NCBI GenBank assembly: GCA_032718475.1
Contig: JAUCBJ010007236.1
Location: forward strand, 39,737 to 103,736
Length of the DNA: 64,000 nucleotides
Direction: 5' to 3'
From: Nemertoderma westbladi
Taxonomy: Eukaryota > Animalia > Xenacoelomorpha
Part shown: positions 1 through 64,000 of the stretch, one piece after another
Numbering within the stretch: position 1 is the first letter of the stretch
How the letters are laid out: every line of letters starts with the position of its first letter
Notes under the pieces: generated by a model
Database searches by the model: none
Told to the model about the DNA's origin: nothing
The model's input: the letters and a program-made list of their open reading frames with translations, nothing else
Program-made: the position numbers and the translations under genes

Positions 1-3000
1 TCCTGGTTCCCTACCTCGGTATTTATTCTCCACCCTGGTTCCCTACCTCGGTATTTATTCTCCACTCCTGGTTCCCTACCTCGGTATTTATTATCCACCC
101 TGGTTCCCTACCTCGGTATTTATTCTCCACCCTGGTTCCCTGCCTCGGTATTTATTCTCCACCCTGGTTCCCTACCTCGGTATTTATTCTCCACTCCTGG
201 TTCCCTACCTCGGTATTTATTCTCCACTCTGGTTCCCTACCTCGGTATTTATTCTCCACTCCTGGTTCCCTACCTCGGTATTTATTCTCCACCCTGGTTC
301 CCTACCTCGGTATTTATTCTCCACCCTGGTTCCCTACCTCGGTATTTATTCTCCACTCCTGGTTCCCTACCTCGGTATTTATTCTCCACTCCTGGTTCCC
401 TACCTCGGTATTTATTCTCCACTCCTGGTTCCCTACCTCGGTATTTATTCTCCACTCCTGGTTCCCTACCTCGGTATTTATTCTCCTACGTGGTTCCCTA
501 CCTCGGTATTTATTCTCCACCCTGGTTCCCTACCTCGGTATTTATTCTCCACTCCTGGTTCCCTACCTCGGTATTTATTCTCCTACGTGGTTCCCTACCT
601 CGGTATTTATTCTCCACCCTGGTTCCCTACCTCGGTATTTATTCTCCACCCTGGTTCCCTACCTCGGTATTTATTCTCCACTCCTGGTTCCCTACCTCGG
701 TATTTATTCTCCACCCTGGTTCCCTACCTCGGTATTTATTCTCCACCCTGGTTCCCTACCTCGGTATTTATTCTCCACTCCTGGTTCCCTACCTCGGTAT
801 TTATTCTCCACTCTGGTTCCCTACCTCGGTATTTATTCTCCTACGTGGTTCCCTACCTCGGTATTTATTCTCCACCCTGGTTCCCTACCTCGGTATTTAT
901 TCTCCACCCTGGTTCCCTACCTCGGTATTTATTCTCCACTCCTGGTTCCCTACCTCGGTATTTATTCTCCACTCCTGGTTCCCTACCTCGGTATTTATTC
1001 TCCACTCTGGTTCCCTACCTCGGTATTTATTCTCCACTCTGGTTCCCTACCTCGGTATTTATTCTCCTACGTGGTTCCCTACCTCGGTATTTATTCTCCA
1101 CCCTGGTTCCCTACCTCGGTATTTATTCTCCACTCTGGTTCCCTACCTCGGTATTTATTCTCCACTCCTGGTTCCCTACCTCGGTATTTATTCTCCACTC
1201 TGGTTCCCTACCTCGGTATTTATTCTCCACTCCTGGTTCCCTACCTCGGTATTTATTCTCCACCCTGGTTCCCTACCTCGGTATTTATTCTCCACTCCTG
1301 GTTCCCTACCTCGGTATTTATTCTCCACTCCTGGTTCCCTACCTCGGTATTTATTCTCCACTCTGGTTCCCTACCTCGGTATTTATTCTCCTACCGTGGT
1401 TCCCTACCTCGGTATTTATTCTCCACTCTGGTTCCCTACCTCGGTATTTATTCTCCACTCCTGGTTCCCTACCTCGGTATTTATTCTCCACCCTGGTTCC
1501 CTACCTCGGTATTTATTCTCCACTCCTGGTTCCCTACCTCGGTATTTATTCTCCACTCCTGGTTCCCTACCTCGGTATTTATTCTCCACTCCTGGTTCCC
1601 TACCTCGGTATTTATTCTCCACTCCTGGTTCCCTACCTCGGTATTTATTCTCCACCCTGGTTCCCTACCTCGGTATTTATTCTCCACTCCTGGTTCCCTA
1701 CCTCGGTATTTATTCTCCACTCTGGTTCCCTACCTCGGTATTTATTCTCCACTCTGGTTCCCTACCTCGGTATTTATTCTCCACTCCTGGTTCCTCCTAC
1801 CTCGGTATTTATTCTCCACCCTGGTTCCCTACCTCGGTATTTATTCTCCACCCTGGTTCCCTACCTCGGTATTTATTCTCCTACCTGGTTCCCTACCTCG
1901 GTATTTATTCTCCACCCTGGTTCCCTACCTCGGTATTTATTCTCCACTCTGGTTCCCTACCTCGGTATTTATTCTCCACTCCTGGTTCCCTACCTCGGTA
2001 TTTATTCTCCACCCTGGTTCCCTACCTCGGTATTTATTCTCCACCCTGGTTCCCTACCTCGGTATTTATTCTCCACTCTGGTTCCCTACCTCGGTATTTA
2101 TTCTCCTACCTGGTTCCCTACCTCGGTATTTATTCTCCACTCTGGTTCCCTACCTCGGTATTTATTCTCCACTCCTGGTTCCCTACCTCGGTATTTATTC
2201 TCCACCCTGGTTCCCTACCTCGGTATTTATTCTCCACCCTGGTTCCCTACCTCGGTATTTATTCTCCACTCCTGGTTCCCTACCTCGGTATTTATTCTCC
2301 ACCCTGGTTCCCTACCTCGGTATTTATTCTCCACCCTGGTTCCCTACCTCGGTATTTATTCTCCACTCCTGGTTCCCTACCTCGGTATTTATTCTCCACT
2401 CTGGTTCCCTACCTCGGTATTTATTCTCCACTCCTGGTTCCCTACCTCGGTATTTATTCTCCACCCTGGTTCCCTACCTCGGTATTTATTCTCCACTCCT
2501 GGTTCCCTACCTCGGTATTTATTCTCCACCCTGGTTCCCTACCTCGGTATTTATTCTCCACCCTGGTTCCCTACCTCGGTATTTATTCTCCACCCTGGTT
2601 CCCTACCTCGGTATTTATTCTCCACTCCTGGTTCCCTACCTCGGTATTTATTCTCCACCCTGGTTCCCTACCTCGGTATTTATTCTCCACTCCTGGTTCC
2701 CTACCTCGGTATTTATTCTCCACCCTGGTTCCCTACCTCGGTATTTATTCTCCACCCTGGTTCCCTACCTCGGTATTTATTCTCCACCCTGGTTCCCTAC
2801 CTCGGTATTTATTCTCCACCCTGGTTCCCTACCTCGGTATTTATTCTCCACTCTGGTTCCCTACCTCGGTATTTATTCTCCACTCCTGGTTCCCTACCTC
2901 GGTATTTATTCTCCACCCTGGTTCCCTACCTCGGTATTTATTCTCCACTCCTGGTTCCCTACCTCGGTATTTATTCTCCACTCCTGGTTCCCTACCTCGG

Positions 3001-6000
3001 TATTTATTCTCCACTCCTGGTTCCCTACCTCGGTATTTATTCTCCACCCTGGTTCCCTACCTCGGTATTTATTCTCCACCCTGGTTCCCTACCTCGGTAT
3101 TTATTCTCCACTCTGGTTCCCTACCTCGGTATTTATTCTCCTACCTGGTTCCCTACCTCGGTATTTATTCTCCACCCTGGTTCCCTACCTCGGTATTTAT
3201 TCTCCACTCCTGGTTCCCTACCTCGGTATTTATTCTCCACTCCTGGTTCCCTACCTCGGTATTTATTCTCCACTCCTGGTTCCCTACCTCGGTATTTATT
3301 CTCCACTCTGGTTCCCTACCTCGGTATTTATTCTCCACCCTGGTTCCCTACCTCGGTATTTATTCTCCACTCCTGGTTCCCTACCTCGGTATTTATTCTC
3401 CACCCTGGTTCCCTACCTCGGTATTTATTCTCCACTCCTGGTTCCCTACCTCGGTATTTATTCTCCACTCTGGTTCCCTACCTCGGTATTTATTCTCCTA
3501 CCTGGTTCCCTACCTCGGTATTTATTCTCCACCCTGGTTCCCTACCTCGGTATTTATTCTCCACCCTGGTTCCCTACCTCGGTATTTATTCTCCACCCTG
3601 GTTCCCTACCTCGGTATTTATTCTCCACCCTGGTTCCCTACCTCGGTATTTATTCTCCACCCTGGTTCCCTACCTCGGTATTTATTCTCCACCCTGGTTC
3701 CCTACCTCGGTATTTATTCTCCACCCTGGTTCCCTACCTCGGTATTTATTCTCCACTCCTGGTTCCCTACCTCGGTATTTATTCTCCTACGTGGTTCCCT
3801 ACCTCGGTATTTATTCTCCACCCTGGTTCCCTACCTCGGTATTTATTCTCCACTCTGGTTCCCTACCTCGGTATTTATTCCCCACCCTGGTTCCCTACCT
3901 CGGTATTTATTCTCCACCCTGGTTCCCTACCTCGGTATTTATTCTCCACTCCTGGTTCCCTACCTCGGTATTTATTCTCCACCCTGGTTCCCTACCTCGG
4001 TATTTATTCTCCACCCTGGTTCCCTACCTCGGTATTTATTCTCCACTCCTGGTTCCCTACCTCGGTATTTATTCTCCACCCTGGTTCCCTACCTCGGTAT
4101 TTATTCTCCACCCTGGTTCCCTACCTCGGTATTTATTCTCCACCTGGTTCCCTACCTCGGTATTTATTCTCCACCTGGTTCCCTACCTCGGTATTTATTC
4201 TCCACCCTGGTTCCCTACCTCGGTATTTATTCTCCACTCTGGTTCCCTACCTCGGTATTTATTCTCCACTCTGGTTCCCTACCTCGGTATTTATTCTCCA
4301 CCCTGGTTCCCTACCTCGGTATTTATTCTCCACTCCTGGTTCCCTACCTCGGTATTTATTCTCCACTCCTGGTTCCCTACCTCGGTATTTATTCTCCACC
4401 CTGGTTCCCTACCTCGGTATTTATTCTCCACTCTGGTTCCCTACCTCGGTATTTATTCTCCACCCTGGTTCCCTACCTCGGTATTTATTCTCCACTCCTG
4501 GTTCCCTACCTCGGTATTTATTCTCCACTCCTGGTTCCCTACCTCGGTATTTATTCTCCACCCTGGTTCCCTACCTCGGTATTTATTCTCCACTCCTGGT
4601 TCCCTACCTCGGTATTTATTCTCCACCCTGGTTCCCTACCTCGGTATTTATTCTCCACCCTGGTTCCCTACCTCGGTATTTATTCTCCTACCTGGTTCCC
4701 TACCTCGGTATTTATTCTCCACGCTGGTTCCCTACCTCGGTATTTATTCTCCACCCTGGTTCCCTACCTCGGTATTTATTCTCCACTCCTGGTTCCCTAC
4801 CTCGGTATTTATTCTCCACTCTGGTTCCCTACCTCGGTATTTATTCTCCACCCTGGTTCCCTACCTCGGTATTTATTCTCCACTCCTGGTTCCCTACCTC
4901 GGTATTTATTCTCCACTCCTGGTTCCCTACCTCGGTATTTATTCTCCACCCTGGTTCCCTACCTCGGTATTTATTCTCCACTCTGGTTCCCTACCTCGGT
5001 ATTTATTCTCCACCCTGGTTCCCTACCTCGGTATTTATTCTCCACTCCTGGTTCCCTACCTCGGTATTTATTCTCCACTCCTGGTTCCCTACCTCGGTAT
5101 TTATTCTCCACCCTGGTTCCCTACCTCGGTATTTATTCTCCACCCTGGTTCCCTACCTCGGTATTTATTCTCCACTCTGGTTCCCTACCTCGGTATTTAT
5201 TCTCCACTCTGGTTCCCTACCTCGGTATTTATTCTCCACCCTGGTTCCCTACCTCGGTATTTATTCTCCACTCCTGGTTCCCTACCTCGGTATTTATTCT
5301 CCACTCTGGTTCCCTACCTCGGTATTTATTCTCCACCCTGGTTCCCTACCTCGGTATTTATTCTCCACTCCTGGTTCCCTACCTCGGTATTTATTCTCCA
5401 CCCTGGTTCCCTACCTCGGTATTTATTCTCCACCCTGGTTCCCTACCTCGGTATTTATTCTCCTACGCTGGTTCCCTACCTCGGTATTTATTCTCCTACG
5501 TGGTTCCCTACCTCGGTATTTATTCTCCACCCTGGTTCCCTACCTCGGTATTTATTCTCCACTCTGGTTCCCTACCTCGGTATTTATTCTCCACTCTGGT
5601 TCCCTACCTCGGTATTTATTCTCCACCCTGGTTCCCTACCTCGGTATTTATTCTCCACTCCTGGTTCCCTACCTCGGTATTTATTCTCCACTCCTGGTTC
5701 CCTACCTCGGTATTTATTCTCCACTCCTGGTTCCCTACCTCGGTATTTATTCTCCACCCTGGTTCCCTACCTCGGTATTTATTCTCCACCCTGGTTCCCT
5801 ACCTCGGTATTTATTCTCCTACGTGGTTCCCTACCTCGGTATTTATTCTCCTTCGTGGTTCCCTACCTCGGTATTTATTCTCCACTCCTGGTTCCCTACC
5901 TCGGTATTTATTCTCCACCCTCGTTCCCTACCTCGGTATTTATTCTCCTACGTGGTTCCCTACCTCGGTATTTATTCTCCTACGTGGTTCCCTACCTCGG

Positions 6001-9000
6001 TATTTATTCTCCACTCTGGTTCCCTACCTCGGTATTTATTCTCCACTCCTGGTTCCCTACCTCGGTATTTATTCTCCACCCTGGTTCCCTACCTCGGTAT
6101 TTATTCTCCACTCCTGGTTCCCTACCTCGGTATTTATTCTCCACCTTGGTTCCCTACCTCGGTATTTATTCTCCTACGTGGTTCCCTACCTCGGTATTTA
6201 TTCTCCACCCTGGTTCCCTACCTCGGTATTTATCCTCCACCCTGGTTCCCTACCTCGGTATTTATTCTCCACCCTGGTTCCCTACCTCGGTATTTATTCT
6301 CCTACCTGGTTCCCTACCTCGGTATTTATTCTCCACCCTGGTTCCCTACCTCGGTATTCATTCTCCACCCTGGTTCCCTGCCTCGGTATTTATTCTCCAC
6401 TCCTGGTTCCCTCCTACCTCGGTATTTATTCTCCACCCTGGTTCCCTACCTCGGTATTTATTCTCCACCCTGGTTCCCTCCTACCTCGGTATTTATTCTC
6501 CACTCCTGGTTCCCTCCTACCTCGGTATTTATTCTCCACCCTGGTTCCCTACCTCGGTATTTATTCTCCACTCTGGTTCCCTACCTCGGTATTTATTCTC
6601 CTACGTGGTTCCCTACCTCGGTATTTATTCTCCACTCTGGTTCCCTCCTACCTCGGTATTTATTCTCCACCCTGGTTCCCTACCTCGGTATTTATTCTCC
6701 ACTCCTGGTTCCCTACCTCGGTATTTATTATCCACCCTGGTTCCCTACCTCGGTATTTATTCTCCACCCTGGTTCCCTGCCTCGGTATTTATTCTCCACC
6801 CTGGTTCCCTACCTCGGTATTTATTCTCCACTCCTGGTTCCCTACCTCGGTATTTATTCTCCACTCTGGTTCCCTACCTCGGTATTTATTCTCCACTCCT
6901 GGTTCCCTACCTCGGTATTTATTCTCCACCCTGGTTCCCTACCTCGGTATTTATTCTCCACCCTGGTTCCCTACCTCGGTATTTATTCTCCACTCCTGGT
7001 TCCCTACCTCGGTATTTATTCTCCACTCCTGGTTCCCTACCTCGGTATTTATTCTCCACTCCTGGTTCCCTACCTCGGTATTTATTCTCCACTCCTGGTT
7101 CCCTACCTCGGTATTTATTCTCCTACGTGGTTCCCTACCTCGGTATTTATTCTCCACCCTGGTTCCCTACCTCGGTATTTATTCTCCACTCCTGGTTCCC
7201 TACCTCGGTATTTATTCTCCACTCCTGGTTCCCTACCTCGGTATTTATTCTCCACTCCTGGTTCCCTACCTCGGTATTTATTCTCCACTCCTGGTTCCCT
7301 ACCTCGGTATTTATTCTCCACTCTGGTTCCCTACCACGGTATTTATTCTCCACTCCTGGTTCCCTACCACGGTATTTATTCTCCACTCCTGGTTCCCTAC
7401 CTCGGTATTTATTCTCCTACGTGGTTCCCTACCTCGGTATTTATTCTCCACCCTGGTTCCCTACCTCGGTATTTATTCTCCACTCTGGTTCCCTACCACG
7501 GTATTTATTCTCCACTCCTGGTTCCCTACCTCGGTATTTATTCTCCTACGTGGTTCCCTACCTCGGTATTTATTCTCCACCCTGGTTCCCTACCTCGGTA
7601 TTTATCCTCCACTCCTGGTTCCCTACCTCGGTATTTATTCTCCACCCTGGTTCCCTACCTCGGTATTTATTCTCCTACGTGGTTCCCTACCTCGGTATTT
7701 ATTCTCCACCCTGGTTCCCTACCTCGGTATTTATTCTCCACCCTGGTTCCCTACCTCGGTATTTATTCTCCACTCCTGGTTCCCTACCTCGGTATTTATT
7801 CTCCTACGTGGTTCCCTACCTCGGTATTTATTCTCCACCCTGGTTCCCTACCTCGGTATTTATTCTCCACCCTGGTTCCCTACCTCGGTATTTATTCTCC
7901 ACTCCTGGTTCCCTACCTCGGTATTTATTCTCCTACGTGGTTCCCTACCTCGGTATTTATTCTCCACCCTGGTTCCCTACCTCGGTATTTATTCTCCTAC
8001 GTGGTTCCCTACCTCGGTATTTATTCTCCACCCTGGTTCCCTACCTCGGTATTTATTCTCCACTCCTGGTTCCCTACCTCGGTATTTATTCTCCACCCTG
8101 GTTCCCTACCTCGGTATTTATTCTCCACCCTGGTTCCCTACCTCGGCATTTATTCTCCTACGTGGTTCCCTACCTCGGTATTTATTCTCCACCCTGGTTC
8201 CCTACCTCGGTATTTATTCTCCACCCTGGTTCCCTACCTCGGTATTTATTCTCCACCCTGGTTCCCTACCTCGGTATTTATTCTCCACTCCTGGTTCCCT
8301 ACCTCGGTATTTATTCTCCTACGTGGTTCCCTACCTCGGTATTTATTCTCCACCCTGGTTCCCTACCTCGGTATTTATTCTCCACCCTGGTTCCCTACCT
8401 CGGTATTTATTCTCCACTCCTGGTTCCCTACCTCGGTATTTATTCTCCACTCCTGGTTCCCTACCTCGGTATTTATTCTCCACTCCTGGTTCCCTACCTC
8501 GGTATTTATTCTCCTACGTGGTTCCCTACCTCGGTATTTATTCTCCACCCTGGTTCCCTACCTCGGTATTTATTCTCCACCCTGGTTCCCTACCTCGGTA
8601 TTTATTCTCCACTCCTGGTTCCCTACCTCGGTATTTATTCTCCTACGTGGTTCCCTACCTCGGTATTTATTCTCCACCCTGGTTCCCTACCTCGGTATTT
8701 ATTCTCCTACGTGGTTCCCTACCTCGGTATTTATTCTCCACCCTGGTTCCCTACCTCGGTATTTATTCTCCACCCTGGTTCCCTACCTCGGTATTTATTC
8801 TCCACCCTGGTTCCCTACCTCGGAATTTATCCTCCACTCCTGGTTCCCTACCTCGGTATTTATTCTCCACTCCTGGTTCCCTACCTCGGTATTTATTCTC
8901 CACCCTGGTTCCCTACCTCGGTATTTATTCTCCACCCTGGTTCCCTACCTCGGTATTTATTCTCCACTCCTGGTTCCCTACCTCGGTATTTATTCTCCTA

Positions 9001-12000
9001 CGTGGTTCCCTACCTCGGTATTTATTCTCCACCCTGGTTCCCTACCTCGGTATTTATTCTCCACTCCTGGTTCCCTACCTCGGTATTTATTCTCCTACGT
9101 GGTTCCCTACCTCGGTATTTATTCTCCACTCTGGTTCCCTACCTCGGTATTTATTCTCCACTCTGGTTCCCTACCTCGGTATTTATTCTCCACTCTGGTT
9201 CCCTACCTCGGTATTTATTCTCCACCCTGGTTCCCTACCTCGGTATTTATTCTCCACCCTGGTTCCCTACCTCGGTATTTATTCTCCTACGTGGTTCCCT
9301 ACCTCGGTATTTATTCTCCACCCTGGTTCCCTACCTCGGTATTTATTCTCCACCCTGGTTCCCTACCTCGGTATTTATTCTCCACCCTGGTTCCCTACCT
9401 CGGTATTAATTCTCCACTCATGGTTCCCTACCTCGGTATTTATTCTCCACCCTGGTTCCCTACCTCGGTATTTATTCTCCACCCTGGTTCCCTACCTCGG
9501 AATTTATCCTCCACTCCTGGTTCCCTACCTCGGTATTTATTCTCCACTCCTGGTTCCCTACCTCGGTATTTATTCTCCACCCTGGTTCCCTACCTCGGTA
9601 TTTATTCTCCACCCTGGTTCCCTACCTCGGTATTTATTCTCCACTCCTGGTTCCCTACCTCGGTATTTATTCTCCTACGTGGTTCCCTACCTCGGTATTT
9701 ATTCTCCACCCTGGTTCCCTACCTCGGTATCTATTCTCCACCCTGGTTCCCTACCTCGGTATTTATTCTCCTACGTGGTTCCCTACCTCGGTATTTATTC
9801 TCCACTCTGGTTCCCTACCTCGGTATTTATTCTCCACTCTGGTTCCCTACCTCGGTATTTATTCTCCACTCTGGTTCCCTACCTCGGTATTTATTCTCCA
9901 CCCTGGTTCCCTACCTCGGTATTTATTCTCCACCCTGGTTCCCTACCTCGGTATTTATTCTCCTACGTGGTTCCCTACCTCGGTATTTATTCTCCACCCT
10001 GGTTCCCTACCTCGGTATTTATTCTCCACCCTGGTTCCCTACCTCGGTATTTATTCTCCACCCTGGTTCCCTACCTCGGTATTTATTCTCCACTCATGGT
10101 TCCCTACCTCGGTATTTATTCTCCACCCTGGCTCCCTACCTCGGTATTTATTCTCCACCCTGGTTCCCTACCTCGGAATTTATCCTCCACTCCTGGTTCC
10201 CTACCTCGGTATTTATTCTCCACTCCTGGTTCCCTACCTCGGTATTTATTCTCCACCCTGGTTCCCTACCTCGGTATTTATTCTCCACCCTGGTTCCCTA
10301 CCTCGGTATTTATTCTCCACTCCTGGTTCCCTACCTCGGTATTTATTCTCCTACGTGGTTCCCTACCTCGGTATTTATTCTCCACCCTGGTTCCCTACCT
10401 CGGTATTTATTCTCCACCCTGGTTCCCTACCTCGGTATTTATTCTCCTACGTGGTTCCCTACCTCGGTATTTATTCTCCACCCTGGTTCCCTACCTCGGT
10501 ATTTATTCCCCACCCTGGTTCCCTACCTCGGTATTTATTCTCCACCCTGGTTCCCTACCTCGGTATTTATTCTCCACTCCTGGTTCCCTACCTCGGTATT
10601 TATTCTCCTACGTGGTTCCCTACCTCGGTATTTATTCTCCACTCCTGGTTCCCTACCTCGGTATTTATTCTCCACTCCTGGTTCCCTACCTCGGTATTTA
10701 TTCTCCTACGTGGTTCCCTACCTCGGTATTTATTCTCCACTCCTGGTTCCCTACCTCGGTATTTATTCTCCACTCCTGGTTCCCTACCTCGGTATTTATT
10801 CTCCACTCCTGGTTCCCTACCTCGTTATTTATTCTCCTACGTGGTTCCCTACCTCGGTATTTATTCTCCACTCTGGTTCCCTACCTCGGTATTTATTCTC
10901 CACCCTGGTTCCCTACCTCGGTATTTATTCTCCACCCTGGTTCCCTACCTCGGTATTTATTCTCCACCCTGGTTCCCTACCTCGGTATTTATTCTCCACC
11001 CTGGTTCCCTACCTCGGTATTTATTCTCCACTCCTGGTTCCCTACCTCGGTATTTATTCTCCTACGTGGTTCCCTACCTCGGTATTTATTCTCCACCCTG
11101 GTTCCCTACCTCGGTATTTATTCTCCACTCCTGGTTCCCTACCTCGGTATTTATTCTCCTACGTGGTTCCCTACCTCGGTATTTATTCTCCACCCTGGTT
11201 CCCTCCTACCTCGGTATTTATTCTCCACCCTGGTTCCCTCCTACCTCGGTATTTATTCTCCACCCTGGTTCCCTACCTCGGTATTTATTCTCCACTCCTG
11301 GTTCCCTACCTCGGTATTTATTCTCCTACGTGGTTCCCTACCTCGGTATTTATTCTCCACCCTGGTTCCCTACCTCGGTATTTATTCTCCACCCTGGTTC
11401 CCTACCTCGGTATTTATTCTCCACCCTGGTTCCCTACCTCGGTATTTATTCTCCTACGTGGTTCCCTACCTCGGTATTTATTCTCCACCCTGGTTCCCTA
11501 CCTCGGTATTTATTCTCCACCCTGGTTCCCTCCTACCTCGGTATTTATTCTCCACCCTGGTTCCCTCCTACCTCGGTATTTATTCTCCACCCTGGTTCCC
11601 TACCTCGGTATTTATTCTCCACACCTGGTTCCCTACCTCGGTATTTATTCTCCACCCTGGTTCCCTACCTCGGTATTTATTATCCACCCTGGTTCCCTAC
11701 CTCGGTATTTATTCTCCACTCCTGGTTCCCTACCTCGGTATTTATTCTCCACCCTGGTTCCCTACCTCGGTATTTATACTCCACCCTGGTTCCCTATCTC
11801 GGTATTTATTCTCCACCCTGGTTCCCTCCTACCTCGGTATTTATTCTCCACTCTGGTTCCCTACCTCGGTATTTATTCTCCTACGTGGTTCCCTACCTCG
11901 GTATTTATTCTCCACTCTGGTTCCCTACCTCGGTATTTATTCTCCTACGTGGTTCCCTACCTCGGTATTTATTCTCCACTCTGGTTCCCTACCTCGGTAT

Positions 12001-15000
12001 TTATTCTCCACTCTGGTTCCCTACCTCGGTATTTATTCTCCTACGTGGTTCCCTACCTCGGTATTTATTCTCCACTCTGGTTCCCTACCTCGGTATTTAT
12101 TCTCCACTCCTGGTTCCCTACCTCGGTATTTATTCTCCACTCCTGGTTCCCTACCTCGGTATTTATTCTCCACTCCTGGTTCCCTACCTCGGTATTTATT
12201 CTCCTACGTGGTTCCCTACCTCGGTATTTATTCTCCTACGTGGTTCCCTACCTCGGTATTTATTCTCCACTCCTGGTTCCCTACCTCGGTATTTATTCTC
12301 CACTCCTGGTTCCCTACCTCGGTATTTATTCTCCTACGTGGTTCCCTACCTCGGTATTTATTCTCCTACGTGGTTCCCTACCTCGGTATTTATTCTCCAC
12401 TCCTGGTTCCCTACCTCGGTATTTATTCTCCACTCCTGGTTCCCTACCTCGGTATTTATTCTCCTACGTGGTTCCCTACCTCGGTATTTATTCTCCTACG
12501 TGGTTCCCTACCTCGGTATTTATTCTCCACTCCTGGTTCCCTACCTCGGTATTTATTCTCCACTCCTGGTTCCCTACCTCGGTATTTATTCTCCTACGTG
12601 GTTCCCTACCTCGGTATTTATTCTCCTACGTGGTTCCCTACCTCGGTATTTATTCTCCACTCCTGGTTCCCTACCTCGGTATTTATTCTCCACTCCTGGT
12701 TCCCTACCTCGGTATTTATTCTCCACTCCTGGTTCCCTACCTCGGTATTTATTCTCCTACGTGGTTCCCTACCTCGGTATTTATTCTCCACTCTGGTTCC
12801 ATATCTCGGTATTTATTCTCCACCCTGGTTCCCTACCTCGGTATTTATTCTCCACCCTGGTTCCCTACCTCGGTATTTATTCTCCACTCCTGGTTCCCTA
12901 CCTCGGTATTTATTCTCCACTCCTGGTTCCCTACCTCGGTATTTATTCTCCACTCCTGGTTCCCTACCTCGGTATTTATTCTCCTACGTGGTTCCCTACC
13001 TCGGTATTTATTCTCCTACGTGGTTCCCTACCTCGGTATTTATTCTCCACCCTGGTTCCCTACCTCGGTATTTATTCTCCACTCCTGGTTCCCTACCTCG
13101 GTATTTATTCTCCACCCTGGTTCCCTACGTCGGTATTTATTCTCCTACGTGGTTCCCTACCTCGGTATTTATTCTCCTACGTGGTTCCCTACCTCGGTAT
13201 TTATTCTCCACCCTGGTTCCCTACCTCGGTATTTATTCTCCACTCCTGGTTCCCTACCTCGGTATTTATTCTCCACTCTGGTTCCCTACCTCGGTATTTA
13301 TTCTCCTTCGTGGTTCCCTACCTCGGTATTTATTCTCCACTCTGGTTCCCTACCTCGGTATTTATTCTCCACTCCTGGTTCCCTACGTCGGTATTTATTC
13401 TCCTACGTGGTTCCCTACCTCGGTATTTATTCTCCTACGTGGTTCCCTACCTCGGTATTTATTCTCCACTCTGGTTCCCTACCTCGGTATTTATTCTCCA
13501 CTCTGGTTCCCTACCTCGGTATTTATTCTCCTACGTGGTTCCCTACCTCGGTATTTATTCTCCTACGTGGTTCCCTACCTCGGTATTTATTCTCCACTCT
13601 GGTTCCCTCCTACCTCGGTATTTATTCTCCACTCCTGGTTCCCTCCTACCTCGGTATTTATTCTCCACTCTGGTTCCCTACCTCGGTATTTATTCTCCAC
13701 TCCTGGTTCCCTCCTACCTCGGTATTTATTCTCCACCCTGGTTCCCTACCTCGGTATTTATTCTCCACCCTGGTTCCCTACCTCGGTATTTATTCTCCAC
13801 TCCTGGTTCCCTACCTCGGTATTTATTCTCCACTTTGGTTCCCTACCTCGGTATTTATTCTCCACCCTGGTTCCCTACCTCGGTATTTATTCTCCACTCC
13901 TGGTTCCCTACCTCGGTATTTATTCTCCACTCTGGTTCCCTACCTCGGTATTTATTCTCCTTCGTGGTTCCCTACCTCGGTATTTATTCTCCACTCTGGT
14001 TCCCTACCTCGGTATTTATTCTCCACTCCTGGTTCCCTACGTCGGTATTTATTCTCCTACGTGGTTCCCTACCTCGGTATTTATTCTCCTACGTGGTTCC
14101 CTACCTCGGTATTTATTCTCCACTCTGGTTCCCTACCTCGGTATTTATTCTCCACTCTGGTTCCCTACCTCGGTATTTATTCTCCTACGTGGTTCCCTAC
14201 CTCGGTATTTATTCTCCTACGTGGTTCCCTACCTCGGTATTTATTCTCCACCCTGGTTCCCTACCTCGGTATTTATTCTCCACTCTGGTTCCCTACCTCG
14301 GTATTTATTCTCCTACGTGGTTCCCTACCTCGGTATTTATTCTCCACCCTGGTTCCCTACCTCGGTATTTATTCTCCACCCTGGTTCCCTACCTCGGTAT
14401 TTATTCTCCACTCATGGTTCCCTACCTCGGTATTTCTTCTCCACTCTGGTTCCCTACCTCGGTATTTATTCTCCACTCCTGGTTCCCTACCTCGGTATTT
14501 ATTCTCCACTCCTGGTTCCCTACCTCGGTATTTATTCTCCTACGTGGTTCCCTACCTCGGTATTTATTCTCCACCCTGGTTCCCTACCTCGGTATTTATT
14601 CTCCACTCCTGGTTCCCTACCTCGGTATTTATTCTCCTACGTGGTTCCCTACCTCGGTATTTATTCTCCACCCTGGTTCCCTACCTCGGTATTTATTCTC
14701 CACTCCTGGTTCCCTACCTCGGTATTTATTCTCCACCCTGGTTCCCTACCTCGGTATTTATTCTCCACTCCTGGTTCCCTACCTCGGTATTTATTCTCCT
14801 ACGTGGTTCCCTACCTCGGTATTTATTCTCCACCCTGGTTCCCTACCTCGGTATTTATTCTCCACTCCTGGTTCCCTACCTCGGTATTTATTCTCCTACG
14901 TGGTTCCCTACCTCGGTATTTATTCTCCACCCTGGTTCCCTACCTCGGTATTTATTCTCCACCCTGGTTCCCTACCTCGGTATTTATTCTCCACTCCTGG

Positions 15001-18000
15001 TTCCCTACCTCGGTATTTATTCTCCACCCTGGTTCCCTACGTCGGTATTTATTCTCCTACGTGGTTCCCTACCTCGGTATTTATTCTCCTACGTGGTTCC
15101 CTACCTCGGTATTTATTCTCCTACGTGGTTCCCTACCTCGGTATTTATTCTCCACCCTGGTTCCCTACCTCGGTATTTATTCTCCTACGTGGTTCCCTAC
15201 CTCGGTATTTATTCTCCACCCTGGTTCCCTACCTCGGTATTTATTCTCCACCCTGATTCCCTACCTCGGTATTTATTCTCCACCCTGGTTCCCTACCTCG
15301 GTATTTATTCTCCACTCCTGGTTCCCTACCTCGGTATTTATTCTCCACTCTGGTTCCCTCCTACCTCGGTATTTATTCTCCACTCTGGTTCCCTACCTCG
15401 GTATTTATTCTCCACTCTGGTTCCCTACCTCGGTATTTATTCTCCACTCCTGGTTCCCTACCTCGGTATTTATTCTCCACTCCTGGTTCCCTACCTCGGT
15501 ATTTATTCTCCACCCTGGTTCCCTACGTCGGTATTTATTCTCCTACGTGGTTCCCTACCTCGGTATTTATTCTCCACCCTGGTTCCCTACCTCGGTATTT
15601 ATTCTCCACCCTGGTTCCCTACCTCGGTATTTATTCTCCACTCCTGGTTCCCTACCTCGGTATTTATTCTCCACTCCTGGTTCCCTACCTCGGTATTTAT
15701 TCTCCTACGTGGTTCCCTACCTCGGTATTTATTCTCCACCCTGGTTCCCTACCTCGGTATTTATTCTCCACCCTGGTTCCCTACCTCGGTATTTATTCTC
15801 AACTCTGGTTCCCTACCTCGGTATTTATTCTCCACCCTGGTTCCCTACCTCGGTATTTATTCTCCACTCCTGGTTCCCTACCTCGGTATTTATTCTCCAC
15901 TCCTGGTTCCCTACCTCGGTATTTATTCTCCACCCTGGTTCCCTACGTCGGTATTTATTCTCCTACGTGGTTCCCTACCTCGGTATTTATTCTCCACCCT
16001 GGTTCCCTACCTCGGTATTTATTCTCCACCCTGGTTCCCTACCTCGGTATTTATTCTCCACTCCTGGTTCCCTACCTCGGTATTTATTCTCCACTCCTGG
16101 TTCCCTACCTCGGTATTTATTCTCCTACGTGGTTCCCTACCTCGGTATTTATTCTCCACCCTGGTTCCCTACCTCGGTATTTATTCTCCACCCTGGTTCC
16201 CTACCTCGGTATTTATTCTCCACTCTGGTTCCCTACCTCGGTATTTATTCTCCACTCTGGTTCCCTACCTCGGTATTTATTCTCCACCCTGGTTCCCTAC
16301 CTCGGTATTTATTCTCCACCCTGGTTCCCTACGTCGGTATTTATTCTCCTACGTGGTTCCCTACCTCGGTATTTATTCTCCTACGTGGTTCCCTACCTCG
16401 GTATTTATTCTCCACCCTGGTTCCCTACCTCGGTATTTATTCTCCACTCTGGTTCCCTATCTCGGTATTTATTCTCCACCCTGGTTCCCTACCTCGGTAT
16501 TTATTCTCCACCCTGGTTCCCTACCTCGGTATTTATTCTCCACTCCTGGTTCCCTACCTCGGTATTTATTCTCCTACGTGGTTCCCTACCTCGGTATTTA
16601 TTCTCCACTCTGGTTCCCTACCTCGGTATTTATTCTCCACCCTGGTTCCCTACCTCGGTATTTATTCTCCACTCCTGGTTCCCTCCTACCTCGGTATTTA
16701 TTCTCCACCCTGGTTCCCTACCTCGGTATTTATTCTCCACTCTGGTTCCCTACCTCGGTATTTATTCTCCTACGTGGTTCCCTACCTCGGTATTTATTCT
16801 CCTACGTGGTTCCCTACCTCGGTATTTATTCTCCACTCCTGGTTCCCTACCTCGGTATTTATTCTCCACCCTGGTTCCCTACCTCGGTATTTATTCTCCA
16901 CCCTGGTTCCCTACCTCGGTATTTATTCTCCACCCTGGTTCCCTACCTCGGTATTTATTCTCCACTCCTGGTTCCCTACCTCGGTATTTATTCTCCACCC
17001 TGGTTCCCTACCTCGGTATTTATTCTCCACCCTGGTTCCCTACCTCGGTATTTATTCTCCACCCTGGTTCCCTACCTCGGTATTTATTCTCCACCCTGGT
17101 TCCCTACCTCGGTATTTATTCTCCACCCTCGTTCCCTACCTCGGTATTTATTCTCCACCCTGGTTCCCTACCTCGGTATTTATTCTCCACTCCTGGTTCC
17201 CTACCTCGGTATTTATTCTCCTACGTGGTTCCCTACCTCGGTATTTATTCTCCTTCGTGGTTCCCTACCTCGGTATTTATTCTCCACTCCTGGTTCCCTA
17301 CCTCGGTATTTATTCTCCACTCCTGGTTCCCTACCTCGGTATTTATTCTCCACTCTGGTTCCCTACCTCGATATTTATTCTCCACTCCTGGTTCCCTACC
17401 TCGGTATTTATTCTCCACTCATGGTTCCCTACCTCGGTATTTATTCTCCACTCCTGGTTCCCTACACCTCGGTATTTACTCTCCACCCTGGTTCCCTACC
17501 TCGGTATTTATTCTCCTTCCTGGTTCCCTACCTCGGTATTTATTCTCCACCCTGGTTCCCTACCTCGGTATTTATTCTCCTACGTGGTTCCCTACCTCGG
17601 TATTTATTCTCCTACGTGGTTCCCTACCTCGGTATTTATTCTCCACCCTGGTTCCCTACCTCGGTATTTATTCTCCACCCTGGTTCCCTACCTCGGTATT
17701 TATTCTCCTACGTGGTTCCCTACCTCGGTATTTATTCTCCACCCTGGTTCCCTACCTCGGTATTTATTCTCCACCCTGGTTCCCTACCTCGGTATTTATT
17801 CTCCACTCCTGGTTCCCTACCTCGGTATTTATTCTCCACTCCTGGTTCCCTACCTCGGTATTTATTCTCCACTCCTGGTTCCCTACCACGGTATTTATTC
17901 TCCTCTCCGGGTTCCCTACCTCGGTATTTATTCTCCACCCTGGTTCCCTACCTCGGTATTTATTCTCCACTCCTGGTTCCCTACCTCGGTATTTATTCTC

Positions 18001-21000
18001 CACTCTGGTTCCCTACCTCGGTATTTATTCTCCTACGTGGTTCCCTACCTCGGTATTTATTCTCCACTCTGGTTCCCTACCTCGGTATTTATTCTCCACT
18101 CCTGGTTCCCTCCTACCTCGGTATTTATTCTCCACCCTGGTTCCCTACCTCGGTATTTATTCTCCACCCTGGTTCCTACCTCGGTATTTATTCTCCTACG
18201 TGGTTCCCTACCTCGGTATTTATTCTCCACTCTGGTTCCCTACCTCGGTATTTATTCTCCACCCTGGTTCCCTACCTCGGTATTTATTCTCCTACGTGGT
18301 TCCCTACCTCGGTATTTATTCTCCACTCTGGTTCCCTACCTCGGTATTTATTCTCCACTCCTGGTTCCCTACCTCGGTATTTATTCTCCACCCTGGTTCC
18401 CTACCTCGGTATTTATTCTCCACCCTGGTTCCCTCCTACCTCGGTATTTATTCTCCACCCTGGTTCCCTACCTCGGTATTTATTCTCCACCCTGGTTCCC
18501 TCCTACCTCGGTATTTATTCTCCACTCTGGTTCCCTACCTCGGTATTTATTCTCCACCCTGGTTCCCTCCTACCTCGGTATTTATTCTCCACCCTGGTGC
18601 CCTACCTCGGTATTTATTCTCCTACGTGGTTCCCTACCTCGGTATTTATTCTCCACTCTGGTTCCCTACCTCGGTATTTATTCTCCACTCATGGTTCCCT
18701 ACCTCGGTATTTATTATCCACCCTGGTTCCCTACCTCGGTATTTATTCTCCACCCTGGTTCCCTGCCTCGGTATTTATTCTCCACCCTGGTTCCCTACCT
18801 CGGTATTTATTCTCCACCCTGGTTCCCTACCTCGGTATTTATTCTCCACTCCTGGTTCCCTACCTCGGTATTTATTATCCACCCTGGTTCCCTACCTCGG
18901 TATTTATTCTCCACCCTGGTTCCCTGCCTCGGTATTTATTCTCCACCCTGGTTCCCTACCTCGGTATTTATTCTCCACCCTGGTTCCCTACCTCGGTATT
19001 TATTCTCCACTCTGGTTCCCTACCTCGGTATTTATTCTCCACTCTGGTTCCCTACCTCGGTATTTATTATCCTCCCTGGTTCCCTACCTCGGTATTTATT
19101 CTCCACTCATGGTTCCCTACCTCGGTATTTATTCTCCACTCCTGGTTCCCTACCTCGGTATTTATTCTCCTACGTGGTTCCCTACCTCGGTATTTATTCT
19201 CCACTTCTGGTTCCCTACCTCGGTATTTATTCTCCACTCCTGGTTCCCTACCTCGGTATTTATTCTCCACTCCTGGTTCCCTACCTCGGTATTTATTCTC
19301 CACTCCTGGTTCCCTACCTCGGTATTTATTCTCCACCCTGGTTCCCTACCTCGGTATTTATTCTCCACCCTGGTTCCCTACCTCGGTATTTATTCTCCAC
19401 CCTGGTTCCCTACCTCGGTATTTATTCTCCACTCCTGGTTCCCTACCTCGGTATTTATTCTCCACCCTGGTTCCCTACCACGGTATTTATTCTCCTCTCC
19501 GGGTTCCCTACCTCGGTATTTATTCTCCACCCTGGTTCCCTACCTCGGTATTTATTCTCCACTTCTGGTTCCCTACCTCGGTATTTATTCTCCTACGTGG
19601 TTCCCTACCTCGGTATTTATTCTCCACTCCTGGTTCCCTACCTCGGTATTTATTCTCCACTACTGGTTCCCTCCTACCTCGGTATTTATTCTCCACTCCT
19701 GGTTCCCTACCACGGTATTTATTCTCCTCTCCGGGTTCCCTACCTCGGTATTTATTCTCCACCCTGGTTCCCTCCTACCTCGGTATTTATTCTCCACCCT
19801 GGTTCCCTACCTCGATATTTATTCTCCACCCTGGTTCCCTACCTCGGTATTTATTCTCCACCCTGGTTCCCTACCTCGGTATTTATTCTCCACCCTGGTT
19901 CCCTATCTCGGTATTTATTCTCCTCTCCGGGTTCCCTACCTCGGTATTTATTCTCCACCCTGGTTCCCTCCTACCTCGGTATTTATTCTCCACCCTGGTT
20001 CCCTACCTCGATATTTATTCTCCACCCTGGTTCCCTACCTCGGTATTTATTCTCCTCTCCGGGTTCCCTACCTCGGTATTTATTCTCCACCCTGGTTCCC
20101 TACCTCGGTATTTATTCTCCACTTCTGGTTCCCTACCTCGGTATTTATTCTCCACCCTGGTTCCCTACCTCGGTATTTATTCTCCTCTCCGGGTTCCCTA
20201 CCTCGGTATTTATTCTCCACCCTGGTTCCCTCCTACCTCGGTATTTATTCTCCACCCTGGTTCCCTACCTCGGTATTTATTCTCCACTCTGGTTCCCTAC
20301 CTCGGTATTTATTCTCCTTCCTGGTTCCCTACCTCGGTATTTATTCTCCTACGTGGTTCCCTACCTCGGTATTTATTCTCCACCCTGGTTCCCTACCTCG
20401 GTATTTATTCTCCACCCTGGTTCCCTACCTCGGTATTTATTCTCCTTCCTGGTTCCCTACCTCGGTATTTATTCTCCACCCTGGTTCCCTACCTCGGTAT
20501 TTATTCTCCTTCGTGGTTCCCTACCTCGGTATTTATTCTCCTTCGTGGTTCCCTACCTCGGTATTTATTCTCCACCCTGGTTCCCTGCCTCGGTATTTAT
20601 TCTCCACCCTGGTTCCCTACCTCGGTATTTATTCTCCACCCTGGTTCCCTACCTCGGTATTTATTCTCCACCCTGGTTCCCTACCTCGGTATTTATTCTC
20701 CTACGTGGTTCCCTACCTCGGTATTTATTCTCCACCCTGGTTCCCTACCTCGGTATTTATTCTCCACCCTGGTTCCCTCCTACCTCGGTATTTATTCTCC
20801 ACCCTGGTTCCCTCCTACCTCGGTATTTATTCTCCACTCTGGTTCCCTACCTCGATATTTATTCTCCACCCTGGTTCCCTACCTCGGTATTTATTATCCT
20901 CCCTGGTTCCCTACCTCGGTATTTATTCTCCACTTCTGGTTCCCTACCTCGGTATTTATTCTCCTACGTGGTTCCCTACCTCGGTATTTATTCTCCACTC

Positions 21001-24000
21001 CTGGTTCCCTACCTCGGTATTTATTCTCCACTACTGGTTCCCTCCTACCTCGGTATTTATTCTCCACTCCTGGTTCCCTACCACGGTATTTATTCTCCTC
21101 TCCGGGTTCCCTACCTCGGTATTTATTCTCCACCCTGGTTCCCTCCTACCTCGGTATTTATTCTCCACCCTGGTTCCCTACCTCGATATTTATTCTCCAC
21201 CCTGGTTCCCTACCTCGGTATTTATTCTCCACCCTGGTTCCCTACCTCGGTATTTATTCTCCACCCTGGTTCCCTATCTCGGTATTTATTCTCCTCTCCG
21301 GGTTCCCTACCTCGGTATTTATTCTCCACCCTGGTTCCCTCCTACCTCGGTATTTATTCTCCACCCTGGTTCCCTACCTCGATATTTATTCTCCACCCTG
21401 GTTCCCTACCTCGGTATTTATTCTCCTCTCCGGGTTCCCTACCTCGGTATTTATTCTCCACCCTGGTTCCCTACCTCGGTATTTATTCTCCACTTCTGGT
21501 TCCCTACCTCGGTATTTATTCTCCACCCTGGTTCCCTACCTCGGTATTTATTCTCCTCTCCGGGTTCCCTACCTCGGTATTTATTCTCCACCCTGGTTCC
21601 CTCCTACCTCGGTATTTATTCTCCACCCTGGTTCCCTACCTCGGTATTTATTCTCCACTCTGGTTCCCTACCTCGGTATTTATTCTCCTTCCTGGTTCCC
21701 TACCTCGGTATTTATTCTCCTACGTGGTTCCCTACCTCGGTATTTATTCTCCACCCTGGTTCCCTACCTCGGTATTTATTCTCCACCCTGGTTCCCTACC
21801 TCGGTATTTATTCTCCTTCCTGGTTCCCTACCTCGGTATTTATTCTCCACCCTGGTTCCCTACCTCGGTATTTATTCTCCTTCGTGGTTCCCTACCTCGG
21901 TATTTATTCTCCTTCGTGGTTCCCTACCTCGGTATTTATTCTCCACCCTGGTTCCCTGCCTCGGTATTTATTCTCCACCCTGGTTCCCTACCTCGGTATT
22001 TATTCTCCACCCTGGTTCCCTACCTCGGTATTTATTCTCCACCCTGGTTCCCTACCTCGGTATTTATTCTCCTACGTGGTTCCCTACCTCGGTATTTATT
22101 CTCCACCCTGGTTCCCTACCTCGGTATTTATTCTCCACCCTGGTTCCCTCCTACCTCGGTATTTATTCTCCACCCTGGTTCCCTCCTACCTCGGTATTTA
22201 TTCTCCACTCTGGTTCCCTACCTCGATATTTATTCTCCACCCTGGTTCCCTACCTCGGTATTTATTCTCCTCTCCTGGTTCCCTACCTCGGTATTTATTC
22301 TCCACTCCTGGTTCCCTACCTCGGTATTTATTCTCCACCCTGGTTCCCTACCTCGGTATTTATTCTCCTACGTGGTTCCCTACCTCGGTATTTATTCTCC
22401 ACCCTGGTTCCCTACCTCGGTATTTATTCTCCACTTCTGGTTCCCTACCTCGGTATTTATTCTCCACTTCTGGTTCCCTACCTCGGTATTTATTCTCCAC
22501 TCCTGGTTCCCTACCTCGGTATTTATTCTCCACTCTGGTTCCCTACCTCGGTATTTATTATCCACCCTGGTTCCCTACCTCGGTATTTATTCTCCACCCT
22601 GGTTCCCTCCTACCTCGGTATTTATTCTCCACCCTGGTTCCCTACCTCGGTATTTATTCTCCACTCCTGGTTCCCTACACCTCGGTATTTACTCTCCACC
22701 CTGGTTCCCTACCTCGGTATTTATTCTCCTTCCTGGTTCCCTACCTCGGTATTTATTCTCCTACGTGGTTCCCTACCTCGGTATTTATTCTCCACCCTGG
22801 TTCCCTACCTCGGTATTTATTCTCCACCCTGGTTCCCTACCTCGGTATTTACTCTCCACCCTGGTTCCCTACCTCGGTATTTATTCTCCTTCCTGGTTCC
22901 CTACCTCGGTATTTATTCTCCTACGTGGTTCCCTACCTCGGTATTTATTCTCCACCCTGGTTCCCTACCTCGGTATTTATTCTCCACTCCTGGTTCCCTA
23001 CACCTCGGTATTTACTCTCCACCCTGGTTCCCTACCTCGGTATTTATTCTCCTTCCTGGTTCCCTACCTCGGTATTTATTCTCCACCCTGGTTCCCTACC
23101 TCGGTATTTATTCTCCACCCTGGTTCCCTACCTCGGTATTTATTCTCCACTCTGGTTCCCTACCTCGGTATTTATTCTCCACCCTGGTTCCCTCCTACCT
23201 CGGTATTTATTCTCCACCCTGGTTCCCTACCTCGGTATTTATTCTCCACTCCTGGTTCCCTACACCTCGGTATTTACTCTCCACCCTGGTTCCCTACCTC
23301 GGTATTTATTCTCCACCCTGGTTCCCTCCTACCTCGGTATTTATTCTCCACCCTGGTTCCCTACCTCGTTATTTATTCTCCACTCTGGTTCCCTACCTCG
23401 GTATTTATTCTCCTTCCTGGTTCCCTACCTCGGTATTTATTCTCCTACGTGGTTCCCTACCTCGGTATTTATTCTCCACTCTGGTTCCCTACCTCGGTAT
23501 TTATTCTCCACCCTCGTTCCCTACCTCGGTATTTATTCTCCACTCATGGTTCCCTCCTACCTCGGTATTTATTCTCCACTCCTGGGTCCCTACCTCGGTA
23601 TTTATTCTCCACCCTGGTTCCCTACCTCGGTATTTATTCTCCACCCTGGTTCCCTACCTCGGTATTTATTCTCCACTCTGGTTCCCTACCTCGGTATTTA
23701 TTCTCCACCCTGGTTCCCTACCTCGGTATTTATTCTCCACTCCTGGTTCCCTACCTCGGTATTTATTCTCCACCCTGGTTCCCTACCTCGGTATTTATTC
23801 TCCACCCTGGTTCCCTACCTCGGTATTTATTCTCCACCCTGGTTCCCTACCTCGGTAGTTATTCTCCACCCTGGTTCCCTACCTCGGTATTTATTCTCCA
23901 CCCTGGTTCCCTACCTCGGTATTTATTCTCCACCCTGGTTCCCTACCTCGGTATTTATTCTCCACTCCTGGTTCCCTACCACGGTATTTATTCTCCTCTC

Positions 24001-27000
24001 CGGGTTCCCTACCTCGGTATTTATTCTCCACCCTGGTTCCCTACCTCGGTATTTATTCTCCACCCTGGTTCCCTACCTCGGTATTTATTCTCCACCCTGG
24101 TTCCCTACCTCGGTATTTATTCTCCACTCCTGGTTCCCTACCACGGTATTTATTCTCCTCTCCGGGTTCCCTACCTCGGTATTTATTCTCCACCCTGGTT
24201 CCCTACCTCGGTATTTATTCTCCACCCTGGTTCCCTACCCCGGTATTTATTCTCCACCCTGGTTCCCTACCTCGGTATTTATTCTCCACTCTGGTTCCCT
24301 CCTACCTCGGTATTTATTCTCCACTTCTGGTTCCCTACCTCGGTATTTATTCTCCACTCCTGGGTCCCTACCTCGGTATTTATTCTCCACTCCTGGTTCC
24401 CTCCTACCTCGGTATTTATTCTCCACTCTGGTTCCCTACCTCGGTATTTATTCTCCACCCTGGTTCCCTACCTCGGTATTTATTCTCCACTCCTGGGTCC
24501 CTACCTCGGTATTTATTCTCCACTCCTGGTTCCCTCCTACCTCGGTATTTATTCTCCACTCCTGGTTCCCTACACCTCGGTATTTATTCTCCACCCTGGT
24601 TCCCTATCTCGGTATTTATTCTCCACCCTGGTTCCCTCCTACCTCGGTATTTATTCTCCACCCTGGTTCCCTACCTCGGTATTTATTCTCCACTCCTGGT
24701 TCCCTACCTCGGTATTTATTCTCCTTCGTGGTTCCCTACCTCGGTATTTATTCTCCACTCCTGGTTCCCTACCTCGGTATTTATTCTCCACTCTGGTTCC
24801 CTACCTCGGTATTTATTCTCCTTCGTGGTTCCCTACCTCGGTATTTATTCTCCACTCCTGGTTCCCTACCTCGGTATTTACTCTCCACCCTGGTTCCCTA
24901 CCTCGGTATTTATTCTCCACTCCTGGTTCCCTACCTCGGTATTTATTCTCCACCCTGGTTCCCTACCTCGGTATTTATTCTCCTACGTGGTTCCCTACCT
25001 CGGTATTTATTCTCCACTCCTGGTTCCCTCCTACCTCGGTATTTATTCTCCACTCTGGTTCCCTACCTCGGTATTTATTCTCCACCCTGGTTCCCTACCT
25101 CGGTATTTATTCTCCACCCTGGTTCCTACCTCGGTATTTATTCTCCTACGTGGTTCCCTACCTCGGTATTTATTCTCCACCCTGGTTCCCTACCTCGGTA
25201 TTTATTCTCCACCCTGGTTCCCTCCTACCTCGGTATTTATTCTCCACTCTGGTTCCCTACCTCGGTATTTATTCTCCTTCGTGGTTCCCTACCTCGGTAT
25301 TTATTCTCCACTCCTGGTTCCCTACCTCGGTATTTATTCTCCACTCTGGTTCCCTACCTCGGTATTTATTCTCCACCCTGGTTCCTACCTCGGTATTTAT
25401 TCTCCTACGTGGTTCCCTACCTCGGTATTTATTCTCCACCCTGGTTCCCTACCTCGGTATTTATTCTCCACCCTGGTTCCCTCCTACCTCGGTATTTATT
25501 CTCCACTCTGGTTCCCTACCTCGGTATTTATTCTCCTTCGTGGTTCCCTACCTCGGTATTTATTCTCCACTCCTGGTTCCCTACCTCGGTATTTATTCTC
25601 CACTCTGGTTCCCTACCTCGGTATTTATTCTCCTTCGTGGTTCCCTACCTCGGTATTTATTCTCCACTCCTGGTTCCCTACCTCGGTATTTATTCTCCAC
25701 TCTGGTTCCCTACCTCGGTATTTATTCTCCTTCGTGGTTCCCTACCTCGGTATTTATTCTCCTTCGTGGTTCCCTACCTCGGTATTTATTCTCCACCCTG
25801 GGTTCCCTACCTCGGTATTTATTCTCCACTCCTGGTTCCCTACCTCGGTATTTATTCTCCACTCTGGTTCCCTACCTCGGTATTTATTCTCCTACGTGGT
25901 TCCCTACCTCGGTATTTATTCTCCACTCCTGGTTCCCTACCTCGGTATTTATTCTCCACTCTGGTTCCCTACCTCGGTATTTATTCTCCTTCGTGGTTCC
26001 CTACCTCGGTATTTATTCTCCACTCCTGGTTCCCTACCTCGGTATTTATTCTCCACCCTGGTTCCCTACCTCGGTATTTATTCTCCTTCGTGGTTCCCTA
26101 CCTCGGTATTTATTCTCCACTCCTGGTTCCCTACCTCGGTATTTATTCTCCACCCTGGTTCCCTACCTCGGTATTTATTCTCCACTCCTGGTTCCCTACC
26201 TCGGTATTTATTCTCCTTCGTGGTTCCCTACCTCGGTATTTATTCTCCACTCCTGGTTCCCTACCTCGGTATTTATTCTCCACTCTGGTTCCCTACCTCG
26301 GTATTTATTCTCCTTCGTGGTTCCCTACCTCGGTATTTATTCTCCACTCCTGGTTCCCTACCTCGGTATTTATTCTCCTTCGTGGTTCCCTACCTCGGTA
26401 TTTATTCTCCACTCCTGGTTCCCTACCTCGGTATTTATTCTCCACTCCTGGTTCCCTACCTCGGTATTTATTCTCCACCCTGGTTCCCTACCTCGGTATT
26501 TATTCTCCACTCCTGGTTCCCTACCTCGGTATTTATTCTCCTTCGTGGTTCCCTACCTCGGTATTTATTCTCCACTCCTGGTTCCCTACCTCGGTATTTA
26601 TTCTCCACTCTGGTTCCCTACCTCGGTATTTATTCTCCTTCGTGGTTCCCTACCTCGGTATTTATTCTCCACTCCTGGTTCCCTACCTCGGTATTTATTC
26701 TCCTTCGTGGTTCCCTACCTCGGTATTTATTCTCCACTCCTGGTTCCCTACCTCGGTATTTATTCTCCACTCTGGTTCCCTACCTCGGTATTTATTCTCC
26801 TTCGTGGTTCCCTACCTCGGTATTTATTCTCCACTCCTGGTTCCCTACCTCGGTATTTATTCTCCACTCTGGTTCCCTACCTCGGTATTTATTCTCCTTC
26901 GTGGTTCCCTACCTCGGTATTTATTCTCCACTCCTGGTTCCCTACCTCGGTATTTATTCTCCTTCGTGGTTCCCTACCTCGGTATTTATTCTCCTTCGTG

Positions 27001-30000
27001 GTTCCCTACCTCGGTATTTATTCTCCACCCTGGGTTCCCTACCTCGGTATTTATTCTCCACTCCTGGTTCCCTACCTCGGTATTTATTCTCCACTCTGGT
27101 TCCCTACCTCGGTATTTATTCTCCTACGTGGTTCCCTACCTCGGTATTTATTCTCCACTCCTGGTTCCCTACCTCGGTATTTATTCTCCACTCTGGTTCC
27201 CTACCTCGGTATTTATTCTCCTTCGTGGTTCCCTACCTCGGTATTTATTCTCCACTCCTGGTTCCCTACCTCGGTATTTATTCTCCACCCTGGTTCCCTA
27301 CCTCGGTATTTATTCTCCTTCGTGGTTCCCTACCTCGGTATTTATTCTCCACTCCTGGTTCCCTACCTCGGTATTTATTCTCCACCCTGGTTCCCTACCT
27401 CGGTATTTATTCTCCTTCGTGGTTCCCTACCTCGGTATTTATTCTCCACCCTGGGTTCCCTACCTCGGTATTTATTCTCCACTCTGGTTCCCTACCTCGG
27501 TATTTATTCTCCACTCTGGTTCCCTACCTCGGTATTTATTCTCCTACGTGGTTCCCTACCTCGGTATTTATTCTCCACTCCTGGTTCCCTACCTCGGTAT
27601 TTATTCTCCACTCTGGTTCCCTACCTCGGTATTTATTCTCCTTCGTGGTTCCCTACCTCGGTATTTATTCTCCACCCTGGGTTCCCTACCTCGGTATTTA
27701 TTCTCCACTCTGGTTCCCTACCTCGGTATTTATTCTCCACTCTGGTTCCCTACCTCGGTATTTATTCTCCTACGTGGTTCCCTACCTCGGTATTTATTCT
27801 CCACTCCTGGTTCCCTACCTCGGTATTTATTCTCCACTCTGGTTCCCTACCTCGGTATTTATTCTCCTTCGTGGTTCCCTACCTCGGTATTTATTCTCCA
27901 CTCCTGGTTCCCTACCTCGGTATTTATTCTCCTACGTGGTTCCCTACCTCGGTATTTATTCTCCTTCGTGGTTCCCTACCTCGGTATTTATTCTCCACCC
28001 TGGTTCCCTACCTCGGTATTTATTCTCCACCCTGGTTCCCTACCTCGGTATTTATTCTCCACCCTGGTTCCCTACCTCGGTATTTATTCTCCACCCTGGT
28101 TCCCTCCTACCTCGGTATTTATTCTCCACTCTGGTTCCCTAACTCGGTATTTATTCTCCACCCTGGTTCCCTACCTCGGTATTTATTCTCCACCCTGGTT
28201 CCCTCCTACCTCGGTATTTATTCTCCACTCTGGTTCCCTACCTCGGTATTTATTCTCCTACGTGGTTCCCTACCTCGGTATTTATTCTCCTTCGTGGTTC
28301 CCTACCTCGGTATTTATTCTCCACTCTGGTTCCCTACCTCGGTATTTATTCTCCTTCGTGGTTCCCTACCTCGGTATTTATTCTCCACTCCTGGTTCCCT
28401 ACCTCGGTATTTATTCTCCTACGTGGTTCCCTACCTCGGTATTTATTCTCCTTCGTGGTTCCCTACCTCGGTATTTATTCTCCACTATGGTTCCCTACCT
28501 CGGTATTTATTCTCCACCCTGGTTCCCTACCTCGGTATTTATTCTCCACCCTTGTTCCCTATCTCGATATTTATTCTCCACTCTGGTTCCCTACCTCGGT
28601 ATTTATTCTCCTACGTGGTTCCCTACCTCGGTATTTATTCTCCTCTCCTGGTTCCCTACCTCGGTATTTATTCTCCACTCCTGGTTCCCTACCTCGGTAT
28701 TTATTCTCCTACGTGGTTCCCTACCTCGGTATTTATTCTCCACTCCTGGTTCCCTACCTCGGTATTTATTCTCCACTCTGGTTCCCTACCTCGGTATTTA
28801 TTCTCCTACGTGGTTCCCTACCTCGGTATTTATTCTCCACTCCTGGTTCCCTACCTCGGTATTTATTCTCCACTACTGGTTCCCTACCTCGGTATTTATT
28901 CTCCTTCGTGGTTCCCTACCTCGGTATTTATTCTCCACTCCTGGTTCCCTACCTCGGTATTTATTCTCCTACGTGGTTCCCTACCTCGGTATTTATTCTC
29001 CTTCGTGGTTCCCTACCTCGGTATTTATTCTCCACTCCTGGGTCCCTACCTCGGTATTTATTCTCCACTCCTGGTTCCCTCCTACCTCGGTATTTATTCT
29101 CCACTCCTGGTTCCCTACACCTCGGTATTTATTCTCCACCCTGGTTCCCTATCTCGGTATTTATTCTCCACCCTGGTTCCCTCCTACCTCGGTATTTATT
29201 CTCCACCCTGGTTCCCTACCTCGGTATTTATTCTCCACTCCTGGTTCCCTACCTCGGTATTTATTCTCCTTCGTGGTTCCCTACCTCGGTATTTATTCTC
29301 CACTCCTGGTTCCCTACCTCGGTATTTATTCTCCACTCTGGTTCCCTACCTCGGTATTTATTCTCCTTCGTGGTTCCCTACCTCGGTATTTATTCTCCAC
29401 TCCTGGTTCCCTACCTCGGTATTTATTCTCCTACGTGGTTCCCTACCTCGGTATTTATTCTCCACTCCTGGTTCCCTACCTCGGTATTTATTCTCCACCC
29501 TGGTTCCCTACCTCGGTATTTATTCTCCACCCTGGTTCTCTACCTCGGTATTTATTCTCCACTCTGGTTCCCTACCTCGGTATTTATTCTCCTACGTGGT
29601 TCCCTACCTCGGTATTTATTCTCCACTCCTGGTTCCCTACCTCGGTATTTATTCTCCACTCTGGTTCCCTACCTCGGTATTTATTCTCCACTCCTGGTTC
29701 CCTACCTCGGTATTTATTCTCCACTCCTGGTTCCCTACCTCGGTATTTATTCTCCACCCTGGTTCCCTACCTCGGTATTTATTCTCCACTCATGGTTCCC
29801 TACCTCGGTATTTATTCTCCACCCTGGTTCCCTACCTCGGTAGTTATTCTCCACCCTGGTTCCCTACCTCGGTATTTATTCTCCACCCTGGTTCCCTACC
29901 TCGGTATTTATTCTCCACCCTGGTTCCCTACCTCGGTAGTTATTCTCCACCCTGGTTCCCTACCTCGGTATTTATTCTCCACCCTGGTTCCCTACCTCGG

Positions 30001-33000
30001 TATTTATTCTCCACCCTGGTTCCCTACCTCGGTATTTATTCTCCTTCGTGGTTCCCTACCTCGGTATTTATTCTCCACTCTGGTTCCCTACCTCGGTATT
30101 TATTCTCCTACGTGGTTCCCTACCTCGGTATTTATTCTCCACTCCTGGTTCCCTACCTCGGTATTTATTCTCCTTCGTGGTTCCCTACCTCGGTATTTAT
30201 TCTCCACTCTGGTTCCCTACCTCGGTATTTATTCTCCTACGTGGTTCCCTACCTCGGTATTTATTCTCCACTCCTGGTTCCCTACCTCGGTATTTATTCT
30301 CCTACGTGGTTCCCTACCTCGGTATTTATTCTCCACTCCTGGTTCCCTACCTCGGTATTTATTCTCCTTCGTGGTTCCCTACCTCGGTATTTATTCTCCA
30401 CTCCTGGTTCCCTACCTCGGTATTTATTCTCCTACGTGGTTCCCTACCTCGGTATTTATTCTCCTTCGTGGTTCCCTACCTCGGTATTTATTCTCCACCC
30501 TGGTTCCCTACCTCGGTATTTATTCTCCACCCTGGTTCCCTACCTCGGTAGTTATTCTCCACCCTGGTTCCCTACCTCGGTATTTATTCTCCACCCTGGT
30601 TCCCTACCTCGGTATTTATTCTCCACCCTGGTTCCCTACCTCGGTATTTATTCTCCACTCCTGGTTCCCTACCTCGGTATTTATTCTCCACTCCTGGTTC
30701 CCTACCTCGGTATTTATTCTCCACCCTGGTTCCCTACCTCGATATTTATTCTCCACCCTGGTTCCCTACCTCGGTATTTATTCTCCTTCGTGGTTCCCTA
30801 CCTCGGTATTTATTCTCCACTCCTGGTTCCCTACCTCGGTATTTATTCTCCTACGTGGTTCCCTACCTCGGTATTTATTCTCCACTCATGGTTCCCTACC
30901 TCGGTATTTATTCTCCACTCCTGGTTCCCTACCTCGGTATTTATTCTCCACTCCTGGTTCCCTACCTCGGTATTTATTCTCCACCCTGGTTCCCTACCTC
31001 GATATTTATTCTCCACCCTGGTTCCCTACCTCGGTATTTATTCTCCACCCTGGTTCCCTACCTCGGTATTTATTCTCCACTCCTGGTTCCCTCCTACCTC
31101 GGTATTTATTCTCCACTCCTGGTTCCCTACCTCGGTATTTATTCTCCTACGTGGTTCCCTACCTCGGTATTTATTCTCCACTCATGGTTCCCTACCTCGG
31201 TATTTATTCTCCACTCCTGGTTCCCTACCTCGGTATTTATTCTCCACTCCTGGTTCCCTACCTCGGTATTTATTCTCCACCCTGGTTCCCTACCTCGATA
31301 TTTATTCTCCACCCTGGTTCCCTACCTCGGTATTTATTCTCCACCCTGGTTCCCTACCTCGGTATTTATTCTCCACTCCTGGTTCCCTCCTACCTCGGTA
31401 TTTATTCTCCACTCCTGGTTCCCTACCTCGGTATTTATTCTCCTACGTGGTTCCCTACCTCGGTATTTATTCTCCACCCTGGTTCCCTACCTCGGTATTT
31501 ATTCTCCACTCCTGGTTCCCTACCTCGGTATTTATTCTCCTACGTGGTTCCCTACCTCGGTATTTATTCTCCACTCATGGTTCCCTACCTCGGTATTTAT
31601 TCTCCACTCCTGGTTCCCTCCTACCTCGGTATTTATTCTCCACTCCTGATTCCCTCCTACCTCGGTATTTATTCTCCACCCTGGTTCCCTACCTCGGTAT
31701 TTATTCTCCACCCTGGTTCCCTACCTCGGTATTTATTCTCCACCCTGGTTCCCTACCTCGGTATTTATTCTCCACTCCTGGTTCCCTACCTCGGTATTTA
31801 TTCTCCACTCCTGGTTCCCTACCTCGGTATTTATTCTCCACCCTGGTTCCCTACCTCGATATTTATTCTCCACCCTGGTTCCCTACCTCGGTATTTATTC
31901 TCCACTCCTGGTTCCCTACCTCGGTATTTATTCTCCACCCTGGTTCCCTACCTCGATATTTATTCTCCACCCTGGTTCCCTACCTCGGTATTTATTCTCC
32001 ACCCTGGTTCCCTACCTCGGTATTTATTCTCCACTCCTGGTTCCCTACCTCGGTATTTATTCTCCTTCGTGGTTCCCTACCTCGGTATTTATTCTCCACT
32101 CCTGGTTCCCTACCTCGGTATTTATTCTCCTACGTGGTTCCCTACCTCGGTATTTATTCTCCACTCATGGTTCCCTACCTCGGTATTTATTCTCCACTCC
32201 TGGTTCCCTACCTCGGTATTTATTCTCCACTCCTGGTTCCCTACCTCGGTATTTATTCTCCACCCTGGTTCCCTACCTCGATATTTATTCTCCACCCTGG
32301 TTCCCTACCTCGGTATTTATTCTCCACCCTGGTTCCCTACCTCGGTATTTATTCTCCACTCCTGGTTCCCTCCTACCTCGGTATTTATTCTCCACTCTGG
32401 TTCCCTACCTCGGTATTTATTCTCCACCCTGGTTCCCTACCTCGGTATTTATTCTCCTACGTGGTTCCCTACCTCGGTATTTATTCTCCACCCTGGTTCC
32501 CTACCTCGGTATTTATTCTCCACCCTGGTTCCCTACCTCGGTATTAATTCTCCACACATGGTTCCCTACCTCGGTATTTATTCTCCACCCTGGTTCCCTA
32601 CCTCGGTATTTATTCTCCACTCCTGGTTCCCTACCTCGGTATTTATTCTCCACACATGGTTCCCTACCTCGGTATTTATTCTCCACCCTGGTTCCCTACC
32701 TCGGTATTTATTCTCCACTCCTGGTTCCCTACCTCGGTATTTATTCTCCACTCCTGGTTCCCTACCTCGGTATTTATTCTCCACACATGGTTCCCTACCT
32801 CGGTATTTATTCTCCACCCTGGTTCCCTACCTCGGTATTTATTCTCCACTCCTGGTTCCCTACCTCGGTATTTATTCTCCACTCCTGGTTCCCTACCTCG
32901 GTATTTATTCTCCACCCTGGTTCCCTACCTCGGTATTTATTCTCCACTCCTGGTTCCCTACCTCGGTATTTATTCTCCACCCTGGTTCCCTACCTCGGTA

Positions 33001-36000
33001 TTTATTCTCCACCCTGGTTCCCTACCTCGGTATTTATTCTCCACTCCTGGTTCCCTACCTCGGTATTTATTCTCCACCCTGGTTCCCTACCTCGGTATTT
33101 ATTCTCCACACATGGTTCCCTACCTCGGTATTTATTCTCCACCCTGGTTCCCTACCTCGGTATTTATTCTCCACTCCTGGTTCCCTACCTCGGTATTTAT
33201 TCTCCACTCCTGGTTCCCTACCTCGGTATTTATTCTCCACCCTGGTTCCCTACCTCGGTATTTATTCTCCACTCCTGGTTCCCTACCTCGGTATTTATTC
33301 TCCACTCTGGTGCCCTACCTCGGTATTTATTCTCCTACGTGGTTCCCTACCTCGGTATTTATTCTCCTACCTGGTTCCCTACCTCGGTATTTATTCTCCA
33401 CCCTGGTTCCCTACCTCGGTATTTATTCTACACTTCTGTTTCCCTACCTCGGTATTTATTCTCCACTCCTGGTTCCCTACCTCGGTATTTATTCTCCACT
33501 CTGGTTCCCTACCTCGGTATTTATTCTCCACTCCTGGTTCCCTACCTCGGTATTTATTCTCCTACGTGGTTCCCTACCTCGGTATTTATTCTCCACTCTG
33601 GTTCCCTACCTCGGTATTTATTCTCCACTCCTGGTTCCCTACCTCGGTATTTATTCTCCACTCCTGGTTCCCTACCTCGGTATTTATTCTCCACCCTGGT
33701 TCCCTACCTCGGTATTTATTCTCCACCCTGGTTCCCTACCTCGGTATTTATTCTCCTTCGTGGTTCCCTACCTCGGTATTTATTCTCCACTTCTGGTTCC
33801 CTACCTCGGTATTTATTCTCCACTCCTGGTTCCCTACCTCGGTATTTATTCTCCACCCTGGTTCCCTACCTCGGTATTTATTCTCCACCCTGGTTCCCTA
33901 CCTCGGTATTTATTCTCCACTCCTGGTTCCCTCCTACCTCGGTATTTATTCTCCACTCTGGTTCCCTACCTCGGTATTTATTCTCCACCCTGGTTCCCTA
34001 CCTCGGTATTTATTCTCCTTCGTGGTTCCCTACCTCGGTATTTATTCTCCACCCTGGGTTCCCTACCTCGGTATTTATTCTCCACTCCTGGTTCCCTACC
34101 TCGGTATTTATTCTCCACTCTGGTTCCCTACCTCGGTATTTATTCTCCACCCTGGTTCCCTACCTCGGTATTTATTCTCCACTCCTGGTTCCCTACCTCG
34201 GTATTTATTCTCCACTCCTGGTTCCCTACCTCGGTATTTATTCTCCACTCCTGGTTCCCTACCTCGGTATTTATTCTCCTACCTGGTTCCCTACCTCGGT
34301 ATTTATTCTCCACTCCTGGTTCCCTACCACGGTATTTATTATCCACCCTGGTTCCCTACCTCGGTATTTATTCTCCACTCCTGGTTCCCTACCACGGTAT
34401 TTATTATCCACCCTGGTTCCCTACCTCGGTATTTATTCTCCACTCATGGTTCCCTACCTCGGTATTTATTCTCCACCCTGGTTCCCTACCTCGGTATTTA
34501 TTCTCCACCCTGGTTCCCTACCTCGGTATTTATTCTCCACCTTGGTTCCCTACCTCGATATTTATTCTCCACTCTGGTTCCCTACCTCGATATTTATTCT
34601 CCACTCTGGTTCCCTACCTCGGTATTTATTCTCCACCCTGGTTCCCTACCTCGGTATTTATTCTCCACTCCTGGTTCCCTACCTCGGTATTTATTCTCCA
34701 CTCTGGTTCCCTACCTCGGTATTTATTCTCCACCCTGGTTCCCTACCTCGGTATTTATTCTCCACCCTGGTTCCCTACCTCGGTATTTACTCCCCACCCT
34801 GGTTCCCTACCTCGGTATTTATTCTCCTACGTGGTTCCCTACCTCGGTATTTATTCTCCACTCCTGGTTCCCTACCTCGGTATTTATTCTCCACTCATGG
34901 TTCCCTACCTCGGTATTTATTCTCCACTCCTGGTTCCCTACCTCGGTATTTATTCTCCACCCTGGTTCCCTACCTCGGTATTTATTCTGCACTCCTGGTT
35001 CCCTACCTCGGTATTTATTCTCCTACGTGGTTCTCTACCTCGGTATTTATTCTCCACTCCTGGTTCCCTACCTCGGTATTTATTCTCCTTCGTGGTTCCC
35101 TACCTCGGTATTTATTCTCCTTCGTGGTTCCCTACCTCGGTATTTATTCTCCACTCCTGGTTCCCTACCTCGGTATTTATTCTCCTACGTGGTTCCCTAC
35201 CTCGGTATTTATTCTCCACCCTGGTTCCCTACCTCGGTATTTATTCTCCACTCTGGTTCCCTACCTCGGTATTTATTCTCCACTCCTGGTTCCCTACCTC
35301 GGTATTTATTCTCCACTCCTGGTTCCCTACCTCGGTATTTATTCTCCACTCATGGTTCCCTACCTCGGTATTTATTCTCCACTCCTGGTTCCCTACCTCG
35401 GTATTTATTCTCCACCCTGGTTCCCTACCTCGGTATTTATTCTGCACTCATGGTTCCCTACCTCGGTATTTATTCTCCACTCATGGTTCCCTACCTCGGT
35501 ATTTATTCTCCACCCTGGTTCCCTACCTCGGTATTTATTCTCCACCCTGGTTCCCTACCTCGGTATTTATTCTCCACTCCTGGTTCCCTACCTCGGTATT
35601 TATTCTCCACTCATGGTTCCCTACCTCGGTATTTATTCTCCACTCCTGGTTCCCTACCTCGGTATTTATTCTCCACCCTGGTTCCCTACCTCGGTATTTA
35701 TTCTGCACTCATGGTTCCCTACCTCGGTATTTATTCTCCACTCATGGTTCCCTACCTCGGTATTTATTCTCCACCCTGGTTCCCTACCTCGGTATTTATT
35801 CTCCACTCATGGTTCCCTACCTCGGTATTTATTCTCCACCCTGGTTCCCTACCTCGGTATTTATTCTCCTACGTGGTTCCCTACCTCGGTATTTATTCTC
35901 CACTCATGGTTCCCTACCTCGGTATTTATTCTCCACCCTGGTTCCCTACCTCGGTATTTATTCTCCACTCATGGTTCCCTACCTCGGTATTTATTCTCCA

Positions 36001-39000
36001 CCCTGGTTCCCTACCTCGGTATTTATTCTCCTACGTGGTTCCCTACCTCGGTATTTATTCTCCACTCCTGGTTCCCTACCTCGGTATTTATTCTCCACCC
36101 TGGTTCCCTACCTCGGTATTTATTCTGCACTCCTGGTTCCCTACCTCGGTATTTATTCTCCTACGTGGTTCCCTACCTCGGTATTTATTCTCCACTCCTG
36201 GTTCCCTACCTCGGTATTTATTCTCCACCCTGGTTCCCTACCTCGGTATTTATTCTGCACTCCTGGTTCCCTACCTCGGTATTTATTCTCCTACGTGGTT
36301 CCCTACCTCGGTATTTATTCTCCACTCCTGGTTCCCTACCTCGGTATTTATTCTCCACTCATGGTTCCCTACCTCGGTATTTATTCTCCACTCCTGGTTC
36401 CCTACCTCGGTATTTATTCTCCACCCTGGTTCCCTACCTCGGTATTTATTCTCCACCCTGGTTCCCTACCTCGGTATTTATTCTCCACTCTGGTTCCCTA
36501 CCTCGGTATTTATTCTCCACCCTGGTTCCCTACCTCGGTATTTATTCTCCTACGTGGTTCCCTACCTCGGTATTTATTCTCCACCCTGGTTCTCTACCTC
36601 GGTATTTATTCTCCACCCTGGTTCCCTACCTCGGTATTTATTCTCCACTTTGGTTCCCTACCTCGGTATTTATTCTCCACCCTGGTTCCCTACCTCGGTA
36701 TTTATTCTCCTACGTGGTTCCCTACCTCGGTATTTATTCTCCACTTTGGTTCCCTACCTCGGTATTTATTCTCCACCCTGGTTCCCTACCTCGGTATTTA
36801 TTCTCCACTCTGGTTCCCTACCTCGGTAATTATTCTCCACCCTGGTTCCCTACCTCGGTATTTATTCTCCACCCTGGTTCCCTCCTACCTCGGTATTTAT
36901 TCTCCACCCTGGTTCCCTACCTCGGTATTTATTCTCCACTCCTGGTTCCCTACCTCGGTATTTATTCTCCACCCTGGTTCCCTACCTCGGTATTTATTCT
37001 CCACTCTGGTTCCCTACCTCGGTATTTATTCTCCACCCTGGTTCCCTACCTCGGTATTTATTCTCCACACCTGGTTCCCTACCTCGGTATTTATTCTCCA
37101 CTCTGGTTCCCTACCTCGGTATTTATTCTCCACCCTGGTTCCCTACACCTCGGTATTTACTCTCCACCCTGGTTCCCTACCTCGGTATTTATTCTCCTAC
37201 GTGGTTCCCTACCTCGGTATTTATTCTCCACCCTGGTTCCCTACACCTCGGTATTTACTCTCCACCCTGGTTCCCTACCTCGGTATTTATTCTCCTACGT
37301 GGTTCCCTACCTCGGTATTTATTCTCCACCCTGGTTCCCTACCTCGGTATTTATTCTCCTACGTGGTTCCCTACCTCGGTATTTATTCTCCACTCCTGGT
37401 TCCCTACCTCGGTATCTATTCTCCACCCTGGTTCCCTACCTCGGTATTTATTCTCCTACGTGGTTCCCTACCTCGGTATTTATTCTCCTACGTGGTTCCC
37501 TACCTCGGTATTTATTCTCCACCCTGGTTCCCTACCTCGGTATTTATTCTCCACCCTGGTTCCCTACCTCGGTATTTATTCTCCACTCTGGTTCCCTACC
37601 TCGGTATTTATTCTCCACTCTGGTTCCCTACCTCGGTATTTATTCTCCTACGTGGTTCCCTACCTCGGTATTTATTCTCCACCCTGGTTCCCTACCTCGG
37701 TATTTATTCTCCACACCTGGTTCCCTACCTCGGTATTTATTCTCCACTCTGGTTCCCTACCTCGGTATTTATTCTCCACCCTGGTTCCCTACACCTCGGT
37801 ATTTACTCTCCACCCTGGTTCCCTACCTCGGTATTTATTCTCCTACGTGGTTCCCTACCTCGGTATTTATTCTCCACCCTGGTTCCCTACCTCGGTATTT
37901 ATTCTCCACCCTGGTTCCCTACCTCGGTATTTATTCTCCACTCTGGTTCCCTACCTCGGTATTTATTCTCCACCCTGGTTCCCTACCTCGGTATTTATTC
38001 TCCACACCTGGTTCCCTACCTCGGTATTTATTCTCCACTCTGGTTCCCTACCTCGGTATTTATTCTCCACCCTGGTTCCCTACACCTCGGTATTTACTCT
38101 CCACCCTGGTTCCCTACCTCGGTATTTATTCTCCTACGTGGTTCCCTACCTCGGTATTTATTCTCCACCCTGGTTCCCTACCTCGGTATTTATTCTCCAC
38201 CCTGGTTCCCTACCTCGGTATTTATTCTCCACCCTGGTTCCCTACCTCGGTATTTATTCTCCACCCTGGTTCCCTACCTCGGTATTTATTCTCCACTCCT
38301 GGTTCCCTCCTACCTCGGTATTTATTCTCCACCCTGGTTCCCTACCTCGGTATTTATTCTCCACCCTGGTTCCCTGCCTCGGTATTTATTCTCCACCCTG
38401 GTTCCCTACCTCGGTATTTATTCTCCACCCTGGTTCCCTACCTCGGTATTTATTCTCCACTCCTGGTTCCCTCCTACCTCGGTATTTATTCTCCACCCTG
38501 GTTCCCTACCTCGGTATTTATTCTCCACCCTCGTTCCCTACCTCGGTATTTATTCTCCACCCTGGTTCCCTACCTCGGTATTTATTCTCCTACGTGGTTC
38601 CCTACCTCGGTATTTATTCTCCACTCCTGGTTCCCTACCTCGGTATTTATTCTCCACTCTGGTTCCCTACCTCGGTATTTATTCTCCACTCCTGGTTCCC
38701 TACCTCGGTATTTATTCTCCACTCCTGGTTCCCTACCTCGGTATTTATTCTCCTACGTGGTTCCCTACCTCGGTATTTATTCTCCACCCTGGTTCCCTAC
38801 CTCGGTATTTATTCTCCACCCTGGTTCCCTACCTCGGTATTTATTCTCCACCCTGGTTCCCTACCTCGGTATTTATTCTCCACTCCTGGGTCCCTACCTC
38901 GGTATTTATTCTCCACCCTGGTTCCCTACCTCGGTATTTATTCTCCACTCCTGGTTCCCTACCTCGGTATTTATTCTCCACTCCTGGTTCCCTACCTCGG

Positions 39001-42000
39001 TATTTATTCTCCACTCTGGTTCCCTACCTCGGTATTTATTCTCCACTCTGGTTCCCTACCTCGGTATTTATTCTCCACCCTGGTTCCCTGCCTCGGTATT
39101 TATTCTCCACTCCTGGTTCCCTACCTCGGTATTTATTCTCCACTCCTGGTTCCCTACCTCGGTATTTATTCTCCACTCCTGGTGCCCTACCTCGGTATTT
39201 ATTCTCCACTCCTGGTGCCCTACCTCGGTATTTATTCTCCACCCTGGTTCCCTACCTCGGTATTTATTCTCCACTCTGGTTCCCTACCTCGGTATTTATT
39301 CTCCACCCTGGTTCCCTACCTCGGTATTTATTCTCCACTCCTGGTTCCCTACCTCGGTATTTATTCTCCACTCCTGGTTCCCTACCTCGGTATTTATTCT
39401 CCACTCCTGGTTCCCTACCTCGGTATTTATTCTCCACTCCTGGTTCCCTACCTCGGTATTTATTCTCCACTCCTGGTTCCCTACCTCGGTATTTATTCTC
39501 CACTCTGGTTCCCTACCTCGGTATTTATTCTCCACTCTGGTTCCCTACCTCGGTATTTATTCTCCACTCCTGGTTCCCTACCTCGGTATTTATTCTCCAC
39601 TCTGGTTCCCTACCTCGGTATTTATTCTCCACCCTGGTTCCCTACCTCGGTATTTATTCTCCACCCTGGTTCCCTCCTACCTCGGTATTTATTCTCCACT
39701 CCTGGTTCCCTACCTCGGTATTTATTCTCCACTCCTGGTTCCCTACCTCGGTATTTATTCTCCACCCTGGTTCCCTACCTCGGTATTTATTCCCCACCCT
39801 GGTTCCCTACCTCGGTATTTATTCTCCACTCCTGGTTCCCTACCACGGTATTTATTCTCCACCCTGGTTCCCTACCACGGTATTTATTCTCCACTCCTGG
39901 TTCCCTACCTCGGTATTTATTCTCCACTCCTGGTTCCTTACCTCGGTATTTATTCTCCACTCCTGGTTCCTTACCTCGGTATTTATTCTCCACCCTGGTT
40001 CCCTACCACGGTATTTATTCTCCACCCTGGTTCCCTACCTCGGTATTTATTCTCCACCCTGGTTCCCTACCACGGTATTTATTCTCCACCCTGGTTCCCT
40101 ACCTCGGTATTTATTCTCCACCCTGGTTCCCTACCTCGGTATTTATTCTCCACTCTGGTTCCCTACCTCGATATTTATTCTCCACTCTGGTTCCCTACCT
40201 CGGTATTTATTCTCCACCCTGGTTCCCTACACCTCGGTATTTATTCTCCACCCTGGTTCCCTACCTCGGTATTTATTCTCCATTCCTGGTTCCCTGTCTC
40301 GGTATTTATTCTCCACTCCTGGTTCCCTCCTACCTCGGTATTTATTCTCCACCCTGGTTCCCTACCTCGGTATTTATTCTCCACCCTGGTTCCCTATCTC
40401 GGTATTTATTCTCCACCCTGGTTCCCTCCTACCTCGGTATTTATTCTCCACCCTGGTTCCCTACCTCGGTATTTATTCTCCACCCTGGTTCCCTACCTCG
40501 GTATTTATTCTCCACCCTGGTTCCCTACCTCGGTATTTATTCTCCACTCTGGTTCCCTACCTCGGTATTTATTCTCCACTCTGGTTCCCTACCTCGATAT
40601 TTATTCTCCACTCTGGTTCCCTACCTCGGTATTTATTCTCCACCCTGGTTCCCTACCTCGGTATTTATTCTCCACTCTGGTTCCCTACCTCGGTATTTAT
40701 TCTCCACTCTGGTTCCCTACCTCGGTATTTATTCTCCACCCTGGTTCCCTACCTCGGTATTTATTCCCCACCCTGGTTCCCTACCTCGGTATTTATTCTC
40801 CACTCCTGGTTCCCTACCTCGGTATTTATTCTCCACCCTGGTTCCCTATCTCGGTATTTATTCTCCACCCTGGTTCCCTACCTCGGTATTTATTCTCCAC
40901 CCTGGTTCCCTACCTCGGTATTTATTCTCCACCCTGGTTCCCTACCTCGGTATTTATTCTCCACTCATGGTTCCCTACACCTCGGTATTTATTCTCCACC
41001 CTGGTTCCCTACCTCGGTATTTATTCTCCATTCCTGGTTCCCTGTCTCGGTATTTATTCTCCACTCCTGGTTCCCTCCTACCTCGGTATTTATTCTCCAC
41101 CCTGGTTCCCTACCTCGGTATTTATTCTCCACCCTGGTTCCCTACCTCAGTATTTATTCTCCACTCTGGTTCCCTACCTCGGTATTTATTCTCCACTCCT
41201 GGTTCCCTACCTCGGTATTTATTCTCCACCCTCGTTCCCTACCTCGGTATTTATTCTCCACTCCTGGTTCCCTACCTCGGTATTTATTCTCCACTCCTGG
41301 TTCCCTACCTCGGTATTTATTCTCCTACCTGGTTCCCTACCTCGGTATGGTATTTATTCTCCACCCTCGTTCCCTACCTCGGTATTTATTCTCCACCCTG
41401 GTTCCCTACCTCGGTATTTATTCTCCACCCTGGTTCCCTACCTCGGTATTTATTCTCCACCCTGGTTCCCTACCTCAGTATTTATTCTCCACTCTGGTTC
41501 CCTACCTCGGTATTTATTCTCCACCCTGGTTCCCTACCTCGGTATTTATTCTCCACTCCTGGTTCCCTACCTCGGTATTTATTCTCCACTCATGGTTCCC
41601 TCCTACCTCGGTATTTATTCTCCACTCATGGTTCCCTACCTCGGTATTTATTCTCCTACCTGGTTCCCTACCTCGGTATGGTATTTATTCTCCACCCTCG
41701 TTCCCTACCTCGGTATTTATTCTCCACCCTGGTTCCCTACCTCGGTATTTATTCTCCTACCTGGTTCCCTACCTCGGTATTTATTCTCCACTCCTGGTTC
41801 CCTACCTCGGTATTTATTCTCCACCCTCGTTCCCTACCTCGGTATTTATTCTCCACTCCTGGTTCCCTACCTCGGTATTTATTCTCCACTCCTGGTTCCC
41901 TACCTCGGTATTTATTCTCCACCCTGGTTCTCTACCTCGGTATTTATTCTCCACTCCTGGTTCCCTACCTCGGTATTTATTCTCCACCCTCGTTCCCTAC

Positions 42001-44494
42001 CTCGGTATTTATTATCCACTCCTGGTTCCCTACCTCGGTATTTATTCTCCACTCCTGGTTCCCTACCTCGGTATTTATTCTCCTACCTTGTTCCCTACCT
42101 CGGTATTTATTCTCCACTCCTGGTTCCCTACCTCGGTATTTATTCTCCACTCCTGGTTCCCTACCTCGGTATTTATTCTCCACCCTGGTTCCCTACCTCG
42201 GTATTTATTCTCCTACGTGGTTCCCTACCTCGGTATTTATTCTCCACTCCTGGTTCCCTACCTCGGTATTTATTCTCCACTCCTGGTTCCCTACCTCGGT
42301 ATTTACTCTCCACCCTGGTTCCCTACCTCGGTATTTATTCTCCACCCTGGTTCTCTACCTCGGTATTTATTCTCCACTCCTGGTTCCCTACCTCGGTATT
42401 TATTCTCCACCCTCGTTCCCTACCTCGGTATTTATTCTCCACTCCTGGTTCCCTACCTCGGTATTTATTCTCCACTCCTGGTTCCCTACCTCGGTATTTC
42501 TTCTCCTACCTGGTTCCCTACCTCGGTATTTATTCTCCACTCCTGGTTCCCTACCTCGGTATGGTATTTATTCTCCACCCTCGTTCCCTACCTCGGTATT
42601 TATTCTCCACCCTGGTTCCCTACCTCGGTATTTATTCTCCTACCTGGTTCCCTACCTCGGTATTTATTCTCCACTCCTGGTTCCCTACCTCGGTATGGTA
42701 TTTATTCTCCACCCTCGTTCCCTACCTCGGTATTTATTCTCCTACCTGGTTCCCTACCTCGGTATGGTATTTATTCTCCACCCTGGTTCCCTACCTCGGT
42801 ATGGTATTTATTCTCCACTCTGGTTCCCTACCTCGGTATTTATTCTCCTCTCCTGGTTCCCTACCTCGGTATCTATTCTCCACCCTGGTTCCCTACCTCG
42901 GTATTTATTCCCCACCCTGGTTCCCTACCTCGGTATTTATTCTCCACCCTGGTTCCCTACCTCGGTATTTATTCTCCACTCCTGGTTCCCTACCTCGGTA
43001 TTTATTCTCCACTCCTGGTTCCCTCCTACCTCGGTATTTATTCTCCACCCTGGTTCCCTCCTACCTCGGTATTTATTCTCCACTCTGGTTCCCTACCTCG
43101 GTATCTATTCTCCACCCTGGTTCTCTACCTCGGTATTTATTCCCCACCCTGGTTCCCTACCTCGGTATTTATTCTCCACTCCTGGTTCCCTACCTCGGTA
43201 TTTATTCTCCACTCCTGGTTCCCTACCTCGGTATTTACTCTCCATCCTGGTTCCCTCCTACCTCGGTATTTACTCCCCACCCTGGTTCTCTACCTCGGTA
43301 TTTATTCCCCACCCTCGTTCCCTACCTCGGTATTTATTCTCCACTCCTGGTTCCCTACCTCGGTATTTATTCTCCACTCCTGGTTCCCTACCTCGGTATT
43401 TACTCTCCATCCTGGTTCCCTCCTACCTCGGTATTTACTCCCCACCCTGGTTCCCTACCTCGGTATTTATTCTCCACCCTGGTTCCCTACCTCGGTATTT
43501 ATTCTCCTACCTGGTTCCCTACCTCGGTATTTATTCTCCACCCTGGTTCCCTACCTCGGTATTTATTCTCCACCCTGGTTCCCTACCTCGGTATTTATTC
43601 TCCACCCTGGTTCCCTACCTCGGTATTTATTCTCCACCCTGGTTCCCTACCTCGGTATTTATTCTCCACCCTGGTTCCCTACCTCGGTATTTATTCTCCA
43701 CCCTGGTTCCCTACCTCGGTATTTATTCTCCACCCTGGTTCCCTACCTCGGTATTTATTCTCCACCCTGGTTCCCTACCTCGGTATTTATTCTCCACCCT
43801 GGTTCCCTACCTCGGTATTTATTCTCCACCCTGGTTCCCTCCTACCTCGGTATTTATTATCCACCCTGCTGGTTCCCTACCTCGGTATTTATTCTCCACC
43901 CTGGTTCCCTACCTCGGTATTTATTCTCCACTCCTGGTTCCCTACCTCGGTATTTATCCTCCACCCTGGTTCCCTACCTCGGTATTTATTCTCCACCCTG
44001 GTTCCCTACCTCGGTATTTATTCTCCTACCTGGTTCCCTACCTCGGTATTTATTCTCCACCCTGGTTCCCTACCTCGGTATTCATTCTCCACCCTGGTTC
44101 CCTGCCTCGGTATTTATTCTCCACTCCTGGTTCCCTCCTACCTCGGTATTTATTCTCCACTCTGGTTCCCTACCTCGGTATTTATTCTCCACTCCTGGTT
44201 CCCTACCTCGGTATTTATTCTCCACCCTGGTTCCCTACCTCGGTATTTATTCTCCACCCTGGTTCCCTACCTCGGTATTTATTCTCCACCCTGGTTCCCT
44301 ACCTCGGTATTTATTCTCCACTCTGGTTCCCTACCTCGGTATTTATTCTCCACTCCTGGTTCCCTACCTCGGTATTTATTCTCCACTCCTGGTTCCCTAC
44401 CTCGGTATTAATTCTCCACCCTGGTTCCCTGCCTCGGTATTTATTCTCCACCTTGGTTCCCTACCTCGGTATTAATTCTCCACTCCTGGTTCCC
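1..44494. repeat. Satellite array 1, 32/33-bp unit (+ strand GGTTCCCTACCTCGGTATTTATTCTCCAC[C/T/TC]CT), roughly 1,370 copies, continues past the left edge
   Basis: Uninterrupted tandem repeat with variants such as CCTACGTGG, CCTTCGTGG, CACTCATGG and a CCCTCCTAC 3-bp insertion. The copy number is estimated from length divided by unit size. The last unit overlaps the coding exon at 44465-44494. Confidence 0.99.
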
Positions 44495-44698
44495 CTTTTT
44501 GTGGTGGCAATGTGTCGTCGTAACGCTGCCGTTTCTCTTTATGCCATCGAGACACATCTTATCGTTGGTCAGCTCCTTGGCTCGGGTATAAGCGAAGAAC
44601 TGGCGCCCGCCGCCGTTGTGACAAGTTTTTAAGGTCGGGAATTTCGAATCAGTTTTTCCTCCTCCATCGAAGCACAGTTGTGATTGGTCAACTTTTAA
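44465..44698 (-). CDS. GALNT: GALNT exon, 234 nt, phase 0/0: lectin alpha and beta subdomains
   Basis: Acceptor ttttgtag|TTA at 44698. Translation: [78 protein letters not shown]. Donor GAG|gtaggg at 44464. Not in the supplied ORF track. Confidence 0.9.
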
Positions 44699-47600
44699 CT
44701 ACAAAATTGTCACGAATTAAATTTTTAATGAAAATTACTATAATGTCAAAACCCTAAAATTTAAAACTTAAAACGCAATATCGCATAGGTAGATAGATAG
44801 ATTTATTTATATATTATGCAAACAATAGAAACCAATACATTAACTCAGTAAAATTATTAATGTATAGTAAGTATTGTCCAACATAACATAAAGGATAACC
44901 CCTAAAGCTTTGCAGCTTATTTCCAAGGGGGTCCTTCAAGTTACTTGGTTACCAATACAAACTAAACTAACTACTGTATATAGAATAATTATATAATTTA
45001 AACTAAATAAGATACAAGAAATACAAAATTGATCATTATTACTAATTATTGCACATGCACCTATTTAATATTGAACTAAACTAAATACTGCTATTGACTA
45101 CTAGTTTTCAATATACGGTTACAGTACGAAACGTTTTTAATTTTTGAACATATATAAAACAACATTTTTAGGTTTTAGTCCACCAAAACCTAAAAAAACG
45201 AATTTTCATATTACACAAAAATTTAGATATTAAACTTTTAGATAAGCTACTGCTGAGCTCCGAGTAGGGCTGTGCTTATTAAACTTACAGCTCCAGCGTA
45301 ATCGAGATAAACATTAATCGGGGCCTCAGGCCAAATATTATCTAAATACCAGCGGAATGGTTTGCAATGTAGTCTATCTCGAATCAAATGTCTTTCTGTA
45401 AGATCACCAACTTCCATCAAATATGCGGCTAAAAAGTGAAATCATTAGTATAAGTTTTAAAACTACTTTTTATTTGTTTTATTACATAGTAAATTAGTAA
45501 TTTCCATATCACTCTTTCAATTAATCTAGGCTATGTAACTTACATGGGTTATAAAGGTACCAAATATATTTGTATTCATCAAGCCAAACTTCAACAGAAC
45601 GTTTCGTGTTTTTTGTTACGATCCCAGTTCCACCGGGCCACGAATACGGGGTGGATTTCCGGAATATGTGGCCGACGTGACTGCAGGTTACTGTGAGTAA
45701 CCGTCCACCACACTGCCAGATCTGTAGGGAAACATAATATGTGAATGGGAAAGAGATGTGGTATGGGAAAGTAAGCAGCCAGATCTGTTGGGAGAGAGAT
45801 GTGGTATGGGAAAGTAAGCAGCCAGATCTGTTGGGAGAGCGATGTGGTATGGGAAAGTAAGCGGCCAGATCTGTTGGGAGAGAGATGTGGTATGGGAAAG
45901 TAAGCAGCCAGATCTGTTGGGAGAGAGATGTGGTATGGGAAAGTAAGCAGCCAGATCTGTTGGGAGAGAGATGTGGTATGGGAAAGTAAGCAGCCAGATC
46001 TGTTGGGAGAGCGATGTGGTATGGGAAAGTAAGCGGCCAGATCTGTTGGGAGAGTGATGTGGTATGGGAAAGTAAGTAGCCACATCTGTTGGGAGAGCGA
46101 TGTGGTATGGGAAAGTAAGCGGCCAGATCTGTTGGGAGAGTGATGTGGTATGGGAAAGTAAGTAGCCACATCTGTTGGGAGAGCGATGTGGTATGGGAAA
46201 GTAAGCGGCCAGATCTGTTGGGAGAGAGATGTGGTATGGGAAAGTAAGCAGCCAGATCTGTTGGGAGAGAGATGTGGTATGGGAAAGTAAGCAGCCAGAC
46301 TGTTGGGAGAGAGATGTGGTATGGGAAAGTAAGCAGCCAGACTGTTGGGAGAGAGATGTGGTATGGGAAAGTAAGCGGCCAGATCTGTTGGGAGAGAGAT
46401 GTGGTATGGGAAAGTAAGCGGCCAGATCTGTTGGGAGAGAGATGTGGTTTGGGAAAGTAAGCAGCCAGATCTGTTGGGAGAGATATGTGGTATGGGAAAG
46501 TAAGCAGCCAGATCTGTTGGGAGAGTGATGTGGTATGGGAAAGTAAGCAGCCAGATCTGTTGGGAGAGAGATGTGGTATGGGAAAGTAAGCAGCCAGATC
46601 TGTTGGGAGAGAGATGTGGAATGGAAAAGTAAGCGGCCAGATCTGCTGGGAGAGAGATGTGGTATGGGAGAGTAAGCCGCCAGATCTGTTGGGAGAGAGA
46701 TGTGGTATAGGAAAGTAAGCGGCCAGATCTGCTGGGAGAGAGATGTGGTATGGGAGAGTAAGCATCCAGATCTGTTGGGAGAGAGATGTGGTATGGGAAA
46801 GTAAGCGGCCAGATCTGCTGGGAGAGAGATGTGGTATGGGAGAGTAAGCCGCCAGATCTGTTGGGAGAGAGATGTGGTATAGGAAAGTAAGCAGCCAGAT
46901 CTGTTGGGAGAGAGATGTGGTATGGGAGAGTAAGCAGCCAGATCTGTTGGGAGAGAGATGTGGTATGGGAAAGTAAGCAGCCAGATCTGTTGGGAGAGAG
47001 ATGTGGTATGGGAGAGTAAGCAGCCAGATCTGTTGGGAGAGAGATGTGGTATGGGAAAGTAAGCAGCCAGATCTGTTGGGAGAGAGATGTGGTATGGGAG
47101 AGTAAGCAGCCAGATCTGTTGGGAGAGAGATGTGGTATGGGAAAGTAAGCAGCCAGATCTGTTGGGAGAGAGATGTGGTATGGGAAAGTAAGCAGCCAGA
47201 TCTGTTGGGAGAGAGATGTGGTATGGGAGAGTAAGCAGCCAGATCTGTTGGGAGAGATATGTGGTATAGGTAAGTAAGCAGCCAGATCTGTTGGGAGAGA
47301 GATGTGGTATGGGAAAGTAAGCAGCCAGATCTGCTGGGAGAGAGATGTGGTATGGGAGAGTAAGCAGCCAGATCTGTTGGGAGAGAGATGTGGTATGGGA
47401 AAGTAAGCAGCCAGATCTGTTGGGAGAGTGATGTGGTATGGGAAAGTGAGCGGTCAGATCTGTTGGGAGAGAGATGTGGTATGGGAAAGTGAGCGGTCAG
47501 ATCTGTTGGGAGAGAGATGTGGTATGGGAGAGTAAGCAGCCAGATCTGTTGGGAGAGAGATGTGGTATGGGAAAGTAAGCAGCCAGATCTGTTGGGAGAG

Positions 47601-50600
47601 AGATGTGGTATGGGAAAGTAAGCAGCCAGATCTGTTGGGAGAGAGATGTGGTATGGAAAAGTGAGCGGTCAGATCTGTTGGGAGAGAGATGTGGTATGGG
47701 AGAGTAAGCAGCCAGATCTGTTGGGAGAGAGATGTGGTATGGGAAAGTAAGCAGCCAGATCTGTTGGGAGAGAGATGTGGTATGGGAAAGTAAGCAGCCA
47801 GATCTGTTGGGAGAGAGATGTGGTATGGGAAAGTAAGCAGCCAGATCTGTTGGGAGAGAGATGTGGTATGGGAAAGTAAGCAGCCAGATCTGTTGGGAGA
47901 GAGATGTGGTATGGAAAAGTGAGCGGTCAGATCTGTTGGGAGAGAGATGTGGTATGGGAAAGTAAGCAGCCAGATCTGTTGGGAGAGAGATGTGGTATGG
48001 GAAAGTAAGCAGCCAGATCTGTTGGGAGAGAGATGTGGTATGGGAAAGTAAGCAGCCAGATCTGTTGGGAGAGAGATGTGGTATGGGAAAGTAAGCAGCC
48101 AGATCTGTTGGGAGAGAGATGTGGTATAGGAAAGTAAGCAGCCAGATCTGTTGGGAGAGAGATGTGGTATGGGAAAGTAAGCAGCCAGATCTGTTGGGAG
48201 AGCGATGTGGTATGGGAAAGTAAGCAGCCAGATCTGTTGGGAGAGAGATGTGGTATGGAAAAGTGAGCGGTCAGATCTGTTGGGAGAGAGATGTGGTATG
48301 GAAAAGTGAGCGGTCAGATCTGTTGGGAGAGAGATGTGGTATGGGAAAGTAAGCAGCCAGATCTGTTGGGAGAGAGATGTGGTATGGAAAAGTGAGCGGT
48401 CAGATCTGTTGGGAGAGAGATGTGGTATGGGAGAGTAAGCAGCCAGATCTGTTGGGAGAGAGATGTGGTATGGGAAAGTAAGCAGCCAGATCTGTTGGGA
48501 GAGAGATGTGGTATGGAAAAGTGAGCGGTCAGATCTGTTGCGAGAGAGATGTGGTATGGGAGAGTAAGCAGCCAGATCTGTTGGGAGAGAGATGTGGTAT
48601 GGGAAAGTAAGCGGCCAGATCTGCTGGGAGAGAGATGTGGTATGGGAGAGTAAGCAGCCAGATCTGTTGGGAGAGAGATGTGGTATGGGAAAGTAAGCAG
48701 CCAGATCTGTTGGGAGAGAGATGTGGTATGGAAAAGTGAGCGGTCAGATCTGTTGGGAGAGAGATGTGGTATGGAAAAGTGAGCGGTCAGATCTGTTGGG
48801 AGAGAGATGTGGTATGTGAGAGTAAGCAGCCAGATCTGTTGGGAGAGAGATGTGGTAGGGGAAAGTAAGCAGCCAGATCTGTTGGGAGAGATATGTGGTA
48901 TAGGAAAGTAAGCAGCCAGATCTGTTGGGAGAGAGATGTGGTAGGGGAAAGTAAGCAGCCAGATCTGTTGGGAGAGATATGTGGTATAGGAAAGTAAGCG
49001 GCCAGATCTGTTGGGAGAGAGATGTGGTAGGGGAAAGTAAGCAGCCAGATCTGTTGGGAGAGATATGTGGTATAGGAAAGTAAGCAGCCAGACTGTTGGG
49101 AGAGAGATGTGGTATAGGAAAGTAAGCAGCCAGATCTGTTGGGAGAGAGATGTGGTATGGGAAAGTAAGCAGCCAGATCTGTTGGGAGAGAGATGTGGTA
49201 TGGGAAAGTAAGCAGCCAGATCTGTTGGGAGAGAGATGTGGTATGGAAAAGTGAGCGGTCAGATCTGTTGGGAGAGAGATGTGGTATGGGAGAGTAAGCA
49301 GCCAGATCTGTTGGGAGAGAGATGTGGTATGGGAAAGTAAGCAGCCAGATCTGTTGGGAGAGAGATGTGGTATGGGAAAGTAAGCAGCCAGATCTGTTGG
49401 GAGAGAGATGTGGTATGGGAAAGTAAGCAGCCAGATCTGTTGGGAGAGAGATGTGGTATGGGAAAGTAAGCAGCCAGATCTGTTGGGAGAGAGATGTGGT
49501 ATGGAAAAGTGAGCGGTCAGATCTGTTGGGAGAGAGATGTGGTATGGGAAAGTAAGCAGCCAGATCTGTTGGGAGAGAGATGTGGTATGGGAAAGTAAGC
49601 AGCCAGATCTGTTGGGAGAGAGATGTGGTATGGGAAAGTAAGCAGCCAGATCTGTTGGGAGAGAGATGTGGTATGGGAAAGTAAGCAGCCAGATCTGTTG
49701 GGAGAGAGATGTGGTATAGGAAAGTAAGCAGCCAGATCTGTTGGGAGAGAGATGTGGTATGGGAAAGTAAGCAGCCAGATCTGTTGGGAGAGCGACGTGG
49801 TATGGGAAAGTAAGCAGCCAGATCTGTTGGGAGAGAGATGTGGTATGGAAAAGTGAGCGGTCAGATCTGTTGGGAGAGAGATGTGGTATGGAAAAGTGAG
49901 CGGTCAGATCTGTTGGGAGAGAGATGTGGTATGGGAAAGTAAGCAGCCAGATCTGTTGGGAGAGAGATGTGGTATGGAAAAGTGAGCGGTCAGATCTGTT
50001 GGGAGAGAGATGTGGTATGGGAGAGTAAGCAGCCAGATCTGTTGGGAGAGAGATGTGGTATGGGAAAGTAAGCAGCCAGATCTGTTGGGAGAGAGATGTG
50101 GTATGGAAAAGTGAGCGGTCAGATCTGTTGCGAGAGAGATGTGGTATGGGAGAGTAAGCAGCCAGATCTGTTGGGAGAGAGATGTGGTATGGGAAAGTAA
50201 GCGGCCAGATCTGCTGGGAGAGAGATGTGGTATGGGAGAGTAAGCAGCCAGATCTGTTGGGAGAGAGATGTGGTATGGGAAAGTAAGCAGCCAGATCTGT
50301 TGGGAGAGAGATGTGGTATGGAAAAGTGAGCGGTCAGATCTGTTGGGAGAGAGATGTGGTATGGAAAAGTGAGCGGTCAGATCTGTTGGGAGAGAGATGT
50401 GGTATGTGAGAGTAAGCAGCCAGATCTGTTGGGAGAGAGATGTGGTAGGGGAAAGTAAGCAGCCAGATCTGTTGGGAGAGATATGTGGTATAGGAAAGTA
50501 AGCAGCCAGATCTGTTGGGAGAGAGATGTGGTAGGGGAAAGTAAGCAGCCAGATCTGTTGGGAGAGATATGTGGTATAGGAAAGTAAGCGGCCAGATCTG

Positions 50601-53600
50601 TTGGGAGAGAGATGTGGTAGGGGAAAGTAAGCAGCCAGATCTGTTGGGAGAGATATGTGGTATAGGAAAGTAAGCAGCCAGACTGTTGGGAGAGAGATGT
50701 GGTATAGGAAAGTAAGCAGCCAGATCTGTTGGGAGAGAGATGTGGTAGGGGAAAGTAAGCAGCCAGATCTGTTGGGAGAGATATGTGGTATAGGAAAGTA
50801 AGCAGCCAGATCTGTTGGGAGAGAGATGTGGTAGGGGAAAGTAAGCAGCCAGATCTGTTGGGAGAGATATGTGGTATAGGAAAGTAAGCAGCCAGATCTG
50901 TTGGGAGAGATATGTGGTATAGGAAAGTAAGCAGCCAGATCTGTTGGGAGAGAGATGTGGTAGGGGAAAGTAAGCAGCCAGATCTGTTGGGAGAGATATG
51001 TGGTATAGGAAAGTAAGCGGCCAGATCTGTTGGGAGAGAGATGTGGTAGGGGAAAGTAAGCAGCCAGATCTGTTGGGAGAGATATGTGGTATAGGAAAGT
51101 AAGCAGCCAGACTGTTGGGAGAGAGATGTGGTATAGGAAAGTAAGCAGCCAGATCTGTTGGGAGAGAGATGTGGTATGGGAAAGTAAGCAGCCAGATCTG
51201 TTGGGAGAGAGATGTGGTATGGGAAAGTAAGCAGCCAGATCTGTTGGGAGAGAGATGTGGTATGGAAAAGTGAGCGGTCAGATCTGTTGGGAGAGAGATG
51301 TGGTATGGGAGAGTAAGCAGCCAGATCTGTTGGGAGAGAGATGTGGTATGGGAAAGTAAGCAGCCAGATCTGTTGGGAGAGAGATGTGGTATGGGAAAGT
51401 AAGCAGCCAGATCTGTTGGGAGAGAGATGTGGTATGGGAAAGTAAGCAGCCAGATCTGTTGGGAGAGAGATGTGGTATGGGAAAGTAAGCAGCCAGATCT
51501 GTTGGGAGAGAGATGTGGTATGGAAAAGTGAGCGGTCAGATCTGTTGGGAGAGAGATGTGGTATGGGAAAGTAAGCAGCCAGATCTGTTGGGAGAGAGAT
51601 GTGGTATGGGAAAGTAAGCAGCCAGATCTGTTGGGAGAGAGATGTGGTATGGGAAAGTAAGCAGCCAGATCTGTTGGGAGAGAGATGTGGTATGGGAAAG
51701 TAAGCAGCCAGATCTGTTGGGAGAGAGATGTGGTATAGGAAAGTAAGCAGCCAGATCTGTTGGGAGAGAGATGTGGTATGGGAAAGTAAGCAGCCAGATC
51801 TGTTGGGAGAGCGACGTGGTATGGGAAAGTAAGCAGCCAGATCTGTTGGGAGAGAGATGTGGTATGGAAAAGTGAGCGGTCAGATCTGTTGGGAGAGAGA
51901 TGTGGTATGGAAAAGTGAGCGGTCAGATCTGTTGGGAGAGAGATGTGGTATGGGAAAGTAAGCAGCCAGATCTGTTGGGAGAGAGATGTGGTATGGAAAA
52001 GTGAGCGGTCAGATCTGTTGGGAGAGAGATGTGGTATGGGAGAGTAAGCAGCCAGATCTGTTGGGAGAGAGATGTGGTATGGGAAAGTAAGCAGCCAGAT
52101 CTGTTGGGAGAGAGATGTGGTATGGAAAAGTGAGCGGTCAGATCTGTTGCGAGAGAGATGTGGTATGGGAGAGTAAGCAGCCAGATCTGTTGGGAGAGAG
52201 ATGTGGTATGGGAAAGTAAGCGGCCAGATCTGCTGGGAGAGAGATGTGGTATGGGAGAGTAAGCAGCCAGATCTGTTGGGAGAGAGATGTGGTATGGGAA
52301 AGTAAGCAGCCAGATCTGTTGGGAGAGAGATGTGGTATGGAAAAGTGAGCGGTCAGATCTGTTGGGAGAGAGATGTGGTATGGAAAAGTGAGCGGTCAGA
52401 TCTGTTGGGAGAGAGATGTGGTATGTGAGAGTAAGCAGCCAGATCTGTTGGGAGAGAGATGTGGTAGGGGAAAGTAAGCAGCCAGATCTGTTGGGAGAGA
52501 TATGTGGTATAGGAAAGTAAGCAGCCAGATCTGTTGGGAGAGAGATGTGGTAGGGGAAAGTAAGCAGCCAGATCTGTTGGGAGAGATATGTGGTATAGGA
52601 AAGTAAGCGGCCAGATCTGTTGGGAGAGAGATGTGGTAGGGGAAAGTAAGCAGCCAGATCTGTTGGGAGAGATATGTGGTATAGGAAAGTAAGCAGCCAG
52701 ACTGTTGGGAGAGAGATGTGGTATAGGAAAGTAAGCAGCCAGATCTGTTGGGAGAGAGATGTGGTAGGGGAAAGTAAGCAGCCAGATCTGTTGGGAGAGA
52801 TATGTGGTATAGGAAAGTAAGCAGCCAGATCTGTTGGGAGAGAGATGTGGTAGGGGAAAGTAAGCAGCCAGATCTGTTGGGAGAGATATGTGGTATAGGA
52901 AAGTAAGCAGCCAGATCTGTTGGGAGAGATATGTGGTATAGGAAAGTAAGCAGCCAGATCTGTTGGGAGAGAGATGTGGTATGGGAAAGTAAGTAGCCAC
53001 ATCTGTTGGGAGAGAGATGTGGTATGGAAAAGTGAGCGGTCAGATCTGTTGGGAAAGAGATGTGCTATAGGAAAGTAAGCAGCCAGACTGTTGGGAGAGA
53101 GATGTGGTATGGGAAAGTAAGCAGCCAGGTCTGTTGGGAGAGATATGTGGTATGGGAAAGTAAGCAGCCAGACCTTTGTGAGAGAGATGTGGTATGGGAA
53201 AGTAAGCAGCCAGATCTGTTGGGAGAGAGATGTGGTATGGGAAAGTAAGCAGCCAGACCTTTGTGAGAGAGATGTGGTATGGGAAAGTAAGCGGCCAGAT
53301 CTGCTGGGAGAGAGATGTGGTATGGGAGAGTAAGCCGCCAGATCTGTTTTAGGTTTAATTATATGGTACAGGTCAGCAAACAGCCACATCTGTATCAATA
53401 GTAAGTTATTTTAGGTGACCTACAACAGAGACAGATATGTAGTGATATAAGATTACTTAGGTGTCATTGGCTTTATATAACCCGCCCAGTGAGTCCGCAC
53501 CAATAAAATAATACGTTTTTTTTCGATTCACTCACTCTAAGACTTATTTCAACATTTTCTCCACCCCATATTTTCATTTCCTTATCGTATGTGCCGATTT

Positions 53601-56600
53601 CCTCAAAGTATCTCTTTTCGATAGCAAAAAGTCCACCAGCCATAGTTGGAGTTCTGTAATTAAAAATAATTCTGAAGGAGTGAAAACAGACAATATAGGA
53701 CGTCTTTGAAATATAAGATAACATGTTTAGGGGCAATCATATAGGTATATGATAAGTTGAACAATCGTCATACAGTACATTGTTTGGTGCATATTGTTAT
53801 TATTGTTTTTACATGATGTATAATAAATGTATCTAATACACTGTTCTATTAATTATTGTAAGACACAAGCCGTGAGCCTTTACCAATAACCAGAGCATGC
53901 AAGATAATAGTAAATCAAAATCGACTTCCCAACCACCCAAAGATGTTCGCAGATTAACATGCAATATATGAGCTTGTGCGAATCACAAATCGATAAACGG
54001 ATTCATAAATATCATTCCTCAGGAAAAATATGACAAGTTTTGACCCCGAAAATGCAGAGACTTGTAGAAGAACACTCCTACCTAAAGGCGTAGCTGCGGT
54101 CATTAAACATGCTGCTTCGTTCTGATAAAGGCAACTGAATCCACGTAAAGATAACATTAACGCCGAATCCCCCGGCCGACGGTTCCCTAGTCCCGGGACG
54201 GTATGCCAGATTGGTCTCACGAATTACATTTATGTCAGGGGTGGTCACTGTTTTTCTGGAATAACAAATGTAATTTCCAATTTTAAGTATTTCCCAGGGA
54301 CTAAGGAATATAATTTTGAAAAATTTCGCGTCGATTCTAATTTTTTTGATGATTACGTTGATTGATTTCCATTTACTTTCATTTTCATCGCACATACTCA
54401 GAAATAAAATGTTGGCGATATATGAAAGAATGCCCGATACCCCGGAAATAAGCAATACAGTCTCCAAGGCAACCGTTTGACAAGGCAGAACATACCGGAA
54501 GGAATAAGTATCATCAGCTTTTATTTTGCCTTCTTCTAATTGGCTGTGCTCAAACCAATTAAACAGCATCTTTCGGTCGAAGCCTCCCGCCCACACATAG
54601 ATCGGCGATCTGGATCTCGGTGGCGGCATTTTGAAATTGTTAAAGTCAATAACTGAAATCACCGGAACAACCGAAGTTTTACTGAACGGGAAAATAATAA
54701 AATTTCCAAACGGTTGATTAATATTGAGACGTTAACACTACCGGTATTATTATGTCCAGCTTAAATTATAATTATTTACATTTTATTTTGACGAGAAAAT
54801 AATTTATACAGGATGTTTTAGAGAGAAGTTTAAAGACACATTTGTAACAATTTTAAACATCAGATTACGGCATTAATATTTGCCTGCAAGCACAGAATTA
54901 AATATATGGAAAACCGGTTATCTTTAATTTATAATAAACAGCTCTTCGTCAGAAATAAATGTTTACACTTTCAAAAATTTATATGATAACGGAACTCATG
55001 GATTAGTAACCTGATTATTAAACGGCCTTAAAAAAAGATATTCAGCAATTGATTTAACTACGATTGAGCCTCCCGGCTTGTTACAAGTGTGAGAGTGACA
55101 CACTTGCACCATTCTTATTCATAATTGTGGTCGATTGTATTCTACTCATGCCCTTAGGCCATCTTAATAAAGATGGGGTGATGGTAACTCCTCCTACTGT
55201 ACTGGCTGCAGAAGTCGAGGAAACCCAGCCTAGTACTGTACCTAACTGATCTAGACTTTGCTGATGACTTAGGAGTACTCTCAGAATCACTAGAGGGAGC
55301 CCAAAGGCCCCTCTGCTCATTGGAGCAGGTTGCTTCTGTGTTGGTCTTTTTGTAAACTCAAGAAGACCAAAATTTTGACAGAGAACCTCGACAGCCCTCA
55401 CGAAATGTCTGATCGTAAGGGAACAAGCTCCAGGAATAATGGCTTGCTTGAACAAGTGGATGACTTTTGCTACTTAGGATAATGAATCCGGAAATCATGA
55501 GAAGAATGACATTCGGATACGTAAGGGGAAGGCGATGGGCGTGGGCGTGGGCGTGGGCGTGGGCGTGGGCGTGGGCGTGGGCGTGGGCGTGGGCGTGGGC
55601 AGCGTTAAATAGTCTGTCCAGGAATTGGAAATCCCATAGAATAAAACGGAACCTCAATGATCGATTGTTTAGGGCAGCAGTAATACCAGTACTGTATTAT
55701 TCTCTAATTACTATATTCATATTCATATTCCTATATTGTATTAACATTCCGGCTTTGTATACCACAGGCAGTCTGGCAAATCTGTTTGCCAGACAGCCAC
55801 CCTAGCGATAGCTACAGTATGTCGTGCTTCTTACCATCGGCCATCACCGCAACTAGCGTTCTCTCCCCAAGTTCCTCTTCTAGAGTGGCTCCTGGCGACA
55901 TGCTGAACCGCTGTTGTACCAGTAGACATAGGCACTATTACTGTAGCTTATAGTTTTTACTTCATGTACCAAATTAAAACCCGATAACTAGATAAGTTAA
56001 GGAACCATGTGATGGATAGAGTACATACATTAACCCTTTGCATACCAAACATAAGTTACATAATTTTTCACTTCCAAGGAACAAGAAAAATATATTTGAT
56101 CGGACCAAGGTTTATTTTCCTGTCGTACCAGAGATTTTTAAATAAAGAGTATAATCATATTATTACTTATCCTACCCTAAAAGGCGGCACACTGCCGCCT
56201 TTAACCATTTTCGCAATTTTTAAGCCACACACTGCCGCCTTAATTTTTTCTAACAAAATGATTTCATAAATTATGTAATTAAAAATACCCTCAAACCAAT
56301 AGGAATGCCTTCAGCAATATTCTTTTCTAGACTAGTTTTTCCTGCCCAACACGAATATGAACTCCATTTTCCGCCCCAAAAGATATAAGAAAGTTTTAAG
56401 ACGTTTTAAATAAAGGCGGCACCCTGCCGCCCTGGGGGTCAGGATAATATATGTAAAGGCGGCACTCTGCCGACCTGGGGTAAAAAAGTTATAATTATAT
56501 AAAGGCGACACACTGCCGCCATTATGAACATGGTCCTGAATTATTTCGAATGAAAAAGGCGGCAGTGTGCCGCCTTTTTTTTAGTCTTTGTGTTGGTACG

Positions 56601-57582
56601 CAAAGGGTTAACATAGGCCTACTGTGTGTATCTGTATCCACTGTATCGTTTATTGTTCTGTACACTGAACGTATAATAGGTGAGTAGGTATTCCAGAGAT
56701 TTTGAAATAGAGGTTTAAATTTTCAACTACAATTTGATACATTTTTGACAACCTTGAGAATATATTAAACTGAATCACGTAACTGCTATTGTACGAAATC
56801 CTATTGTCAATATGCTATACCATAAACGCGTGTGGGGAAAAAAAGCAGAATTGTCGACGAATGCAGTTGAAGAAGATACATAGAATATGAATTCTAACGT
56901 GGGGAAATCCTTACACGCAAAGGGGAAATAACATAAAATAGTCCAACACCAAATGTAGCAGAATAACGGAAGGCCAGATCAATAATTAGCTCATTATGTG
57001 TACCTAATCGGGTGACTATAATCCCTTCTAGACAAGGCGGCCTCCTCTGGCCCGGAGAAGTACCAATTGAAGATTACATTGATATCAAAACCGCCGACCT
57101 GGTATTGGCCATTCTCAGGGTAATGACTGTAGTGCAAGGTTTCTTCGTGTAACACGTCAATCATTGGTACCACAGCCGTTCGTCTGCGAAAATACTCGTC
57201 AAACAATTAATAATGGGGCAGAGAAAGGTTTTAAACGTTCCTTCTATGGCTATTGCTAATTTTCTTCCATACATAACATAATAATTAATTGAGTAATAAT
57301 GAGACAGAAAACGTTTTTCAACTAATTTACATTGAAAAGTAATTATAAATAAATATAATTTATTCTTAACTAACCGGTCCCAGGCTATTTCTGCCAGAAG
57401 TGGTTCCAGCCAGCCTCTGGTGCACTCGCAATGGGAATCTAAGAAGATTAGTACGGGACCGACGGCCCTGTCTGCGCCTGCTAATCGAGCCTGGATTAAA
57501 CCCGACCGGTTGATTAAACGTACTAAGTGGATTACCGTGCCCAGGTTGGCGATATACTCTTCAAGCTGTTTACCAAGATGAT
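44465..57582 (-). CDS. GALNT: Polypeptide N-acetylgalactosaminyltransferase (GT27, GALNT1/GALNT13-like), partial multi-exon gene; 5' and 3' exons lie outside the window
   Basis: The spliced exons give GT1 motifs ([20 protein letters not shown] with the DxH motif, GWLEPLL), the Gal/GalNAc-T motif ([36 protein letters not shown]), the linker ([14 protein letters not shown]) and ricin-B lectin repeats (CFD...[13 protein letters not shown]...[10 protein letters not shown]). All splice sites are GT-AG and phases agree across all junctions. The paralog assignment is by eye only. Confidence 0.95.
44788..44940 (-). mobile_element. Possible 3'-end remnant of a LINE (CR1/L2-like): stem-loop followed by an AATAAA/(TCTA)n tail
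   Basis: The minus strand reads AGGACCCCCTTGGAAATAAGCTGCAAAGCTTTAGGGGTTATCCTT (imperfect hairpin), then about 90 nt later ATAAATAAATCTATCTATCTA. This is a resemblance to LINE 3' ends only, with no coding remnant seen. Confidence 0.3.
45289..45428 (-). CDS. GALNT: GALNT exon, 140 nt, phase 1/0: end of catalytic domain and linker
   Basis: Acceptor cactttttag|CC. Translation: (S)[46 protein letters not shown]. Donor GCT|gtaagt. Confidence 0.93.
45544..45721 (-). CDS. GALNT: GALNT exon, 178 nt, phase 0/1: WQCGG, GHIFR and flexible-loop region
   Basis: Acceptor tttccctacag|ATC. Translation: [59 protein letters not shown]. Donor CCAT|gtaagt. Confidence 0.95.
45747..53348. repeat. Satellite array 2, 43-bp unit (+ strand GGGAGAGAGATGTGGTATGGGAAAGTAAGCAGCCAGATCTGTT), roughly 177 copies, intronic
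   Basis: Period is 43 (AGATCT at 45781 and 45824). The array fills nearly all of the intron 45722-53535. Confidence 0.99.
53536..53653 (-). CDS. GALNT: GALNT exon, 118 nt, phase 2/0: Gal/GalNAc-T motif
   Basis: Acceptor tttttaattacag|A. Translation: [39 protein letters not shown]. Donor AGA|gtgagt. Confidence 0.96.
54082..54255 (-). CDS. GALNT: GALNT alternative exon variant 3, 174 nt, phase 2/2
   Basis: Acceptor tttgttattccag|A. Translation: [57 protein letters not shown](R). Donor AG|gtagga. Confidence 0.85.
54496..54681 (-). CDS. GALNT: GALNT alternative exon variant 2, 186 nt, phase 2/2
   Basis: Acceptor ttttcccgttcag|T. Translation: [61 protein letters not shown](R). Donor CG|gtatgt. 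Confidence 0.85.
55081..55700 (+). mobile_element. Decayed non-LTR retrotransposon reverse transcriptase fragment (RTE-like)
   Basis: Frameshifted RT motifs appear in the expected order: [16 protein letters not shown] (about 55097), DLDFADDL (55248), [16 protein letters not shown] (55447), [16 protein letters not shown] and [12 protein letters not shown] (about 55662). It may extend to about 55890. Confidence 0.85.
55536..55600 (+). repeat. (TGGGCG)n microsatellite, about 11 copies
   Basis: Directly visible, inside the RT remnant. Confidence 0.97.
56034..56607. mobile_element. Non-autonomous piggyBac-like DNA transposon (MITE), 574 bp
   Basis: Flanked by TTAA at 56030-56033 and 56608-56611. 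The terminal inverted repeats CCCTTTGCATACCAA and TTGGTACGCAAAGGG match at 14 of 15 positions. It has internal palindromic repeats AAAGGCGGCA-nnn-TGCCGCC and no transposase ORF. Confidence 0.85.
57004..57183 (-). CDS. GALNT: GALNT alternative exon variant 1, 180 nt, phase 2/2
   Basis: Acceptor tattttcgcag|A. Translation: [59 protein letters not shown](R). Donor AG|gtacac. Confidence 0.88.
57375..57582 (-). CDS. GALNT: GALNT exon, 208 nt, phase 1/2: GT1 motif with DxH
   Basis: Acceptor cttattatag|AT. Translation: (D)[68 protein letters not shown](R). Donor CG|gttagt. Confidence 0.96.
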
Positions 57583-57609
57583 CTATAATAAGATTATACA
57601 ACATGAATA

Positions 57610-60600
57610 GTACTGGTATCGCCTACCAGTACTATATCCACTCACCCAGTGTGCTGGCATCGCCTACCAGTACTATATCCACTCACCCTGTGTGCTGGTA
57701 TCGTCTACCAGTACTATATCCGCTCACCCAGTGTGCTGGCATCGTCTACCAGTACTATCTCCACTCACCCTGTGTGCTGGCATCGTCTACCAGTACTATA
57801 TCCACTCACCCTGTGTGCTGGTATCGTCTACCAGTACTATATCCGCTCACCCAGTGTGCTGGCATCGTCTACCAGTACTGTCTCCACTCACCCAGTGTGC
57901 TGACATCGCCTACCAGTACTATCTCCACTCACCCAGTGTGCTGGCATCGTCTACCAGTACTATCTCCACTCACCCAGTGTGCTGACATCGTCTACCAGTA
58001 CTATATCCACTCACCCAGTGTGCTGGCATCGCCTACCAGTACTATATCCACTCACCCTATGTGCTGCATCGCCTACCAGCACTATCTCCACTCACCCAGT
58101 GTGCTGGCATCGCCTACCAGTACTATATCCACTCACCCAGTGTGCTGGCATCGCCTACCAGTACTATATCCACTCACCCAGTGTACTGGCATCGCCTACC
58201 AGCACTATATCCACTCACCCAGTGTGCTGGTATCGTCTACCAGTACCATCTCCACTCACCCAGTGTGCTGGCATCGCCTACCAGTACTATATCCGCTCAC
58301 CCAGTGTGCTGGCATCGTCTACCAGTACTGTCTCCACTCACCCAGTGTGCTGACATCGCCTACCAGTACTATATCCACTCACCCAGTGTGCTGGCATCGC
58401 CTACCAGTACTATATCCACTCACCCTGTGTGCTGCATCGCCTACCAGTACTATATCCACTCACCCAGTGTGCTGGCATCGCCTACCAGTACTATATCCAC
58501 TCACCCAGTGTACTGGCATCGCCTACCAGTACTATATCCACTCACCCAGTGAGGCTGACATCGCCTACCAGTACTATATCCACTCACCCCGTGTGCTGGC
58601 ATCCTCTACCAGTACTATATCCACTCATCCAGTGTGATGGCATCGCCTACCAGTACTATATCCACTCACCCAGTGTGCTGGCATCGTCTACCAGTACTAT
58701 ATCCACTCACCCTGTGTGCCGCATCGTCTACCAGTACTATCTCCACTCACCCTGTGTGCTGGCATCGTCTACCAGTACTATCTCCACTCACCCTGTGTGC
58801 TGACATCGTCTACCAGTACTATCTCCACTCACCCTGTGTGCTGGCATCGTCTACCAGTACTATATCCACTCACCCAATGTGCTGGCATCGTCTACCAGTA
58901 CTATATCCACTCACCCAGTGTGCTGGCATCGTCTACCAGTACTATATCCACTCCCCCAGTGTGTTGACATCGTCTACCAGTACTATATCCACTCACCCAG
59001 TGTGCTGGCAACGTCTACCAGTACTATATCCACTCACCCAGTGTGCTGGCATCGTCTACCAGTACTATATCCACTCCCCCAGTGTGCTGACATCGTCTAC
59101 CAGTACTATATCCACTCACCCAGTGTGCTGGCAACGTCTACCAGTACTATATCCACTCACCCAGTGTGCTGGCATCGTCTACCAGTACTATATCCACTCA
59201 CCCAGTGTGCTGACATCGTCTACCAGTACTATATCCACTCACCCAGTGTGCTGGCATCGCCTACCAGCACTATCTCCACTCACCCTGTGTGCCGCATCGT
59301 CTACAAGTACTATATCCGCTCACCCAGTGTGCTGGCATCGTCTACCAGTACTGTCTCCACTCACCCAGTGTGCTGGCATCGTCTACCAGTACTATATCCA
59401 CTCACCCAGTGTGCTGACAACGTTTACCAGTACTATCTCCACTCACCCAGTGTGCTGGCATCGTCTACCAGTACTATATCCACTCACCCAGTGTGCTGGC
59501 ATCGTCTACCAGTACTATCTCCACTCACCCTGTGTGCTGGCATCGTCTACCAGTACTATATCCACTCACCCTGTGTGCTGGCATCGCCTACCAGTACTAT
59601 ATCCACCCACCCTGTGTGTTAGCATCGTCTACCAGTACTATCTCCCCTCACCCTGTGTGCTGGCATCGTCTACCAGTACTATCTCCAGTCACCCAGTGTG
59701 CTGACATCGCCTACCAGTACTATATCCACTCACCCTGTGTGCTGGCATCGTCTACCAGTACTATCTCCACTCACCCAGTGTGCTGGCATCGTCTACCAGT
59801 ACTATCTCCACTCACCCTGTGTGCCGCATCGTCTACCAGTACTATATCCACTCACCCTGTGTGCCGCATCGTCTACCAGTACTATATCCACTCACCCAGT
59901 GAGCTGACATCGTCTACCAGTTCTATCTCCACTCACCCTGTGTGCTGGGATCGTCTACCAGTACTATATCCACTCACCAGTGTGATGGCATCGTCTACCA
60001 GTATTATCTCCACTCACCCTGTGTGCTGGCATCGTCTACCAGTACTATCTCCACTCACCCTGTGTGCTGGCATCATCTACCAGTACTATATCCACTCACC
60101 CTATGTGCTGGCATCGTCTACCAGTACTATATCCACTCACCCTGTGTGCTGGCATCGTCTACCAGTACTATCTCCACTCACCCTGTGTGCTGGCATCGTC
60201 TACCAGTACTATCTCCATTCACCCTGTGTGCTGGCATCGTCTACCAGTACTATCTCCTTCACACTGTGTGCTGGCATCGTCTACCAGTACTATCTCCACT
60301 CACCCAGTGTGCTGGCATCGTCTACCAGTACTATCTCCACTCACCCTGTGTGCTGGCATCATCTACCAGTACTATATCCACTCACCCTGTGTGCCGCATC
60401 GTCTACCAGTACTATCTCCACTCACCCTGTGTGCTGGCATCGTCTACCAGTACTATCTCCACTCACCCAGTGTGCTGGCATCGTCTACCAGTACTATCTC
60501 CACTCACCCTGTGTGCTGGCATCATCTACCAGTACTATATCCACTCACCCTGTGTGCCGCATCGTCTACCAGTACTATATCCACTCACCCAGTGTGCTGG

Positions 60601-63600
60601 CATCGTCTACCAGTACTATCTCCACTCACCCTGTGTGCTGGCATCATCTACCAGTACTATATCCACTCACCCTGTGTGCCGCATCGTCTACCAGTACTAT
60701 ATCCACTCACCCTGTGTGCTGGGATCGTCTACCAGTACTATATCCACTCACCAGTGTGATGGCATCGTCTACCAGTATTATATCCACTCACCCTGTGTGC
60801 TGGCATCGTCTACCAGTACTATCTCCACTCACCCTGTGTGCTGGCATCATCTACCAGTACTATATCCACTCACCCTATGTGCTGGCATCGTCTACCAGTA
60901 CTATATCCACTCCCCCAGTGTGCTGACATCGTCTACCAGTACTATATCCACTCACCCTGTGTGCTGGCATCGTCTACCAGTACTATCTCCACTCACCCTG
61001 TATGCTGGCAACGTCTACCAGTACTATATCCACTCACCAGTGTGCTGGCATCGTCTACCAGTACTATATCCACTCACCCAGTGTGCTGACATCGTCTACC
61101 AGTACTATATCCACCCACCCTGTGTGCTGGCAACGTCTACCAGTACTATCTCCACTCACCCTGTGTGCCGCATCGTCTACCAGTACTATATCCACTCACC
61201 CAGTGTGCTGGCATCGTCTACCAGTACTATATCCACTCACCCAGTGTGCTGACATCGTCTACCAGTACTATCTCCACTCACCCTGTGTGCTGGCAACGTC
61301 TACCAGTACTATATCCACTCACCCAGTGTGCTGGCATCGTCTACCAGTACTATATCCACTCCTCACCCAGTGTGCTGACATCGTCTACCAGTACTATATC
61401 CACCCACCCTGTGTGCTGGCATCGTCTACCAGTACTATCTCCACTCACCCTGTGTGCCGCATCGTCTACCAGTACTATATCCACTCACCCAGTGTGCTGA
61501 CATCGTCTACCAGTACTATATCCACCCACCCTGTGTGCTGGCATCGTCTACCAGTACTATCTCCACTCACCCTGTGTGCCGCATCGTCTACCAGTACTAT
61601 ATCCACTCACCCAGTGTGCTGACATCGTCTACCAGTACTATCTCCACTCACCCTGTGTGCTGGCATCGTCTACCAGTACTATCTCCACTCACCCTATGTG
61701 CTGGCATCGTCTACCAGTACTATATCCACTCCCCCAGTGTGCTGACATCGTCTACCAGTACTATATCCACTCACCCTGTGTGCTGGCATCGTCTACCAGT
61801 ACTATCTCCACTCACCCTGTATGCTGGCAACGTCTACCAGTACTATATCCACTCACCAGTGTGATGGCATCGTCTACCAGTACTATATCCACTCACCCAG
61901 TGTGCTGACATCGTCTACCAGTACTATATCCACCCACCCTGTGTGCTGGCAACGTCTACCAGTACTATCTCCACTCACCCTGTGTGCCGCATCGTCTACC
62001 AGTACTATATCCACTCACCCAGTGTGCTGGCATCGTCTACCAGTACTATATCCACTCACCCAGTGTGCTGACATCGTCTACCAGTACTATCTCCACTCAC
62101 CCTGTGTGCTGGCAACGTCTACCAGTACTATATCCACTCACCCAGTGTGCTGGCATCGTCTACCAGTACTATATCCACTCCTCACCCAGTGTGCTGACAT
62201 CGTCTACCAGTACTATATCCACCCACCCTGTGTGCTGGCAACGTCTACCAGTACTATCTCCACTCACCCTGTGTGCCGCATCGTCTACCAGTACTATATC
62301 CACTCACCCAGTGTGCTGACATCGTCTACCAGTACTATATCCACCCACCCTGTGTGCTGGCAACGTCTACCAGTACTATCTCCACTCACCCTGTGTGCCG
62401 CATCGTCTACCAGTACTATATCCACTCACCCAGTGTGCTGACATCGTCTACCAGTACTATATCCACCCACCCTGTGTGCTGGCAACGTCTACCAGTACTA
62501 TCTCCACTCACCCTGTGTGCCGCATCGTCTACCAGTACTATATCCACTCACCAAGTGTGCTGGCATCGTCTACCAGTACTATATCCACTCACCCAGTGTG
62601 CTGGCAACGTCTACCAGTACTATATCCACCCACCCAGTGTGCTGGCATCGCCTACCAGTACTATCTCCACTCACCCTGTGTGCTGGCATCGTCTACCAGT
62701 ACTATATCCACTCACCCTGTGTGCTGGCATCGCCTACCGGTACTATATCCACTCACCCTGTGTGTTAGCATCGTCTACCAGTACTATCTCCCCTCACCCT
62801 GTGTGCTGGCATCGTCTACCAGTACTATCTCCACTCACCCAGTGTGCTGACATCGCCTACCAGTACTATATCCACTCACCCAGTGTGCTGGCATCGTCTA
62901 CCAGTACTATCTCCACTTACCCAGTGTGCTGGCATCGTCTACCAGTACTATCTCCACTCACCCTGTGTGCCGCATCGTCTACCAGTACTATATCCACTCA
63001 CCCTGTGTGCCGCATCGTCTACCAGTACTATCTCCACTCACCCTGTGTGCTGGCATCGTCTACCAGTACATTATCCACTCACCCAGTGAGCTGACATCGT
63101 CTACCAGTACTATCTCCACTCACCCTGTGTGCTGGGATCGTCTACCAGTACTATATCCACTCACCAGTGTGATGGCATCGTCTACCAGTATTATCTCCAC
63201 TCACCCTGTGTGCTGGCATCGTCTACCAGTACTATCTCCACTCACCCTGTGTGCCGCATCGTCTACCAGTACTATATCCACTCACCCTGTGTGCCGCATC
63301 GTCTACCAGTACTATATCCACTCACCCAGTGAGCTGACATCGTCTACCAGTTCTATCTCCACTCACCCTGTGTGCTGGGATCGTCTACCAGTACTATATC
63401 CACTCACCAGTGTGATGGCATCGTCTACCAGTATTATCTCCACTCACCCTGTGTGCTGGCATCGTCTACCAGTACTATCTCCACTGACCCTGTGTGCTGG
63501 CATCATCTACCAGTACTATATCCACTCACCCTATGTGCTGGCATCGTCTACCAGTACTATATCCACTCACCCTGTGTGCTGGCATCGTCTACCAGTACCA

Positions 63601-64000
63601 TCTCCACTCACCCTGTGTGCTGGCATCGTCTACCAGTACTATCTCCACTCACCCTGTGTGCTGGCATCGTCTACCAGTACTATCTCCACTCACCCTGTGT
63701 GCTGGCATCGTCTACCAGTACTATATCCACTCACCCTGTGTGCCGCATCGTCTACCAGTACTATCTCCACTCACCCTGTGTGCTGGCATCGTCTACCAGT
63801 ACTATCTCCACTCACCCTGTGTGCTGGCATCGTCTACCAGTACAATCTCCACTCCACTCACCCTGTGTGCCGCATCGTCTACCAGTACTATCTCCACTCA
63901 CCCTGTGTGCTGGCATCGTCTACCAGTACTATCTCCACTCACCCTGTGTGCTGGCATCGTCTACCAGTACAATCTCCACTCCACTCACCCTGTGTGCTGG
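57610..64000. repeat. Satellite array 3, 41-bp unit (+ strand CC[A/T]GTGTGCTGGCATCGTCTACCAGTACTAT[A/C]TCCACTCAC), roughly 156 copies in the window, continues past the right edge
   Basis: Period is 41 (CTCACC at 57641 and 57682), with 40-bp variants (GTGCCGCATC, CTCACCAGTG). Confidence 0.99.

Follow-up and report, generated by a model that had tools for sequence, protein, structure and literature searches.

Tandem copies of exon–intron boundaries that lie within introns have been described in amphioxus, where they were named 'mirages' in the Adh3 gene (PMC3087553, PMC3902484). According to the accessible parts of these two articles, mirages are also found in the globin genes BflGb6 and BflGb9, in troponin C and in PGBD5; they involve both donors and acceptors and leave splicing undisturbed, and the mechanism of their origin is treated there as unexplained. 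Junction minisatellites are also on record for the human genes F7, 6-16, CBS (intron 13), LMNB2 and PDGF (intron 4), with 5–26 copies in the portions of the source available (PMC1557585). For the 37-bp VNTR in intron 7 of F7, the mutagenesis experiments included in those portions indicated that the pseudo-donors are functional and that the most upstream donor wins (PMC1557585). The first-pass annotation of the DNA analysed here considered the amplification of splice junctions into satellites to be possibly undescribed, a suggestion that has to be withdrawn, as the phenomenon is already published to the extent that these sources are available (PMC3087553, PMC3902484, PMC1557585).

The window, i.e., the whole 64,000-nt stretch of DNA that was analysed, was found to contain three long tandem arrays, called by Tandem Repeats Finder (TRF), and a series of exons on its minus strand. 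Pfam matches to GT2, Glyco_transf_7C and Ricin_B_lectin were obtained in three of the seven stretches scanned. Exons b-c-d-e-f-g make up one stop-free spliced frame of ~350 residues, which unites the GT2 domain, the Gal/GalNAc-T motif and the ricin-B lectin domain and is 43–50% identical (local BLAST) to the best 15 of 120 fetched animal proteins, including GALNT1/13-like entries of an acoel, an urchin, a nemertean, a starfish and a bird. No close relative was found in the homologue searches, the best identities being 67% over exon b and 59% over exon e, with none for exon g, and no amphioxus name occurs among the 120 proteins listed. By these similarities, the minus-strand exons of the window belong to a gene for a polypeptide GalNAc-transferase. 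The introns free of arrays measure 115–590 bp, with one of 2,322 bp. The d–e intron spans 7,814 bp, of which 7,603 bp are array, leaving 211 bp without it, and the proposal that the arrays inflate introns is borne out in this case. The features are listed in Table 1.

Table 1. Arrays, exons and hairpin of the GalNAc-transferase locus (positions within the window)
Feature	Position	Strand	Description
Array 1	2–44494 by TRF; feature 1–44494	minus	Period 32, at least 1,369 copies, 93% matches; continues beyond window edge
Array 1 unit			32/33 bp: last ~30 nt of exon g plus start of donor
Array 2	45746–53348	minus	43-bp unit, 177 copies (TRF); C-rich tract, almost no GT
Array 2 unit			~34 nt of intron end, AG, and 9 nt of exon-e-like sequence
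Array 3	57613–64000	minus	41-bp unit, at least 156 copies (TRF); continues beyond window edge
Array 3 unit			GTGAGT preceded by the final ~35 nt of the upstream exon (EIVLVDDAST)
Exon g	44465–44698	minus	Ricin-B lectin, Pfam PF00652, E-value 2e-13; spliced joints
Exon f	45289–45428	minus	X3 and X4 are joined over gaps of 590 and 115 nt with CT..AC ends
Exon e	45544–45721	minus	Starts IWQCGG; array 2 derives from its acceptor
Exon d	53536–53653	minus	Pfam PF02709; RNA contigs have the end of exon d as their loose end at 45721
Exon c3	54082–54255	minus	Alternative, 174 nt; used in RNA contigs X3 and X4
Exon c2	54496–54681	minus	Alternative, 186 nt, intact; no cover in RNA contigs
Exon c1	57004–57183	minus	Alternative, 180 nt, intact; skipped in RNA contigs
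Exon b	57375–57582	minus	GT2 domain, DSH metal-binding motif; Pfam PF00535, E-value 8e-13
Hairpin	57607–57635	minus	Perfect 12 bp; closes array 3, ~25 nt before exon b acceptor

Of eight public sequencing runs, five contain the region and four were used. Two DNA runs from two studies (X1 and X2) cover introns and exons evenly at a depth of 13–23. The contigs of the other two (X3 and X4) are labelled 'DNA?', and were taken as RNA assemblies, again from two studies, since their sequence is confined to exons, which are joined over GT–AG introns. X1 differs from the window in 8 letters out of 700 and thus represents another haplotype.

Other elements were seen outside the arrays. A 312-bp element of very high copy number (depth up to ~450,000 in X1) lies in the f–g intron (44783–45094), and is bridged by contigs of both X1 and X2, which gives it the look of a polymorphic insertion. 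At 56030–56611, there is a non-autonomous element with terminal inverted repeats and TTAA flanks, which is presumably piggyBac-like. Short plus-strand frames with a DFADD motif (55188–55482) are probably a LINE reverse-transcriptase remnant, and a (GGCGTG)n microsatellite of 11.5 copies is located at 55531–55600.

The units of 32/33, 43 and 41 bp all fall within the minisatellite range (10–160 bp in the published cases compared), and the three arrays are separated by ~5.5 kb of unique DNA. Array 1 extends over more than 44 kb within the window. Its unit had been given as 33 bp; a unit of this length, the exon-like one, does exist but is second commonest (392 of 1,334 parsed units), while the commonest one is 32 bp long (829 of 1,334), and 107 distinct unit types were recognized in total. 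The G–C content of the arrays is 49–52%, compared to 47% in exons and 35% in unique intron sequence; purines make up 75% of the sense strand in array 1 and 63% in array 3. Each array contains a block that is duplicated without any difference, 1,366 bp long in array 1, 2,103 bp in array 2 and 376 bp in array 3; such blocks fit unequal exchange and could include assembly error. At the far edge of array 2 (53349–53410), decayed, AT-rich older copies of the unit are spaced at ~46 bp.

For comparison of the arrays with the splice sites of the gene, mid-array units were each aligned to 17 junction windows, with 300 shuffles for significance. The array 1 unit matched the end of exon g, and the array 2 unit matched the exon e acceptor; the matches also held for exon sequence alone (array 1) and for non-array sequence alone (array 2), and in both cases none of the 300 shuffles reached the score. 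Neither unit had a comparable match to any other junction window (17 windows each). The array 3 unit gave no junction match inside the window, its source exon being located outside. That exon was supplied by a spliced X3 contig, in which exon b is joined to a 36-nt piece followed by unique sequence. The piece is identical to an array 3 copy except for two differences. Translated by hand, the contig reads INRSPHHLLS in frame with EIVLVDDAST, a pattern present in 63 of 122 fetched proteins. As the motif encoded by the source exon is a conserved one, the copying went from exon to array. The first-pass annotation had described array 3 as EIVLVDDAST plus a donor on the strength of the peptide, and the spliced contig now provides the exon itself.

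The copying is not exact in all of the arrays. The real exon g has ATT at a site where the common array 1 units have ATA, and 1,365 of 1,368 copies differ from the exon at this point, on which the earlier statement that array 1 copies the exon end needs correction. The true end of exon g serves as the first copy of array 1, with the donor following after position 44465. Array 2, said to reproduce the real acceptor, does match its own junction but is a diverged copy, with 31 of 39 aligned columns identical. In addition, the edge copies differ from the homogenised interior, by one base in the first copy of array 1 and through decay at the edges of array 2. Taken together, the alignments (arrays 1 and 2) and the spliced contig (array 3) support the idea, put forward in the first reading of the sequence, that each of the three arrays derives from an exon–intron boundary of its own gene. 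A motif common to the arrays was also sought and rejected: of six comparisons, the best (p = 0.013) was a 9-mer shared between single variants of array 1 and array 3, the others giving p = 0.16–0.94, and a similar word lies near the array-free donor of exon d.

Such arrays confront the spliceosome with many near-identical decoys, and the RNA contigs indicate which copy is used. The X3 contig (1,828 nt, depth 181) carries exons b, e, f and g with no differences and one unit at each of the three junctions. X4 has one unit at the array 1 and array 2 junctions, and its contig ends short of the array 3 junction. Both leave exon g at 44465, i.e., from the first copy, into non-array sequence, and both join exon d to the real acceptor at 45721. 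Thus, the copy used is the one attached to the exon, an answer that, for donors, had been obtained experimentally in F7, as far as the available part of that study goes (PMC1557585). X4 and X1 come from the same sample, so that arrays and clean splicing coexist. Contigs drop rare variants, and rare use of other copies is therefore possible. Two short X4 contigs consist of array 1 units (depth 5.9 and 7.5 vs. 83.6), and could reflect intron, DNA carry-over or use of a downstream donor.

The reading favoured here, with a probability of roughly 0.75, is that the arrays are minisatellites of the mirage type: their units come from the gene's own boundaries, the exon-attached copy alone appears in RNA, and they would have originated as tandem duplications tolerated in introns and grown afterwards. 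The features found here agree with those of mirages, namely a boundary-spanning unit of minisatellite size, conserved GT or AG, splicing at the authentic site, and a homogenised interior with divergent edges. The likely starting point of each array was a short tandem duplication of the ordinary sort across a junction; it would have been retained as its additional copies are intronic, and later growth was probably due to slippage and unequal exchange. The array itself is likely a tolerated by-product. The tolerance of intronic copies, one of three explanations offered at the outset, fits the RNA evidence. At the donors, 1,232 array 1 copies are the same as the real site at positions −3 to +6; as these decoys are identical in sequence, position must presumably decide, and the exon-proximal donor would win by it, as in F7. 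Each array repeats only one side of a splice signal, so internal copies are likely unable to define exons, and use of a downstream donor would lead to an in-frame stop and probably to degradation of the slipped transcript. At the acceptor, a T-rich tract and proximity to the exon probably favour the real site over array 2; the array 2 copies have on average four T in positions −20 to −3, compared with 8–10 in real acceptors (7 of 7 checked). Several points temper this reading. All three long arrays sit on junctions, for which the chance is 0.026 even under a short-intron null, and tolerance alone may be insufficient; the data of the F7 precedent are mammalian; and arrays 1 and 3 are cut off by the window edges before they end.

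Why the arrays are found at junctions is the point on which the strongest rival bears, i.e., that mutation coupled to splicing or transcription gives rise to tandem repeats at the splice junctions of this lineage, or makes them expand. The unique DNA of the window (5,515 bases) contains 16 splice sites, and the chance that three random seeds would all span one is 0.001 when all unique DNA is considered, 0.002 for the same junctions when seeds lying wholly inside exons are excluded, and 0.026 after removal of transposon-rich stretches to mimic short ancestral introns. These values speak for a coupled process, as do the donor units of arrays 1 and 3, which hold only ~3–7 intronic bases. However, the window was chosen after the fact for its pattern, so that the chance figures establish no bias, and most of the 16 splice sites are without an array. 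The R-loop version of this idea, raised in the first-pass annotation, finds no support in the sense-strand G–C skew, which is inconsistent (+0.47, −0.62 and +0.37 in arrays 1, 2 and 3) and of opposite sign in donor and acceptor arrays. The hairpin that ends array 3 resembles a template-switch scar: it folds better than shuffles (z = −4.7), covers two AG and is unchanged in the X1 and X2 contigs, and it may be either such a scar or an RNA hairpin. Yet, the ~6 kb scanned contain two further stems of 12 bp. Hairpins as seeds of the arrays were rejected, as the array 1 and 2 junctions fold no better than shuffles. On balance, a coupled process is considered distinctly unlikely.

Short introns together with tolerance of intronic copies explain most of the junction placement. 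Within the favoured reading, junction seeds are likely common as this gene has short introns and GC-rich, strand-asymmetric sequence is found at exon edges. The latter is close to another of the initial explanations, that GC-richer exon edges seed repeats, which is plausible given 49–52% in the arrays vs. 35% in unique intron sequence, but the most GC-rich exon end, that of exon b (57%), bears no array. The bolder proposal that junctions are true hot spots for repeat birth and runaway growth, with mirage arrays attaining satellite size and acting as a main driver of intron gigantism in the lineage, is regarded as rather unlikely; if true, the gene would offer a natural experiment on how a splice site is chosen when over 1,200 donors of identical sequence are spread across 44 kb.

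A second rival holds that the arrays are functional splicing devices, with decoys that tune expression or lengthen isoforms, or with a giant intron that slows down transcription. It can draw on the retention of splice signals: GT is kept in 1,345 of 1,369 array 1 copies (real site included) and in 144 of 155 array 3 copies, 122 of which have GTGAGT, and AG is kept in all 175 matched array 2 copies (real site included), an array with 14 GT in 7,603 bp. However, the two GT positions of array 1 vary in 13 and 13 of 1,368 copies, much as their neighbours do (0–22 for most), and homogenisation thus explains the retention; no purging of donor GT was seen in array 1. The donor positions of array 3 differ in 7–15 of 155 copies, which are not independent of each other. 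In the window, array 1 has GC at its first extra donor, where the X1 and X2 contigs have GT, and the change was not taken as selected. Functional use might also be read from the array-derived contigs of X4 and from the nearest array 2 acceptor, which would add an in-frame, stop-free insert of 21 residues (45722–45784) just before IWQCGG; 14 of 174 array 2 acceptors are in frame and open. Decay would not hide use of this nearest acceptor, the insert being in frame and free of stops, and it is absent from RNA contigs X3 and X4. Read-through past the array 1 donor meets a stop in the first extra copy, and the commonest array 3 read-throughs do so after four codons. With only plain junctions in the RNA contigs of two studies, functional arrays appear very improbable.

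The DNA runs bear on whether the arrays exist as assembled. Summed depth, which is not a copy number, reaches 13,612 and 69,975 for array 1 and up to 1,648 and 3,803 for array 3 in X1 and X2, respectively; relative to flanking single-copy depth, arrays 1 and 3 stand at ~80 to 3,000x in the two runs, and the array 1 ratio, which bears on length polymorphism or somatic instability, differs about fourfold between them, again without being a copy number. Read depth rules out an invented repeat, so the concern that the arrays are assembly artefacts is settled apart from their exact lengths, and the assembled lengths are putative. That real units were inflated by mis-assembly, above all to 44 kb, as the identical kilobase-sized blocks within array 1 and within array 2 and the lack of an observed spanning read might suggest, is hardly credible against 107 distinct array 1 unit types, unit variants of the window that recur in the short-read contigs of both studies, and a summed depth hundreds to thousands of times that of single-copy DNA.

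Apart from the arrays, the gene contains three tandem homologous exons, c1, c2 and c3, which are 31–40% identical, share the same phases and each give a stop-free protein. The RNA contigs X3 and X4 use the third of them, with exon b joined to c3; absence of contig cover for c1 and c2 is not evidence of silence. Exon c1 aligns weakly (E-value, 0.02) to residues 248–290 of human GalNAc-T2, a stretch that lines the peptide-binding groove, and better to Drosophila PGANT9 (E-value, 3e-7). Inclusion of c1, c2 and c3 is likely mutually exclusive and would then alter the choice of substrate, and they may swap the peptide-binding groove. No such three-exon arrangement appeared among the papers listed by a literature search, and the trio is possibly of greater interest than the arrays themselves.

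In the open-access literature, the Adh3 original excluded, neither an array of this size nor a genome-wide test of enrichment at junctions was found. Should an excess at junctions across the genome hold up against a fair null, a mutational bias without present explanation would be indicated, which one window cannot show. Arrays of this kind can break short-read assemblies and mislead gene prediction. In a sample with both arrays and spliced mRNA, one donor is used out of 1,232 that are identical at −3 to +6, which indicates that position can suffice for the choice.

With regard to known systems, the giant introns of Drosophila Y-linked genes are filled with simple satellites and are still spliced. 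They are likewise inflated by repeats, but these are simple satellites that do not come from the gene's own junctions. Intron gain by tandem duplication, the Rogers model, similarly involves duplication around splice signals that alters intron size; in that model, as given in the accessible text, both splice sites come from one AG|GT unit (PMC3087553, PMC2812944). Here, the introns retain a non-repeat end of their own and their two splice sites do not stem from a single unit, so that the arrays fill introns without creating them. The model does not fit this locus, in which the array 3 intron ends in a unique T-rich acceptor and the array 2 intron begins with a unique donor.

The human F7 VNTR is similar to arrays 1 and 3 in that its first unit spans the donor, identical pseudo-donors follow and the upstream site is used, according to the part of the source available; its unit is mostly intronic (four exon and 33 intron bases), whereas those of arrays 1 and 3 are mostly exonic. 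In 6-16 and CBS, the same portion of the source reports use of the next two sites as well, and none was seen here in the RNA contigs. The closest likeness is to the amphioxus mirages, which, in the accessible text, are also boundary copies with signals kept and normal splicing, and with an interior homogenised while the edges are left out; the Adh3 units of 10–72 bp mentioned there imply several arrays per gene, as here. What stands out is scale. BflGb6 has 3–6 copies in the text available, compared with 156 to more than 1,369 at satellite scale (>44 kb) in the present gene, ~50x the largest copy number in the published cases compared (amphioxus Adh3 excluded), and a known oddity is thereby extended from tens of copies to more than 1,000.

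Follow-up and report, generated by a model that had tools for sequence, protein, structure and literature searches.

A diverged gene, probably of the GalNAc-T1-like type, in Nemertoderma westbladi carries three old tandem copies of a single exon. They are likely to be spliced in singly, and the outcome would be three catalytic domains whose peptide preferences are predicted to be different. Each of the three copies (variant exons A, B and C) encodes a core strand, the loop that follows it and the wall of the acceptor groove with its GGF..FxW motif. The stretch of DNA that was analysed (the window) is 64,000 nucleotides long, and within it the groove exon alone is present more than once; five further exons occur singly (Table 1).

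Together, these exons have the features of a polypeptide GalNAc-transferase of family GT27: a GT-A domain with DxH, a Gal/GalNAc-T motif, the third metal His (in the motif CSHVGHIFR, aligned to T1 with E 6e-23) and a ricin-type lectin domain. Using the constitutive residues, both quick trees placed the gene inside the T1-like group (SH-aLRT 92 and 91, unstarred), on a long end branch and with a sister that shifts when rows are dropped. Its nearest neighbour in the tree is an acoel protein and its best identity (52%) is to a sea star protein. A full profile search gave 261 matches, none of them a close orthologue (best identity for the DxH exon 67%), and the three-exon alignment, when searched among longer proteins, was found in none of 1360 candidates.

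The first-pass annotation had placed three phase 2/2 exons with canonical splice sites in tandem, and all three were recovered at those positions. They have AG acceptors, GT donors (GTACAC, GTATGT and GTAGGA for A, B and C, respectively) and no in-frame stop, and their splice sites lie at exactly homologous positions. The features of a tandem exon cluster are present: homologous exons, similar lengths, the same phase and canonical sites. Any one of the three alone joins the DSH exon to the PTMAGG exon in frame, as had also been proposed, and the frame then runs free of stops through three more exons. When the window was scanned in all six frames with a profile of 94 family segments, A scored 43, C 35 and B 23 bits, and nothing outside them rose above about 5 bits; a fourth full copy was not found. 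A profile of the three exons was compared with the PDB, and 14 of its 18 matches were GalNAc-T structures (best E 3e-11). On the basis of these two profile results, the three exons are not due to chance.

Table 1. Exons of the probable GalNAc-T1-like gene and candidate RNA pairing elements in the window.
Feature	Position	Strand	Remarks
Constitutive exon, DSH (DxH) metal motif	57375..57582	-	ends in phase 2; Pfam PF00535, E 8e-13
Candidate docking element D1, intron before A	57262..57274	-	complementarity
Candidate docking element D2, before A	57195..57209	-	covers both YTRAY branch candidates of A (-24, -16)
Variant exon A	57004..57183	-	180 nt, phase 2/2; pre-GGF loop 18 aa, net charge -3
Candidate selector before B	54902..54913	-	complementary to D1, 12 bp
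Candidate selector before B	54787..54795	-	complementary to D2, 9 bp
Variant exon B	54496..54681	-	186 nt, phase 2/2; loop 20 aa, Pro/Arg-rich, net charge +2; most diverged copy
Candidate selector before C, 12 nt past the B donor	54470..54484	-	complementary to D2, 15 bp
Candidate selector before C	54418..54430	-	complementary to D1, 13 bp; nested with the D2 helix
Variant exon C	54082..54255	-	174 nt, phase 2/2; loop 16 aa, net charge +1
Constitutive exon, PTMAGG (Gal/GalNAc-T motif)	53536..53653	-	Pfam PF02709
Constitutive exon, third metal His and flexible loop	45544..45721	-	equals T1 residues 327-386
Constitutive exon, end of catalytic domain and linker	45289..45428	-	exon joining, profile scan
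Constitutive exon, ricin-type lectin (alpha, beta)	44465..44698	-	Pfam PF00652, E 2e-13

Instead of alternatives within one transcript, the copies could be the remains of nested gene duplications, or else an artefact of assembly. Such artefacts do occur, three sturgeon gene models having identical tandem copies of this exon, and the window is without the first and last exons of the gene (its 5′ exons lie beyond position 64000 and its last lectin repeat lies outside). However, A, B and C share only 29-36% protein identity, which a collapsed or repeated assembly would not produce; the window holds the DxH, PTMAGG and other exons once only; and the three copies cluster, albeit weakly (SH-aLRT 80), in a tree of the segment. 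This explanation is very improbable.

An old duplication under selection had been suggested from the divergence of the copies, and the tests of codon positions, conserved columns and neutral drift support it. Identities at codon positions 1/2/3 for the three pairs are 0.45/0.53/0.24, 0.49/0.49/0.28 and 0.52/0.52/0.38, and of the 52 codons at which the residue is identical, 37 have synonymous differences. Exons A, B and C match the family at 10, 8 and 11 of 16 conserved columns, and at 5/25, 6/27 and 3/23 variable columns, respectively. When neutral drift was simulated (5000 runs), the frame and the AG/GT sites were kept in 1-2% of runs at 0.5 changes per site, and at 0.25 changes per site intactness survived in about 8-13%. 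The saturated third codon positions, together with the retained family motifs, reveal old purifying selection on each copy.

A different possibility is that one copy, most likely A, which most resembles the family, accounts for nearly all of the work, B and C having been used once but being now rare or recently dead, which would leave in effect a single enzyme. Exon B has the lowest family score, the longest branch in the segment tree (1.96) and has lost 8 of the 16 conserved columns; B and C have another residue in place of the Asp that follows PxI in 62 of 66 non-redundant relatives; and the use of the two variants in oysters looks strongly skewed (17 versus 1). Against this, B and C keep their frame, AG/GT sites and polypyrimidine tracts (14/17 and 11/17), which both would seldom have done by drift, given the simulation at 0.25 changes per site, and their donors match U1 better (7 and 6 of 9 positions) than that of A (TAG/GTACAC, 5 of 9), which is the weakest of the three. 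Also, N, S or V stands in place of the PxI-Asp in single-copy relatives. A further point against three working isoforms is that A, B and C all have another residue where 60 of the 66 relatives have Trp after GGFx. That one copy carries nearly all of the function is unlikely, although it merits some weight.

That A, B and C are spliced in one at a time is likely, judging from isoform pairs in relatives and from a fold that appears to have room for one copy. In the crinoid Antedon mediterranea, XP_071961399.1 and XP_071961404.1 (RefSeq models X3 and X4) are identical except for the groove exon, which has the same borders as here. In Magallana gigas and C. angulata, isoforms X1 and X2 swap a slightly longer version of the groove exon, and among 20 mollusc sequences (mostly Logan assemblies) 17 have variant 1, one has variant 2, two are too short and none has both. 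In an AlphaFold model of an oyster protein with two copies, built from an alignment of mostly single-copy rows and biased accordingly, one copy folds into the core and the other has pLDDT <50; an earlier run with a 14-row alignment (pLDDT 38) was discarded. In each of four echinoderm clusters examined for sea-star isoform pairs, one variant only was found, and copy-to-copy orthology of A, B and C with the Antedon pair was not demonstrable.

The cluster might instead be a leaky tandem cassette, in which two copies are often included, or B, the 240-nt intron and C are read as one exon of 600 nt, the extra part looping out of the fold. Candidate clusters with lengths of 3n often turned out to be tandem cassettes (PMC4165533). 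All eight combinations of the exons (skip, single, double and triple) are in frame, and the B-C intron is itself 3n and open, such that B, intron and C form one frame of 217 aa, a stop-free intron being reached in 53 of 5000 shuffles. Furthermore, there are RefSeq models with both copies in Antedon (X1 and X2) and Liolophura (X2). On the other hand, the B-C intron has 34% G+C, compared with 43-49% for the exons, it has no Pfam match and the splice sites lie at exactly homologous positions; the AlphaFold model places just one copy; and both copies occur in none of the 18 long mollusc sequences. That three full copies should have diverged separately while under selection makes sense only where each of them can fold into the core by itself. 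A leaky cassette is quite improbable, and single inclusion is the reading followed below.

Several known routes to exclusion do not apply to this cluster. As all lengths are 3n, nonsense-mediated decay cannot remove double or skipped forms, and the ordinary GT-AG sites offer no U12 incompatibility. Steric exclusion is limited to introns <40 nt (PMC4165533), as for exons 9b and 9c of C. elegans gly-5, which are separated by 34 nt, whereas the A-B intron is 2322 nt and the B-C intron 240 nt, far above that limit, which makes a steric route impossible here.

Docking/selector RNA pairing, as in clusters of the Dscam exon 6 type (PMC6071210), is a candidate form of control, for which the evidence is only suggestive. 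As in those clusters, there are candidate upstream docking elements (D1 and D2) complementary to stretches before B and C; unlike them, A has no selector and the partner of B is energetically unremarkable. For the upstream intron, 2/400 and 3/400 shuffles reached the joint docking statistic, a two-core measure picked after the sites were seen, and a downstream-intron docking model did not rise above shuffles (82/400 and 107/400 reached it). In cofolding, the partner after B was the best of 325 windows at -22.0 kcal/mol (runners-up -21.4 and -20.9), and the partners before B did no better than shuffles (24/40). Two of six pairs of introns gave pairwise helices at p 0.03-0.04, uncorrected. No leftover homology was found between the flanking introns in any of six pairs (31-199 of 200 shuffles reached the observed value), which means that the cores common to the selectors do not belong to introns that are alike throughout. 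By a weaker inference, competing RNA pairing would steer exon choice as follows: pairing of D1/D2 with the stretch just after B would mask the branch region of A and loop out A and B, leaving C to be used; B would be favoured when D1/D2 pair with the sequence ahead of it; and with D1/D2 unpaired, A would be used.

The segment had been assigned to the lining of the acceptor groove, with equivalents of F280 and W282 of T2, and this agrees with an alignment to T2 numbering and with bioRxiv 2020.06.25.171371. Both residues are identical in A, B and C, so the aromatics of the pocket are not the switch, and any switch lies in the loop and the rim residues. The rim differs at the positions of T2 K281 (N, N and T in A, B and C) and L270 (Q, W and S). 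Positions T283 and Q285 of T4, and L270 and V255 of T2, may have a role. Distinct peptide preferences may be expected for the three predicted isoforms; specificity would differ through the length and charge of the loop and through the rim residues, with the F280/W282 pocket kept.

No study of this groove exon was found in the open-licence literature, and the published changes of GalNAc-T specificity by splicing concern other exons: the catalytic loop in PGANT5A/B and the lectin domain in PGANT9 and GLY-5. The annotation had named PGANT9 as its precedent, rightly in that specificity-changing splicing is published for its lectin domain, but the closest precedent is PGANT5A/B, a catalytic-domain switch in a T1 orthologue, whose isoforms in Drosophila were shown to be unlike in their peptide specificity and in the tissues that use them (PMC12776162, bioRxiv Dec 2025). 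It is a T1-type enzyme (the GalNAc-T1 orthologue), as the present one probably is, and its alternative exon likewise encodes part of the catalytic domain and is of comparable length. However, PGANT5A/B swaps residues 398-457, encoded by the flexible-loop exon, the counterpart of which (45721-45544) is single in the window, and has two variants with modest differences, whereas the strand/loop/FxW exon has three here, which are 29-36% identical. Drosophila PGANT9A/B (PMC6115407), in which a charge switch changes peptide preference, and C. elegans gly-5 9a/9b/9c (PMC4165533), which is three-way and 3n, likewise have homologous, mutually exclusive exons, but in the lectin alpha repeat (in gly-5, after residue 491).

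The nearest likeness in position is the Antedon T1-like pair X3/X4, with the same exon and borders, probably the same broad T1-like group and single-copy isoforms, but it has two copies at 70% identity, isoforms with both copies are annotated, and it is known from gene models alone. The mollusc "probable N-acetylgalactosaminyltransferase 9" X1/X2 (XP_034309215.1/XP_034309216.1; XP_052683469.1/XP_052683470.1), present in bivalves, a gastropod and a chiton, swaps the same groove segment but belongs to a different subfamily, with two copies at 44% identity; as its swap begins earlier, at the LEP helix, it is likely to be an independent duplication.

The splicing device itself is established, as is its role in retuning GalNAc-Ts; what is new is the place and the degree, not the kind. 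Tentatively, the acceptor-groove exon may be an unrecognised hot spot of convergent duplication (in T1-like genes of a crinoid and this species, in gly-9-like genes of molluscs and, with 2 to 5 copies, in pgant9-like genes of arthropods), giving single genes small repertoires of specificity. The present gene would be extreme, its copies being as far apart as separate subfamilies, with the choice among them made through a two-part RNA docking site, by which the branch point of A would be hidden. The start sites of mucin-type O-glycans are decided by which GalNAc-T acts, and the bearing of loop and rim on specificity is now approached by comparing paralogues that differ everywhere. If the reading is true, isoforms differing in one groove segment of 58-62 aa would be a natural swap experiment on loop, rim and peptide specificity. 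Viewed alongside the models from a crinoid, molluscs and arthropods, the present gene suggests that many long "double-segment" proteins in databases are mis-stitched alternative exons, and that gene counts understate the diversity of invertebrate GalNAc-Ts.

One animal gene for a polypeptide GalNAc-transferase, of which the middle and the 3′ portion are present, lies on the minus strand of the window. Its constitutive exons match the Pfam families PF00535, PF02709 and PF00652, and the best match of its flexible-loop exon (45721-45544) is T1. Protein and profile searches with the gene's exons gave no close relative among their matches, the top identity to any relative being about 50-52%. In quick trees of constitutive residues (31 and 29 hand-picked rows; another tree took 70), the gene lies on a long branch within a broad T1/T13-like group; with an acoel protein included, that protein is its neighbour, and without it the vertebrate T1/T13 pair takes this place.

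Between the constitutive DSH exon (57582-57375) and the PTMAGG exon (53653-53536) there are three tandem homologous exons, A, B and C. Their coordinates, splice sites, phases and stop-free frames are as the first-pass annotation had described them, and the anatomy of three variant exons is real. As also claimed there, A, B or C alone links the DSH exon to the PTMAGG exon in frame: when joined by script from coordinates, each single-exon form is stop-free from the DSH exon through five constitutive exons. Run against the window, a profile built on 94 family segments scored 43, 23 and 35 bits at A, B and C, with no other site above about 5 bits among the matches listed, and every other exon was matched once only by six whole relatives (window scan, among the matches listed). 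GalNAc-T structures made up 14 of the 18 matches of a three-exon profile to the PDB.

Variant exons, tandem arrays and candidate docking elements in the window
Feature	Position	Strand	Remarks
Exon A	57183-57004	-	180 nt, AG/GT, phase 2/2, open in frame
Exon B	54681-54496	-	186 nt, AG/GT, phase 2/2, open in frame
Exon C	54255-54082	-	174 nt, AG/GT, phase 2/2, open in frame
D1, candidate docking element	57274-57262	-	in 191-nt intron before A
D2, candidate docking element	57209-57195	-	in 191-nt intron before A; spans both branch candidates of A
Candidate partner of D1 before B	54913-54902	-	complementarity
Candidate partner of D2 before B	54795-54787	-	complementarity
Candidate partner of D1 after B	54430-54418	-	complementarity
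Candidate partner of D2 after B	54484-54470	-	complementarity
Minisatellite, 32-bp unit	2-44494	-	donor word of lectin exon repeated 1192 times
Minisatellite, 43-bp unit	45746-53348	-	acceptor word of exon 45721-45544 repeated 130 times
Third array, 41-bp unit	57613-64000		about 156 copies; ends 30 nt from DSH exon

The three copies are 29-36% identical to each other as protein. Third codon positions are near saturation between copies (identity 0.24, 0.28 and 0.38), first and second positions are at 0.45-0.53, and for residues common to copies 37 of 52 codons differ synonymously. Conserved family columns are matched at 10/16, 8/16 and 11/16, versus 5/25, 6/27 and 3/23 for variable columns. In a simulation of neutral drift, which had substitutions only and left out indels, the share of 5000 runs in which frame and AG/GT survived was 8-13% at 0.25 changes per site and 1-2% at 0.5. 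Thus, the codon positions, the conserved columns and the low neutral survival of intact exons argue that A, B and C have all been under selection for long, until fairly recently, and bear out the old duplication under selection proposed at first pass. Counting against long selection, the Trp after GGFx (present in 60/66 relatives) is gone from all three copies, and the Asp after PxI (62/66 relatives) from B and C. Mean identity to the family is 0.36, 0.33 and 0.31 for A, B and C, which is the low end for pairs of equal flank identity (0.39 ± 0.07, n = 984). A segment tree places A, B and C together weakly (support 80, with a long-branch warning).

Gene models of other animals swap the same segment. 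In Antedon mediterranea, XP_071961399 and XP_071961404 have 253 leading and 279 trailing residues in common and differ only in the groove exon, with the same exon borders as A/B/C; models X1 and X2 of the Antedon gene contain both copies. In Magallana gigas and C. angulata, the part exchanged between X1 and X2 is slightly longer and the gene belongs to another subfamily; in Liolophura, X1 has one copy and X2 has two. The comparison took in 20 mollusc sequences, most of them short contigs from Logan assemblies: 17 had variant 1, one had variant 2, two were fragments and none had both copies. The groove segment is present in 448 of 460 collected proteins and in tandem in 18, in a sample biased by the boost that repeated segments give to search scores and composed mostly of gene models, not transcripts. 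Diverged copies account for 15 of the 18 tandem records (mollusc gly-9-like, four records; oyster T5-like, one record with three copies; arthropod, eight records with two to five copies; Antedon, two records); the other three, sturgeon models with identical copies, are probably artefacts. Since borders and subfamilies differ, the groove-exon duplications would be independent across lineages. In shrimp, woodlouse, psyllid and oyster models (P0121, P0326, P0330, P0368), three to five diverged copies are stitched consecutively; these may be unannotated multi-exon clusters.

Splicing that exchanges other parts of these enzymes has been published. The switch in the lectin alpha subdomain of PGANT9, to which the first-pass annotation had pointed as a precedent, is shown in the available text of PMC6115407. 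PGANT5A and PGANT5B differ in catalytic-domain residues 398-457, in tissue use and in peptide kinetics (available sections of PMC12776162); the swapped part, in that paper's numbering, corresponds to T1 327-386, an exon in single copy in the present gene. Gly-5 has three validated mutually exclusive exons (excerpts of PMC4165533), which sit in the lectin domain, whereas A, B and C are in the catalytic groove. GALNT13, Pgant5 and gly-5 are listed as convergent tandem-exon substitutions in the accessible part of PMC9741552. The present gene can be likened to PGANT5A/B or gly-5, but another exon is involved and divergence is far greater; it is a candidate for the strictly exclusive clusters. Main texts of the open-licence literature yielded no paper on the groove exon, which supplementary genome-wide lists may name.

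The analysis makes it probable that at least two of the copies are used one at a time. Reading frame is ruled out as the enforcer of such exclusion, as skipped, single, double and triple forms are all stop-free (8/8 combinations). A steric short intron is ruled out by introns of 2322 and 240 nt; the steric limit in C. elegans is about 40 nt (PMC4165533, in excerpt). U12 sites were not found at the splice sites of A, B and C. The candidate pairings of D1 and D2 with sequences on either side of B fit the docking/selector model, as outlined in the available text of PMC6071210. Over whole introns, the best shared docking core in the upstream intron was matched by 10/400 and 12/400 shuffles, and the two best cores jointly by 2/400 and 3/400, a statistic picked after the sites were seen; for the downstream intron as docking site, 82/400 and 107/400 shuffles did as well. 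Cofolding with the post-B partner gave -24.7 versus -10.3 ± 3.6 for shuffles (0/40, window picked afterwards), and with the pre-B partner was not above shuffles (24/40). In an even cofold scan, the post-B window came first of 325, with a lead of < 1 kcal/mol. Docking/selector RNA control of the choice among A, B and C is a tentative proposal, less likely than not.

The introns have features of their own. The long ones are filled with three tandem arrays, within which no unique islands were found. Two intronic minisatellites (32 bp and 43 bp) consist of exon-intron junction sequence itself, and the splicing machinery must choose one site among hundreds of look-alikes. Two of six introns tested have no stop in the frame of the preceding exon, namely the intron before A (57374-57184, minus strand; 24/5000 shuffles likewise) and the B-C intron (54495-54256, minus strand; 53/5000), and in both of these short introns every YAG triplet is in one frame. 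The end of the intron before A, at about 57232-57197 (minus strand), reads as 12 residues resembling a variant-exon start. This stretch, without an acceptor, is the best of 7656 intronic positions (13/400 shuffles match it); it is perhaps what remains of a fourth variant exon at its 5′ end, and it overlaps D2. A MITE-like element at 56030-56611, presumably piggyBac-like, has 19-nt terminal inverted repeats beginning TTAACCC and internal GC palindromes. On the plus strand, broken frames at 55188-55482, adjoining (GGCGTG)n at 55531-55600, carry the words DFADD and DDFCYLG, which we take to recall the reverse transcriptase of non-LTR retroelements; Pfam gave no match on these frames.

Alignment of exon A to residues 248-290 of human GalNAc-T2 fixes the positions of F280, K281 and W282. 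In the accessible part of bioRxiv 2020.06.25.171371, F280, W282 and F361 surround the substrate proline and K281 is a gate at the groove rim; excerpts of PMC11423303 support the same aromatics around the substrate. The alignment and the former source uphold the earlier statement that the segment carries the F280 and W282 equivalents and lines the groove. AlphaFold was also applied to an oyster record with two copies (mean pLDDT 85): copy one gives core strand 239-248 and the second copy, residues 288-355, has pLDDT < 50, an outcome that the 94-row alignment used itself favours. The F280 and W282 equivalents are identical in A, B and C; the K281 position is N in A, N in B and T in C, and the loop preceding GGF has 18 residues and a net charge of -3 in A, 20 and +2 in B, and 16 and +1 in C. 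Isoforms of different specificity, like an RNA switch, would go a step beyond single use of the copies, and any change in specificity would stem from the loop and the rim.
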